This document shows positions 1 to 64,000 of a stretch of 64,000 bases of DNA, piece by piece (positions within the stretch are counted from its first letter, which is position 1; every line of letters starts with the position of its first letter). The translations under genes and the position numbers were made by a program. Where the stretch lies: NCBI GenBank assembly GCA_014905635.1, contig JABVCE010000032.1:62001-126000 (forward strand). The letters run 5' to 3'. The notes under the pieces are model-generated. The model was not told where the DNA came from, ran no database searches, and worked only from the letters and a program-made list of their open reading frames with translations. The DNA is from Scenedesmus sp. PABB004. Its lineage: Eukaryota.

Positions 1-469
1 CGTTGCCCTCGACGACCTCTTCCCCGCGCCTGCAAGAATATTCTTCCTGAAAATTGACACGGAAGGTTGGAGGCACGGCCGCACGCCGCGCCGGTGTTGG
101 CACTGTTCTGACGCCGCCGCTGGCTCCCTCCCGCGCGCAGGGTTTGAGCTTGACGTCTTTGCAGGCGCGGCACGGCTCTTTCAGCAGCGGCGTGTCGACA
201 ACGTGGTCTTTGAGTACACGGCGTTCTGGACCGACCGCGCTGACCAGCAGGCGCTTCTGCCCTTTGTAGAAGCTTTCCAGCCGAGAGCGCTGTACGCGCT
301 CGACCGCACGGGGCCAACGGTGTACGGCCCGCTGGGTCCCCAGGACGTGCGGGGTTTCTGGAAGGCGCACAACGACCGGCACCTGCAAACTGACGTGTAC
401 GCAACGTTCAGCGATGCGGACAGCCGGAAAGTGCGCGCGACGCCTTACACCCAGAGCGTAAACGCTTGA
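1..469 (+). CDS. FkbM-like SAM-dependent methyltransferase A, 3' part (5' end outside window)
   Basis: Exon to 65, GT-AG intron 66-140, exon 141-469 splice to LDDLFP..IFFLKIDTEGFELDVFAG..VVFEY, the FkbM-type KIDxEGxE motif. Confidence 0.8.
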   Translation, partial: VALDDLFPAPARIFFLKIDTEGWRHGRTPRRCWHCSDAAAGSLPRAGFELDVFAGAARLFQQRRVDNVVFEYTAFWTDRADQQALLPFVEAFQPRALYALDRTGPTVYGPLGPQDVRGFWKAHNDRHLQTDVYATFSDADSRKVRATPYTQSVNA

Positions 470-611
470 GCATCATCTTTCTGGTTCCCTGCAGCTCGAG
501 CCACCACCGCCAAGCAGTCGAGGCGCCGGGCGCGGTGGCTGCATCGCGGCGGCAGGCCTCGCCTCTCGCTGCACCAGGAGCGCCGCTGTGCTGGCCAGCA
601 GCCAGCAGCTA

Positions 612-1926
612 TCAGCAGGTGATGAACACGTCCTCCATGCCAAACTGCTCTTCCACAATAAACGCTCTCAACGCAGCGGGCGAGAGGGCAGGCGCGCTGT
701 CGGGATCGCCCACCGTTGTCATTTGCTTGACCCTCTTGATGGTGCACTGGAGCTCCAGCAGCGCCGCAAACGTCTCGTGCGCCGCCGCGCGTGATATGAT
801 GCCGTCGCGCTGCCACGTCACCGGCGCGACCTCGATCAGCAAGTGCCGCACGCGCTTGCTTCGGAGCATGCCCATGGCCGTCTTGAGGACGGACACCTCA
901 AAGCCCTCCGTGTCTGCGACGGGCCCAGGCGCGCCGTCATGAGCGGCTCACGCGGCAAGCAGGGCTTGCTTGCTGCCCGGCCTTCCCTGGCGCACCGATT
1001 TTGATCATGAAGATACTGATGCCGTCAAACACCGCATCCAGCGACACGGGGTGGGTGGTGACGTTGGTGCGCGGCCCCGGCACGGCCGTGGCGTCCAGTC
1101 CCGTCTTGACGCTGAACGAGCCACGACAGAGCGGAGGGACGGCCATGACCATCGGCGTCGGGTCGGCTGCAATGGCCTCGGGGATGATGCCAAACCGGCC
1201 CTCAACGATGGCTCGAATGTGCCCGTTGAGGCAGAGGTTGCGCTGGATTATGTTGATGCACAGCGGCTGGGGCTCGAAAAACACGACCTCGCAACCGTAG
1301 GACGCGGCGAGCACGCCTGGCGGGGAAGGGGGGGGGGGGGGAGATCGTGTGTGTGTATCTGGGGGGGGGCACCACGTGTTCACGAGGGTCGCTGTCGCTG
1401 ATTCTCACCGTAAAACCCCGCATTGGCGCCCGCGTCGACGAACAGCCCGCCGTGGCAGCCCTGCCCGAAAATTCGACTGAACACTGCGTGGACGTGTCGC
1501 TCGCTGTTGACTATCCAGTTCATGATGTCATCAGAGTCCTGTTGGCCGGGGTTCAGCGCAGCGACAGGCGGCGGCGCTGAGCAGCAGCAGCAGCAGGAGC
1601 AGCAGGAGCGGGGCGCCGCTGCCACTCGCGCAGCGCGGCGCGGCCCGCACCTGCGTCAGGTGGATGCGCTCGCCGCCCGGTTCCGAATACAGCAGCGTCT
1701 GGGCCAGCTTGCCCTGCTCAAACAGGCGGGAGCAGTCTGCGCGTGCTGCAAAGCGCTGCGAGAGGCCAGGCTGCGCTGTGACAGCAGACGCCGGCGCCGG
1801 GGCCGCCGCCGAAGCTGACGCCGCGGCACCATGTCCGGCCAGCAGGGCTTGTTCGATGCCGCGCTGGTGGACCGCGATGTGCACAAGCAAACACCCAAAC
1901 ACCGCCGCCAGCACGACCGTGGCAGC
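612..1926 (-). pseudogene. Inverted copy of methyltransferase B lacking its start codon region
   Basis: Near-identical to 5905-7218 including introns; the ATG and first 14 codons (5863-5904) are not copied and no nearby in-frame ATG replaces them. Confidence 0.6.
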
Positions 1927-2078
1927 GGTCGACGCCCAGCTGCTTCGCGGCGGGCGCGCGGTGACAGCGGGTCGCCCCGCGCGCTTGCGGGCCTGGCGCA
2001 GCGAGGTCAGGCCTGCCCCGCACCAGCAGGCTCTCCGTCGCACAGCTTTTACAGTTGAGCCACCCGCCGTGCATTCTC

Positions 2079-2935
2079 TCAGCACGTCGTCCAGCTCGCG
2101 TTGCGCCGGCACTGCTGCGGGCAGTCCCCCTGCGGCAGGTCTATGCCCTGGAACTCGTTGTCGGGCGCGTACACGTTGCCCACAAAGTCCGACGCGCAGC
2201 GCCGGCGCGTGGGGAAGCCGCGGGACTCGGCGGCCCCGTACGCGCCGCAAAAGTGCGACGCGTGCTGCAGCGTGTGGTCCTTGACGTGGGGCCACACCTG
2301 GCTCCCCAGCCAGGTCTGGTCGCTGCCGTGCGCGTACGAGGCGTTGCTCTGCCGGTCAGCGTCGCGCCACGCGCGGATCACGCGCGGGTTGATCAGCCCC
2401 CCCACCGCGCCCCACATGCCGCCCAGGATGGGGACGCTGTGGTAGGGGTGGTCGTTCATGGCGTGGAACAACCTGCCCGACGCGACCCACTCGTCGACCG
2501 CGGCCCGGTCGCGCGGCGTCAGGCGCGCGTCGGCGTCGCGCACGATCACGCGCGTCGCCGACGCGTCCTCGAGCGCGTAGAAGCGCCAGAACATGCCCGC
2601 GATGCCGCGCTGGTTGGACGTGACGCGCACCAGCTCCGCGCCGAGCACGCGCAGCGCGGCGAGCGTGGCCTCGGGCACGCCCTCGCCCGCGTACACACGC
2701 AGCGTCCAGTTGCCCCAGTCCCGGCGCACGAACAGCGCATTCTCCACCACGCCCGCCGTGTAGCGCGGGTTGTCGCCGTAGAGGGCCATGGAGATGAGCT
2801 TGCGCCCCCGCCCCTCGCGCTCCGCCGCCAGCACCGCGGCCGCGACGGCCGGAAAAACAGTCTCGCCCGTGTCCGGCAGCTCCGGCACGACCGCCGGGTG
2901 CTGCGTGCTGCTCGCATCACTGCCGAATGGCTGTG

Positions 2936-2967
<32 letters not shown>

Positions 2968-3218
2968 GTCTGCTGCGTGCCGCCAGCGGCAGCAGCAGCC
3001 GTCTCAGTGCTGTTCGCTCCGCCGCCGCCGAGGTGCAGTGGCGACGCGCCGTGCGCAGCAGCGCACGAGCGCTCCTGCAGTGGCGAGGGCAGGAAGTAGA
3101 GGCCGCATCCCACCGCGCTGAAGAAGAAGACGAGCGCCACGCACGCAAAGCACTGCAGCGCGCGGCGCCCCGCGCCGCTGCCGCCAGCGGCGCCCGCGTC
3201 CGGGGGCGCGCTCATCAT
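2079..3218 (-). CDS. Putative DxD glycosyltransferase, unassigned family, type II membrane, intronless (paralog 1)
   Basis: 379 aa; N-terminal TM, polyQ stem, motifs ISMALYG, GMFWRF, IVRDADARL, DHPYH, ILGGMWG, DQTWL; TGTAA on minus strand at 2049-2053. Confidence 0.7.
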
Positions 3219-3433
3219 TCATTACTCGGTGTACACCGTCATCGCGGTCCTGCCCGCATCAATTTGCAGTCTCTCGGAGCCCGCTGTCCAATGACAGCGG
3301 CGCGCTACAGCCGCCTACAGCCAGCCGCCGCTCGCGGAGCCCGGACACCTCCGCGCCTCCCGCGCAGCACGCCGGTACCAGTAGTGAATCAGCGAGTTTT
3401 TATAGCCCAGAACCGAATCAGCGCCGGCCGTGC

Positions 3434-4417
3434 ATGACCGCCTCAGCCGGCCACCGTGCGCGCCTGCTGCTCGCCCCTGCCGCCGCCGCCTGCCTGCTGT
3501 GCGCGGCCGTCACGCTCGCTCTGCTGGCCTGCGGTGGAAGTGGCGGCAGCGGCCAGCACGCCCACGCAGCCGCGGCGCCGCCTGCTCCACTCCACGCAGC
3601 AGACAGCGGCGCCACGCCCGGGCCACCGCCGGCGGCGCCAGCAGCCGCAGCGCTGCGCCATGCCTCCCTCGTCGTGGCGGTCACGAGCAAGGCGGGCAGC
3701 CACCGGCGGCGGGCCTGGGTCCGGGGCGAGCTGCGGCGCAGCCTCGCGCTGCTCGCGCGGCGCGACCCCGGCGCCGCGGCGGCGGCGGTGGTCGTGTTTG
3801 TCGTCGGCCTGCGCGGCCTGCCGCCCGGCGCGGCGGCCAACCTGAGCGCCGAGCACGCGGCGTCGGGCGACATGCTGCTGCTGCCCGACACGCCCGACGC
3901 CGACGCGCCCGACCCGCCGCCGCCGGGCGCCGACTCGGCGACGTGCCTCAAGGTCGTGCGCGCGGCGGCGTGGGCGGTGGCGCGCTACGAGTTTGCGCAC
4001 TTTGTGCGCCTCGGCGACGACTCGTTCTTCCGCATCGACTACTTCCTGGCCGACGTCGCGCCGGCGCTGCCGCGCGCGCGCCTGCTGCTCGGCTACTGCC
4101 CGCCGTCGCTGCGCTACACCTTCCCGTCGGGCGCCGCGGTGCGCTACTGCTCGGGCATGGGCTTTGTGCTCAGCGCCGACGCGGTCGCCTTCCTGGCGGC
4201 CGCCGCGGGTGAGGACATGCTTGCCATGCCCTGGCCCGAGGACGCGGCGGTGGCGCTCTGGCTGGCCGGCACGCGCGTGGAGACGACGCACGACGAGCGC
4301 TTCCACGACTGGGAGTGGCGGCGCTGCAGCAACCGCAGCATCATCGTGCACAAGCATCGCTACGGCGGCGTCGACGCCGCGGGCGTGATGACCGACTGCT
4401 TCCCCCAGACGCGCTAG
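3434..4417 (+). CDS. GT31 (Galactosyl_T) beta-1,3-galactosyltransferase-like, intronless
   Basis: 327 aa; N-terminal TM; RRAWVR, FVVG, AE..GD, FVRLGDDSF, YCSGMGFVLS, EDAAVALWL motifs; TGTAA at 4461. Confidence 0.85.
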   Translation: MTASAGHRARLLLAPAAAACLLCAAVTLALLACGGSGGSGQHAHAAAAPPAPLHAADSGATPGPPPAAPAAAALRHASLVVAVTSKAGSHRRRAWVRGELRRSLALLARRDPGAAAAAVVVFVVGLRGLPPGAAANLSAEHAASGDMLLLPDTPDADAPDPPPPGADSATCLKVVRAAAWAVARYEFAHFVRLGDDSFFRIDYFLADVAPALPRARLLLGYCPPSLRYTFPSGAAVRYCSGMGFVLSADAVAFLAAAAGEDMLAMPWPEDAAVALWLAGTRVETTHDERFHDWEWRRCSNRSIIVHKHRYGGVDAAGVMTDCFPQTR

Positions 4418-4460
4418 CACACAGCCTCGGCATGCTCGGCGGCGGCTGTGCCGCAGCTGT

Positions 4461-4465
4461 TGTAA
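4461..4465 (+). terminator. Chlorophyte-type polyadenylation signal TGTAA (others at 13251 +, 50024 +, 2049 -, 39391 -)
   Basis: TGTAA found about 25-190 nt downstream of several stop codons on the coding strand. Confidence 0.55.
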
Positions 4466-4568
4466 TGCAGGGGATCGGCCGCGCCGGGCGCTTGTTCAAC
4501 CGGCTTCTGCACACCCCTGCCGTCCTCCGCGCCCGCCGCCGCGCCGCGAGCCAGCTGCGTGCAGTCTC

Positions 4569-5663
4569 TCAGCACGCCGTCCAGCTCGCGTGTCGCCGGC
4601 ACTGGGCCGGGCATTCGCTCTGCGTGAGGTTCATGCCCAGAAACTCGTTTTCACGGACGTAAATGTTGCCCACAAAGTCCTGCATCGACTCGCGCTTGGT
4701 CGGGAAGCCGCGGAACTCACGAGCCCCGTACGCACCGCACTGGAAGGACGCGTGCTGCAGCGTAAAGTTCTTGACGTGCGGCCACAGGCTGCCCGCCAGC
4801 CAGGCCTGGTCGTTGCCCAGCGTGTACGTGGGGCTGTTCTTCGCATCGGCGTCCCGCCACTCGGCGATGATGCGGGGGCTGACGAGCCCGTTCACCGCGC
4901 CCCACATGCCGCCCATGACCGGCGTCGAGTGGTAGGGGTTGTCGTGCAGCGTATGGAAGAACGCGCCCGACGCGACCCACTCGTCCACCGCGGCCCGGTC
5001 GCGCCGGGTCAGCCGCGAGTCGGCGTCGCGGATGATGAAGCGCGATACCGTGCGGTCCTCGAGCACGTAGAAGCGCCAGAACATGCCCGCCGCGCCGCGC
5101 TGGTTGGAGGTGACGCGCACCAGCTCCGCGCCGAGCGCCTGCAGCGCGGTCAGCGTGCCCTCGGGCACGCCGTCGCCGACGTACACGCGCAGCGTCCAGT
5201 TGCCCCAGTCCCGGCGCACGAGCAGCGCGTTGTCGAGCGCGCCGTCCGTGAAGCGGGCCTGGGCGCCGTAGAGGGCCATGGAGATGACGGAGCGCCCCCG
5301 GCCCTCGCGCTCCGCCGCCAGCACCGCGGCCGCGACGCCGGGAAAGACCAACTCCCCGGTGGCCGGCAGCTCCGGCACGACCTGTGGGCGCGGCTGACTG
5401 CTGGCGGCGGCCAGGCTGGCGTTGGCTGCCCGCTGCGCCGCGGCTCGCGGCGCTTGCGGGCACGCCACGGCCAGCTGCCGCTGCTGCTGCTGCTGCTGCT
5501 GCTGGCGGTCCCATCCCCGCAGCAGGGCGGCGGAGGTGAGGGACAGCAGCATGCCAAACGCCACGCAGGCCTGGCACTTCAGGAGCGTGCGGCGCCCCGC
5601 CGCGCCGGTGCCGCCAGCGGCGTCTGGGTGCGCGCACGCGGCGCCCGGTGGTCGCGGCTTCAT
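4569..5663 (-). CDS. Putative DxD glycosyltransferase, unassigned family (paralog 2 of 2079-3218)
   Basis: 364 aa; same motifs (GMFWRF, IIRDADSRL, MGGMWG, DQAWL); alignable to paralog 1 along the whole catalytic region. Confidence 0.7.
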   Translation of the reverse strand: MKPRPPGAACAHPDAAGGTGAAGRRTLLKCQACVAFGMLLSLTSAALLRGWDRQQQQQQQQRQLAVACPQAPRAAAQRAANASLAAASSQPRPQVVPELPATGELVFPGVAAAVLAAEREGRGRSVISMALYGAQARFTDGALDNALLVRRDWGNWTLRVYVGDGVPEGTLTALQALGAELVRVTSNQRGAAGMFWRFYVLEDRTVSRFIIRDADSRLTRRDRAAVDEWVASGAFFHTLHDNPYHSTPVMGGMWGAVNGLVSPRIIAEWRDADAKNSPTYTLGNDQAWLAGSLWPHVKNFTLQHASFQCGAYGAREFRGFPTKRESMQDFVGNIYVRENEFLGMNLTQSECPAQCRRHASWTAC

Positions 5664-5862
5664 GGCGGCTTGGAGCAGGAGTCTTGTGTGCCGTGGCTGA
5701 GTGCCAGCGGCGCGCCGAGTTGGTGCTTACAGGAGGTGTGCTGCGCTACAGCCAGCTGCCGTCTCGAGCCACCTCGAAACAACTGGTTCGGCTGGCTCCC
5801 CACAACCGCGAGCTCGCCGGTGAGCTTATCCGCTCACCCACCACACGCCGCGCGCGCCGCAA

Positions 5863-7218
5863 ATGAAGCCGCGGCCGCAGGGCGCGCCAGGGCGGGCGCC
5901 GACAGCTGCCACGGTCGTGCTGGCGGCGGTGTTTGGGTGTTTGCTTGTGCACATCGCGGTCCACCAGCGCGGCATCGAACAAGCCCTGCTGGCCGGACAT
6001 GGTGCCGCGGCGTCAGCTTCGGCGGCGGCCCCGGCGCCGGCGTCTGCTGTCACAGCGCAGCCTGGCCTCTCGCAGCGCTTTGCAGCACGCGCAGACTGCT
6101 CCCGCCTGTTTGAGCAGGGCAAGCTGGCCCAGACGCTGCTGTATTCGGAACCGGGCGGCGAGCGCATCCACCTGACGCAGGTGCGGGCCGCGCCGCGCTG
6201 CGCGAGTGGCAGCGGCGCCCCGCTCCTGCTGCTCCTGCTGCTGCTGCTGCTCAGCGCCGCCCCCTTTCGCTGCGCTGAACCCCGGCCAACAGGACTCTGA
6301 TGACATCATGAACTGGATAGTCAACAGCGAGCGACACGTCCACGCAGTGTTCAGTCGAGTTTTCGGGCAGGGCTGCCACGGCGGGCTGTTCGTCGACGCG
6401 GGCGCCAATGCGGGGTTTTACGGTGAGAATCAGCGACAGCGACCCTCGTGAACACGTGGTGCCCCCCCCCCCCAGATACACACACACGATCTCCCCCCCC
6501 CCTTCCCCGCCAGGCGTGCTCGCCGCGTCCTACGGTTGCGAGGTCGTGTTTTTCGAGCCCCAGCCGCTGTGCGTCAACATAATCCAGCGCAACCTCTGCC
6601 TCAACGGGCACATTCGAGCCATCGCTGAGGGCCGGTTTGGCATCATCCCCGAGGCCATTGCAGCCGACCCGACGCCGATGGTCATGGCCGTCCCTCCGCT
6701 CTGTCGTGGCTCGTTCAGCGTCAAGACGGGACTGGACGCCACGGCCGTGCCGGGGCCGCGCACCAACGTCACCACCCACCCCGTGTCGCTGGATGCGGTG
6801 TTTGACGGCATCAGTATCTTCATGATCAAAATCGGTGCGCCAGGGAAGGCCGGGCAGCAAGCAAGCCCTGCTTGCCGCGTGAGCCGCTCATGACGGCGCG
6901 CCTGGGCCCGTCGCAGACACGGAGGGCTTTGAGGTGTCCGTCCTCAAGACGGCCATGGGCATGCTCCGAAGCAAGCGCGTGCGGCACTTGCTGATCGAGG
7001 TCGCGCCGGTGACGTGGCAGCGCGACGGCATCATATCACGCGCGGCGGCGCACGAGACGTTTGCGGCGCTGCTGGAGCTCCAGTGCACCATCAAGAGGGT
7101 CAAGCAAATGACAACGGTGGGCGATCCCGACAGCGCGCCTGCCCTCTCGCCCGCTGCGTTGAGAGCGTTTATTGTGGAAGAGCAGTTTGGCATGGAGGAC
7201 GTGTTCATCACCTGCTGA
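5863..7218 (+). CDS. FkbM-like methyltransferase B, type II membrane
   Basis: Exons 5863-6180, 6293-6422, 6514-6834, 6917-7218 (all GT-AG) give FVDAGANAGFYG, FFEPQP, LD, IKIDTEGFE, IEV. Confidence 0.85.
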
Positions 7219-7832
7219 TAGCTGCTGGCTGCTGGCCAGCACAGCGGCGCTCCTGGTGCAGCGAGAGGCGAGGCCTGCCGCCGCGATGCAGCCACCGCGC
7301 CCGGCGCCTCGACTGCTTGGCGGTGGTGGCTCGAGCTGCAGGGAACCAGAAAGATGATGCTCAAGCGTTTACGCTCTGGGTGTGAGGCGTCGCGCGCACT
7401 TTCCGGCTGTCCGCATCACTGAACGTTGCGTACACGTCAGTTTGCAGGTGCCGGTCATTGTGCGCCTTCCAGAAACCCCGCACGTCCTGGGGACCCAGCG
7501 GGCCGTACACCGTTGGCCCCGTGCGGTCGAGCGCGTACAGCGCTCTCGGCTGGAACGCTTCCACAAAGGGCAGAAGCGCCTGCTGGTCAGCGCGGTCGGC
7601 CCAGAACGCCGTGTACTCAAAGACCACGTTGTCGACACGCCGCTGCTGAAAGAGCCGTGCCGTGCCTGCAAAGACGTCAAGCTCAAACCCTGCGCGCGGG
7701 AGGGAGCCAGCGGCGGCGTCAGAACAGCGTCAACACCGGCGCGGCGTGCGGGCGTGCCTCCAACCTTCTGTGTCAGTTTTCAGGAAGAAGAATATTCTGG
7801 CTGGCGCGGGGAAGAGGTCGTCGAGGGCAACG
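5905..7832. repeat. Inverted repeat IR1, right arm
   Basis: Reverse complement of 1-1926. Confidence 0.95.
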
Positions 7833-8258
7833 CTGTCGACAGTTATTGTGCCGCCGCCGCCGCCCGCCTTGGCCGTCTGTCCGGCGGCAGCCGAAAACGT
7901 CAAGCGCGCGTTTGACGCGTTGGTGACGACCTTGTTGACCAGGGTCACGCGCTCGCCGAAGCCGTTGACGTTGATCGACGCCTGGATGAGTGCCGCTTGG
8001 CGAGGCTGAACCTGCGGCACAGGGGGCAAGCGCCGCGGGGCGCTGAACCGCGGGCTTGGCGCCACGCGCGGCAGGCTGAAGCACTGCCTCGAGCTGCCGC
8101 ACCTCGAAGATGTACACGCGGCACCCCGCCGCCACCGCGGCCAGCCCGAAGTCGCCCAGGAACGCGCCCACGTCCACCACGACCGTGTCCGCGTCCTCGG
8201 CACAGCGCCGGGCGAGGTCAAGTTGCACCGCCTGCCGCGCCTTATCGCCCACGGATCT
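7361..8258 (-). CDS. FkbM-like methyltransferase A, second copy; 5' end unclear, possibly truncated or decaying
   Basis: Three exons: VVDVGAFLGDFG..YIFE / VQPRQ..LKTDTE / GFELDV..FEY; KID changed to KTD; in-frame stop just upstream of 8258; no TM exon found. Confidence 0.65.
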
Positions 8259-8633
8259 TTTGGCGCGGAAAGAGGAAAATCAGCTACATCCTAGCGTGAA
8301 GGCTGTAGCGTTCAACTAAAGCTGCAGCTACAGCCGGTCAGCATTTTGTGTTTAAAATTTTTTTACCACGGCGCTCCGCCCGAGCGCTGCAAGTTGTATG
8401 CCTGCGGCATCTTGAAAACGCCACCAAACGCAAGACGCGCTATTTCGGGTGCCGTCCGCCTGCCTGCAGTAGCGGCAGTAGCGGGTTGGCTGTAGCCGGC
8501 CGCAGCAGCCGCCACGCGTACAAAAGCCCCACGCCGACCCTCCCTGCCCAAGCGGGTTCCCCTCCTGCTCCGTGAAGCACCGGCGTGTCCCGGACACGCG
8601 CCAACACTTGGATTGCCAGCACCCTCAGGCACA

Positions 8634-11600
8634 ATGGCGCGGCTCCTGACGCTGGCCCTGGCCTGCCTCCTGGCGGCCTCGGCCGCTCAGGGCGCGCGCG
8701 TCCTGCAGCAGACTGCGGCGCAGTTCAAGTGGGTCCAGTTTGCCCTCTCCTTCAAGGGCACCACCTGCGCCGAGCTCGGCGGCGCGGACTTCATTGACGG
8801 CCTCCGGATCGCTGGGCGCAATGACATGCGCGAGGCCCTCACCACTGCCGGCATCACCGGCTTCAACGTGCGCGCCAGCTCGCGCGACTGCATCGATACG
8901 TCGCTCCCCAGCTTTGCCAAGCTCGCACAGACGCTCATCGTGCTGAGCTACAACGGCACCACCAATCTGGAGGTGCGCAATGCGCTGTGGAACGCGGCGC
9001 GCGAGCGCATCTGCACCGGCGGCTACAACCGGGTCGTGTGGGGCAACGTGGCGGGCTACCTGGGCAACAAGGACGCCCTGGTTGCCTTCAACAGTGAGTG
9101 TTTGGGGAGCGGGACTGCTGCTCGCGGCCTGCACTCGGGCGGGCCACCCTCACCCCCTTCTCGCTCGCAGACGCGTCGCGCCTCAACCCCTCGGGCAACG
9201 CCGGCGCCAACCAGATGCCCTACGTGCCCGCGGCCGGCGGCTGCGGCACGCCGACGCCGAGCCCGAGCCCCGCGCCGACGCCGAGCCCGAGCCCCGCGCC
9301 TGGGCCGAGCCCGAGCCCCGCGCCGACGCCGAGCCCCAGCCCCGCGCCGCCGGCGTCGCCGAGCCCCGCGCCGGAGTCGCCGAGCCCGAGCCCGGAGCCG
9401 GCGAGCCCCAGCCCGGCGCCGACCCCGAGCCCCAGCCCCGCGCCGGTGAGTCGTGTTGCTCTCGAGTGCTGCCTGGAGCGCTCGCCCTCATTTCACGTTG
9501 CTGTGCTCACTCAGCCCGTTGGCTCCCCACGCAGGCGCTCAACTGCTCGGCCATCATCCCTGGCAGCACCAACGTCAACGGCACCTGCGTGTGCGCGGCG
9601 CCCAACACGATCCCAGTGGTCAATGCGGCCGGCAACGTGACGCAGTGCCTCCCCACCACGACCACGAGCTGCCCCACGGGGACCGTGTCTGTCAAGACGA
9701 GCCCCGGCGCCCTCGTCTCATGCCTGTCGGGCGTGACGACCTGCCCCAGCGGCTACCCCTTCTTCCTCGTGAGCGGCACGCCGACGCCCACGCTCCAGGA
9801 GTGCCGCCCGGCGACCACGGCCTGCATCTACAGCGGCTACGGGGTGCCTATCACCAACGGCACCAACCCGAACGTCAACAGCATCAACAACCAGGTCATC
9901 GGGTGCACCACACAGGAGGGCTGCCCGGCGAGCTACCCCGTCGCGTGGCGCGACTGCTCGGGAGCTGCCTGTGCCACGCTCCTGGAGTGCAGGAACAGCC
10001 AGTGCCCCCCCTATGTTCAGGCGTCCGTCACCGCCTTCACTGTGCCCCAGCTGACCACGACCGGCCAGCTGGTGGGCTGCTTCTCGCTGCCCACTCTTGG
10101 TGGCCAGCGGTGGACGTGCCCCGCCACCGCGCCGTACGCGAACTACCCCATCGAGGCCATCTTTGGCACGCTGGCCGCCGACAACACCCTGTCGTGCTCC
10201 GCGCCCGGCACGATCTGCCTCGCATCGTCCGGCACGCCCAACACCCCGCTCACCCTCTTTTCGCCCATTGCGGCGCCGGTGCCCACCGAGTGCAGGAGCG
10301 CGGTGGCGTCGTGCACCGGCGTTGTTGACCGGACTGGCGCGACGTACACCATCCCTGCCTACACGGGCTCGCGCCTGGACGGCTGCGTGATCACCGGCGC
10401 CCAGGCCTGCCCCACGGCCTACCCCTTCACCAGTTTCTCCGCGGGCAACGTCATCCAGCGCTGCGACGCCAACGGCACCGCGCCTGTGTGCAGCGGCACC
10501 ACCCCCGTGCCTGTGATCAACCTGGCCGGCCAGACGGTGGCGTGCACGTCGGCTACTGCCTGCCCGGCGAACTACCCCATCAAGGTCGTCAACAACAACC
10601 AGATCACGGCGTGCCTGCAGACCGGCTCGACCTGCCCCGTCGGCAACGAGTTCATCCTTTGGGGCGGCGCGAGCGTCGTTGCACCCATCAAGTCCTCCAG
10701 CATTCAGGAGTGCTGGCCCACCAACTGGGGCACCTGCAGCGGGTTTGGCAGCTACCCCGCCCCCATCTTCGGCACCGCCGACGCCACTGGCAGCCCCATC
10801 GGCTGCGCTGCGTCGACGGTTGCCAGCGGCAACACGTGCCCTCCCAACCAGCCGTTTGTGATTGCGAGCACCATCGGCGACATCGTGCAGTGCCGTCCCC
10901 TGGGCCTGACCACGTGCCCGGTGGTGCAGATCTCGGGCGTCACCTACAGTGTGCCCGCCTTCAGCATCCCGACGTCTGGCGCGAGCACCCTCGTCGGCTG
11001 CTCTGCCGCCACGGCCACCGTGTGCCCCCTGGCTGCGCCCGTGCGCGTCCGGGCCACGGCCGTCGACAACGGGGCTGTCATCCAGTGCATCACCCGGACG
11101 AGCCGCTGCCCGCTCGGCTACGAGTTCTTCCTGATGTCGTGGACCGCGCCGGCCGCTGGCTCGCCCGTCCTGGAGCAGTGCTCGCCGTACCCGGCCCTGG
11201 GCACCACGGCCTGCACCGTGGCCAGCATTCCTACCCTTCCCGCTGGCTACACCGCGGTGTCGGTCCAGGCCGCAAACGGCGCGCTGCAGGGCTGCACCAC
11301 CCAGACCACCGTCTGCCCCGGCACCGTGGCGGGCACGACCTACTCGTTCTCGTTCGCGGACGCCTCGAACACGCTCGTCGCGTGCCGCCCGCCGCTGTCG
11401 CTGGTGGGGCAGACCTGCTCCGGCGCCACGCAGTTCCCTGCTGCCGCCCCGGTCACCGTGGGCATGACCACCTCGTCGTTCTCGGCCGGCGTGCTGATCG
11501 GGTGCAGCGGCTCCTCCACGTCGTGCCCGGCCGCGACGCCGATCAGGGTCTACACCACGGCCGGCTGGACGTCCGGTGCACCCCTCCCCGTCACCGACTG

Positions 11601-13062
11601 CATCTCCACCTCCACGCCCTGCCCCGCGGCCAGCCCCTTCATCCTGTACGGTGGCGGCTCTGCGTCCACCGCCAGCGTCAGGCAGGCGTGCACGGGTGGG
11701 ATCTCCGGGACGTGCACCGGCGTCGCGACCTCGGGTGCCGACGCGTACGCCGCCAAGGTGTTCGACGCTTCCAACTCGCTGATCGGCTGCGTCACGGCGA
11801 CCAGCACCTGCCCGTCCGGGGCGCCCTTTGTCTACTTCAAGGCAACCCCCGTCAACACCCTGGACGCGTGCGCGCCTTCGGCCCCCGCCGGCGGCTGCGC
11901 GGCGACGGGCGCCGCGGTGCCGCCGCTGCTCGCGTCCGCCACCCTGTCCATCACGACCCAGGCCGGTGCCCTGGTCGGGTGCGCGCCGACGGCCCTCACC
12001 GCCTGCCCCACTGGGCCCTACTCCTACCCCGTGGCGCTGACTGACACCGCTGGCGCCATCAAGCAGTGCGTGGACCGTCCCACCTCTGCTCCTTTCTGCA
12101 ACGTCCTGGGCACCGACAACGTGCAGTACAGCATCCCCATCTCGAGCACCGCAGGCGCCACCTCGGCGGTCTCCGCCGACATTGTCGGTTGCGCGGCTGC
12201 CGGCACGACGTGCCCGACCACCTTCCCCTTCATGGCCATCTCCGCTTCGTACGCCATCGCGCTGTGCAGCCCAGCGTCGTCGACCAAGGACTGCGCCACC
12301 AACGGCGGCGCCTTCACCACAGCGGTGCAGAGCGCGTTCTCCTCGGCTACCCTGCTTGTCAACGTTGTGGGCTGCCTGGACGGTGCTGCCACGTCGTGCC
12401 CGACGACCGCACTGACCAGCGTGACGGCGAGCGTGGGCATCTTCGACGGCACGACCGTCAGCGCCCCACTGGTGGCCTGCCGCCCCAACCCGTCTGCGAC
12501 AACATGTGCCGCTGCAACAGGCTACACCATTTCGATGTACAACCAGGCCGGCACTGCTGCGGCAGGCACCCCCAACATTATTGGCTGCGTGAAGGACGCG
12601 AGCACGCGCTGCCCCTCGGCCACGCCCTTCCCCTGGGTGGCCGGTGCCAACCTTGCTGGCATGGTGATCGACAGCTGCCGCACCGCAGCGGCCGCGTCGA
12701 CGTGCGGCGACACCACGTTTGCCAACGAGCTGTACAGCGGCACAGACCCCACCGTCGTCACGCAGGCTGCGCTGGTGGGTTGCATCAGCACCAACCAGGT
12801 CAACTGCCCCCAGACTGCCAAGCTGGCCCTGGTGACGGGGCCGGGCATCGGTGTGCGCAGCGATGGCCTCGCCCTCAGTGGCACCAACCTGCTCAGGTGC
12901 TACACTGGTGCCGTTGTTTGCTCAGGCGGCTGGCCGCTGACGGGCAATGCAGGGACTGCTGTTGGCACGATTACGGTTGGCTCGCTCCTCTCGTGTTTGA
13001 CCAGTGGTACTGCCGGCACTTGCGTCAACCCCAACCCCTACGCTTCGGCGGCGTGCACTTGA
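8634..13062 (+). CDS. Large secreted Cys/Thr-rich protein with Ser-Pro linker (~1420 aa)
   Basis: Signal peptide [20 protein letters not shown]; exons 8634-9093, 9171-9445 (PSPSPAP repeats), 9535-13062 (degenerate CPxxxP..GC repeats); exon lengths sum to 4263 nt, in frame. Confidence 0.85.
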
Positions 13063-13339
13063 TGTGCCATGCTTTTGGCGGTCGGCCACAGCAAGCAGGC
13101 CCGCCTGTGGTGCGCGGCACTCGCGGCCCGACCACCACTAGGCTACGCTGCTGTGTGTTAGAGGGTAGGGCATGCACACGAGTCTGGGTGCTGTCGGTTC
13201 CGCCTGACACTGCCGCCCACCTGTGCGGTGTTCGGCTACGCAGCGGGCTGTGTAACATGCACCAGGACTGCCCCCAAAAGCCCGCCGTGCAGCGTGCGTC
13301 AGCGGACACACCAGCCCCCCCCCCCTCCCCCCCGCGCGC

Positions 13340-15265
13340 GCGCGCGCTTGAACCCTCAACCCCCCAGGGGTTGGAGAGGGCCGGGTTGGGGGGGGGGGGG
13401 GGGGGCGAGGCGGGCGTGCGCGGCCAGCGTCGGGAGCAGACTGAGCTGCCTTGTGAGAGCCGGGGCGCTGACGAGCCCAGTCGCTCTCTCGAGTCTATGC
13501 CGTGTTGTCACCTCGCCGTGCCGCGCCCCGACGCCAGCACGTGCCGCCGCGGTGCACCACGCACGACGTCCTGCCTCGTGGTGGCAAGCGGCTCGCGCCG
13601 AGCTTTTGAGTGTGGGTGCCCGCACAGGCCGGCAGCGCCTCGCCCGCCCCGCGCACACGTGCCCCGGCCAGCAGGGCAGTCCCGGTCACACAGCACACCC
13701 GCGCCCCGCCGTCGACGCCGCGGGACCGCAGGGCCCCACTCACCGTCACGGCTGGCCAGCGCGCGCTCCCCCCTCCCAGCAACAGAGAGCACGCACACAG
13801 GTGCGCGCCCAGCCCCCCCCCCCCCCCTCCCGTAACTGCCCGCGCCCTGCGCCCCTCGCAGGCGCGCGCCCCGCCCAGCCGGCGGCGCGGCGCCCTGGTG
13901 GGCGGTCAGGCCCCCTGGTGGGGTGCGAACTCGAAGATGCTGTCTGCTGGGCAGATGGTGGGCAGGTAGAGGATCTTGTCCGACGCCGCAGTCCTGCACG
14001 GGCAGACGTGGCGCGGGGGGGGGGGCGTGAGGGGGGAACAAGGGGGGGGGCACAGGGGGGGGGGGGAGGGGGTGTGTTGTATGTGTGTGTGTGCGAGGGG
14101 GGGGGGGGTAGCAGGGGGGCGGGCGTCGGCGCGCAGGCGCGGGCGCACGCCAGGCACCAGCCACGCAGCCGGGCGCGGCAGGCGCCCCCCCTCCCCGGCC
14201 CCAGCCCTGGTCCCCGGCCCCGGCCCGCGGCGCGCCCGCCCCGCCGCACCGCGTGCGGCGCCAGTCGAGGGTGGTTGCCGCGAGCGCGAGGAAGGCGATG
14301 AGGTGGTTCACCGCGTACTCCTTGCCCACGCAGTAGTGCGGGCCGTGGCCAAAGACCAGGAAGTTGGGCGCGTGCGTCACGTCCTCGCGCCGCTCCGGGC
14401 TGTGGGGTTTTTGGGGGGGGGGGGGGTTGCGGGTGGGGGTGGGGGTGGGTGTGCGTGTGTGGGTGGGTAAGGGGGGGGGTGAGGGGGGAAAGCATGTGGG
14501 GGTGTTGAGAGCGCGCGCGCGCGCGGGGTGTGAGCGGCGGCAGGCGTGCGCGCGCGCGCGCGCGCGGGGAGCGGCGCGCGCGCGCGGGGGGCGGGCGGCT
14601 GCCGGCCCGCGCGCGCCGCGCCTGAAGCGGTCTGGGTCGAACTTGTGGCCGTCGGTGTAGCCCTGGCGGCAGGCTGAGACGATGTCGGGGATGATGAAGG
14701 CGCCCTTGGGCGCGGTGTAGGCCGGCGTGAGCGCAAAGGGCCGCATGGCGACCTGGGGGACCATCGGCGCGGGCGGGCGGAAGCGCAGCACCTCCTTGAC
14801 CACCTGCGGGGGGCGCGCGGGGGTGCGCGGGGGGGGGGTGCGGGGGGCATGTGGGGGGGGGTGTGGGGTGGGGGTGTGGAGTGGAGTGTGTGTGTCTCGG
14901 GGGGGGGGGTGCGTGTGAGTGAAGGGGGGAGGGGGGCACGGGGGAGAGGGGGGGGGGGGGGGCGGCGTGTGGCGCGCTCTGCGCACAACCCTAAGAGCCC
15001 CATCCCCCGCGCCCCCCGGCGCCCCCCGGCGCCCCCCACCTGGCGCGTGTAGGGCATGGCCGCGAGCGTGTCGCCCGCGATGGTGGCGCCCAGGTCGGGC
15101 CGCGCCGCCGCCTGCTCCGCGCGCACGCGCGCCAGCACGTCCGGGTGCTCCGCCATCTGCGTCAGCAGCCACACCAGGCTCGCCGTGCTCGCGTCCTGAC
15201 GCGGCGGCGCGCGTGAGGCGGCGGGTGCGAGCGTGAGGCGGTGGCGGCGCGCGCGACGGGGCGGC
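13340..15265. repeat. Direct repeat of ~26840-28815 (CYP710 3' exons, introns and 3' flank)
   Basis: Exons and 3' flank align closely with the full gene; introns differ in G/C tract lengths. Confidence 0.9.
13906..15195 (-). pseudogene. 5'-truncated CYP710 copy (last four exons)
   Basis: DASTASLVW / VVKEVLRFRPP / FGHGPHYCVGKEYA / KILYLPTI exons; nothing upstream of the DASTASL exon. Confidence 0.85.
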
Positions 15266-15320
15266 GCGGCGGCGCGGCGGCGCGGTGGGGCGACGGGGCG
15301 GCGGGGCGCCCTGGGTGCAC

Positions 15321-18300
15321 CTGGGCGACGCCCTTCCCAGCCGCTGGAGTGCGCCTCGGTGCCCCAGAGTCGGTCGGTGTGCCCAGAGCAATGTTGCGAG
15401 TATGGATGTCCCCAACCTGCTTGCCCTCGGGGGGCACAGCTCACACCAGGGCCCCCCAGCAATACCTCTTGCTCGACGACGGTGCACCGTCACCAGCACC
15501 CAACGGCGCTTGGCGCCCTCCCCGAGCTTAAAAAAATAAGCTTGGCGGAAGGTGCTGAGATGCCCCCCCCCCCGGCGTGCCCCGCCCAGCATGTGCATGT
15601 GCGTGGGGTCGCGGCCGCGCTGGAGCTGCACACATCTTCCAGGTCGCGCACAGTTCGCACCTGAGAAGTCTCACGAGATCCCGCACCAGACCGCATCTGC
15701 GCCTCAGGGTATTTGGTCCACCACCGTCAAGACATCGCGCATGGGCCTCCGCATCCCTTGTCATTTATTCTCCGTGACGAGCAAACAACCTGCTCCCCTG
15801 CCTGCCTGCCTGCCTCGCAGAGCTCCCCTGGTCCGGTCTGAGCGCATCCGGCGCGTCAGATTGATCGACTCCGGGCACCCTGCCCCACAGGTGCCCTAGT
15901 TGAAACCTGCCCCGCATCCAGCTGGCCGGCTCGAGCATGATGTTGCCCGCTGTGCAGGAGCCTGCGGCTGCTGGCAGTGAGAGCGTGCGTGCGCCACGGC
16001 CACGGCACGGGCACCTGCCGGTGAATGGGGAGAAGGGCAAAGCGGGCAGCTCGGGAGCGGGCTGCTTATGACTGAGCCTGTGCAGCTGCTGCAGAATAGA
16101 AAAGACATGTAGAATCGAGCACCTGATGCAGACAAAAGTTCGCGGGTTTCTTACAGGCATGCACCATGGCCGGCACGGGCACCTGCCGCCGACGTGCCGG
16201 TGACTGGAGAAAGGGGTAACGCGGCCAGCTCGCGCAGGGGGCGCGGGTGCGAACGAGCTGCTCACGACCGAGCCTGCGCAGCTGCTGTAGAATAGAGTAG
16301 CGCACAGGGGGCATTTCCTGCAAGAAGTCGCACGAACTTGCGTGACAAAGCCGCTGCTTGCCCGCCGCGGCGCTCGCCCTGCCTATCCGCGTCAACCCAA
16401 GTCGTGCGATACGCAGGAGGAGCCGCAGAGCCGCGCGCGGAGCAGGGGCGCGTGCGCTAGCTCAAAGAACAAGCATAGCAGGCGCGCGAGCGCGCATCCT
16501 GCTGCGCGCACCGCCCGTGGGCCGCATTCTCAGGCCGGCCGGCCGGCCGCGGCCGCGGTCGCAGGGCGCTGCGCACCGCCCCGAGCGAGCTCGGACCAGA
16601 TCGCATCGCTGCTCACCGAGCCCCAGGCGGGTCCCTCCTCGGCATGGCGGCCAGCGAGGTCCCAGTGGCGGCGCTGCTGGACAAGATCGAGTCCCTGGAG
16701 CGCCGCCTGGACCGCCAGCAGGACGCGCTGGCGCAGGCGTGCGCGGCGCAGTCGGCACCCCCGCCGGCTCTCGAGAGCGTCGATGCCTTCCTGCAAAGCT
16801 ACTTCGGTGGCAGCGCCGAGCTGGCAGGCCACGCCGAGGAGCGGTCCGGCAGCGGCAGCGCGGCGGCCGCCGGCGCGCTCGAGGGCCCTGCTCTGCGACG
16901 CCAGCACAGCGCGCCGGCCGGGCCTCTAGCCCAGACCCCCACGTCGCTCCGCTGGAGTCCGGCGGCGCTCAGCGCGCCGGTCCTGGCGCTGAGCCCGCTC
17001 GCCGAGCCGCTCGGCTCCAAGCGCCGCAGCGAGCCGCTGGTGGCGGCGGTCGCCGACGCTAGGAGCGGCACGGCCGGCAGTCCAGGCGAGCCCCTGGACC
17101 GTGGCGGCGACAGCACGCGGCAGCGCTGCAAGCGGAGCCGCAGCAACACCGCCGCCGTCGTGGCCGGCGGCGGTGTGGCGGCGCCCACCTTTCCTCCCTG
17201 GCTGCTGCAGCGCGCGCGCGCCACGCTCGCGCCCCTGTCCAGCACGGCGGCGGCCGCGCTGAGGGCGCAGCAGCTCCAGGTGCTGCTGGGCACGGACGCG
17301 ACCGGCATGCCGCTGCCCGTGGCGCCGACTGGGGCGCCGGCGCTGCTGCCCGTGGGACTGGCGGGCACGGCGCCGACGGGCGCGCCGAGCAGCGCGGCCA
17401 CGACCGCGGCAGCTGCCGCACCACAGCCGCGGCCGCACGGCCAGCCGGTCGTCCAGGTGGAGCCCCTGCCCAGGCTCGGCGGGGTGCTGCCGCCGGGCGG
17501 CTTTGTCCGCCTGCTGCATGACGACGCGCCGCTGCTGGTCTAGGGAGCACGGGCACCGCCGCAGCAGCGCCAGGGCCCCCTGGCAGAGCCGAATGATGAA
17601 AGCAATATTGTTTTGCGATAGGACGGGGCGGGGCACGCGTGGGGGCGTTATATCTTTGAATTTGATTTCGAGCTCAGGGGGTGTGTTTGTAGGAAACCCA
17701 CGAACTTTTGTCTGCATCAGGTGCTCGATTCTACATGTCTTTTCTATTCTGCAGCAGCTGCACAGGCTCAGTCATAAGCAGCCCGCTCCCGAGCTGCCCG
17801 CTTTGCCCTTCTCCCCATTCACCGGCAGGTGCCCGTGCCGTGGCCGTGGCGCACGCACGCTCTCACTGCCAGCAGCCGCAGGCTCCTGCACAGCGGGCAA
17901 CATCATGCTCGAGCCGGCCAGCTGGATGCGGGGCAGGTTTCAACTAGGGCACCTGTGGGGCAGGGTGCCCGGAGTCGATCAATCTGACGCGCCGGATGCG
18001 CTCAGACCGGACCAGGGGAGCTCTGCGAGGCAGGCAGGCAGGCAGGGGAGCAGGTTGTTTGCTCGTCACGGAGAATAAATGACAAGGGATGCGGAGGCCC
18101 ATGCGCGATGTCTTGACGGTGGTGGACCAAATACCCTGAGGCGCAGATGCGGTCTGGTGCGGGATCTCGTGAGACTTCTCAGGTGCGAACTGTGCGCGAC
18201 CTGGAAGATGTGTGCAGCTCCAGCGCGGCCGCGACCCCACGCACATGCACATGCTGGGCGGGGCACGCCGGGGGGGGGGGGGGGGGGGCATCTCAGCACC

Positions 18301-18525
18301 TTCCGCCAAGCTTATTTTTTTTAAGCTCGGGGAGGGCGCCAAGCGCCGTTGGGTGCTGGTGACGGTGCACCGTCGTCGAGCAAGAGGTATTGCTGGGGGG
18401 CCCTGGTGTGAGCTGTGCCCCCCGAGGGCAAGCAGGTTGGGGACATCCATACTCGCAACATTGCTCGGGGCACACCGACCGACTCTGGGGCACCGAGGCG
18501 CACTCCAGCGGAAGGGCGTGCCCAG
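15321..18525. mobile_element. IR2: ~3.2 kb foldback-like unit with ~830 bp inverted arms (15321-16155, 17688-18525); mobility unproven
   Basis: Mirrored ORF coordinates sum to 33843; arms nearly identical; no transposase recognised. Confidence 0.45.
16644..17543 (+). CDS. Hypothetical protein (299 aa) inside IR2
   Basis: ATG-initiated ORF; N-terminal coiled-coil-like LLDKIESLERRLDRQQDALAQA, basic patches, Ala-rich remainder. Confidence 0.5.
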   Translation: MAASEVPVAALLDKIESLERRLDRQQDALAQACAAQSAPPPALESVDAFLQSYFGGSAELAGHAEERSGSGSAAAAGALEGPALRRQHSAPAGPLAQTPTSLRWSPAALSAPVLALSPLAEPLGSKRRSEPLVAAVADARSGTAGSPGEPLDRGGDSTRQRCKRSRSNTAAVVAGGGVAAPTFPPWLLQRARATLAPLSSTAAAALRAQQLQVLLGTDATGMPLPVAPTGAPALLPVGLAGTAPTGAPSSAATTAAAAAPQPRPHGQPVVQVEPLPRLGGVLPPGGFVRLLHDDAPLLV

Positions 18526-19180
18526 TGGGCGACACCACCTTCGGCCTCAGGAGCAGCTGCCCACCCGTCAGCGGACGGGCGTGCAGCGCTGCGCGGCGCC
18601 CAGCGCGCTGCGCACGCGTGTCGGATTCGGTGTAACCGGGGTGCCGCCCGCCAGGAGGGGCGCTGGGGAGATTCTGCGCGGCCGTGTGGAGGCAGCCGCG
18701 CACTGGGCGGTGAAGTGAGCGCCTGCGCAGCCGGCCGCGGCAGGGCGCCAGGCGCGCGTGCGCGCGACCAGTGCAGCGGACGCAGGGCGTGTGGGCTGGG
18801 CGCGCCCTGTTCGCGCGTTCTGGGCGCGCGGGGCGAGGCCCCGGCGCCGGTCAAGGGTGCTCGCCGGCGCGAGCGCCTCGCTGCCACGCGCCCGCGCTGC
18901 TCGTGCGCCGGCCGCGCGCGCCGCGCACGCCGAACGTCTCGGGGTGCGATTCGCGCGCGCATGCGCATCCGCGTGCCACACTTTCCGCGGGAAAACAGTC
19001 CCGGTCGAATATTCACATTTGCGAGCGCCGTGAGGCTCTGTACGCGCCGCGCCTGCGCCGTGCCTGCACCCACACCAACCCCACACCCTGAAGCGTCCTT
19101 CTCATTCGCGGCTGGGGGGCCGCAATGCTCTGATCGGCCGGCGCAAGTGGTCAACCCCTGCCACTTGCAGAAAATTCAGC

Positions 19181-22100
19181 ATGGCCGCTTCGCCCCCCCG
19201 CGGCCGCCCGGCGTCCATCGCGGCGCTCCTGGCCGTCGTCGCACTCTTTCTCGGCACCGCGCGGGGCCAGATGCCCCAGCAGTGCAGCACTACCGCCACC
19301 AACGTCACCACTCGCTGCGCGCCCCCCTGCGCCGTCTGCCTGAGCGCCCCCGGGCCCGCGCGGCTCAGGGCGTGCGTGTGCTGCAAGGCCGGCTTCATTG
19401 CGGGCGCCACGGGCAAGTGTCGCGCGTGTGCTGTCGGCACCTTCACCGCGTCGCCGGGGTCGATCAAATGCGCCCGCTGCCGCGATGGGCGCACCACAAC
19501 GGGCAAAAACGCGACGTTCTGCGACGGTGAGTGCTGAGAATGAGTGGCGGGGACAATGAGGGGTCGGAGCTGACTTTTCAGGCCCAACCCCCCGCTGCAC
19601 GCGCTGCCCCCGCCCCTCCCCCCCTCCCCGCCGGCACCCAGCTTGCCCGGCCGGCACCCAGCTGCGCCTGGTCAAGCGCGACGTGGGGGGCAAGCCAACC
19701 GACGTGCAAGTCTGCCGCCCCTGCCCCGCCGGGCGCACGTCGCTCGGGGGGCCCACCAAAACAAACCCGCGCTGCACGCCCTGTCCTGCCAACACCTACG
19801 TGGGCGCAGGCGGCGCGACGTGCCTGGCGTGCCCCCTCGGCACCATCTCGCCGCCCGGGTCATCCGCCGCCGCCGCGTGCGTGCGGAGCGAGATCCCCGG
19901 CGTGTCGCCCTTGCCCGCGTCACCTTCGCCGACGCCACCGGCCGCCTCGCCCAGCCCGGTGCCATCCTTCGCCGCCACGCTGGCGATCAAGGCGGCGGGC
20001 GGCTGCAACGCCTCGCTGCACGACGCGTTTGTCAACGCCACGCGCACGGCCATCCTGGCGCGCACGCCCGCAAACGAGCAGGGGTCGGTCACCGTCACCA
20101 AGGGCGCCTGCACCACGTCGCCCGGTCGCCGCCTACTCGGGCGCTGGCTGCTGTCGGTGGGGACGTCCACGTACGGCGTTCTGGTGTCGTTCACCTCCGC
20201 TGCCGGCGCCGGTGACATCACGCAGACCGTGCAGGACTCGGGGCTGCGAACGACGCTGGGCAACATGGCTGCTCAGTTTGGCTCCATCGTGCTCGACCTG
20301 AGTGAGTTGGGCGGTTTGGGGTCGCGTCACAACGCTCGACTCACTGTCTCACTTCCTGCGGGTTGAATCCCCCCCCCCCCCCCCCGCGCCAGCCTGGCAG
20401 GTGAGCGACGCGCCCGGCCCAAGCCCCTCCACGCCGACATCTCCGTCCCCGGCCCCGCGGCCGCCCTCGCCTGCACCTTCCTCGCCGTCGCCGGGACCTG
20501 CCTCTTCATCCCCCGCCCCGGCGCCCCCGGCTTCCCCCGCGCCCGGGCCCCCGGCACCCCCGACGCCCCCAGCGCCTCCTGTTGGGCCCCCAGCGCCTCC
20601 TGTTGGGCCCCCAACGCCTCCTGTTGGGCCCCCGGCGCCTCCAACGCCGCCGTTTGATAGCGGGGCGTCTGAGAATGCCAACTCGCGGACATGCACCACC
20701 AACTCGGGCCTCGACTGCACCGCCTCGGGCGGCGCAGCACGCAGCTCGCCCTCGCTGCCGGCGGGCATCGCGCCGACCTACGCCATTTGCTGCGTGAGCT
20801 GCTGGCTCGCGCTTGGCTCGTACGGGTCGTCGCTCGCCCGCCACGCTGCTCTGAGCTGCGCACACTGCTCCGCCGTCGCAGGACGCTTGCGCCGCCGTCA
20901 ACTGCACCGCCGCAGGCGGCACACGTGTGGCACCTGCCCCCCTGCTCGCGGCGGGCGCCGGCACCCCCCAGCTGTGCTGCACCCTGCCGTCCGTGGAGCA
21001 GCCGGTCGTGACCGTTTTGCTCACAAGTGCAACCCCCAACTGCAGCGTCGCGACGGCACGGCTCATGGCCGACCAGATGTTTGCCCAGCTCACCGCGGAC
21101 ATGAGCGCCGCGGACAGGGCCCTGTTGGTGGTGGAGCCCTCGGATTGCACGGAAGGATCAAAGCGACGCAGGCTGCTGCAAGTCACCAGTGTGCAGGCCA
21201 CCGCTGCGCAGGCCACCGCTGCACAGGCCACCGCTGTGCAGGCCACCACAGCACCAAGGGCGTCATCGCCGGTCGGCGCGCGGTACGCGTTCAAGCTGAC
21301 GACTGCGTCGGGCCTGAGTCCTGCTAAAAGCACCGAAGCGGCGAGCGTGCTGGCAGACTCGCTCAGGCTCACCTTGCCCAACACCACACCCGTTGCTGAC
21401 GTTGTGGCGGAGCTCAAGGTCGCCCTCCGGTCGGCAACATCAGCCGTCGTCGCCCAGCTCGTTGGAGTTATCGATCAGGCCATCGTGAGAGCTGGCCTTG
21501 CGGCATCGTTCACAGTGCCAAGCGGCACAAGCTTTGTGCAGGCCGAAAGGGTCGTGTACTGCGGCGGCCTGCCCCGCGGCAGCGGCGTGTCGTGGCCTAC
21601 GCAGTGCGCCGGCGAGAAGCCGGACTTTGTGTGCACGGGCGTGTGCACCACGGGCGCGACGCGGTCGTCCACGTGCCAGAGCTCCAACGGCACGTGGTCG
21701 TCAGTTGCTGACTGCCCGGCCACCCAGCGTACGTTGCCGTACCATGCTGCAGCGGAAGGTCGACAGTGCGCGCGCATGCACGCCTGCTCACCCCCCCCCC
21801 TCTGTGCGCCTGCCTGGCGCTGCCGCAGCGACCCCGATCCCCTGTAGTCGGGCGCCCAACTCCACCGCCGCGAACGCCGCCGCATGGCCCTCGAGCTGCG
21901 CCGGGCAGGCCTCCTGCCAGGCCGGCTGCGCGGCCAACTTCTTCGGCACGATAACGGCGCTGTGCGACACCACAACCGGGCAGTGGCTGGCCTCGACGGG
22001 GACGTGCAGGGCCGTCACGTGCCCGACGCTGCCACCGTTCAACCTGACTGGCGCGCGCTGGCCGCTGGTGTGCAGCAGCAACACCGTGGGCGCCAACTGC

Positions 22101-23294
22101 ACTGCCATATGCGACGGCGCGGGGACAGGGCCGACGGCGACGTGCCAGGCGCCGGCTGCTGGCGCGGCGACGGGCAACTGGTCCAACCCGACCGCCGGCA
22201 CCTGCGAGTCAACCTATGGTGTGGGTGCCACGTGCCAGGACACCAACGGTGCCGTGCCGCCCAACCCCTCGCTCTATCCGTGTGCCGCCGGCAAGGCCCT
22301 CATCAACGGGAATGCCAACATCACCGGCCAGACCTTGGCTGGTGCAGAGGCCACTTGTTGCCAGCTCGCCTGTGGCTCCGTCGCCACCTGCTCGTCGGGC
22401 CAGCTGCGCAGGTCAAGCGCCACGCTCTGCGGGGGTAGCGACCAGCCACCATGCTCTGCGACTGGCTGCTGTCAGGTGAGCGTTTGTGGCGGCACCTCGG
22501 CTTGAAACTGATCGGTGAATAAAAGGCACCGCCGTTGCGCTGCACGCAGGCCAAGTGCGACTCCTTCACATGCCCCAGCGGCAGGACGCTCAATTCTGGC
22601 GCGGCAACGATCCCTTGCGGGGGCGCCACCTGCGCTGCAAGTGATGCCAACACCTGCTGCGCGCAGGCTGCAGCCCTTGCCGCGTGCACGAGCGCGCCCA
22701 CCAACGCCACCGCACTGCCAGCCAACGCGGCGTGGGGCACCTGCACCAACATCAGCAGCGGCTCGTCCTGCGCCGCCGTGTGCGCGAGCGGCTACACCGC
22801 GACTGCCGGCACGTCCAGCGGCGCCCTGTGCACCAACGGTACCTACGCGGCCTCGGTCTCGGGCAACCTCACCTGCGTGGCAAACCGTGAGCGTGCTGCG
22901 CAGGGGGCTGCCCGCGCTGGCGCCGCTCGCGGCACGCTGCCCGCACGCACGCACGCACGCACGCACGCCGCAGCCCCCGCCGACGCTGCGCTCACTCCGC
23001 TGCCGCTGCCGCGCCGGCCCCCGCAGCCCTTGCCGCGTGCACGAGCGCGCCCACCAACGCCACCGCCCTGCCAGCCAACGCGGCATGGGGCACCTGCACC
23101 AACGTGACCAGCGGCTCGTCCTGCGCCGCCGTGTGCGCGAGCGGCTACACCGCGACTGCCGGCACGTCCAGCGGCGCCCTGTGCACCAACGGTACCTACG
23201 CGGCCTCGGTCTCGGGCAACCTCACCTGCGTGGCAAACCGTGAGCGCGCTGCGCAGGGGGCTGCCCGCGCTGGCGCCGCTCGCGGCACGCTGCC

Positions 23295-23353
<59 letters not shown>

Positions 23354-24036
23354 CGCAGCCCCCGCCGACGCTGCGCTCACTCCGCTGCCGCTGCCGCGCC
23401 GGCCCCCGCAGCCCTTGCCGCGTGCACGAGCGCGCCCACCAACGCCACCGCACTGCCAGCCAACGCGGCGTGGGGCACCTGCACCAACATCAGCAGCGGC
23501 TCGTCCTGCGCCGCCGTGTGCGCGAGCGGCTACACCGCGACTGCCGGCACGTCCAGCGGCGCCCTGTGCACCAACGGTACCTACGCGGCCTCGGTCTCGG
23601 GCAACCTCACCTGCGTGGCAAACCGTGAGCGCGCTGCGCAGGGGGCTGCCCGCGCTGGCGCCGCTCGCGGCACGCTGCCCGCACGCACGCACGCACGCAC
23701 GCACGCCGCAGCCCCCGCCGACGCTGCGCTCACTCCGCTGCCGCTGCCGCGCCGGCCCCCGCAGCCCTTGCCGCGTGCACGAGCGCGCCCACCAACGCCA
23801 CCGCACTGCCAGCCAACGCGGCGTGGGGCACCTGCACCAACATCAGCAGCGGCTCGTCCTGCGCCGCCGTGTGCGCGAGCGGCTACACCGCGACTGCCGG
23901 CACGTCCAGCGGCGCCCTGTGCACCAACGGTACCTACGCGGCCTCGGTCTCGGGCAACCTCACCTGCGTGGCAAACCGTGAGCGTGCTGCGCAGGGGGCT
24001 GCCCGCGCTGGCGCCGCTCGCGGCACGCTGCCCGCC

Positions 24037-24071
<35 letters not shown>

Positions 24072-24747
24072 CGCAGCCCCCGCCGACGCTGCGCTCACTC
24101 CGCTGCCGCTGCCGCGCCGGCCCCCGCAGCCCTTGCCGCGTGCACGAGCGCGCCCACCAACGCCACCGCCCTGCCAGCCAACGCGGCATGGGGCACCTGC
24201 ACCAACGTGACCAGCGGCTCGTCCTGCGCCGCCGTGTGCGCGAGCGGCTACACCGCGACTGCCGGCACGTCCAGCGGCGCCCTGTGCACCAACGGTACCT
24301 ACGCGGCCTCGGTCTCGGGCAACCTCACCTGCGTGCCAAACCGTGAGCGTGCTGCGCAGGGGGCTGCCCGCGCTGGCGCCGCTCGCGGCACGCTGCCCGC
24401 ACGCACGCACGCACGCACGCACGCCGCAGCCCCCGCCGACGCTGCGCTCACTCCGCTGCCGCTGCCGCGCCGGCCCCCGCAGCCCTTGCCGCGTGCACGA
24501 GCGCGCCCACCAACGCCACCGCACTGCCAGCCAACGCGGAGTGGGGCACCTGCACCAACGTCAGCAGCGGCTCGTCCTGCGCCGCCGTGTGCGCGAGCGG
24601 CTACACCGCGACTGCCGGCACGTCCAGCGGCGCCCTGTGCACCAACGGTACCTACGCGGCCTCGGTCTCGGGCAACCTCACCTGCGTGCCGAACCGTGAG
24701 CGTGCTGCGCAGGGGGCTGCCCGCGCTGGCGCCGCTCGCGGCACGCT

Positions 24748-24781
<34 letters not shown>

Positions 24782-25107
24782 CGCAGCCCCCGCCGACGCT
24801 GCGCTCACTCCGCTGCCGCTGCCGCGCCGGCCCCCGCAGCCCTTGCCGCGTGCACGAGCGCGCCCACCAACGCCACCGCACTGCCAGCCAACGCGGCGTG
24901 GGGCACCTGCACCAACATCAGCAGCGGCTCGTCCTGCGCCGCCGTGTGCGCGAGCGGCTACACCGCGACTGCCGGCACGTCCAGCGGCGCCCTGTGCACC
25001 AACGGTACCTACGCGGCCTCGGTCTCGGGCAACCTCACCTGCGTGGCAAACCGTGAGCGCGCTGCGCAGGGGGCTGCCCGCGCTGGCGCCGCTCGCGGCA
25101 CGCTGCC

Positions 25108-25158
<51 letters not shown>

Positions 25159-25481
25159 CGCAGCCCCCGCCGACACTGCGCTCACTCCGCTGCCGCTGCC
25201 GCGCCGGCCCCCGCAGCCCTTGCCGCGTGCACGAGCGCGCCCACCAACGCCACCGCACTGCCAGCCAACGCGGCGTGGGGCACCTGCACCAACATCAGCA
25301 GCGGCTCGTCCTGCGCCGCCGTGTGCGCGAGCGGCTACACCGCGACTGCCGGCACGTCCAGCGGCGCCCTGTGCACCAACGGTACCTACGCGGCCTCGGT
25401 CTCGGGCAACCTCACCTGCGTGGCAAACCGTGAGCGCGCTGCGCAGGGGGCTGCCCGCGCTGGCGCCGCTCGCGGCACGCT

Positions 25482-25515
<34 letters not shown>

Positions 25516-25841
25516 CGCAGCCCCCGCCGACGCTGCGCTCACTCCGCTGCCGCTGCCGCGCCGGCCCCCGCAGCCCTTGCCGCGTGCACGAGCGCGCCCA
25601 CCAACGCCACCGCACTGCCAGCCAACGCGGCGTGGGGCACCTGCACCAACATCAGCAGCGGCTCGTCCTGCGCCGCCGTGTGCGCGAGCGGCTACACCGT
25701 GACTGCCGGCACGTCCAGCGGCGCCCTGTGCACCAACGGTACCTACGCGGCCTCGGTCTCGGGCAACCTCACCTGCGTGGCAAACCGTGAGCGCGCTGCG
25801 CAGGGGGCTGCCCGCGCTGGCGCCGCTCGCGGCACGCTGCC

Positions 25842-25892
<51 letters not shown>

Positions 25893-26215
25893 CGCAGCCC
25901 CCGCCGACACTGCGCTCACTCCGCTGCCGCTGCCGCGCCGGCCCCCGCAGCCCTTGCCGCGTGCACGAGCGCGCCCACCAACGCCACCGCACTGCCAGCC
26001 AACGCGGCGTGGGGCACCTGCACCAACATCAGCAGCGGCTCGTCCTGCGCCGCCGTGTGCGCGAGCGGCTACACCGCGACTGCCGGCACGTCCAGCGGCG
26101 CCCTGTGCACCAACGGTACCTACGCGGCCTCGGTCTCGGGCAACCTCACCTGCGTGCCAAACCGTGAGCGTGCTGCGCAGGGGGCTGCCCGCGCTGGCGC
26201 CGCTCGCGGCACGCT

Positions 26216-26249
<34 letters not shown>

Positions 26250-26516
26250 CGCAGCCCCCGCCGACGCTGCGCTCACTCTGCTGCCGCTGCCGCGCCGGCC
26301 CCCGCAGCCCTTGCCGCGTGCACGAGCGCGCCCACCAACGCCACCGCCCTGCCAGCCAACGCGGCGTGGGACGCGTGCACCAATGTCACCAGCGGCTCGT
26401 CCTGCGCCGCTGTGTGCGCGAGCGGCTACACCGCGACTGCCGGCACGTCCAGCGGCGCCCTGTGCACCAACGGTACCTACGCGGCCTCGGTCTCGGGCAA
26501 CCTCACCTGCACGTGA
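19181..26516 (+). CDS. Large secreted modular protein: TNFR/ephrin-receptor-like Cys repeats, Pro-rich linkers, RRLL motifs, 11 sushi/CCP-like repeats
   Basis: Signal peptide; CxxCPxGT repeats; SPSP/PPAPP segments; multi-exon (internal boundaries partly approximate); stop TGA at 26514-26516. Confidence 0.8.
22674..26516 (+). repeat. Tandem array of 11 units (213-nt exon plus intron containing (GCAC)n), period 353-385 bp
   Basis: Unit starts 22674, 23027, 23412, 23765, 24130, 24483, 24840, 25217, 25574, 25951, 26308. Confidence 0.95.
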
Positions 26517-27373
26517 TCAACGGTGGGTCAAACAAGTGCTGACCTGGTTGCTCGTCTAGTAGTGCGCACAATCACCTCTTGCCGGTCCGTATGGGGGCCG
26601 CCAGCATGATGTTCCAGGCGTGTAGGAGGCACAGGGCAGAGCACCTTGCAGTGCCTGCAGGGTGTGTGTGTGTGTTTGTGTGAGTGGGTGGGGGGGGGGA
26701 AGCGGTAACCTAATGCCGATCGCCCAGCACCAGATGAGCTGCGGGCCACTCTGCGCAGTGAAAGCAACACGGCCACTCCCAGTGCGCCCCCCCCCCCCCC
26801 CATTTCCTCTCACCCCCAGCCGCCCTCCCCCCGCGCCTGAATCCCCAGGGGGGGAGGGGGGGGGGGGGGGAGGCGTGCGTGGCCAGCGTCGGGAGCAGAC
26901 TGAGCTGGCTCGTGAGAGCCGGGGCGCTGACAAGCTCGGGCGCTCTCTCGAGTCTACGCTGCGGTTACCTCGCCATGCCGCGCCCCGACGCCAGCACGCG
27001 CCGCCGCGGTGCACCACGCACCACGCACCACGTGCTGCCTCATTGTGGCAACCGACTCGCGCCGAGCTTTTGAGTGTGGGTGCCCGCACAGGCCGGCAGC
27101 GCCTCGCCCGCCCCGCGCACACGTGCCCCGGCCAGCAGGGCAGTCCCGGTCACACAGCACACCCGCGCCCCGCCGTCGACGCCGCGGGACCGCAGGGCCC
27201 CACTCACCGTCACGGCTGGCCAGCGCGCGCTCCCCCCTCCCAGCAACAGGGAGCACGCACACAGGTGCGCGCCCAGCCCCCCCCCCCCCCCCCTGGGGTA
27301 ACAGCCCCGCCGCCCTGCGCCCCGTGCAGGCGCGTGCCCCGCCCGGCCGGCGGCGCGGCGCCCTGGCGGGCGG

Positions 27374-30300
27374 TCAGGCCCCCTGGCGGGGCGCAAACTC
27401 GAAGATGCTGTCGGCGGGGTAGATGGTGGGCAGGTAGAGGATCTTGTCAGACGCCGCAGTCCTGCACGCGGGCGCGGGGGGGGGGGGGGCGTGAAGGGGG
27501 GGGGGGGGGGGGCGGCGCAAGGCGGGGAGCAAGGGGAGCAAGGGGGGGAGGGGGGGGGCGCGGGCGCGCGGGGGGCGCGCGCCAGGCACCAGCCACGCGG
27601 CCGGCCGTCGCCGTGGCCGTTGCCCCCCCCCCCCGGCCCCAGCCCTGGTCCCCGGCCCCGGTCCCGGCCCGCGGCGCGCCCGCCCCGCCGCACCGCGTGC
27701 GCCGCCAGTCGAGGGTGGTTGCCGCGAGGGCGAGGAAGGCGATGAGGTGGTTCACCGCGTACTCCTTGCCCACGCAGTAGTGCGGGCCGTGGCCAAAGAC
27801 CAGGAAGTTGGGCGCGTGCGTCACGTCCTCGCGCCGCTCCGGGCTGCGGGGGGGTGGGGGGGGTGTGGGTGGGTGCGTGTGCGTGTGTGTGCGTGTGTGT
27901 GTGTGGGGGGGGGGGGTGAGGGGGAAAGCATGTGGGGGTGTTCAGAGCGCGCGCGCGCGCGTGGGGCGTGAGCGGCGGCAGGCGTGCGCGCGCGCGCGCG
28001 GGGAGCGGCGCGCGCGGGCGGGGGCCACGGCGCGCACGCGCGCGCGGGGGGCGGGCGGCTGCCCACACACGCGCCGCGCCTGAAGCGGTCGGGGTCGAAC
28101 TTGTGGCCGTCGGTGTAGCCCTGGCGGCAGGCTGAGACGATGTCTGGGATGATGAAGGCGCCCTTGGGGCGGTGTAGGCCGGCGTGAGCGCAAAGGGCCG
28201 CATCGCGACCTGGGGGACCATCGGCGCGGGGGGGCGGAAGCGCAGCACCTCCTTGACCACCTGCGGGGGCGCGCGGGGGGGGGGGTGAGTTGAGGGGGGT
28301 GGGGGGGGGTGAGCGTGAGTTGAGGGGGGTGAGCGGGGGAGGGTGTGTGTGTCTGGGGAGGGGGGGGAGTGCGTGTGAGGGGGGGGTGAAGGGAGGGGGG
28401 TGAAAGGGGGGGGGTCCGGGGAGGGGGAGGGGGGCGTGTGAGTGAAGGGGGGGGGGGGAGGACACGGGGAGGGAGGGAGGGAGGGAGGGAGGGAGGGGGG
28501 GGGAGCGGCGGCGCGCGGTGTGGCGCCCTCTCAGCGCACAACCCTGAGAGCCCCATCCCCCCGCGCGTCCCCCCCCCACCTGGCGCGTGTAGGGCATGGC
28601 CGCGAGCGTGTCGCCCGTGATGGTGGCGCCCAGGTCGGGCCGCGCCGCCGCCTGCTCCGCGCGCACGCGCGCCAGCACGTCCGGGTGCTCCGCCATCTGC
28701 GTCAGCAGCCACACCAGGCTCGCCGTGCTCGCGTCCTGACGCGGCGGCGCGTGAGGCGGGGTGGCGGCGGGTGTGAGCGTGAGGCGGCGGCGGCGGCGCG
28801 CGCGCGAGAGGGCGGCACGCGTGCAGCCCCCTCCAGGCGCCTGCGCCCCCCCCCCCCCCCTCTCTTCACGCAACCCCCCGTGCGATGCGCCCCCGCCCTG
28901 CGCCTCAACCCTAAGCCCTGCCCCCCCTCCAAACCCCCAGGGGCCCGCACCCCCGCCCCCGCGCGCCTGAACCCTCAACAACCCCCCCCCCACCACCCCC
29001 ACACACAAGCACAAGCACCTGGGAGGCGAAGAGGAAGTCCATGACCGTGTAGGCCATCTCCCCGTCACTGCTGTACTTGGGCGGCGGCACGTTGCCCGCC
29101 TCGGCCTCCTGCGCACGCGCGCGCGGGGGAAGGGGGGGGGGGCTGAACGCGCCGCCGGCAGCCCGCCACGCCGCCGCGCGCCCGCGGCACTCCCCTCCCC
29201 GCTCTGCCCCTCCCCCCCTCCCCGGCCACACGCACCTCGCACTCCTTGAGGATCTGCTGGCTCCAAAAGTCCAGCAGGCACGCCGGCTCGCCGCCGCCCC
29301 GCATCGCCGCCTTGCTGCGCACGACCGCGTCCTCGAGCACGCCCAGGATGTACTGCCGGCCCTGCGCGTGCGCAGGCAAGAGGGGGGGGGGTCACGCGGG
29401 GCGCGTGCAGGGTCAGGGGCGGGCGCGCGCGCACACACGAGCGCGGGGGCGATGTGCCGCGCGGCGCGGCGCCCCGCCCCGCCCGCGCAGGGCGCAGGGC
29501 GCGGCGCGTCGCGCGGCCGTGCTGCGCCGTGCTGTGCCGTGTGCTGTGCTGCGCGGCGCGCGCGCGCCTTCATGGCGCGCCAGACGGCTGTCCCCGGGAA
29601 CTTGAGTGGGAAGGTGAGGAAGCCGGCGACCATGTCCATGAAGGACGACGTGAAGCGCGCCGCGACGGCGGGGTCGTCCAGGTAGGGGCCTGGACGGCGG
29701 GGGGGTGTCAAGGGGGGGTCGGGGGGGGTCAGGGGGGGTTCAAGGGGGGAGTTCAAGGGGGGTTCAAAGGGGGGTTCAAGGGGGTGTTCAAGGGGGGGGG
29801 GGTCAAGGGGGGGGTCAAGGTGGAGGGGGGGGTCAAGGGGGGGGGGGGGGGGGCTGTCGGCAGGAGGGGGGGGGGCCAGCGGGAGGGGGGATGGCGAGGG
29901 AGCAGGGGGGCGCAGCCGCGACAGCGCCGCCGCCGCCACGCCCCAGCCGCAGCAGCCGCGCCGGCACCACCGCCCCGCCCCCGCCCCCGCCGCCGCGCGT
30001 GGGCGCCGGCGGCGCGGCTCACCGATGAAGACGCGCTGCGAGGTCGCGCAGTTCATGTCGCGCACCAGGTCGCGCACCTCGCGCGCCCCCGGCGCGGCCG
30101 CCTGGGCGGCCAGCCACGCGGAGAGGTGCGCGCGGATGACGCCGTCCTGCTGCTCCACGTACATCGACAGCGCGCGGCGCGTGAAGAGCGCGAGGAAGCT
30201 GCGCCGCAGCGCCTGCGTGCGTGCGTGCGTGCGTGCGTGGGTGTGCATGTGTGTGTGTGTGGGGGGGGGGGGGGCAGGCGGGTCTGCGCCCCCGCGCCGC

Positions 30301-31287
30301 GCCTGCCCGCTGCCGCCGCTGCCCGCCCCCACCCCCTGCCGCCAGCCCCCCCCCCTTCCTCATGCCGCCCCCGCCGCGTCCGCGCGGCGCGCGCGCCTTG
30401 TGCTCTGGGCCGTGCATAAACGCGATGTTGCGCGTGCCCAGGATCATCTTGGCGTTGGGGTGCAGGTCCAGCAGCAGCGTGTCCTTGCTGCGCGCGCCCG
30501 GACGGGGCGGCGGCGGCGGCGCGGCGGCGGCGGCGGCCAGGGGGGCGGTCGCCGCGTGCGCGGGCGCGCGCAGGGCTGCGCGCCCGGCGGCGGACAGGGG
30601 CGGCGCGCGCGGCGGGGGCGCGGAGGCGCTGGCGCCCCGGGCGCCGTCCTGCCCCCTGCCCCCCCCCCCCTCCCCGGTCGCCGCCGCCGCCGCCGCCGCC
30701 GCGGCGCGCCTGTTGTGGTTGAAGACGTGGCGGATGGTGGCGGGGTCGGTGACCATGACCGTGAACTTGGTCACGATCGCGTTCCAGGAGAGCCCGGGGA
30801 ACGCGTACGCGCGCTGGCGCTCCCAGAAGCCGTGTGGGTCGCGCACCATCTCCACGATGCCGCCCAGGAACGGCACCGTGGCCGCGGGGCCTGCGCGGCA
30901 CGCGCGGGAGGCAGGGCGGCGGGCGCGGCGGCCCCACAGGGGTGGGCGCCGGCGCCGGCGGCTGCCGCTGCCGCTGCTCGCCCGGCCGGCGCCCGGCCGC
31001 GAGGTGCCCCCCGGCGGCGGGGCGGCGTCCGCAGCTGCGCGGCGCGCACCCGGCAGGCGGCCGCCCTTGCCGAAGCGGCCGATCTGGAACTTGGCCTGCT
31101 CCAGCACTGCGAGCGCCGCGATCGCCGCGGCCGCCCACACCAGCAGCGCGGCCGGCGACGGCGCCGCCAGCGCCGGCGGCAGCCGCGCCGACAGCGCCGC
31201 CACCTGCTCCAGCACCGGGTCCGGCAGCAGCTGCGTCAGGTTGTCCAGCTGCGCCGACAGCTGCGCCGACAGCTGCGCGAGCACCAT
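27374..31287 (-). CDS. CYP710: Cytochrome P450 CYP710 family, sterol C-22 desaturase (11 exons; apparent 1-nt frameshift near 28168)
   Basis: MDFLFASQDASTASLVW I-helix, EVLR (ExxR), FDPDRFSPER, FGHGPHYCVG heme motif, N-terminal TM. Confidence 0.9.
29700..29855. repeat. Degenerate ~12-bp G-rich minisatellite (GGGGGG[T]TCAA)n in a CYP710 intron
   Basis: About ten imperfect units visible. Confidence 0.75.
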
Positions 31288-31789
31288 TTCGGCGGCGGGC
31301 GCGCGGCGCCGCCGCGGCGCGGCGCTGCTGCTGCTGCTGCTGGGGGCCTGGCGGGAGGGTGGTCCAACGGCCCTGCGTGCGGCGTGCGTGGGTCGGCGGC
31401 GGCGCCAGCGGGCGGGGGGCGCCGAGTGGAGGGCGCTGCTGCTGCACGTCGACGTGCGCCCCGATGCCGTCGCCTGGCGGGTCGGCTGGCACCTGATCAC
31501 GCTCCCACAGCGACCACGCGCCGCCCAGCGGCGGACGCCGGTTGCTGGCGCTGTTGCGGCCCGGCCGGCCAGATGGCGCTGACCCCCGCACCTCGTGCGC
31601 CGGCTCCTGGGGCGCCCTCTCTGCGCGTCGCGGGCCGGGCGTGCTGCGCGGCGTGTGAGGGCGCAGCGCACAGCGTGGCGTGCGCGCTGCTCGCTGCAAA
31701 CGGCCGCCCGGCTGCCCACGGCGCAAAGGGCAGAGCGCATCTGCGCGCGCTGCAGTTGCCGCTGCAGCACGCGCACCGCACAGCACCGC

Positions 31790-33882
31790 ATGCAGCCGCC
31801 GCGCGCTCAGCAGCACGCGCCGCCGCCGCCGCTGCCGCCGGGCCAGCTGGCGGCGGCGGCGGTGGAGGTGCTCGCGCTGCCGGCGGCGTTCTCGCTGGTG
31901 GAGCGCGCCAACCTGCCGGCGCTGCAGGTGGGAGCGGCGGCCGCCTGCACAGGCGGCGTCGCGCCCGGCCCACGCCGCTGGGCCGCTGCTCACGCGCGCA
32001 GGCGGCGCTGGCCTTCCCCGAGCTCACGGCGGAGGCGCGCGTGCTGCGGCGGCTGCAGTACAAGGGTCGCAGCCAGCACCGCGCGGGCAGGCACCACCAG
32101 GCAACGGTGCAGGTGCACGCGTGCCAGGCGTGGGCTGCAGCAGCAGCGCGGCACTGCACATTCTTTGGCGACCGGCCCTCCCTCACCCTCCCTCCGCACG
32201 CCGGCCGGCTGCGCCAGGTGCTGCGCGCGCTGGACCTGCTGGCGGCGCTGCAGCTGCCGGCGCTGGTGCAGGACCTGCACGCGGCGGCGCTGCGCACGTC
32301 GCAGCCCGAGGCCGCAGCGGGCAGCAGCGACGGCGCGCAGCCGCGGCGCGGCGCGAGCCGCCAGCCGGGGCCGCCGCAGCCACAGCCGCCCGGCGCGCGG
32401 CAGGCGGTGCGGCTGCCCTGCTCCGCAGCGGGCGCGCGGGTCGCGCGCCGCGTGCTGTGCGGGGCGGCGCTCCTGTGCGACGCCCAGGCGGCGGCGCTGG
32501 CGGCGGGCGCTGCGGCGTCGGGGCAGCTGTCGCGAGGCTTCTTCATGCCCGCCTGCCTCGCGGCCGCGGCCAGCCTCGGCCGGCTGCGCGCGCTCGCGGC
32601 GGCGGCGCTGCTGGCGGCGCTGCAGGCGTACGCCGCGCTCGTGGAGCTGCTGCCGCTGCTGCCGCAGCAGCAGCCGGGCGGTGCCAGTGCCGACGACGAC
32701 GTGCGGGGCCTGCCGGCGCTGCTCAACGCCGTCTGGCGGGGGCCGCTGCCGCGCCTGCAGGCCATCCCGTTTGCAGACGGCGACGGCGTCGCGGCGCGGC
32801 GCGCGCAGCTGCGCGAGCTCCTCTGCATCGGCGACGTCGCCGAGACGCCGGCCGTGACAGACGCGGACGAACTGCGCCACGGCAGCGCGCGCGTCGACAG
32901 GGCAGACTTTGAGCGCCGCGCGCAGCGGCCGGCGGAGGGCGTCGCACCCGCGGGGCTGGGCGACCGGCGACCGCACCAGACGCCGCCCGCAGTGGTGTGC
33001 GAAGACAGGGCGCCCTGCCGCGCGGCTGCGGCTGGGGCGGCGACCCCTGGCGCGCCGGCGTACACGACACTGCCAGGCCTGGGCCTCGGGCTCGGGGGCG
33101 TGGGCCTTCAATGCCAGCAGGCCGCGCCCGGCCCGGCAGCGCCAGACGCTGGCGGCGCCGTGGCCGTGGACGGGGGCACGGGTGCGCCGGCAGCCGTGGT
33201 TTCGCCCCAGACGGAGCTCCAAGCGGCGACCGGCGGCGGCACGAGCGCGCCCGCGCCGGCGTCGCTGCCGTGCAGCGCGCCACGCGCAGCGTCAGTGGTG
33301 CTGCCGCGTGCGCTACCGGGCGGCGTGGCGGCCGCGCTGGCGATGCAGGCCTGCGGCAGCAGCGATGATGAGGACGCTGGCGGCAGGTGGGCGCTGTCGC
33401 GGCCGCAGCAATCGCTGGAGTGGCAGGAGCGGGCGCGAGAGGGAGAGCAGCAGCAGCAGCAGTTGCAGCAGGAGGAGGGGCAGCAGGAGGAGGGGCAGCA
33501 GGAGGATGGGCCTCAGGAGCAGGAGCAGCAGCAGCCGCCACCAGCGGTCCCCACAGCCGCCTCAGTGCAGCCAGGCAGCTCGAGACCCGCGCGCGCGGCG
33601 GCCGGTCAGGCGGGGCCGGCAGCAGGCGCTGCGCCGGCAGCCGACTGGGTCGAGGAGCTGCTGCAGACGGGCGCAGCGCCGGCGGCCGCAGCGGCGCCAG
33701 CGCAGGGGCAACAGGCAGCCAGCGGGCGAGCCGGGGCTGCTGGTGCGCGCACCGCCAGGGCTGGCAAGGGCCGGGCGAGGGCCTTGGCGACGCGAGGCGT
33801 CGAGGCGGCCCCAGCGAGCGGGGGCGACGGCGGCGCAGCGCGCGCTGACCCCATTCTCGACATGCTGCTGGGCGGGCTGTGA
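31790..33882 (+). CDS. NEPRO/DUF4477-like protein
   Basis: Exons 31790-31927, 32002-~32112, ~32218-33882; VLRRLQYKGRSQHR..VLRAL and QLSRGFFMP..ASLGRLR resemble the DUF4477 N-terminus; low-complexity tail. Confidence 0.6.
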
Positions 33883-33983
33883 GGCGTGAGCGCAGCATGC
33901 CGAGCGGGCGCCCGATGTTTTTTGAGTTGCAACCAGCCGCGGTCACGTGAACCCTGCAGACCCAGGGCTCGGTCCAGCGGCTG

Positions 33984-34345
33984 CCCCCGCACCTCGTGCG
34001 CCGGCTCCTCCTGGGCGCCCTGTCTGCGCGTCGCGGGCCCGGGCGTGCTGCGCGGCGTGCTTCGGTCGTGCGAGGGCGCTGCAGCGCAGAGCGTGGCGTA
34101 CACGCTGGGTGCAAACGGCCGCCCGCCTGCCTATAGCGCGCCAAGCAAGCAAAGCGTGCGTATCTGCGCTCGCTGCAGGTGCCGCTGCAGCAGCAGCACG
34201 CGCAGCACCGCATGCAGCCGCATCGCGCCCAGCAGCACGCGCCGCCGACGCCGCCGGGCCAGCTGGCGGCGGCGGCGGAGGTGCTCGCGCTGCCGGCGGC
34301 GCTCTCGCTGGTGGAGCGAGCCAACCTGCCGGTGCAGGTGCGAGC
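33984..34345 (+). pseudogene. Diverged duplicate of the upstream region and exon 1 of the 31790 gene
   Basis: Aligns to ~31582-31940; MQPHRAQQHAPP..VERANLPVQ plus GT donor versus MQPPRAQQHAPP..VERANLPALQ; no exon 2. Confidence 0.85.
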
Positions 34346-34466
34346 GGCGGGGTGGCCGGGCTGCTGGCTGCTCAGCACCGTGCTACGCACACACGCTGCT
34401 GGCGGCACGCGCAGCGTGGCGCGAAGCGAGCGCGCGGTGCAGGGCGTCGCCGAGCGTTGTTTTGTT

Positions 34467-35867
34467 TCACACCCCATAGAAATCCAAGGCTGTGGCGTTG
34501 GAGTTTGCATGCAAAAGTCGCAAGGAAGTTCCTTTCGAGTAGCTGCAGAGCGCCTCAACTGCTGTCTGCGCGGCGAGGCCGCGATGGGGCTCGCCCAACA
34601 CCCGGCCCCACATGAAATACCTGCTGTTTTTGAGTGTGTTTGCTCTCAATTTGCGGATCATGGAAGGATGGGCAAACTGCGCTTGCAGGTGCGTGACGAC
34701 GTCCTGGACCCTGTCCACCGCGACCACGCTGCTCGAAGGGATGCTGGAGTCCAAGCGCCGTCGCGTGAAAACATTGAGACGAGACTGCTCTCGAGTGACA
34801 TTGTGAGGCAACGAGTAGAAGAGTGCAAATGCGGCATACTTCACTTGTTTTGCAAACGGCAGCGCGTGCCAGGGCGGCCCGACAAACACCGGGACGCAGC
34901 CAGCCAACACGATTTCGGTCAGCCGCCGCGAGCTCTGCGTGTCGCCTGGGAGCACCAGGCAAAAGGCAGAGTCGAGCAGCTCAGACACAAGGGCCCTGTG
35001 ACCAAGCCGCGCGTCTCTGAAGTTGCCGTTGCAGGCAACTGTCACGTCCGAGCGGTTGAGGCGGGTGACATGGTGCGCCACGTGCGCTCGTAGCTGCATG
35101 CCGGACATTGTTGATTGGTATTGGCGTGATTGCTCGAGCCCTGCGCAGGTTCCCCGAAACCACAGCAACCGCTTGCGCGCGCTCGCATGCGCAGGGCCGC
35201 GCTGCACATGGGCGAGTGAGTTGTAGGGCGCAATCGTCGCGTTGACGCCGGCCTGCTCCTCGTCGCACAGCTGCCCCGGTTCGACGACCATGTAAAAGGC
35301 GCCCCGGCCGAGAACGCACGGGAAGTCCGCGCCGGCAAGCCACTCAATGTGCAGAGGGTGGGGCGCCATGATCGCAAACCCGCTCCCGCTGCCACCGCGC
35401 CACGCCGGCGTGGCGACGACCCGCGACATGAAGTCGCGAGCCACGCCCTGGTCAGACTTCACCGGCGTTCGCTTGCTGTGCATGGATACGACGTGATCTA
35501 GCGCCAACTGGGACGAGTCCACAATAATCACGTCGGCGTCTTCAGGCCGCGTGACGAGGTGCGCCGACCTCAGAATTGATGCGACCAGGATCGCTGGCCC
35601 GGCGTGCTGCATCAGCATGGGCGAGATCAGGGAGTCGGTGTAGCCCTCGTATGTCAACGTTTCTTTCAGCGCCGCGACGTACTCTGGCGCCGCGGTGTTG
35701 GACATGTTTAGGCCGAGCGCCTCGGGCGAGAGAATGTAGATAGAGCACGGGGCGGGGCCGGCGGCTGGTCCACTTTCTGGATCATGGCGCGGCACGCAGC
35801 GTGTGTTTGCAAGGAGCACCAAACCCGCGACGCCGACAGCGGCGGCGGCGAGCTGCCTGCAACGCAT
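34467..35867 (-). CDS. GT47 (exostosin family) glycosyltransferase, intronless
   Basis: N-terminal TM; LLWFRG, SAFCLVLPGDTQSSRRLTEIVLAGCVPV, LPF motifs. Confidence 0.85.
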   Translation of the reverse strand: MRCRQLAAAAVGVAGLVLLANTRCVPRHDPESGPAAGPAPCSIYILSPEALGLNMSNTAAPEYVAALKETLTYEGYTDSLISPMLMQHAGPAILVASILRSAHLVTRPEDADVIIVDSSQLALDHVVSMHSKRTPVKSDQGVARDFMSRVVATPAWRGGSGSGFAIMAPHPLHIEWLAGADFPCVLGRGAFYMVVEPGQLCDEEQAGVNATIAPYNSLAHVQRGPAHASARKRLLWFRGTCAGLEQSRQYQSTMSGMQLRAHVAHHVTRLNRSDVTVACNGNFRDARLGHRALVSELLDSAFCLVLPGDTQSSRRLTEIVLAGCVPVFVGPPWHALPFAKQVKYAAFALFYSLPHNVTREQSRLNVFTRRRLDSSIPSSSVVAVDRVQDVVTHLQAQFAHPSMIRKLRANTLKNSRYFMWGRVLGEPHRGLAAQTAVEALCSYSKGTSLRLLHANSNATALDFYGV

Positions 35868-36172
35868 TGTCTGCGCATCGTCGTAAAGGCGAAGCAGGCA
35901 GGACGCATGTGTTTCACTGCCGCAAGAGGGCAACAAGGGCATGCGCGGTACACGTTCGACCTTCGCTACAGCCAGCTGCAGCCAAGCTAGCTTGTTGGGA
36001 CGCGGATGACCTCGCGCGTGTGGTGCGCCGCGAGCACCACGTGCAGGGCGGCGCTGAGCAGCCAGCGCGGCGGTGGGAGGTGCAGGCTCTGAGAGGTCGC
36101 CGCCGCTGAACGCGAGCGGTGCCGGGCTGGGCGCCAGCCCCCCACAGGCTTGCAGCACCGCGTGCAACAATC

Positions 36173-37491
36173 ATGGAGTTGGGAGGGGCGGCGAGAATTT
36201 TGGATGGGCGCAAGCTGGTACTGGCAAGCCTGGTCGCGTGCTTCCTCGTCGCGGCCCTGCTGTCTGCGCGGGGCAGCTTCGCCAGCAGCCGCGCAGCTGT
36301 TCGGGTGCGCTTCAGGCCGTCGTCCTGCTCCTACGCTGCGTTTGCCGACCCGGCGGCCACCGTTGCAGACGGCGTGCCCCTGCTGCCGCTCGCAAAGGCC
36401 TGGAAGAACTGCTCGCAAGGTGCGGGGCTTTGCCAAGCGCAGAGTTCTGCGCCGCCTTGCAGCGCACAACGCGATGCCGCGCCACACCGCGCGCAGGCGT
36501 CTACGTCGACGTCGGCAGCAACGTCGGAGTTCAGATCCGGAAGCTGTTCTCCCCGCAGCTCTTCCCCGGCGCCGCGGCGCTGCCAGTGTTTAGCGAATAC
36601 TTTGGCGAGCACCGTGAAGGGGTGTGCGCTGTGGGCTTCGAGCCAAAGTGCGTAGACGTGTGCAGTGTCGCGCAGCAGCGCCGAGCTTGACGCCTCCTGC
36701 GCAGAGCACCAGCCCACTCCCGCCCGCCTGCTGCCGCGCAGCCCGGCGCACGCGGCGTACCTGTCGGAGCTCAATGCGCACTTTCAGAGACGCGGCCGCC
36801 AGGCGTTCATCTTTCAGGTTGCTGCTGCGCACACGCGCGGAACGGCAAAAATGTTCCACGATTCGGCGGCCGCAGCGACGCAGCACGAGGTGTGCCGCAC
36901 GCGCGCCGAGCGGCGGCTGCGGCGCGAGCGCGCGCGCCAGGTGCTGACACCACACTCTGCCCCCCTCCCCAGTGGGGCGCGGGGCTGGGCCACAATCCCG
37001 GCATTCACGGCGTCAACGCCACGGTCGAGGACGTGCCGCTCGTCAGCCTGGCCGAGTTTTTTGCCAGCGTCGTCCAGCTTGTCGTTCAGGTGAGCGCGGG
37101 AGCCCCGGCGCGCCGCGTGGGCGCGCCCAGGGTCGAGGCGAAACGGCCCCAGGCGCTCACCACCTGCGCGCTGTGTTCGCACCCGCCGCAGGAAGAGGCT
37201 GCGCGGAGCGGCAAGGCCCCCCCGGTGGTCGCCAAGTTTGACGCTGAGGGCGCAGAGTTCCTGTTCTTCCCGCCCATGCTCCTGTCGGGGCAGCTCTGTG
37301 CGATTGACTTTGTGTTTGCGGAGTGGCATGATTACATGCGCGACAAGATGAATGCAAGCGTTCGCCTGAGCAGCGCGCAGCACAAGCAGACGCTGGAAGC
37401 CTACCGGGCTGGGTCTCCGGGCTGCAAGGTCAAGCTCTCAGACCTGGATGACGAGAGCTACGTCGATGGGACGTCCATTCCCTTGGATTGA
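36173..37491 (+). CDS. FkbM-like methyltransferase C, type II membrane
   Basis: Exons 36173-36419, 36497-36647, 36742-36889, 36973-37089, 37192-37491; YVDVGSNVG, GFEPNP, KFDAEGAEF, FAEWH. Confidence 0.8.
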
Positions 37492-37557
37492 GTAACTCAG
37501 CAGTGCCCTCGCGCAGGCCACCGAGCAGGCGGCAGTGCTTGGCCAGGGCAGGCCGCA

Positions 37558-38090
37558 GCGCGAAAAGCGATGCTGAGGGCGTGCCTGCCGTGCTGCCGGC
37601 ATGGTGCCGCGCCTGCTGCTGCACTAGCCCCCGCGATGCTTGTGCTGGTGCAGATGCCGCCCCAAGCTGCTGCCGCCACCCCCTACAACTCACCGCATCC
37701 GCGCCGCAGTCGGTCGCCAAGGACGCGCCGGGCGCGGTGTCAGGCGTGCACGCGGCGCTGCACCTGGCGGGGACGTCAAGCGGACGGTGAAGCTCACGTG
37801 GCTAGCGGACGTGCCAGGGCTGGTGCCGCTGACGCTGTGCGACTTTGACCACCTCATCACCAAGAAAAAGGTGGAGGAGGACGACAACTTCCAGGCGCTG
37901 GTCAACCCGCGCACCAAGACCGAGACGGCCGCGCTGGGCGACGTCAACATGGCCGGCCTCGCCAGGGGCGCCATCCTGCAGCTCGAGCGCAAGGGAAGTA
38001 GCCTACTTCATCGTCGACGCGCCGTACGTCGGCGGCGCCGCCGGCGCGCCCGCAGTGCTGCTGGCCATCCCCGACGGCCGCACCAAGTGA
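37558..38090 (+). pseudogene. Decayed duplicate of the GluRS last exon plus part of the preceding intron
   Basis: Aligns to ~49486-49992; 1-nt deletion near 37770 and a small insertion near 37996 break the frame. Confidence 0.9.
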
Positions 38091-38253
38091 AGGCGTGCTC
38101 AGGCAGGGGCTTCCGCGTGGCCTCGCGCGTCCAGGCTCGTTGAAGGCCAATCGCACGATGCGGCGCTGCTACAGCCGAGCTGTCACGAACGGTCGTTCGA
38201 GCCCGCCGCCCACGCGCTGCCCGCTGCGCTAGACCAGCTCTCCATCCCCGACC

Positions 38254-39306
38254 ATGGGGGCGGCTGGCCGCAGCTCCGCGCTCAGCAGCCCAGCTCCGGT
38301 GCTGGCCGCGCTCTGCTGCCTGCTCCTCCTCTCCTTCCTGGCCGTCCCCAGGCGGTCTGCCAGCAGCAGCGCCGTCCTGCAGCAGCCTCAGCAGTGCGCA
38401 GTGGCGACGCAGTACGTGTCGTCGGAGCTGGAGCGCGCGTGGCTGGACAACGCACGCGAGTGGCAGGGCAGCAGCTTCTGCGAGCGCGCCGCCGCCCATG
38501 ACGCCCAGGCGGCGGTGTGGCTGCAGGCGCTTGCGGACGGCGGCGGCGACCCGCTCGCCGAGCACGACCCGGCTGTGTTTTCGCGCTTTGAGAGCACAGT
38601 GACGTGCCCGAACGGCAGCGAGGCCCGGGTGGTGAGCTGGATCGAGCCGCTCGCGTTTGGGCTGCGGCACCCACGCGCCCTGTGCAAGGGCCACGACATC
38701 ATGGACCGCAGCTACCTCCTGCTCGCGACGCAGCGCGCCGCGCGCGCGCCCGGCGTGGCGTGCAGCGGGCGGCGCTGCCGCAGCCTGTACTTTGACCTCG
38801 GCGCGGGGACGTGGGGCGCCAACGCCGACGGCCACCAGCCCAGCCAGGGCTGGTTCTACGAGACGTTCAAGGCTCGCGGGCTCGAGTTTGATCACATGTA
38901 CATGTGGGAGGCGCGCGTGCACCCGCCCGCAGAGCTGTTCAAGCACGTCCCGGGCGCGGTGCACGCCAAGTATCAGTACTTCAACCTTCCCGTCAGCACC
39001 GACCCGGGCGAGCCGTCGCACCCGCTGCAGGTGCTCAAGGCCGTCGCGCAGCCGGGCGACTACGTGCTGTTCAAGCTCGACCTCGACAACACCGCGGTGG
39101 AGACGAGCATATTCAAGGCGATGCTGCGCGACGCGGAGTTGCTGGGCCTGATCGACGAGTTCCTGTTTGAGTATCATGTCAACTTTGCGCCCATGGTGGC
39201 GGCGGGCTGGGGCGGGACGGTCGACCCCAACGCGACGCTCGCCGACGCGTTCCAGCTCTTTGCCGAGCTGCGACGGCGCGGCGTGCGCGCGCACTCCTGG
39301 GTGTAA
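38254..39306 (+). CDS. FkbM-like methyltransferase D, type II membrane, intronless
   Basis: 350 aa; YFDLGA, YMWE, FKLDLDNTAVE, IDEFLFEYH, GVRAHSWV end. Confidence 0.7.
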   Translation: MGAAGRSSALSSPAPVLAALCCLLLLSFLAVPRRSASSSAVLQQPQQCAVATQYVSSELERAWLDNAREWQGSSFCERAAAHDAQAAVWLQALADGGGDPLAEHDPAVFSRFESTVTCPNGSEARVVSWIEPLAFGLRHPRALCKGHDIMDRSYLLLATQRAARAPGVACSGRRCRSLYFDLGAGTWGANADGHQPSQGWFYETFKARGLEFDHMYMWEARVHPPAELFKHVPGAVHAKYQYFNLPVSTDPGEPSHPLQVLKAVAQPGDYVLFKLDLDNTAVETSIFKAMLRDAELLGLIDEFLFEYHVNFAPMVAAGWGGTVDPNATLADAFQLFAELRRRGVRAHSWV

Positions 39307-39427
39307 CCCACAGCGACCGAGCCTGGCGGCAGCGGAGGTGCTTGAGAGCATCTGGGCCGGCGCACGCGAGCGCGGGCGCAGAGTCGCCGGTTACAGGGCG
39401 CCGCCCGAGCGCGCCGCTGGCTCGACC

Positions 39428-42339
39428 TCAGCGCGCACCGGGCGCCGGCGGCCCGGCGCCGGGCTGCGGCACGACGACCGCGATGAGGCTCGCCTCGTCC
39501 GGCGGCGCGACGCGCAGCGCGCCGCACACGCCCGGCTGCGGCACGATGAGGTACACCGCGCGCGGGCCCAGCCCCGCCTTGCGCGCGGGCGGCAGCTTCA
39601 CCATGCCCGCGCGCCCCTTGCCCGTAAGGTAGTCCCGGAACGCGCGCAGCGCGCGCCCGTCACCGCCGCCCGGCGCCAGCGGCGCGAGCAGCCGCACCGC
39701 GCGCTGCGCGGGCGGGGTCGCCGCGTACTGCTCCAGCGCGTCGGCGACGCTGATGCGGAAGTTGACGTGCAGCGCGTCGGGCCACGCGCGCGGCTCCGGC
39801 GCGCCGGCGCCGCCGCCCGCGCCAGCGCCGCCCGGCGCGACGCAGGCCACGCCCGCCATGTGCACCGACTGCTTCACGATCGACCCCCGCCACAGCACGC
39901 GCGCGCCGCCGCCCTGGCGCGGGCTGCCGGTCGCGCCGTCGGTGGCGGCGTGCTGCTGCTGCTGCTGCGCTGCCGCTGCCGCCGCGTCGAGCGGTGGGCC
40001 CCACCGCGTTGGCTGCTGCGGCGGCGCGTGCCGACCGTCGCCGGCGCCCGGGTCGCCAGGTGGCGGCGGCGCGGCCGGCGCGTTGCCCCAGCCGCCATCT
40101 GCCACGGTCCGGTCGCCGCGGTCGGCCTGCTGCTGCTGCTGCTTGGGTGGCAGTGGCGGCGGCGGCGGCCCGGGCGGCGGCGGCAGCGCGGCGTGCGCCG
40201 CCGCCGCCGCCTGCGGCTGCCGCGCGTCGCCCTCGCCGCCCCTGCCGCTCCCGGGGGGGTGCCTGCTCGCCAGGAACGCCGCGATGCGCGCGGCGTGGGC
40301 GCCGGAGGGCGCCTGCAGCAGCGTGCCCGGCTCCGCCGCGTTGCTCACCCTGCGCCGCGGCGCCGCCCGCCGTCGGCGTCGGCGTTGGGCCCGCAGCCGC
40401 GCCGGGCCCGGACAGCGCCGCGCGCCGCCGCGCGCACCTGTGGACGTGGCTGAGCGCCAGCCCCGCGCCGCGCAGCCGCTCGGTGACGCTCTCCGCGTCG
40501 CCCGCGGCGTCGCGGTTCGCCCACACAAAGCACGACGCCTCCTCCGCCGCCACGCCGGCGGTCGCGGGCAGCGCGTCCGCAAACGACAGGCGCAGCGGCG
40601 CTGTAGCGCGGGCGAGGCGGAGCGTGCCGTTGTGGCGCAGGAAGGCCTTGGCGGCGTCCCTGCGTGCGGGGGCGGGCGGGCAGGCAGGCGGCGTGAGGCG
40701 CAGCAGCCCACAGGCACGCCTGCGGCAGCGCCCCCGCGGTCGCTGGCCGGCGGCGCCGAGCGCGGGCGCACTCACAGCACGCCCTCAAACGTGGCGCACG
40801 CGCGCGGCGAGCCGCCGCCCGCAAGGCACGCGCCCTGCGCGCCGAGCGCCGCAGCGAGCTCCTGGCGCGTCACGCCCGGCGGCAGGTTGTGCACCAGCAG
40901 GCACGGCTGCACGCGGCAGACGGGGCCCGGCGGCGCCGGCAGGCTGCCCCAGCCTCCGCCTCCGCCCGGGTCGTGGCGCGGGGTGCGCCCCGCGTCGGGC
41001 GCCGCTGCCGCGGCCGGGCTGCCGTGCGGCTGCTCCGTGTGCGGCGGCAGGTGGTCGGCGCCGCACGGCCGCGCGGCCGCCAGCTGGTGCTCCGGCAGCA
41101 GCTGCAGCGCGGTCTCCAGGAAGCCGCGGACCTCGGACGGCGCTGCGGCGCGCAAGGGGATGGCGGGTGGGGGGAGGGGCGCTCGCTCGCTCGCTCGCCG
41201 CGCCTGCGCCGCGCCTGCGCCACGCGTGGCGCCACGCGCGCTCGCCCGGCGCCCGCCGCCGCCCCACCTGATCCCCGGCCCCGCGCCTGTTGCACCAGCC
41301 ACGCCTGCAGCTCCGACGACGCCTCCAGCTCGCGCGCGAGGGGGCACCGCCGGCCGCGCCGCTGCGTCGCCGGCGCCGCCTCGTCGGCGGCCAGCAAGTG
41401 CCCGCGCAGCCACGCCCGCACGCCCGCCAGCAGCTGCTGGTCGTGCGCGCGCAGCCGCGCGAGGCAGTGGCCCATGGTCGCCGCCGGGTGGCGCCGCAGC
41501 GCCTCGAGCAGCAGCGCGCGCAGGCTCGCCAGGCTGGCCGCGGGCCGCGGGCCCGCCGCGACCTCGCCCTCCTCCTCCGGCTCGCTCGGCTCGTCGTCGC
41601 CGTCGCCGGGCGCCTGCGGCAGCAGCCTGCGCCGCGCGCGACAGGCGCGGCCGGCGCGTCGCTCGCTCGCCCGCGCCGCCGGCTGCGGGGCCGCCCAGCC
41701 GCGCCGCGCCCGCGCACCTGCGCGCCCGCGCATGCGCACCTGAGCAGGTGGTCCAGCACCAGCTTGACTGCCGCGTCGCCGGGCCCGCGCGCGCTGCCGC
41801 CCTGCGACGCGCCGGCAGCAGCGGCGGCGCGCAGCACGGCGCCCAGCCCCGCCAGGGCGTCGCGGCGCGCCGCGGCGTCGAGCGCTGGCTCGCCCCTGCC
41901 GCGCCCGCCGGCTGGCCCGGCGTGCAGGGCGATCAGGGCGCCGGCGGCCTCGTCCAGGCGGCCGGGAAAGCGGGGCGCAAAGCGCGGCAGCAGGCGCGCG
42001 GCCAGGCGGCGCGCCGGCGCCTCGCCTGCGTGCGGCGGAAGCGGGGCATTCGAAAGCGCCGCGGTGGGCCAGCGGCGCGGTGGGCCAGCGCGCGCGGGCC
42101 GCATGCGCCCCACCTCTGCTCGCGGCCAGCAGCTCGCCGAACGCCCCCTCGCCGCCGGGGCCGTCGGTGAGCGAGCGGTAGGCGGCGTAGAGCCCCACCA
42201 CGGCCGCGCGGGCGCGCTCCAGGTCGGGGGGCGCGGGGGAGCGGGCCGGCGCGCGCGCGGAGCGCTTGTGGGCGCCCGGCGGCCCGCGCGCGCCCTCCCG
42301 CTTGCGCTTCGCGCTGCCAGCGGCGGTGGCGGGCTCCAT
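39428..42339 (-). CDS. Protein with API5-like N-terminus, RRM and C-terminal SPOC domain (FPA/Spen-like C-terminus)
   Basis: RRLAARLLPRFAPRFP (API5-like); LLVHNLPPGVT..ATF (RRM); LWRGSIVK..WPDALHVNFR..FRDYLTGKGRAGMVKL..YLIVP (SPOC); multi-exon. Confidence 0.7.
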
Positions 42340-43142
42340 GGCGGAGCTGCGGCCGCGGCGCTGGCTGTGTGCGGCGCGAACGCCGCCGGAGCAGCAGCGC
42401 CGCCTGCTGCTGCTGCTGCTGCTCGTGCGCGGCAGGCGGTGACCCGCGGCGGGCGGCGGCGGTCGGGCGTGACGAAGAGTCGGGCGCAGCTTCGGGGGAG
42501 GCCACACCTCGTTACGCGGAACGGCGTGGCATTCGGCAGATGACGTCGTTGCGCTCGGCACTGCCGCAGGCCGCGCAAGAGCTCGACCTGAGCTCCTGAG
42601 ATCCTGAACTCCGCAACAGTTGAGAGAGGACAGGATCAACAATTCATCCGTCCCCACGAGGCTAACCGGGCTCGCGAGGGGCTCGAAAGCTGGCGCTGCT
42701 GGCCCGGGAGGGGGGGGGGCAGCAGCAGCAGGCCAGGCGCGCAGCCCACGTCGCGGGCCGGCGGCGTCAGGCGCGGCGAGGGCGGGAGGGGGGCACACAC
42801 TGAACTCAAACAGCCAAAACCTTCGGCATCCTGATCAACAATTCTGCACAACGTGAGCGCTTCTCTGACCTTCTCTGGCTCTTTGCGGAATTGTTTGAAG
42901 CGAAACCCCATGACAGACAGCGTCGCCCCCACGAGGCCAACCACGCTCCATGGGGGACTCGAAAGCTGGGGTTGCTGGCCCGGAGAGAAAGACAGCGGCA
43001 GGGGCAGCAGCAGGCAGTGCTGCCAACATGCGACAAGAGCTTTGAAGACAAGCCTGGGTGGGGGAGGAGACAGCACGAGCAAAAGAGAGCGCACACCGCA
43101 TCGATCTGGACACCCAACTCTGCGCGCCGCCGCCGACAGCGC

Positions 43143-44710
43143 TCAGCCCTCCGCGTCGTCCTCCGCGGCGGCGTCCGCCGCGGCCGCGCCGTCGAGCGGC
43201 GGCACGTGCTCGTGCAGCGCGCCCCCCGCGGCGGCGCCGCGCTCGACGCCGACGAAGTGGAGCGCGGGCCGCGCCGCCGCCAACACCGCCGCGGCCGCGC
43301 CAAACCCGTGGTCCGCGACGACCAGCTGCCGCAGCTCGGGCAGGCAGCCGCCCTGCAGCGCGGCGCGCACGGCCGCCACGCTCACGCCGCACGCGCCGAG
43401 GCCGAGCACGCGCAGCTGCTCCAGGTTGGCCGCGAGCACCTGCAGGCCCTCGTCGCCCACGTCCTCGCACGAGAGCAGCAGGCGGCGCAGCTGGCGCGCG
43501 GCGTACACTTGCGTCAGCGCCAGCAGCCGCATCTTGGGCCACGCCAGGTGCAGCGACGCGAGGCGCGGCATGCGCGCCGCCGAGAGGGGCCCCAGCGAGC
43601 TGAGCCGCGCCCGCGGCGCCCCTGCGCCGACGAGCGCGAGGCGCCGCAGCGCCGTGAGGCCGCGCAGCACCGCGTCCAGGTCCACGCCCTCCTCCACGTC
43701 CCCCACCGTCAGCGCGAGGCTGGTCAGGCCGGTCGCGCGCGCGAGGCCGGCCGCGGCCGCCGCGGTCAGCGGCGCGGCGGCGTCGGCGCACTCGAGCGAC
43801 CGCAGCGCCGGCAGGCGCGCCCAGTCCGGCGGCGCGCCGGGGGGCGAGCCGGGCGAGCCTGGCTGCAGCCCGTCCGCGCCGCCCCCGTCCGACGCCTCGT
43901 CGGCCGCCGCGTCGCCGTCGCCGCGCGCGGCCGACGGGGCGCCGCCGCCGGCCCCGCGCGGCGCGAGCACGAGGCGCTGCGCCAGCGTCACCACCACCGC
44001 CTGCTGGCGCTCCGGCTGCTGCGCCGCGCCCGCGTCAGCCGCGCCGTCGGGCGCCTCGGCCGCCGCGTGGGCGAGGCTGACCGCCCGCGTCCGCGCGCCG
44101 AGTTGCGGCTCCTGCCCCTCTGCCCCCCCTCTGCCGCCTCTGGCCCGACCGACAGCTCGAGCAGCAGGTGCTCGCCCTCTGCGGCCGGCCCGCCGCGCCG
44201 CAGGCCCACCGCCGTGCGCAGCTCGGCCGCGCGCCAGCGCGGCCCGCCGCCGCACAGCAGCAGCGTGCACGCGCCGCCCGCCGCCGCGCCGCGGCCGCCG
44301 CCGGCGTCGTCGCGCAGCACGAGCGCAAACCGGTGCGTCGGCGCCTCCACGCGTGCCGCCGCCAGCGCCGCGCCGTCGCCCGCGAGGCGCACCACGAGCT
44401 CGTCGGCGCCGGCGGCGCACGGCCACAGCGCGGACAGGCGCAGCTCGCGCACGAGCCCCGCGTGCACCGCGAGCCAGCGCGCGCGCTCGCACGCGCCCGC
44501 GAGCGCCGCGGGGCTCTCGTGCCCCAGGGTGCCCAGGTCGAGCGCCAGCGTGCGGGCGCACGCGCCGGCCACGAGCGCGCGGGCGCCGCGGCTGACGCAG
44601 AGCGCGCGGGCGGTCGTGCCCAGGTCGGTGGCGGCCGCGGCGACGAGGGCGAGGACGGCTTCGTTGGCGGTGCAGGCCTCGGCCCCCGACGTGATGGTGC
44701 CGGCCCGCAT
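43143..44710 (-). CDS. Leucine-rich repeat (F-box/RNI-like) protein; frame break near 44125
   Basis: LTSLAL, LRRLAL, LASLHL, LRVLGL repeats; two overlapping ORFs meet at a G7 run (homopolymer error or very short intron). Confidence 0.6.
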
Positions 44711-45287
44711 GTCGTCAGGATTTGAAGTCAATCAACACACCTGGTGTGGGAAATGGCCTTGTCGCTCACCAGCAGCGCGGCGGCGCACGTCGCGGCGGGC
44801 TCGCGCCCCGCTGCGCCGGCTGCGCGCGGGCGTGCGGCGTTGGCGGCGGGCGCGCACCAAGTTGGCCGGGCGCGACCGCAGGCACAGGCGTAGATGACTC
44901 GAGGATGCCCCAAGCTGTGTGGCCCCGGCCTCGCCCGCCCGCCGTCGCGGCGCCCGCCGCTGTTATAGCCCGGTGGCCTCGTGGGCGCGCGCGACGCCCG
45001 CAGGGGGCGCGGCCGAGCGCGCGGGGAAGGCGGTTTGTTGCGGGCAGCGCGGCCGGCGCCGTGGGTTGGGCGGCGTCAGGAACAGCGGCGGGAGCAGCGG
45101 GAACGCGCGGCAGCTGGGAGGGGGACTGGCTTTGGCGCGAGCGGCGACTGTGCAGGCGGCGGCCGGCGGTTCTTTGCTAGAGGGAGCTGATCGCGGCCGC
45201 GTTGGTGCCCCCACAACGCACAGCACTCCGATCAGCACGCCCGCATCGCAACGAGCAGCAGCGAGCCGCCGGACGCGCAGCGCCGCG

Positions 45288-49992
<4,705 letters not shown>

Positions 49993-50209
49993 GGGCTAAC
50001 GCGTGCGAGCGGACATGCGCAGCTGTAAAAGGGTTGCCCTGCCCTGCCGCCGGCCTGGACACGCTGCGGGATGGTACCACCTACATCGGCCGCCCGCCAA
50101 CTTCCGGTGCAGCGGTCTGGGGGCGGGGCCGGTCTGGGGCCGCCCCCGGACCGGCCCCACCGCACAAGGCAGGCGCGCTGCGGCGTGGGGCAGATCACTC
50201 CGTGCTGAG

Positions 50210-53074
50210 TCACCTGCCTCGACCCTCACCCCCGACGGCGCAGCCGGGTGGCGGCACGCCATGCGGCAGCCCGGCGCAGTCTTGTGACGCCCACCACGCG
50301 ACCGAGTGCTGCCGCAGCGTGCGATTGCTCAGCTTGAGGGGATGCAGCCACAGCATGGGTTTCTCCTCTCGCAGATCCCCCTGCACAGCCACCCCCAGCT
50401 TGCACCCGTCCAGCTCGTCCGCAACTCGTTGGTCCATGCTCCGCCCCAGCGGGAGGAGCTCGCGCACGCAGCGCTCCGCAGCGCCCCGGCGGCCGTCCCA
50501 CAGCATTGCCCCCCGGACCACCTCGTAGTCGCTTGGCGCATCACCCAAGAGCCCCAGCATTGTCGGCAGCGCCGCCTCGCTCAGCACATGGTAGCTGCGC
50601 ATGTGCTGCGCGAGCGTGACAAACCGCCGCGCGAAGCGCGCCGGGACGTAGTAGTAGTCTGCTTGCGCTGCGCCGAAGAAGCGCCCGCCCTGCCCCTCGT
50701 CGCCCAGGCGGCGCTGTATCTGCGCCGCCACCCAGCCGTACGCGTTAGCAAGCGCCGCGTTTGTGTGGTTTTTGAGCGTCCCGGGTGCGCGGCCAAAGCT
50801 GAAGTCGGCCTGCCAGTGCCAGCCGTGGCTGGCGAGCACGTTGGTCACGTTGTGCGTGCCCCCGGGGTCGTGCGCCTCCATCCAGCGCACGGCCGCGGCG
50901 TGGCTTGTCACGGCATCGCTGTCGTACCAGACCTTGCTGCGGTTGAGGCCGAGGAGCAGGCAGGGGCTCAGCATGACGTCGTCGTTGATGTAGAGGAAGC
51001 CCCTCGCCCGTCGCCCCGCCCCGCTCTCAGCCTGCATGGCCTGAGCGAGGCAGATGTACGCAAATTGCCACCAAACGCGGCCCGTCAAGAAGGTGTTGAG
51101 ATGGTCACACTCCAGAAAGTTGGGAGGTGGCGGGCCTGGCGCAGGGGCAGTCCCTGGCCCACCCGTCGCGGGGCCAGCGAGCCAGTTGCCAACAAACACA
51201 ACGCGCCCGAACCAGGGCTTGTACGCGGCGTGCAGCAGGCGCATAAGATGCAGGCTGTCCCCCTCACCCTGGTTCAGCCTGAGTGAGTTGAAAAAGACCA
51301 CCAGCACAACATCATCCAGCCTGCACCACCGCCGCGGCAGCACAAAGCTGCTGCGCGGCCAGGCGCCACCGCTGCTGCTGCTGCGGGGCGGCGCCGCGGG
51401 CGCATTGGCTGAATGCGATGCGCCGTCCACGCCATTGCCGCCAGTGGCTGTGCGCCCGGTGTCCGCGGCGGCGTGTGATGCTGGCACAAGGCTCGGAAAC
51501 TTGTAGCCGACACGCCGCAGATCCTGCACCCACGCCGCCATGAGCTTGGCGTCCCTGTCACCCCAGTATCCCTTTGCGCTCAGCAGACGGCCCACCTCGA
51601 GCAGGCGGCCGGGCAGGTCGGGCGCGCGCGGCCGCCACGCGCGCAGGTCGGCGACGAGCGCGCCGGCCTTGCTGTACAGGTCGGCCTCTTCGAGGAAGTC
51701 CTTGAAGATGGTGTGGGGGTTGCGCTGCTTGACGACTGTCGGCGGGACGAATGCGAGGTGCCCGCCCACGTCCCACAGCAGCCGCTGAGCCCTGCGCAGG
51801 GCACAGGGAGCGGCGGCGTTGCACGGGGGCCACGCCGCGCACCTGCAGGCCGCGTGTGCGGCCACTTGCGTGCTGCCGTTGTCTGACCCCCCCCCCTCGC
51901 GGGGGTCCAGAGCGCGCACCAGTAGCCACGCCAGATGTCGCACACGCGCATCGACGTGCTGACTGGCAGCAGCAATGCCCACAGCGCGTCGTAGGCAAAC
52001 AGCGTGTTTTGGCTGTTGAACGGTGACATGCTTCCTGGCGGCAGCAGCACGCTGAAGGCCTGCTCATCAAACACCACGTTCAGGTCCCGCTGCAGGCGAA
52101 CAATCGCGTCGACGTCGGGGTCCTTGTTTGCGAGGCCCTGCTGGATGAGCGGCCGCCCCGGGCGGCGCGAAAAGCAGGTCGCGGGCGGCCGCTTGATGGC
52201 AGTGAGCGGGAGGCCGCGCGGCCACGCGTCCATGCCAAAGAGCGGGTACGGATTGAAGTCCACGTCACAGCCGGGATCGAGCATGGCAAACGGCGCACGG
52301 GGGCACGCGCCCGACACGTCCGGGCTCAGCTCGGGCGCACCGCCGCCGTCGGGCGGCGACACGAGCTGCAGGATGGTCGGCGTCAGCAGCACGTTGTTAT
52401 CGTCTGTCTCGTAGATTGCCGTCGCCCCGTTTGCAATCGCATACAGATAGCCAATGTTCTTGCGCCTGGGCACGCGGGGCGGGTCAGCGCGGGCAACGTC
52501 GCGCCGCGACGTTGCAAGCAGCAACTGCCGTCTTGAATTGAACACTTCCCCAGGACGCCGGCGCGCTCACCCATAGTTGTTCCAAGGAATGTGGCTCAGG
52601 ATCTTGTAGCCGAGCCACCGCTGCTGCTCAACGCTGAGAAACGTGACGTTTGGGTGCGTCCAATCGGCGGGCGTCTGTGAATTTTGGGAGCAGCGGCAGC
52701 GCGCATGATGGCTGAGTTCTCGTGATGGCAATGCACAGCACGCGCAGCGCCGCGCGCACCTTCTTGTCGGCCACAACCACCACCCGCCAGCCGTCCAGCG
52801 CCGCAAGCTTGCGCACCGCGTCCATGGGGTGTGAGATGGTGGTCATGACCACCCACCGCACGGCCGGTGCGCGCGAATCATGATGATCAGAGACGGCGGG
52901 GGGTCGACTTGGTGCGCCACCGCCCGCGCCAAATGCCCCGAAGCGACCCACACTGGCTACGCTGGCTACGTTGTAGGCCAGCCACGCCAGGGCCGCCAGG
53001 CCCAGCGACAGCACCAGGCGCTGCCTGAAATACCACCATGGGTGGTATTTCGCCACAGCTGGATTACTCGGCAT
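50210..53074 (-). CDS. STELLO-like (DUF288) putative glycosyltransferase
   Basis: TM; WVVMTTI, VVADKKTPADW, RKNIGYLYAI, IYETDDN, PFNSQNTLF, RVCDIWRGYWAQRLLW; C-terminal domain with GFLYINDD; 3 introns. Confidence 0.9.
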
Positions 53075-53217
53075 TGCTTGTCAACCTCTGAATATTGAAT
53101 TGATTCAGAAAAAGCACAACAACAATTCTTCTTTGAAATTCAATTCAATTGTTTTCTTCAAACGTGCCGCGTTGATTTAGAAAAAGCAAAAAAAAGCACA
53201 ACAAACAAGCGCCGAAT

Positions 53218-53325
53218 TCTGCTCGACCCTGCCGCCGCCGCCTGTGCCTGCTGTGCGCGGCCGTCACGCTCGCGCTGCTGGCCTGCGGCGGAAGTGGCAG
53301 CGGCCAGCACGCCCACGCAGCGGCA
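53218..53325 (+). pseudogene. Fragment of the GT31 gene 5' (TM) region
   Basis: Aligns to ~3466-3575. Confidence 0.8.
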
Positions 53326-53716
53326 CCGCCAGCTCGGCGCGGCCGGGGAAGCTGCTCATGCTCACCACAAGCCGGCGGGCGCGCCTCGGCGCCGGCGGCG
53401 ATGGCGGCGGCGACGGCGGCAGCGAGCGCAGTTCCACCAGCTTCCCGTGGCGCTCGCACGGCGCGTCGCTGCGCCCCGAGCCAACACTATGAACGGCTAG
53501 CTGCTTGTGCTTCGCGATCAACCCGAGCGCCGCGAGCGCAAAAGTTGTTGCACAAGCGAGCGCCCGGGTGTTTCTGCCGTGGCCGAACATCTTGTTGTCG
53601 CCACTGCCGCTGGATGGGCGCGCTGTCCGCTGCCGCTTCCACCACAGACCACCGGGAGCGTGACGGCCACGCGGCAGGCGTGGCGGCAGACCAGCAGTTG
53701 AAACCAACAGCGTCAT
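53321..53716 (-). pseudogene. 3'-truncated copy of the 59884 glycosyltransferase 5' end
   Basis: Identical peptide up to SFPGRAELAVP, then runs into the GT31 fragment. Confidence 0.85.
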
Positions 53717-53859
53717 AACCAGAGCTATTTCGCCAGGCGAAAACCCGACCGCCCGCTGCAGCTACTGTAGCTCTGGCCGCTTCGGGGCGCGCGTGCCAGC
53801 AGCCAACTTCGTACAGCGAGCAGCCGGGTGACCATGCAGCTCAGCATCAAGGCAGGGCA

Positions 53860-54460
53860 GTCGCAGGTGGTGGCCGCCCGGCGGCGGCCAACCTGAGCGC
53901 GGAGTACGCGGCGGCGACATTCGCACAGCGCACCGCCGCCGCCGGGCGCCGACTCTGCGGCGTGCTTGATGAAGGTCGTGCGCGCGGCGGCGTGGACGGT
54001 GGTGCGCTACGAGTTTGCGCACTTTGTGCGCCTCGGTGACGACTCGTTCTTCCATATCGACTACGTCTCGACTACTTCCTGGCCGACGTCGCGCCGGCGC
54101 TGCCGCGCGCGCGCCTGCTGCTCGGCTACTGCCCGCCGTCGCTGCGCTATACCTTCCCCTCGGGCGCCGCGGTACTGCTCGGGTATGGGCTCCATCGTGC
54201 CCAGCGCCGACGCGGTCGCCTTCCTGGCGGCGCCGCGGGCGAGGGCATGATGCTGACGGTGCCCTGGCACAGGACGCGGCGGTGGCGCACTGGCTGGCCG
54301 GCACGCGGAGACGACGCACGACGAGCGCTTCCAAGACTGGGAGTGGCGGCGCTGCAGCAACCGCAGCACCATCGTGCACGAGCACCGCGATGGCGGCGTC
54401 GACGCCGCGGGCGTGATGACTAACTGCTTCCGTCCAGACGCGCTAGCACAGCCTTGGCGT
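53860..54460 (+). pseudogene. Frameshifted GT31 copy (3' part)
   Basis: Aligns to ~3820-4440 with several indels; FAHFVRLGDDSFF and YCSGMG retained. Confidence 0.85.
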
Positions 54461-54591
54461 GCTCGGCAGCGCCACGGTGAGGGGGGTGCGGCCAAACAAA
54501 CATGGCGCCACAGACACAGGCGTGTGTCTGTGTCAACCGGCTTCCACACAGTCCCCCCCCCCTGCGCCACCACCCAGCTGCGTGCAGTGTC

Positions 54592-55176
54592 TCAGCGCGC
54601 TGCCCAGTTTGCAGGTCGCGCAGCACTTAACCTCACAGACATACGTGGTGGACGAGGCAAGTGGTGCTGTGCGCGCGGTGCACGCCCACGGCAGCGCAGC
54701 CGGCGCCCGCGCCTCCCAGCGCCCCAGGATGGATGCTCACCTCCCCGCCCGCCAAACGCGCCAGCGGAGCCGGAGCGCCTGAACTCGCCGCCGCCGCGGC
54801 CGCGGCCGCCCGCGCCGGCGGCGACCATGCTCATGCGCACGACCTTGGGAATCTTGGGCAGCACGCTCACGCTCACTGCACCCAGCACCAGCGGGCGCGT
54901 CTTGTAGTCCACCAGCACCTGCGACCAGCCCGCGTCAGGCCGCGTGGGTCTGGCCCCTGCCCGGGGCGCGCCCAACCGACCTGCAGCTGCGCATGGCGCA
55001 CCAAGCAGGCCGGCCCGCCGCACCTTTTGCGCGGACGCTTCTTGCGCAAAGTCGACGTACGCCGTGTTGGTTTCGTGCGTGCGGCTGAGCACGACCAGCA
55101 CGTTGGTGATGGGGCCGCAGCTCTCAAACAGCGCTGCCAGCTGCTCGCAGGTGGTGGTGCCGGGGATGCCGCGCAC
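54592..55176 (-). pseudogene. RRM plus Arg/Gly-rich tail fragment, apparently 5'-truncated
   Basis: VRGIP..LAALFESCGPI..AYVDFAQ; one GT-AG intron; GGRGRGGG tail; no clear start. Confidence 0.55.
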
Positions 55177-55311
55177 GTGCCCGACGCCTCCGCCATGCAG
55201 GCCTCTGCGCTGCCCCTGTCGCCGCCCTGCAGCAGCGGCAGTCAGGGGCGCGGCTGCGCCTGGCGCCGCCGCGGGCGCGCACCAGGTCGAGGAGGCAGCT
55301 GCCAGGGTGCC

Positions 55312-56942
55312 TCAACTGAGCGCAGAGCTGTTGAGGCGCGCCAGCAGCGACGCCACGGCGGGCGCGTGCGCCGCCATGCTGAGGTCGACGAGCTCATTGT
55401 ACTTGCGGTTCGTGGGGTCTTTGTAGTGCACAACACGCAGCTCGGTGCGCGGATCGGGGTTGTGCTGCGCCCCGCCGCCAGTGATGAGGTGAACGCTGTG
55501 GGCGACACCGGCAGCAAACACGTTGAGCACATTGCGAGGGCGGCATTGCTCGGCCAGACTTCGCACGCATCCCTCACCTCATGTAATTGACGGATTCCGG
55601 CCGCGCGAGCAGCTTGTCGCCGTCGATGCGGCTGGGGCCTGCGGTGAAGGTCGCCAGCTGCAGTCCACCGCCGGCTGCGTCCGCTGCGGCCTGCTGCGTG
55701 GCATTGGCGCTGGAGCCGAGGTACATGCCCTTCACCTGGCGGTTTCGAGGCGGGCAAGCGGGTTGGTGCGTGGCGGCAGCCAGGCGCGCGCGCGCGTGTT
55801 GGCAGCGCGCGCCTGGCGGCCCCGTACACGGCCGCCCGACCTGAAAGGCGCCGAGGTGCTCCATGTGGCTGCGCGCCGCCAGCCACTCGGCGACCGTCGT
55901 GTTTGTGCCGTCCGTGACCTGCAAGTACTCGTCCACGTCGGTCAGCGCGACCCAGCGGGCGCGCCCCCGATGGCGCACGAGGCAGCCGCACTGCTCCGCT
56001 TGCTGGAACGCCCAGCTGCCGGCGAGCTCAGGCGGCCAGTCAAAGTCAACGACCGTGACCAGGCCCGCCTGCACCAGCGGCCGCAGCGCCTCCTCCGCCG
56101 GCCCCGGCGGGTCGTCCACGTAGATGAAAAAGTGTTGCACGCCCTGCAGCGCGTGATATGCCACCCATTCGGGCACCAGGCGCACGGCAGACTGGCGCAC
56201 CATGGTGCAGGCGACGAGGTGCCGGAACGGCGGAGCGCCGGGAGGGTACAGGCAGTACGGCACGCGCTCGTACCGCCGCGTTGCTGTGTTGGCACCGCTG
56301 TCATTGCCGTGAAGCTCGACCCCGATGCTGACGTGCAGCGGCGCCGCTGGGTCGTGCCGTTCCTGGAGCTCCGCCGGCAGCTGGGCGTGGATGATGAACG
56401 TGTGCCCGTGCCCGTCCAGCCCCAGCGAGCGCGCGCGCGCGGTCGTCCCGACCTCGTCAAACGTGATGCTCCATACGCCGTCGCGCACCCACTGGTGCGC
56501 TGGGTTGGGGTGGATCTTGTTGTTCATCACTGCGTAGACCCGGTCCTGGTGCGCGGTGTGGTGGCCAGGGGAGGTTTGTGAGAGCAGCCGCCGCGGCCCG
56601 GGCTGCTCACGGCCGAGCGTGTGCAGGACGCACTTGCGCCACGATGACCTCGCTCAGCCCCGGCCACGCGTCGCGGGGGTCGCGCAGCCCTGCGTTGTAC
56701 TCCCAGAAGCGCCGCCGGCTCACGCGCAGGAAGCCGTCCGCGCACTCGCCGTCGCCGCCGGCACCGGCGGCCGAGCTGCGGGCGCTGATGCTGGCGGCGG
56801 GGGCTTGTGGTGGTGGTGCTGGGGGTGCTTGGGACGCCGGCAGCTCGCTTGACCGCGGGCAAGCCGTGCTGACGATGAGGGCGGCGTAGGCGACGACAGC
56901 AGCGGCCGCGATCGCTGCCAGCACAGCCCCGCTGCGCTTCAT
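55312..56942 (-). CDS. GT92 (DUF23) glycosyltransferase-like, type II membrane
   Basis: 4 exons; LVACTMVR, EWVAYHALQGVQHFFIY, WVALTDVDEYL, VHY motifs. Confidence 0.85.
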
Positions 56943-57112
56943 TTTCGGCCGCCAGGGCCATGCGGGCATCGAACACCGTTCGACAGCTGGAGCTGAACTG
57001 CCGTTGGCGGAAGGGTTGATGCTTGAATAAATGTTATTCTTGATGTTATTTTGGTTTCAAATGCGATTAAAGCGCACCGTCATGTTTTGAGGTGCATTGG
57101 TGCCTGGGGACG

Positions 57113-58405
57113 ATGGCGCGGCGCGCACGGTCAGCGGTCCTCTTGCTCGCGCTCGCTTTCCTGCACGTCGCGCAGCAACAGCAGCTCGCGGCGTATCCCT
57201 TTCATGTCTCGTGCTCGGGGCTCGCGGCCAGCAAGCAGACGTGCCTGTTCAACAACGTTTGCTTCGTGCCCGGCGCCAACGCCAGCCTCACCGTGCTGCT
57301 GCATGGCACCTCGACAGCACAGCACACTGAGCTGGCGCGGCGGCACTTTGAGGGACTGCTCGCGCCGCACTACGGCGGCGGGGTCTGGTTCAACGCCTCC
57401 AATGCACCCGCGCCGGTGCGCTCGGACCCGGATGGACCGACAGTCGACCACGCGGTGACGCTGTTTTGGCGTCCGGACCCCAACAATCAGTACTCGTTCG
57501 GGCACGCCCTCGTCAACGAGGTCTTCTCAATGTTCCTGGTGCTGTCCAACCACTTTGGCGACCACATCCCGCGCCGTCTGCAGGTCGTTTGCGCGAGCAG
57601 CTGGCACCCGGTCCTGCACCACCTTGTGTCAAGCATGATCGCGCACAGAGCGCAGCTGTGGACCGACAAGATGAAGGCGCACGAGCGGGGCGTGTGCTAC
57701 CGCCACGTGCTCGTCGGGGACGGCGGCTACGTCCACGCGTCGCGCGCGTCGCTCACAAACAGCGGTCACCCCCAGGCCGCGCAGTATGCCAGCGGGCCCA
57801 GCTTTTTCAGCAGCCGCAACTGGTGGGCCTTCCGGGCGTACGCCCTGGAGCTGGCGGGCGTCGTCGAGGACAACAGCGCCCACCACACGCGACCGCGTGA
57901 CCTTGTCCTGCTCAATGACAAGCGGCACGGCAGCGAGGCCGACCGGCGGATGATCATGGACATTGAGCAAGTGGCCGCCAACCTCAGCGCGGCGCTGCCG
58001 AGCGCCGAGGTGGCGGCCGTGCGCATTCGCGACCTGGCGTGGCCCGACCAGCTGCGCGTGCTCACGCGTACCAGCGTATTCATAACGACACAGGGCAGCA
58101 GCGCGTTCCGCCTCATCTTCTTGCCCAGGGGCGCCGTGTGCGTCATGGTTGGAGCGCCGGCTGAGCCGGGCTCAGAGTGGGAATCGTTCCACGAGCTGGA
58201 CAAGTGGTTTCCGCTCAGTTGGGTGGAGTTCGTCAAGTATGAAGTGCCTCTCAACGCGACCTGGGCATATGAGCCGTCACCCCTCTCCTGCACGTGGGTC
58301 AACAACACCAACACGAGGGACAGGGGCTGGTGCCTGTACAACGCTAACATCAGGCTGAACGCCAGCCGGTTGCACGGCATAGTTGCCCCGTTCGTGCGTG
58401 CATGA
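57113..58405 (+). CDS. GT61 (DUF563) glycosyltransferase-like, intronless
   Basis: Signal/TM; CLFNNVC, FGHALVN, DQLRVLTRTSVFITTQGSSAFRLIFLPRGA. Confidence 0.75.
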   Translation: MARRARSAVLLLALAFLHVAQQQQLAAYPFHVSCSGLAASKQTCLFNNVCFVPGANASLTVLLHGTSTAQHTELARRHFEGLLAPHYGGGVWFNASNAPAPVRSDPDGPTVDHAVTLFWRPDPNNQYSFGHALVNEVFSMFLVLSNHFGDHIPRRLQVVCASSWHPVLHHLVSSMIAHRAQLWTDKMKAHERGVCYRHVLVGDGGYVHASRASLTNSGHPQAAQYASGPSFFSSRNWWAFRAYALELAGVVEDNSAHHTRPRDLVLLNDKRHGSEADRRMIMDIEQVAANLSAALPSAEVAAVRIRDLAWPDQLRVLTRTSVFITTQGSSAFRLIFLPRGAVCVMVGAPAEPGSEWESFHELDKWFPLSWVEFVKYEVPLNATWAYEPSPLSCTWVNNTNTRDRGWCLYNANIRLNASRLHGIVAPFVRA

Positions 58406-58447
58406 CGGCAACTCGTTGCTAAGAGATGCGCGTGCTACTACCACTGC

Positions 58448-60279
58448 GCGAGCAGCTGGCAGCGCTGTGTTTGAGAGCTCCGGCCCCATCACCAACGTGC
58501 TGGTCGTGCCCAGCCGCACGCACGAAACCAACACGGCGTACATCGACTTTGCGCAAGAAGCGTCTGCGCAAAAGGTGCGGCGGGCCGGCCTGCTTGGTGC
58601 GCCGTGCGCAGCTGCAGGTCGGTTGGGCGCGCCCCGGGCAGGGGCCAGACCCACGCGGCCTGACGCGGGCTGGTCGCAGGTGCTGGTGGACTACAAGACG
58701 CGCCCGCTGGTGCTGGGTGCAGTGAGCGTGAGCGTGCTGCCCAAGATTCCCAAGGTCGTGCGCATGAGCATGGTCGCCGCCGGCGCGGGCGGCCGCGGCC
58801 GCGGCGGCGGCGAGTTCAGGCGCTCCGGCTCCGCTGGCGCGTTTGGCGGGCGGGGAGGTGAGCATCCATCCTGGGGCGCTGGGAGGCGCGGGCGCCGGCT
58901 GCGCTGCCGTGGGCGTGCACCGCGCGCACAGCACCACTTGCCTCGTCCACCACGTATGTCTGTGAGGTTAAGTGCTGGGCGACCTGCAAACTGGGCAGCG
59001 CGCTGAGACACTGCACGCAGCTGGGTGGTGGCGCAGGGGGGGGGGGGACTGTGTGGAAACCGGTTGACACAGACACACGCCTGTGTCTGTGGCGCCATGT
59101 TTGTTTGGCCGCACCCCCCTCACCGTGGCGCTGCCGAGCACGCCAAGGCTGTGCTAGCGCGTCTGGACGGAAGCAGTTAGTCATCACGCCCGCGGCGTCG
59201 ACGCCGCCATCGCGGTGCTCGTGCACGATGGTGCTGCGGTTGCTGCAGCGCCGCCACTCCCAGTCTTGGAAGCGCTCGTCGTGCGTCGTCTCCGCGTGCC
59301 GGCCAGCCAGTGCGCCACCGCCGCGTCCTGTGCCAGGGCACCGTCAGCATCATGCCCTCGCCCGCGGCGCCGCCAGGAAGGCGACCGCGTCGGCGCTGGG
59401 CACGATGGAGCCCATACCCGAGCAGTACCGCGGCGCCCGAGGGGAAGGTATAGCGCAGCGACGGCGGGCAGTAGCCGAGCAGCAGGCGCGCGCGCGGCAG
59501 CGCCGGCGCGACGTCGGCCAGGAAGTAGTCGAGACGTAGTCGATATGGAAGAACGAGTCGTCACCGAGGCGCACAAAGTGCGCAAACTCGTAGCGCACCA
59601 CCGTCCACGCCGCCGCGCGCACGACCTTCATCAAGCACGCCGCAGAGTCGGCGCCCGGCGGCGGCGGTGCGCTGTGCGAATGTCGCCGCCGCGTACTCCG
59701 CGCTCAGGTTGGCCGCCGCCGGGCGGCCACCACCTGCGACTGCCCTGCCTTGATGCTGAGCTGCATGGTCACCCGGCTGCTCGCTGTACGAAGTTGGCTG
59801 CTGGCACGCGCGCCCCGAAGCGGCCAGAGCTACAGTAGCTGCAGCGGGCGGTCGGGTTTTCGCCTGGCGAAATAGCTCTGGTTATGACGCTGTTGGTTTC
59901 AACTGCTGGTCTGCCGCCACGCCTGCCGCGTGGCCGTCACGCTCCCGGTGGTCTGTGGTGGAAGCGGCAGCGGACAGCGCGCCCATCCAGCGGCAGTGGC
60001 GACAACAAGATGTTCGGCCACGGCAGAAACACCCGGGCGCTCGCTTGTGCAACAACTTTTGCACTCGCGGCGCTCGGGTTGATCGCGAAGCACAAGCAGC
60101 TAGCCGTTCATAGCGTTGGCTCGGGGCGCAGCGACGCGCCGTGCGAGCGCCACGGGAAGCTGGTGGAACTGCGCTCGCTGCCGCCGTCGCCGCCGCCATC
60201 GCCGCCGGCGCCGAGGCGCGCCCGCCGGCTCGTGGTGAGCATGAGCAGCTTTCCCGGCCGCGCCGAGCTGGCGGTGCCG
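58448..60279. repeat. Inverted repeat IR3, right arm (second copies of the RRM fragment ~58448-59006 and GT31 pseudogene ~59140-59740)
   Basis: Reverse complement of 53321-55150. Confidence 0.95.
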
Positions 60280-61214
60280 ACCGTGTACTCCATCATGTAC
60301 GGGCGGCGCGTGCCGGACGCGTTCTACTTCTGGGTCGCGCTCAACGTCACCCGCCTCGTGCCGGACGGCGAGACGGGCAAAATTCCCGAGCCCGCCGTTG
60401 CTGTGGGGCAGCAGTTCAGCGGCATCGTGCGCGTCGCGGCAGCGCCACACGACTGGGGCCCCGCCACTAAGCTGCTGCCGACGCTGCGGGAGGAGACGGA
60501 TGCCGACACCGTGATCATCACCGTGGACGGTGCGTGCCCTGGGTCCTGCGGCGACAAGGTCTAGGCAGCGAAGAGGAGGCCCCGCAAGCCGCCGCCGCCG
60601 CCACCCTGCAGACGACACGTACTACCACCCCGACACGGTCTTGGACTTGGAGGCGGCCATCTTGGAGCGCCCTGGACACGCAATCGTGCGCAGCTGCGAG
60701 CTGACACACCTGAACGCGTCGCACGACCCTCCCCGGTGGAAGGAGTGGAAGCTGGACGAAGGCCTGTGCGCCGGCTTCATGACGGCGTATGCGAGCGCAG
60801 GTGCGGTGACGCTGACGGCGGCATTTGCAGCTTCCTGGCACCACAGGCCCCTTCCGTCAAACCGCTCCGCCCCCCGCCACAGCGTACCGGCGGGGCTTTT
60901 TCGACGAAGCCGTGTTCGACCAGGACGCGGCGCCGGACGCATGCCGCCATCATGACGACATCTGGTTCAGCGGCCACCTCTGGCTGCGAGGGGTGCCGGT
61001 GTGGATCTTGAAGCCGTTTGAGCACGCGTGGCCGCCGATGTACCACATGCCAAAAAATCGAATGTCCATTTCGGCGCACCCCGACACCAACAAGAAGCAG
61101 GTGGAGTGCCTGGACTACTGGGGATGGCTGCAGGACCAGGCGGTGCGCAAGCGGCTGCGCCGCGGACGCGCGACTTACAAGCAGGCAGGCGGTGAGCCGG
61201 TTCGGAAATCGTAG
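59884..61214 (+). CDS. Putative GT-A fold glycosyltransferase (alternative start at 60010)
   Basis: Exons to 60529, 60612-60800, 60883-61214; VVSMSSFPGR, DWGPATKLLP, IITVDDDTYY, YRRGFF, DDIWFSGHL. Confidence 0.7.
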
Positions 61215-61317
61215 CAAAGTAGTGCACGGCCGTGTCCTCGGCTTCTCCGCTGCGGCCGCAGCAGCCTGTTCGCCGAGGCTGCCCGACAGGAGGGCCCAGA
61301 GCACCGTGCGCTGACGC

Positions 61318-61860
61318 TCACCGTCGTGGCGCAGTCCCCCAGCACGGCCGGAGCGCCTGTGCCGCGGCTGGCTGCCGGCGCCATGGCGGTGAGGCGGCGC
61401 AGCCACTCGTCGCGGTCGCGCACCTTCATGTTGGACGTGATCAAGCTGCCGTACCTGCGGTGGCGCGGCGCTGGGAGGCGGGCGCGGGCTGGCGCGGGTG
61501 CGGCCGCCGCGCACGCGCCGAGCACCTGTAGACCACCATGATCTGGCGCTCGCCCGGCCCGCCGCCGCCGCCCAGCAGCACCTTGTCCTCGCGCAGGCCG
61601 TCAACTGAGGGTGGCGCGGGGGCTGGAAGGCTGGGGGCGCGGCAGGGGGCAGGGGGTGGGGGGGGGGGCACCCGTGCCAGCAGCAGGTACACGCGCAGCG
61701 GCTCGGGTGGCGGTGGCCGGACCGGCGGCGGCGCCGCCGCTTGCTGTGCGCTGGCCCCTGCGCCGCCCACGAGCCGCTGCCGCCAGCTGCTGCTGGGTCC
61801 GTCGTTGAGTGCGCGGCACGCCGCTGCTCCCCTAGCGCGGCTGTGGCGCACGGGCGGCAG
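61318..61860 (-). other. Unidentified spliced gene fragment
   Basis: Exon-like pieces EPLRVYLLL / DGLREDKVLLG..IMVVY / YGSLITSNMKVRDRDEW with intron-like spacers; frames do not join cleanly. Confidence 0.3.
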
Positions 61861-61915
61861 CAGGCCGGCCGCTGCGGCAACCAGGACTGTGGTCGCGGCG
61901 GCGGCGGCCCCTTTT

Positions 61916-62761
61916 TCATGATGGGCATGTTTTCAAATACTCGTGGTCATGCACAACTGGAGAAAGGTCGCCCCGAACGCGACAGAAGCCTTGTTGTCGC
62001 GTGTGCGGCAACCACCTGCCGCGCCCGCTCACGACAATTGAGCGAAACATGGCCGTGGCTTTGCTTTCTGCATGCTTGATGCTGGAAATTTTGGGGTCAA
62101 ATGCAATCGCCGCCGGCCGCACCGCAAAAAAGTCTGTGTTGATGTGGGCAGCGGTGCAGTTTATCTGGTCTGGGCAAGGCGTGTCATTGCAGTCGGCAAA
62201 GATGCCGTCCACATCAGCATTGTGCATCGCTTCCAGCAGCCAAGTGTCATTGCGAATGATGACGTCAGGGTTGAGCCGGATCACCCAGTCAAACCCGTTA
62301 AACCACCCTCTCGCGAGCGCCACATCCAAAGCCAGGATGGCACCTTCCTGGTAGCCTGGGTTGGTGTACTCGTGCAGCGTGACGGTGGTGTTGGGAAACG
62401 TGCGCGCCAGCAGCTCTGCCCTTTCCGAGTAGCCGCAGCCCGTGGAGAAGACGGTCACCTGTGCAACGGAGCGCAGGAGCTTGGACCGCGCGATGGCCCC
62501 CGGCCAGCAGCGCTTCAAGAACTGGACGTGGGAATCCGAGAATTGGGAGGTGACGTAGAGCGCAACGCGAGGGCTGCTGCTTTTTGTGAAGTTGTTGGTA
62601 GTGTTGGTCGCGGGTGATCCGAGCTTCCATGCCGTGACTCTGAAAGACCAGGAAGGCTCTGCGGGAGCCCTGAGAACGTGCCACACCGCAGCCGTTGAGA
62701 GCAAGGCGAATCCGAGCACGACAGCTAAGACCGTCGCCCTTGTGCTGGCGTCCGTGGACAT
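61916..62761 (-). CDS. Putative glycosyltransferase-like type II membrane protein, intronless, lower GC
   Basis: 281 aa; TM; NPGYQEGA, FDWVIRLNPDVII, NTDFFA. Confidence 0.6.
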   Translation of the reverse strand: MSTDASTRATVLAVVLGFALLSTAAVWHVLRAPAEPSWSFRVTAWKLGSPATNTTNNFTKSSSPRVALYVTSQFSDSHVQFLKRCWPGAIARSKLLRSVAQVTVFSTGCGYSERAELLARTFPNTTVTLHEYTNPGYQEGAILALDVALARGWFNGFDWVIRLNPDVIIRNDTWLLEAMHNADVDGIFADCNDTPCPDQINCTAAHINTDFFAVRPAAIAFDPKISSIKHAESKATAMFRSIVVSGRGRWLPHTRQQGFCRVRGDLSPVVHDHEYLKTCPS

Positions 62762-63283
62762 TTTTTCTTGGCGGGGCGATGTACTGCAAAATCCTTTTGT
62801 AGTTGCGGAAATTCTTGTTGAATTATTCGGCGGTAAAGTGCCGGCCGACCTCGATAAAAACGTCAGGAGGGCAAAGTTGGCCCGGCAAACAGCCTGGTCG
62901 CCAGCGCTCAGTCACCCGGTCACACAGTGCGATCCGACAGGCTGAAAAACATTCGGTCCTGTCGCAGGAGCGAGGCGCACGCTGGGCTGCTGCGGCAATC
63001 AATCGCAGGGCCAGCACAGAGCCAGGCAGAGTGCCCCAACGCCCGCGGCGCCGCACGCCACGGTCACAGCCACGGAGCCGTGACGCCGGCGATGGTCAGG
63101 GGGGCGGGCCGACGCGCGCCAGCACAATCGCGCGCCGCGCAGCGACTGCGCCGCGTGGCGGGCGGCCGTGCGGCGGGCGCACGGGCCCGGACAGCGGCGG
63201 CGCGCGTGCTGCGCGCCGCTGCACGTGGCGGCTGGCCCCCCCCAGCGCGCACCGGCGCTCTGCACCCTGGGGTAGGACGCCGG

Positions 63284-63690
63284 TCAGAACATCGCCAGCG
63301 CGAGCGCGGCCGCGAGCACGCTCAGCACGCCGGCGGAGGCGGCCGACGCGCCGCTCTGGGCGGGCGGGGCGGTGGTGGTGGGGATGGCGGTGGGCGCGCC
63401 GCCGTACGAGCCCGCGCTGCCCAGCGCCTCGGCCAGCAGCCTGCGCGCGGCGCGGGCGAGTCACGGGTGAGACGGGGGCGGGTGGGGCAGGCGCGCGCGC
63501 CGCGGGATTGGGCGCGGGCGTGTTCAGCGGCGGCGCGCCGCGGCGGCGGCCCCCAGCGGCGCGTGCCGCGCGCGCGCGCCTGGGCACGGGGTCGCTGACG
63601 GGCTGCAGCTCGTTCATCATCATGCTGTCCAGCGCCTCGTCCTGGCGCGCCGCCAGCGCGACCGCTGCGCTGCGGCTGCGGGGCGGTGAC
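63284..63690 (-). CDS. Small protein with GPI-signal-like C-terminus; 5' end uncertain
   Basis: Two exon-like pieces AAVALAARQDEALDSMMMNELQPVSDPVP / RLLAEALGS..SGASAASAGVLSVLAAALALAMF*, joined by a GC-AG intron. Confidence 0.35.
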
Positions 63691-64000
63691 GCGGCGGGGA
63701 CGGGCACGGTCGCAGGCGCCGTCCCGCAGTCCGGGCGGGAGGAGCGCTCGCTGCGCCGCGCTCGCTGCCGGCCGGCCGGCGCCCGCCATCGCCGCGAGAG
63801 GCTGGCCGGCCGCGGCGCATTGCCGGGCGCCCGCGCCGGAGGTGGCGTCAGGCAGCCAGGCGCTCCGGGGGCGCCGCCCGATCGCCGCCCGCAGCGGCTG
63901 ACGGCGCGGGGCGGTAGGCGCACCCCCGGGGGCGGCACCCGACTCAGCATTGCGTGAGCCGCCGCTGTTCAGCCGGCTGTAGCACGAGCAAGCCGGCCTC

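Follow-up and report, generated by a model that had tools for sequence, protein, structure and literature searches.

In plants, Golgi activities have been described for GT31 (Hyp-galactosyltransferases), GT47 (ExAD and MUR3), GT61 (xylosyltransferases) and GT92 (galactan synthase), and also for STELLO; to our knowledge, the genes for these plant enzymes are dispersed and are not paired with methyltransferases. In A064R, a protein of the chlorovirus PBCV-1, a sugar methyltransferase domain is joined to glycosyltransferase (GT) domains, and RfbT of Vibrio cholerae and NoeI of Rhizobium are FkbM-type sugar O-methyltransferases. Algal N- and O-glycans are O-methylated, including the N-glycans of Scenedesmus, and according to a 2020 review, none of the responsible O-methylating enzymes had been characterised by then (PMC7773692); the word 'methyltransferase' is absent from the accessible part of a 2025 review (PMC12507850).

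In this study, we analysed a 64-kb window (the whole stretch of DNA under consideration) from the high-GC genome of a chlorophycean alga, in which nine apparently intact GT genes from eight families lie together with six copies of methyltransferase-like genes, which fall into four kinds. Pfam profiles were searched against all 251 stop-to-stop open reading frames (ORFs) of the window with the curated cut-offs as thresholds. Pfam, fold and ORF analysis bore out the three enzyme-rich blocks that the original prediction had located at 1–8.3, 34.4–39.3 and 50.2–62.8 kb. The first block comprises four families within 8.3 kb and the third five families within 12.6 kb, and both contain at least three adjacent non-homologous enzyme genes, which is the adjacency criterion for a eukaryotic metabolic gene cluster. 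These blocks had been expected to consist almost entirely of enzymes; the enzymes are indeed there, but pseudogene fragments and RRM genes also lie inside. The gaps of 26 and 11 kb between the blocks are occupied by unrelated genes (for P450s, a nucleolar-type protein, an LRR protein and Gln-tRNA synthetase), and the genes counted as interruptions comprise two P450 copies, a NEPRO-like gene, LRR, Gln-tRNA synthetase and RRM genes. The N-terminal anchors anticipated on most enzymes were found in eleven of them, with Kyte-Doolittle 19-residue maxima of 1.36–2.64 inside the first 50 residues, the GT61 anchor being the weakest; the predicted topology of most enzymes is thus type II, with a short tail, one anchor and then a predicted lumenal catalytic domain.

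The genome as a whole could not hold such genes at this density. Fifteen such genes per 64 kb, scaled to 39.8 Mb, would amount to ∼9,300 genes, more than the annotated total of 7,092, so that the density of the window cannot be the genome-wide density, in line with the local excess that had been proposed. When each duplicate was counted once, 12 unrelated GT/methyltransferase families were still present in 64 kb, and the Poisson tail for at least 12 independent families in the window was <1e-4 genome-wide with an assumed genome-wide number of up to 1,000 such genes. So many unrelated families in a 64-kb part of a genome of 39.8 Mb are far more than chance would place there. In addition, four GT/methyltransferase or GT/GT pairs are arranged head to head (DxD-A/GT31-like, DxD-B/MT-1', GT47/MT-3 and GT92/GT61) with 143–306 nt from ATG to ATG, the upstream GT47 ATG being used, and such tight pairs suggest shared promoters. 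With fair probability, the best explanation is that Golgi-type genes for building glycans are truly and non-randomly clustered in this chlorophycean alga, and to speak of a glycan "island" is plausible.

In their Pfam families and their type-II topology, the enzymes resemble the Golgi enzymes with which plants and green algae make hydroxyproline-rich glycoproteins, N-glycans and wall polymers. With bacterial O-antigen and capsule loci the window shares the presence of unrelated GTs alongside an FkbM-family methyltransferase; however, the Pfam search of the 251 ORFs found no genes for sugar-nucleotide synthesis, an initiating transferase, a flippase, a polymerase or an (ABC) transporter, there is no operon, strands are mixed, unrelated genes lie between the blocks and the host is eukaryotic, which leaves the comparison a loose one. 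A bacterial-type polysaccharide locus was accordingly rejected as a classification, the required domains being absent from the 251 ORFs and the strands mixed. The window resembles plant and fungal biosynthetic gene clusters in the adjacency of enzyme genes that are non-homologous yet plausibly serve a common process, and in its tandem duplicates; such clusters are, by definition, also united by one pathway and by co-expression.

In the first block, two tandem paralogs that are 69% identical, DxD-A (2082..3218, minus strand, GC3 0.93) and DxD-B (4572..5663, minus strand, protein P0002), encode anchored proteins, predicted to be type-II membrane GT-A glycosyltransferases of an unnamed family, to which profile searches could assign no CAZy or Pfam family. 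The AlphaFold (AF2) model of the family (pLDDT 92.2) matched GT-A enzymes; Foldseek retrieved 222 PDB chains at E ≤ 0.001, and VIA returned 133 chains with Z ≥ 8, the best being heparosan synthase (Z 13.3, rmsd 3.6, 179 aligned residues). Residues D109 and D111 of the DxD motif were invariant across 48 sequences. The predicted fold plus the invariant motif identify both proteins as GT-A fold glycosyltransferases, and the fold expected for them was therewith confirmed at the level of models. Their nearest relatives are 50–58% identical and 241–412 aa long, compared with ∼217 aa in the viral or bacterial-type matches; this length and the MMETSP/EukProt sources of two of them suggest that these relatives are eukaryotic. 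Head to head with DxD-A, at 215 nt from ATG to ATG, lies an anchored galactosyltransferase-type gene (3434..4417, plus strand) that reached 19.4 bits against Galactosyl_T (PF01762), below the cut-off of 23, with a match limited to the C-terminal 50 profile positions; on this score the gene is GT31-like and falls outside formal GT31 membership. The original prediction of about nine GTs from unrelated families agreed in number, and GT47, GT61, GT92 and STELLO exceeded their Pfam cut-offs, while GT31 (19.4 vs 23) did not.

The same block carries two of the four methyltransferase kinds within inverted duplication A (34..7796), whose arms at 34–1937 and 5894–7796 are 98–99% identical, with both DxD genes and the GT31-like gene lying between them; since two pairs sit in this duplication, four kinds give six copies. 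MT-1' (5863..7215, plus strand), an intact FkbM methyltransferase gene with a transmembrane (TM) anchor, is head to head with DxD-B (199 nt from ATG to ATG). The left copy of MT-1 (615..1923, minus strand; FkbM), with exons at ∼1752–1651, 1541–1407, 1317–985 and 914–615 (tblastn, P0001), has no ATG of its own because the duplication stops at 1937, and the public model P0001 (577 aa) joins it to the upstream GT. Measured on the copy inside P0001, which is near-identical to MT-1', the scores were 36.6 bits for PF05050 (cut-off 22.7) and 55.7 bits for TIGR01444 (cut-off 37.7), and these profiles place MT-1 firmly among the FkbM methyltransferases. In the left arm of the repeat, MT-2 (2..466, plus strand) is an FkbM-like methyltransferase gene truncated by the window start, with its 3' portion inside; it scored 23.7 bits against Methyltransf_21 (cut-off 22.7), the query being a C-terminal piece translated through an intron. 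Its inverted full copy in the right arm, MT-2' (7364..8252, minus strand), has SAM-motif and KIDTEG-type exons; taken separately, these exons had no Pfam match, and the N-terminus was not found in the translations.

The second block contains an anchored GT47 (exostosin, PF03016) gene (34470..35942, minus strand), whose ORF at 34470–36170(-) scored 79.4 bits (cut-off 33.4), which places it in GT47, and which is head to head with MT-3 (36173..37488, plus strand), a TM-anchored, multi-exon candidate for an FkbM-like methyltransferase. MT-3 reached 20.9 bits against Methyltransf_21, below the cut-off of 22.7 (E 4.3e-4, profile positions 12–154), as measured on the public model P0068, a protein of 1,250 aa that runs five entities together. 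The third gene, MT-4 (38254..39303, plus strand), consists of a single exon and encodes a type-II protein that contains a Rossmann-like domain. It belongs to a large, unnamed eukaryotic family (1,661 representatives at E ≤ 0.001), and it had no Pfam match. Its AF2 model (pLDDT 94.9) retrieved nothing from the PDB by Foldseek at E ≤ 0.001; VIA aligned it with the FkbM protein 2py6_A at Z 7.1 (rmsd 4.1, 166 residues), but dehydrogenases and kinases scored equally (Z 7.6–6), and hhalign found nothing between MT-4 and MT-1 or a Methyltransf_22 protein. From its modelled fold, MT-4 may tentatively be regarded as a methyltransferase. Four different FkbM-like methyltransferases had been announced for this region: four kinds were indeed recovered, but the common label was too strong, since FkbM membership is solid for MT-1 alone and borderline for MT-2 and MT-3, and MT-4 shows no more than a Rossmann-like fold.

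The third block opens with a STELLO-like glycosyltransferase gene (50213..52461, minus strand; PF03385) with an extra N-terminal exon up to ∼52999; its ORF at 50213–52063(-) scored 57.8 bits (cut-off 27.8), which supports membership. GT92 (55327..56969, minus strand; PF01697), with three coding stretches and an N-terminal anchor, and GT61 (57113..58402, plus strand; PF04577), a single exon with a signal or anchor, are head to head with 143 nt from ATG to ATG, and both belong to their families by profile score (ORF 55577–56653(-), 59 bits, cut-off 23; ORF 57071–58402(+), 32 bits, cut-off 27). They are enclosed by inverted duplication B (53321..60279), with arms at 53321–55130 and 58468–60279 that are 99–100% identical. 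Each arm has one RRM gene and one GT31 fragment frameshifted by non-triplet indels, and the left arm also has a truncated 5' copy of the next gene, a DxD-type GT (60010..61214, plus strand) with three exons, its own TM anchor and a DDTYY motif. The last gene (61919..62761, minus strand) is a single exon with a type-II anchor and had no Pfam, NCBIfam or PDB sequence match; its language-model look-alikes include nucleotide-diphospho-sugar transferase clusters (score 0.93, a lead only), and its product is probably a nucleotide-sugar transferase.

Other genomes connect several of these families with methyltransferases. For the 60010 gene, the search returned four homologs from other Scenedesmus (P0220–P0223), two of them belonging to Scenedesmus sp. 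NREL 46B-D3; they align at 60232–60528, 60611–60799 and 60876–61181, and all are natural fusions of Methyltransf_22 and a GT. Their C-terminal GT domain is 50–68% identical to the 60010 gene, exon by exon, and their N-terminal Methyltransf_22 domain scored 28–41 bits; in contrast, the 60010 gene has only a TM anchor in that place, and no Methyltransf_22 domain was found anywhere in the window. Another protein, P0114, a relative of MT-4, is a fusion of GT61 and an MT-4-like domain. At least 588 IMG/VR stretches code for relatives of the DxD family, at 31–40% identity. All five viral DxD loci whose neighbours were scanned were glycan clusters, three of them with FkbM. With our own HMM, an FkbM-like ORF lay within 8 kb of the viral DxD gene in 39 of 79 loci; Pfam-supported FkbM lay within 8 kb in 34 of the 79 (28 direct and 6 inferred from duplicate loci), a raw count set against no background rate, and FkbM directly abutted the DxD gene in 13 loci. 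One viral FkbM ORF also matched Pfam V_cholerae_RfbT. A working link of these GT families with sugar methyltransferases is thus backed by the fusions and viral neighbourhoods, although the fusions, which come from other organisms, show a general link of the two activities and not cooperation of these particular neighbours.

The viral glycan clusters (IMG/VR, chlorovirus PBCV-1) are like the window in that DxD GT-A genes of the same family stand beside FkbM and other GTs, and a PBCV-1 capsid-glycosylating GT is among the structural matches of the DxD model. Together with the abundance of DxD relatives in viral contigs, within glycan clusters that also hold FkbM, and with Nucleocytoviricota members in the look-alike clusters of the 61919 gene (again a lead only), this might point to horizontal acquisition: the region would then be what is left of a glycan island that arrived with mobile DNA, such as a giant virus that became endogenised, and its genes would have adapted to the host afterwards. 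We regard such an origin as very improbable. Viral loci consist of contiguous, intron-less genes with a GC of 0.25–0.37 plus sugar-nucleotide enzymes, and their DxD proteins of ∼217 aa are, by length, too short for an anchor-bearing N-terminal extension, whereas the genes of the window are spliced, high-GC, type-II anchored and spread over three blocks. Their GC3 of 0.8–0.93 and overall GC agree with the rest of the window; GT47, GT61, GT92 and STELLO are plant-type families; capsid, polymerase and packaging domains were found in none of the 251 ORFs; and the closest DxD relatives, at 50–58% identity, are apparently eukaryotic, while viral relatives reach 31–40%.

A weightier alternative, though still an unlikely one, is that the region is duplication-prone and fast-evolving, and that genes for Golgi enzymes that act independently of one another accumulated in it by local gene birth and rearrangement, with no shared pathway, along with other lineage-specific genes such as those for P450s and Cys-rich secreted proteins. 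It would fit the three inverted duplications at 98–100% identity, one direct partial duplication with copies ∼13.4 kb apart, the 11 tandem units of a secreted protein, the dead fragments (GT31, the 60010 gene, Gln-tRNA synthetase, a P450 and the NEPRO-like gene), the MT-1 copy that lacks a start codon and the separation of the blocks by unrelated genes. The pseudogene fragments and the near-identical duplications indeed mean that part of the density comes from duplication and not from selection for clustering. Yet duplication accounts for extra copies, not for 12 unrelated families being together, and the fusions, the viral neighbourhoods and the possible common promoters of the four tight pairs also weigh against it. 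An assembly or annotation artefact, with mis-assembled duplicated arms and an inflated gene count, might be suspected from arms that are 100% identical over 1,242 nt and from public models that are clearly over-fused (P0001, a GT plus a methyltransferase; P0068, five entities), but it is hardly credible: the arms of repeat A differ at 1–2% of positions and end in different gene contexts, the spacers of 1.5–4 kb mean that the inverted repeats are not simple fold-backs, and 12 families are left after each duplicate is counted once. Furthermore, three metagenome runs yielded short contigs that match parts of 1934–5446 with 90–99% likeness, and one of these contigs connects the 3' end of the GT31-like gene with that of DxD-B.

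Under the preferred explanation, that of a non-random cluster of Golgi-type genes, the nine type-II GTs of eight families would add sugars from nucleotide sugars to secretory glycoproteins or wall polymers, the FkbM-type SAM-dependent methyltransferases, likewise anchored, would O-methylate those sugars in the lumen, and the region expanded through recent local duplication, both inverted and tandem. We infer the Golgi location, the sugar O-methylation activity and the functional cooperation of the clustered genes. The more specific reading, in which co-regulated Golgi GTs of eight families and FkbM-type O-methyltransferases jointly make a single O-methylated glycan, specific to the lineage, that is carried by the Pro-rich/Cys-rich secreted wall proteins encoded next to them, is doubtful on present evidence. 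If it were true, the locus would do in the nucleus and Golgi of a eukaryote what O-antigen loci do in bacteria and capsid-glycan loci in viruses, and the O-methyltransferases of algal glycans that have long been sought would be among its genes. The cluster in any case supplies candidates for enzymes that methylate algal glycans, and the interpretation offered by the original prediction is, overall, partly supported.

Two large secreted proteins of wall type are encoded between the first two blocks. Secreted protein 1 (8634..13062, plus strand) has a signal peptide, an N-terminal domain, a (S/T/A)P-rich linker at ∼9230–9500 and then ∼1,100 aa rich in Thr/Ala/Cys, and it matched no Pfam family apart from one low-complexity match. 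Its gene, starting at 8634, is head to head with MT-2', and this facing arrangement is the sole hint that the glycan might decorate the two secreted proteins. Secreted protein 2 (19181..26516, plus strand) has a signal peptide, ephrin-receptor-like Cys repeats (25.8 bits against Pfam Ephrin_rec_like) and a Pro-rich extensin-like linker from 20440, which is followed by 11 near-identical units, each consisting of a 70-aa Cys exon and an intron.

The observation of an enzyme-rich region was confirmed, and its interpretation as a clustered glycan pathway was partly supported. The window is a piece of green-algal nuclear DNA: G+C lies between 65 and 83% across the window, GC3 reaches 0.8-0.93 in coding frames, and introns, poly-Gln runs and microsatellites are also present. 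For the Scenedesmus sp. PABB004 assembly, the available text gives a size of 39.8 Mb, a repeat share of 1.3% and 7,092 gene models (PMC12571836). Coding potential was mapped using codon statistics learned from the clearest ORFs, and 251 stop-to-stop ORFs from the whole window were searched with Pfam. Coding-looking stretches at 16635-17540(+), 39455-42369(-) and 62803-64000 had no assigned family and were low-complexity and Ala/Pro/Gly-rich.

Among the glycosyltransferases (GTs), GT47 (34470-36170, minus; 79.4 bits), STELLO (50213-52063, minus; 57.8 bits), GT92 (55577-56653, minus; 59 bits) and GT61 (57071-58402, plus; 32 bits) all scored above their curated Pfam cut-offs. The GT31-like assignment at 3434-4417 was weak (19.4 bits vs a cut-off of 23), and a viral Galactosyl_T neighbour matched this protein marginally in BLASTP (E 0.004). 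Two further putative GT genes were the three-exon gene at 60010-61214, with a DDTYY motif, and the single-exon gene at 61919-62761, for which look-alike clusters named nucleotide-diphospho-sugar transferase offer a lead only. The family-less proteins had no Pfam match at E<=5, seven proteins had none in PHROGs, and PDB sequence searches with DxD-A, the 61919 gene and exon 1 of the 60010 gene gave no meaningful match.

DxD-A (2082-3218) and DxD-B (4572-5663) are tandem minus-strand genes with 69% mutual identity and without a Pfam family. When both were aligned with 46 homologs, the DxD motif was invariant. The AlphaFold model (pLDDT 92.2) matches GT-A glycosyltransferases: Foldseek returned 222 PDB chains at E<=0.001, with glycogenin, TarP and AvpGT at the top and the PBCV-1 capsid GT among the matches, and VIA gave Z scores of 13.3 for heparosan synthase, 12.5 for KfiA and SpsA, and at least 8 in 133 chains. 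This unnamed GT-A family is common to algae, invertebrates and many viruses.

The four candidate methyltransferases differed in how firmly they could be assigned. MT-1 (615-1923, minus) is a firm FkbM member (PF05050, 36.6 bits; NCBIfam TIGR01444, 55.7 bits), and a domain search with it matched just three proteins; apart from MT-1, NCBIfam yielded only a far-sub-threshold, low-complexity match on the GT31-like protein. MT-2 (2-466, plus) was borderline for FkbM (23.7 bits vs a cut-off of 22.7), and MT-3 (36173-37488, plus) fell slightly under the cut-off at 20.9 bits. MT-4 (38254-39303, plus) is part of a large family without a name (1,661 representatives at E<=0.001), and its predicted structure (pLDDT 94.9) is Rossmann-like, the FkbM structure 2py6 being one among many tied structural matches (Z 7.1). 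Profile comparisons of MT-4 with MT-1 and with a Methyltransf_22 protein gave no match, nor did PDB sequence searches with MT-4 and its profile give a meaningful one; among viral predicted structures nothing matched at E<=0.001, FkbM entries appearing solely in weak rows. The original prediction, some nine GTs plus four methyltransferases with a membrane anchor in nearly every one, was essentially right, as 11 of the enzymes carry an N-terminal hydrophobic anchor.

With each duplicate counted once, 12 unrelated GT and methyltransferase families occur in 64 kb. Even with an assumed 1,000 such genes in the genome, fewer than 1e-4 windows with at least 12 independent hits would be expected genome-wide under a Poisson model. 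A density of 15 in every 64 kb would amount to about 9,300 such genes in the whole genome, vs 7,092 annotated in total. Part of the gene density is plainly a by-product of duplication. Three large inverted duplications (98-100% identity, spacers of 1.5-4 kb) lie in the 64 kb. Inverted repeat A (arms 34-1937 and 5894-7796, 98-99% identity) duplicates MT-1 and MT-2 around a core of DxD-A, the GT31-like gene and DxD-B, with MT-1' (5863-7215, plus) and MT-2' (7364-8252, minus) as the right-hand copies; the left copy of MT-1 is without its start codon, which was lost where the duplication ends. Inverted repeat B (arms 53321-55130 and 58468-60279, 99-100% identity) flanks GT92 and GT61, its arms containing an RRM gene, a GT31 fragment with many non-triplet indels and a truncated 5' copy of the 60010 gene. 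The third inverted repeat spans 15336-16168 and 17675-18516.

The cluster is invisible in the public annotation, in which several of its genes are merged into chimeric models. The model P0001 (615-3218) splices DxD-A to MT-1, and P0068 (31790-39303; 1,250 aa) merges five entities: MT-3 and MT-4 are joined there to a NEPRO-like gene, a stretch antisense to GT47 and part of a tRNA synthetase. The GT-methyltransferase fusion represented by P0001 was rejected as the likely true product because its conserved GT domain lacks the final 72 residues, among them the near-invariant H200 and F216 and the invariant G228. Given such chimeric models, the annotated gene number of the PABB004 genome is probably too low.

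General cooperation of these families with methyltransferases is indicated by three independent lines of evidence. All four homologs found for the 60010 gene (P0220-P0223; two come from Scenedesmus sp. NREL 46B-D3) are proteins of 583-622 aa in which Methyltransf_22 is the N-terminal and a GT the C-terminal domain, and a relative of MT-4 (P0114) carries a fused GT61 domain. Furthermore, the DxD family, for which neither Pfam nor PHROGs holds a model, is abundant in viral contigs (at least 588 stretches in IMG/VR) and looks like a widespread nameless viral GT family. Glycan clusters were found in all five viral DxD loci whose neighbours were scanned, with FkbM in three of them. With a home-made HMM, 39 of 79 viral DxD loci showed FkbM-like ORFs no more than 8 kb away. 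The Pfam check took 45 of the 61 FkbM-like ORFs, the 16 left out being apparent duplicates from near-identical loci, and 38 of the 45 passed the FkbM cut-off. FkbM near the viral DxD gene is accordingly confirmed directly in 28 loci and inferred from duplicate loci in six more, an uncontrolled raw frequency, and the two genes abut in 13 loci. Viral-contig scans with the 61919 gene and the MT-4 family found no relative. The viral DxD protein is usually about 217 aa long and encoded inside glycan clusters, on low-GC contigs that have PhoH or dUTPase as well.

In the window itself, start codons are only 143-306 nt apart in four head-to-head pairs (DxD-A/GT31-like, DxD-B/MT-1', GT47/MT-3 and GT92/GT61) when the upstream GT47 ATG is used, and MT-2' faces the gene of secreted protein 1, which starts at 8634(+). 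A metagenome scan with a single DxD protein returned only four distant loci (32-36% identity) and no algal contig, and therefore no synteny evidence. In metagenome runs X2 and X3, both of one study, one contig each leads from DxD-A's 3' end to 1934 and continues at 5862 on the opposite strand, the site of the intact MT-1' start codon; the junction is weak (side 48, likeness threshold 90). This is a hint at a close relative in which an intact MT-1 follows DxD-A some 115 nt downstream, in the same orientation, in which case the two could possibly form a dicistronic pair. For the clustered pathway that had been proposed, the fusions and viral loci thus provide general GT-methyltransferase ties; on the other side, the enzyme blocks (1-8.3, 34.4-39.3 and 50.2-62.8 kb) are separated by 26 and 11 kb of unrelated genes, and Pfam detected no nucleotide-sugar or export genes among the 251 window ORFs.

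Mixed-family glycan gene clusters are otherwise typical of bacteria and large viruses, whereas this one lies in a eukaryotic nucleus. A viral origin of the region is unlikely, because the composition is host-like, introns and anchors are present, the GT families are of plant type, and viral hallmark domains were absent from the Pfam results for the 251 ORFs. Most likely, the type-II GTs, presumably in the Golgi, would lengthen glycans on secretory proteins or wall polymers, and lumenal FkbM-type enzymes would then O-methylate terminal sugars with SAM, their activity and substrates being deduced. This mechanism fits known green-algal chemistry, for which the accessible text of two reviews describes O-methylated mannose on N-glycans, Scenedesmus included, as well as xylosylated N-glycans and methylated Hyp-arabinosides (PMC7773692, PMC12507850).

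Both secreted proteins, the second starting at 19181(+), begin with a signal peptide and have linkers rich in (S/T/A)P or Pro, as well as long repeats that contain Cys. Secreted protein 2 contains eleven units of 353-385 nt with 98-100% identity (22574-26603), each comprising a Cys-containing exon of about 70 aa and an intron whose (CGCA)n microsatellite varies in length, and its exons look to be evolving concertedly.

Green microalgae are marked out by O-methylation of their N- and O-glycans, which complicates the algal production of therapeutic glycoproteins. The practical value of the region lies in a shortlist of candidate algal glycan O-methyltransferases, namely three or four type-II-anchored FkbM-like proteins, whose GT partners are tied to methyltransferases by natural fusions and viral gene neighbourhoods; the cluster also offers the unnamed GT-A family as a candidate. 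According to the available text of a 2020 review, no methylating enzyme had been characterised (PMC7773692), and that of a 2025 review still names none (PMC12507850). Our non-exhaustive literature search found no paper on a Chlamydomonas glycan methyltransferase and, by title, no report of a GT gene cluster in green algae. Should the genes prove co-regulated, they would form a glycan gene cluster of mixed families, which is rare among eukaryotes.

Several smaller features accompany the duplications. The stretch is rich in palindromes, in a genome for which the available text reports repeats of 1.3% only (PMC12571836), and every inverted-duplication boundary cuts a gene and leaves truncated copies. 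The near-identical RRM-domain genes at 54595-55311(-) and 58383-59003(+), the left one with 33.1 bits for Pfam RRM_1, occupy the inner ends of inverted repeat B and directly adjoin GT92 and GT61 at their 3' ends. Secreted protein 2 is followed downstream by a cytochrome P450 gene, with a partial 3'-half duplicate downstream of secreted protein 1; the copied regions (13554-15274 and 27018-28814; 14198-15198(-) and 27377-31350(-)) share 75-97% identity about 13.45 kb apart, and poly-G tracts fill the introns. The last coding part (49610-49904) of a Gln/Glu-tRNA synthetase gene at 45279-49989, whose introns contain long (GT)n microsatellites (47913-48606), is copied with 97% identity at 37702-37995, inserted between MT-3 and MT-4.

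Follow-up and report, generated by a model that had tools for sequence, protein, structure and literature searches.

Primate sex chromosomes carry palindromes that undergo arm-to-arm gene conversion and spacer inversion. Templated insertions or filler DNA, of which microhomology is the usual signature, occur at repaired breaks (MMBIR/FoSTeS and plant NHEJ), and Pack-type elements and Helitrons carry gene fragments with their introns retained. In the Drosophila melanogaster group, inversions are associated with inverted duplications arising from staggered breaks (Ranz et al. 2007, PMC1885836). According to the parts of that report drawn on here, inverted duplications of unique gene sequence, up to ∼1.9 kb long, were present at 17 of 29 inversions, often derived from one breakpoint only, and breakpoints were reused (PMC1885836).

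The window analysed here, a 64 000-nt stretch of Scenedesmus sp. PABB004, interleaves intron-rich housekeeping genes (CYP710, NEPRO-like, SPOC and GluRS) with intron-poor glycosyltransferase and methyltransferase genes; a search for tRNA genes in it gave none. Self-BLAST of the window, with the window alone as its scope, recovered all the partial copies and the three inverted repeats listed in an earlier sequence-only reading, and their limits were refined by local alignment (Table 1). Chance is excluded as the source of the copies by their E-values (1e-35 to 0), and both the inverted repeats and the direct partial copies are confirmed as real in the assembly. Each inverted repeat (IR-A, IR-B and IR-C) surrounds a unique loop, and copies are found on both strands, 2.4 to 50 kb away from their donors. 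Identity among copies ranges from 82% to 99.6%, with frameshifts in the GluRS, GT31 and right-hand RRM copies, which bears out the proposal of repeated events based on divergence from near-identical to frameshifted; the copies thus differ in age. Such a structure represents a known type of genome history, unusually dense in this 60-kb stretch. In our reading, the region has probably gone through several rounds of small local rearrangement, with duplicated breakpoint sequence left behind.

Table 1. Positions of the repeats, genes and partial copies in the window.
Feature	Position	Strand or orientation	Remarks
IR-A	1-1937 / 7832-5894	inverted	98.9% over 1933 aligned bases, loop 3956 nt
IR-A left arm	1..1937		self-BLAST, local alignment
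FkbM-type methyltransferase gene, IR-A left arm	exons 615-1752	minus	
Second FkbM-type gene, 3' end, IR-A left arm	2-466	plus	
IR-A loop	1938..5893		X1, GT31-1, X2
Gene X1, IR-A loop	2082-3218	minus	
GT31-1, IR-A loop	3434-4417	plus	
Gene X2, IR-A loop	4572-5663	minus	
IR-A right arm	5894..7832		mirrored FkbM genes (6079-7215, plus)
CYP710 partial copy	13389..15255	minus	last four exons, three introns, ∼520 nt 3' flank
Exons of CYP710 copy	15198-15037, 14806-14624, 14401-14249, 13995-13906	minus	
IR-B	15321-16155 / 18525-17688	inverted	99.6% over 829 bases, loop 1532 nt
IR-B left arm	15321..16155		non-coding by composition
IR-B loop	16156..17687		orphan ORF 16479-17540, plus
IR-B right arm	17688..18525		
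Full-length CYP710 (sterol 22-desaturase)	26848..31245	minus	p450 match
NEPRO-like gene, 5' leader and first coding exon (donor)	31578..31940	plus	
NEPRO-like first-exon copy	33980..34350	plus	matches 31578-31940
GluRS last-exon copy	37561..38094	plus	matches 49486-49996
GluRS last intron end and last exon (donor)	49486..49996	plus	
GT31-1 5'-end copy	53219..53320	plus	92% to 3467-3570
IR-C	53321-55148 / 60279-58448	inverted	99.4% over 1828 bases, loop 3299 nt
IR-C left arm	53321..55148		gene G 5' copy, GT31-2 body, RRM 3' part
Gene G 5'-end copy, IR-C left arm	53716-53321	minus	dead end at junction
GT31-2 pseudogene body, IR-C left arm	53873-54471	plus	
RRM gene 3' part, IR-C left arm	54595-55148	minus	continues intact into loop
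IR-C loop	55149..58447		RRM 5' part, GT92, GT61
RRM gene 5' part, IR-C loop	to 55311	minus	
GT92, IR-C loop	55577-56653	minus	
GT61, IR-C loop	57071-58402	plus	
IR-C right arm	58448..60279		RRM copy, GT31-2 body copy, gene G 5' part
RRM copy, IR-C right arm	58448-59003	plus	truncated and frameshifted
GT31-2 body copy, IR-C right arm	59727-59129	minus	
Gene G 5' part	59884-60279	plus	intact past arm to 60561

IR-C is the best-resolved case, a likely micro-inversion scar and the one structure with readable polarity (the window edge truncates IR-A, and the arms of IR-B are non-coding). At its inner-left junction, the RRM_1 (Pfam) match is unbroken across 55148|55149 (profile positions 3-56, E 5e-8), while the right-arm copy matches profile positions 18-56 only (E 0.005), lacks the first strand motif RNP2, as read from the translation, and carries a 2-nt insertion. 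Gene G, a transferase, spans the outer-right junction 60279|60280, which falls exactly between codons 132 and 133 and is crossed in one alignment, with 10 or more residues on either side, by 99 of 116 library relatives (hand count from table). Its 5' copy in the left arm, previously listed as a copied glycosyltransferase 5' end, is the mirror image of the right-arm segment within IR-C, and gives way to unrelated sequence at the junction. In each IR-C arm, one junction is ancestral and the other novel. The inversion is read from junction anatomy alone, since outgroup searches yielded no ancestral arrangement: in 42 metagenome loci, CYP710 is the only gene shared with the window, and a GT61 scan found nothing.

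This junction pattern fits the staggered-break inversion model, as set out in the parts of the Drosophila report used here (PMC1885836). A segment of ∼5.1 kb, comprising the loop and one arm, would have been inverted after a break staggered by 1.83 kb at one end, the overhangs being filled in and the ends joined without microhomology. The left flank of IR-C ends in GCAG and the right end of the loop is CTGC, as would be expected had the second breakpoint been staggered by 4 nt, a weak indication given a chance expectation of ∼1 in 256. Alternatively, the same structure could have arisen if an inverted copy was made first and the loop then flipped by recombination. IR-C was also considered as the border of an inserted cassette and rejected: because simple copy-and-insert would not give one ancestral and one novel junction per arm, the earlier cassette-border interpretation is unsupported here.

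The same junctions bear on replication-based template switching (FoSTeS/MMBIR-type), also suggested earlier, in which stalled forks copy a few hundred to 2000 bases of nearby sequence, direct or inverted, and then return. The microhomology that it predicts is absent (0 nt) from both young novel junctions of IR-C (53320|53321 and 58447|58448), the older junctions being too diverged to score. A simple templated insertion would, moreover, give one copy with two novel junctions, whereas the IR-C arms have one each. A later flip of the loop could mask a templated-insertion pattern in IR-C.

IR-A and IR-B may have the same origin as IR-C. The left arm of IR-A runs into the window edge, and 1937 nt is its minimum arm length; within its loop, X1 and X2 are intact paralogues in a direct repeat (2057-2892 and 4548-5382) missing from the earlier list. 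For the orphan ORF in the IR-B loop, no relatives were found and the Atlas model is of low confidence. The arms of IR-A and IR-C have 24 and 13 differences, respectively, clustered in both, with none in the IR-A stretch matching 447-1204 or in 53538-54540 of IR-C. Because arm centres are identical while arm ends differ, these comparisons indicate that arm-to-arm gene conversion has acted on the repeats, and it would have kept the IR-C arms alike since the inversion.

Clustered, rather than uniform, differences also speak against an assembly artefact, that is, inverted repeats or some copies absent from the organism. Fold-back read artefacts give palindromes without a spacer, whereas all three repeats here are internal, enclose unique loops of 1.5-4 kb and are flanked by unique sequence, and the IR-C arms complete two different real genes. 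The direct copies, at 82-94% identity, are far too diverged to be artefacts. On the other hand, several arm differences are homopolymer-length indels, and the available description of the assembly gives it as long-read-scale, in 77 contigs (PMC12571836). Junction contigs come from one ∼90-95% identical relative (two metagenome runs of one study) and not from the strain's own reads. They bridge 55148|55149 (run X1 record 2, run X2 record 10), and at the outer-right edge of IR-C one ends at 60283 and the next begins at 60312, a break of the kind that a repeat edge should produce. However, one contig (run X1 record 4) reaches 58453 and continues with 52 letters unlike the right arm, and another aligns from 58832 only; the relative therefore differs partly in structure, or the inner-right junction is misassembled. 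On balance, an artefact is very unlikely.

The direct copies differ in their state of preservation. The NEPRO-like copy retains its ATG and GT donor site, has three indels in its coding part, all in frame, includes 13 nt beyond the donor site and adjoins the 3' end of GT47 (34470-36170, minus); the NEPRO_N match is weak (23.5 bits against a cut-off of 24.9). The whole GluRS gene (∼46.4-50.0 kb; tRNA-synt_1c with C and C2 domains) has a last-exon copy that takes in ∼125 nt of the last intron, ends 4 nt past the stop codon, is frameshifted (-1 and +7) and lies directly upstream of ORF-Y (38233-39303, plus). GT31, with a weak Galactosyl_T match (18.5 bits against a cut-off of 23), is matched over 3820-4444 by 53873-54471 and 59727-59129 (84%) and over its 5' piece, 3467-3570, by 53219-53321 (92%); the copy has frameshifts and two stops. 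The term 'scraps' used earlier overstates the case for the in-frame NEPRO-like copy and the intact CYP710 copy. Since introns are retained (three in CYP710, part of one in GluRS), copying was at the DNA level and not by retroposition, as had been claimed.

A single inversion yields no direct copies, and accounting for them takes additional events. These would have left the CYP710 3' module, NEPRO-like exon 1, GluRS last exon and GT31 pieces as breakpoint duplications or filler DNA, some of them re-oriented later. The GT31 5' piece ends precisely at the outer-left edge of IR-C, and one event does not easily explain how a piece 92% identical to GT31-1 abuts arms that are 99.4% identical to each other. 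Template switching is favoured by such patches lying side by side at block borders, by their small size (∼100-530 bp) with two novel junctions each, by donors close by on both strands, and by the local GT31-1 being the only relative found for GT31-2. The same-genome relatives of GT31 and CYP710 in the protein collection are confined to this contig. The claim that all donors lie within 55 kb reflects in part an ascertainment effect, since only donors inside the window were recognisable. Taking these points with the IR-C junctions, we consider template switching rather unlikely.

Reading frames and splice sites are intact in the CYP710 copy, whose counterpart in the full gene region is 26848-28802. 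Its exons carry 11 synonymous and 3 non-synonymous changes; exons A-C are 98.6% identical (7 mismatches in 498 aligned bases), with the introns (79-86%) and 3' flank (93%) far below, and one of the copied exons (28263-28082) has lost 1 nt in the full gene relative to both the copy and orthologues. The copy may still be alive, and a pure 'scar' reading leaves its better-kept exons unexplained. Together with the retained signals of the NEPRO-like copy and homogenised arms, by virtue of which the loops can probably flip, these features could suggest a selected function, as flip-flop switches or as working modules (a spare or alternative CYP710 3' end, first or last exons for chimeric genes). However, a flip of the IR-C loop would restore the RRM gene as it was and alter no other junction, so IR-C has nothing to switch, and frameshifts disrupt the GluRS, GT31-2 and right-hand RRM copies. 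The dead GluRS copy, as a control, has 8 synonymous and 7 non-synonymous changes (hand count from alignment), a contrast with CYP710 that is only marginal (rough binomial ∼0.05), and 3/3 non-synonymous CYP710 changes fall on the copy's side against Tetradesmus obliquus P0069 (printed proteins compared). We therefore give a selected function hardly any credence.

Gene-fragment capture by a non-autonomous mobile element (long-TIR/foldback, Pack-type or Helitron) would agree with intron-retaining fragments, the typical cargo of Pack-type elements and Helitrons, and with the non-coding 835-nt arms that flank an orphan ORF in IR-B. However, a domain search assigned none of the 494 stop-to-stop ORFs of at least 80 aa to transposase, reverse transcriptase, integrase or Rep/helicase families, consistent with the earlier statement that no transposase or reverse transcriptase is visible. 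TIR-like or direct matches at nine candidate block borders were, the three inverted repeats themselves apart, within chance in length, and no TSD was found at the repeat edges. Helitron-like 3' ends number four in the window, whereas 20 shuffles averaged 6.45, and none lies at a junction; the search of junctions for Helitron or Pack-TE termini, proposed previously, thus gave nothing beyond chance. The arms of IR-A and IR-C consist of host gene parts cut within exons, and genome repeats are put at 1.3% in the available part of the genome description (PMC12571836). Such capture is extremely unlikely.

Local rearrangement remains our preferred explanation. DNA-level copies of mixed ages, the lack of mobile-element traces and the GT31 and CYP710 relatives on the same contig make the rearrangement hotspot of the sequence-only reading a fair one; nothing shows the cassette insertion that accompanied it. 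The copies would be by-products of repair rather than a device for inserting cassettes.

Among known systems, primate sex-chromosome palindromes share near-identical gene-bearing arms, a unique spacer and identity that is highest away from arm ends, but the algal arms are 100 to 1000 times shorter and give no sign of dosage-sensitive family amplification. Like MMBIR/FoSTeS filler, 100-500 bp patches of nearby sequence lie at block junctions, although microhomology is absent at both junctions young enough to score. Gene-fragment copies that retain introns resemble Pack-type or Helitron cargo; unlike such cargo, they show no termini, TSD, border end of hairpin plus CTRR or element protein, and each fragment is seen once. 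As far as the portion of the Drosophila report used here goes (PMC1885836), its inversions differ in having been mapped on polytene chromosomes, against algal inverted segments of 1.5-4 kb, and in arm identity (∼88%, against 99% in the seemingly homogenised algal arms); at the algal locus, direct copies are mixed in and the ancestral order is deduced from junction anatomy. In both, within the same portion of that report, inverted copies of once-unique, mostly partial coding sequence surround an inverted segment, are of similar size (up to ∼1.9 kb in Drosophila, 0.8-1.9 kb in the alga), often stem from one breakpoint, and accumulate substitutions and small indels as they decay; breakpoints have been used more than once, neither repeats nor transposable elements play a part, and the duplication, as for IR-C, reveals the polarity of the event (PMC1885836).

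The main new result of our analysis is the polarity of the junctions of IR-C, one of the three inverted repeats of the window. At its inner-left junction (55148/55149) the RRM gene is unbroken, the Pfam RRM_1 alignment (profile positions 3–56, E 5e-8) running from the loop into the arm; the right-arm mirror of this gene covers only profile positions 18–56, lacks the first strand motif and carries a 2-nt insertion. At the outer-right junction (60279/60280) it is the transferase-like gene G that is unbroken, with the edge falling exactly between codons 132 and 133, and 99 of 116 relatives in the representative library (manual count) align in one stretch over the junction, covering 10 or more residues to either side of it. 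The left-arm mirror of the first 132 codons gives way to unrelated sequence at the junction. With the two genes intact at opposite edges and their mirrors broken, each arm has one ancestral and one novel junction, the ancestral one being the inner junction of the left arm and the outer junction of the right arm. A plain copy inserted elsewhere would leave one arm with two ancestral junctions and the other with two novel ones, and we reject a simple copy-and-paste origin of the right arm because gene G runs on past it.

The observed pattern is predicted by the staggered-break inversion model, as outlined in PMC1885836, in which breaks that are filled in leave inverted duplications flanking the inversion. 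By this route, an ancestral order flank - M - S - Y would become flank - rc(S) - rc(M) - S - Y. The same end state would result from an insertion in inverted orientation and a later recombination of one arm with the other, and the two routes are indistinguishable here. Microhomology, sought at the junctions as a trace of template switching, amounts to 0 nt at both novel junctions of IR-C. The left flank of IR-C ends in GCAG and the right end of the loop is CTGC, which is weak evidence for a stagger of 4 nt at the other breakpoint. The polarity of the junctions is readable for IR-C only, IR-A being cut by the window edge and the arms of IR-B being non-coding. The 5' end of GT31 has a second look-alike, which is older (75–80% identity) and lies at 59911–59995 and 53605–53689, upstream of the likely start of gene G. 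In both IR-C arms it is oriented away from the body of GT31-2, the decayed GT31 gene copied in each, and this orientation is a hint that GT31-2 was split by an earlier inversion.

The arms appear to have exchanged sequence since their formation. The IR-C arms differ at 13 positions, all within 53348–53537 and 54541–55128, with zero in the intervening 1003 bases, and the 24 differences between the IR-A arms leave 447–1204 free. Such gaps are very unlikely under uniform divergence, with rough chances of (825/1828)^13 and (1179/1937)^24, uncorrected for the post hoc choice of gap. This clustering suggests arm-to-arm gene conversion and also speaks against an artefact of assembly. Among the differences are several homopolymer-length indels, which may be sequencing errors. 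Among sequencing runs, part of the window (14–22% of sampled words) is present only in two metagenome runs of one study, and no RNA run is listed as containing it. The contigs from both runs are ~90–95% identical to the window and so come from a relative rather than from the PABB004 strain; they leave parts uncovered, for example 53.5–54.5 kb, where they are uninformative. Two contigs of the relative bridge the intact RRM junction of IR-C. At the outer-right edge coverage by one contig stops at 60283 and resumes with another at 60312, as expected if the arm is repeated in the relative too. One contig runs from the loop to 58453 and continues with 52 letters unlike the right arm, and another matches that arm only from 58832, so that the inner-right structure of the relative may differ from that of the window.

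The gene map is based on Pfam searches of all 494 stop-to-stop ORFs of at least 80 aa, with exons placed by tblastn using proteins from the searches.

Features of the window, including the arms and loop of IR-C
Feature	Position	Strand	Remark
FkbM-type methyltransferase genes	1-1937; mirrored in 5894-7832		Pfam/tblastn map
X1	2082-3218	minus	
GT31-1	3434-4417	plus	
X2	4572-5663	minus	
Unnamed multi-exon gene	~8.7-12.9 kb	minus	composition only
Four-exon CYP710 fragment	13.4-15.3 kb		
Secreted Cys-rich gene	start near 19.2 kb		Ephrin_rec_like repeats
Tandem array	22670-26510		357 bp x 10.6
Full-length CYP710	27.4-31.2 kb	minus	
NEPRO-like gene	31.6-33.9 kb	plus	weak match, 23.5 bits
GT47	34470-36170	minus	
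ORF-Y	38233-39303	plus	
SPOC-domain gene	from 39.4 kb	minus	
GluRS	46.4-50.0 kb	plus	
STELLO-type transferase	50213-52063	minus	
IR-C left arm	53321-55148		
RRM gene	54595-55311	minus	
IR-C loop	55149-58447		
GT92	55577-56653	minus	
GT61	57071-58402	plus	
IR-C right arm	58448-60279		
Gene G, transferase-like	from 59884	plus	

The window has a G+C content of ~70% and contains intron-bearing genes; each of the transferase and methyltransferase genes is one long ORF, their GC3 values being 0.73–0.93, and the CYP710 exons have a GC3 of 0.97. G+C is 68% in the transferase-bearing blocks 33980–39430 and 50000–60279 versus 74–80% in the adjacent housekeeping genes. The tandem array (93% matches between copies) lies downstream of the Cys-rich gene, which bears a signal peptide and starts near 19180, and the two are probably one large secreted repeat protein. 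A GluRS intron contains a long (GT)n run (47949–48407) within the region 47896–48600, where a flank of ~290 bp is duplicated (47896–48127 and 48186–48417, 93.5% identical). The X family, represented by the intact paralogues X1 and X2 in the IR-A loop, matches no Pfam entry; its relatives include algal proteins at 50–58% identity and many metagenome proteins of ~217 aa at 35–38%, and fusions to Fringe or TPR domains occur in some of them. An Atlas look-up of the ORF in the IR-B loop returned no usable match, and that of ORF-Y led to unnamed eukaryote clusters, with FkbM-type methyltransferases as a weak lead only, at scores of 0.79–0.80. Scans of viral contigs with X2 and GT92 gave one distant match apiece (33% and 29% identity), and we therefore see no sign of a recent viral origin.

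All repeats and gene copies listed in the sequence-only reading were recovered by self-BLAST and gapped local alignment, with E-values that exclude chance, and the same searches added the X1/X2 pair. Inverted copies bracket a unique segment in three cases, IR-A, IR-B and IR-C, with loops of 3956, 1532 and 3299 nt. The CYP710 copy comprises four exons together with three introns and ~520 nt of 3' flank. The GluRS copy takes in ~125 nt of the last intron and runs to 4 nt past the stop codon, and the NEPRO-like copy starts ~210 nt upstream of the presumed ATG start codon and ends 13 nt past the GT donor. The introns and flanks carried in these copies show that copying took place at the DNA level, as the sequence-only reading had proposed. 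Retroposition, which would entail intron loss and a poly(A) tail, is contradicted by the three CYP710 introns and the GluRS intron sequence, and the ends of the GluRS and NEPRO-like copies in the gapped alignments rule out exon-precise scraps.

The direct copies cannot be reached by a single inversion. The GluRS and NEPRO-like patches, one on either side of GT47, have two novel junctions each, and the outer-left edge of IR-C is exactly where a 103-nt piece of the GT31 5' end stops; these three patches look like filler or breakpoint duplications of other events. Copies of the CYP710 3' segment (1.87 kb) form direct repeats around an 11.6-kb block comprising IR-B, the secreted gene and the tandem array, and the right-hand copy runs on into the remainder of CYP710. 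This arrangement fits either a staggered-break insertion or two overlapping inversions. In a scan with a CYP710 alignment, the 42 metagenome CYP710 loci shared no neighbours with the window, whose ORFs of at least 50 aa matched only CYP710 there, and a metagenome scan with GT61 found no relative. On a metagenome contig of another green alga (L032:6647-12666), one set of CYP710 exons (plus, 6647–8483) and a second (minus, 12666–11385) stand tail to tail, which indicates that CYP710 is duplicated in that alga as well. For MMBIR/FoSTeS, which would leave microhomology of ~2 nt or more, the junctions of the direct copies (82–94% identical) are too diverged to score. The proposal that all donors are local carries a bias, as donors are visible only inside the window. 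Partial checks on GT31-2 and CYP710 point to this contig: the single relative of the GT31-2 fragment longer than 206 aa in a collection of 5.8 billion proteins is GT31-1 of the window, and the CYP710 entries bearing the name of this organism in the protein collection number just two, both of them on this contig.

The claim that the interval lacks a transposase or reverse transcriptase holds across the 494 ORFs, in which Pfam detected no transposase, reverse transcriptase, integrase or Rep/helicase family, and ARAGORN found no tRNA-like gene in the window. A Helitron or Pack-type carrier would bring termini of its own, namely 5' TC and a 3' hairpin plus CTRR, or TIRs. Hairpin-plus-CTRRT sites number 4, fewer than the shuffle mean of 6.45, with none at a junction or border, and for nine candidate block borders no inverted or direct end-to-end match exceeds the range of random window pairs, the three inverted repeats excepted. 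Helitron or Pack-TE termini, also sought at the junctions, do not rise above chance, and matches resembling TIRs or target-site duplications at borders are likewise at chance level; we consider such a carrier very unlikely. A TIR or foldback DNA transposon is also very unlikely, since no matching short direct repeat that could be a target-site duplication flanks IR-B or IR-C. The arms of IR-A and IR-C are built of host gene parts and contain no mobile-element domain.

Decay of the copies ranges from none to heavy. The copies of GluRS (frameshifts of -1 and +7), GT31-2 (several frameshifts and two stops in the body) and the right-hand RRM are dead; the CYP710 copy is not obviously so. Its exons A–C differ at 7 of 498 aligned bases, with introns 79–86% and 3' flank 93% identical, and all splice sites are kept. 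Over 195 codons the CYP710 pair shows 11 synonymous and 3 non-synonymous differences, in contrast to 8 and 7 (hand count) for the frameshifted GluRS pair, a comparison that is suggestive only. The full-length CYP710 carries a 1-nt deletion near 28168, in its third-from-last coding exon (28263–28082, minus), relative to the copy (14624–14806) and to orthologous proteins of Tetradesmus obliquus (P0069) and Monoraphidium neglectum (P0074). Either the frameshift is real or the assembly contains an indel here; the public model P0129 (518 aa) omits 19 residues at the site. The copy of the NEPRO-like first exon (34186–34340) keeps its ATG and GT donor, and its three coding indels, unlike those farther upstream, are all multiples of three. 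The copy may represent an open first exon pointing toward the GT47 3' end.

These observations also bear on annotation. The public 577-aa model P0001 (615–3218, minus) joins the first 306 residues of X1 to FkbM exons in the IR-A arm; X1 alone aligns over its full length to its paralogue X2 (P0002) and to P0003, so that P0001 is probably a fused gene model. One public model is thus probably a fusion across an arm edge, another hides a frameshift by a 19-residue skip, and a third names a four-exon fragment CYP710A1.

The sequence-only reading had proposed a hotspot of insertion or shuffling of glycan and surface genes through locally templated repair or template switching. A hotspot of local rearrangement without mobile elements is a reasonable description of the interval; cassette insertion by template switching is not supported, the sole readable case being best read as a micro-inversion scar. 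About eight events in 60 kb is a density that stands out in a repeat-poor genome (39.8 Mb in 77 contigs with ~1.3% repeats, according to PMC12571836). If this density exceeds the genome average, the interval would be a fragile or fast-evolving glycosylation gene cluster, with a bearing on the diversification of algal cell-surface sugars. We regard as rather improbable a reading in which the interval is a genuine recombination hotspot, its glycosyltransferase/methyltransferase island being remodelled by successive micro-inversions and patch copies and some products being selected, the CYP710 3' module serving as working or spare exons and the NEPRO-like copy as a ready-made gene start. In the full gene one such exon has the 1-nt deletion. 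Were this so, new surface-glycan genes would have the scars as their raw material, in a genome otherwise almost free of repeats.

IR-C provides a worked example from a green alga in which the direction of a tiny inversion is read from junction anatomy alone, and it illustrates that inverted gene fragments of near identity do not have to be mobile elements, flip-flop switches or misassemblies where the genome is poor in repeats. IR-C is best read as the scar of a micro-inversion whose arms gene conversion has kept uniform, a structure of a known kind.
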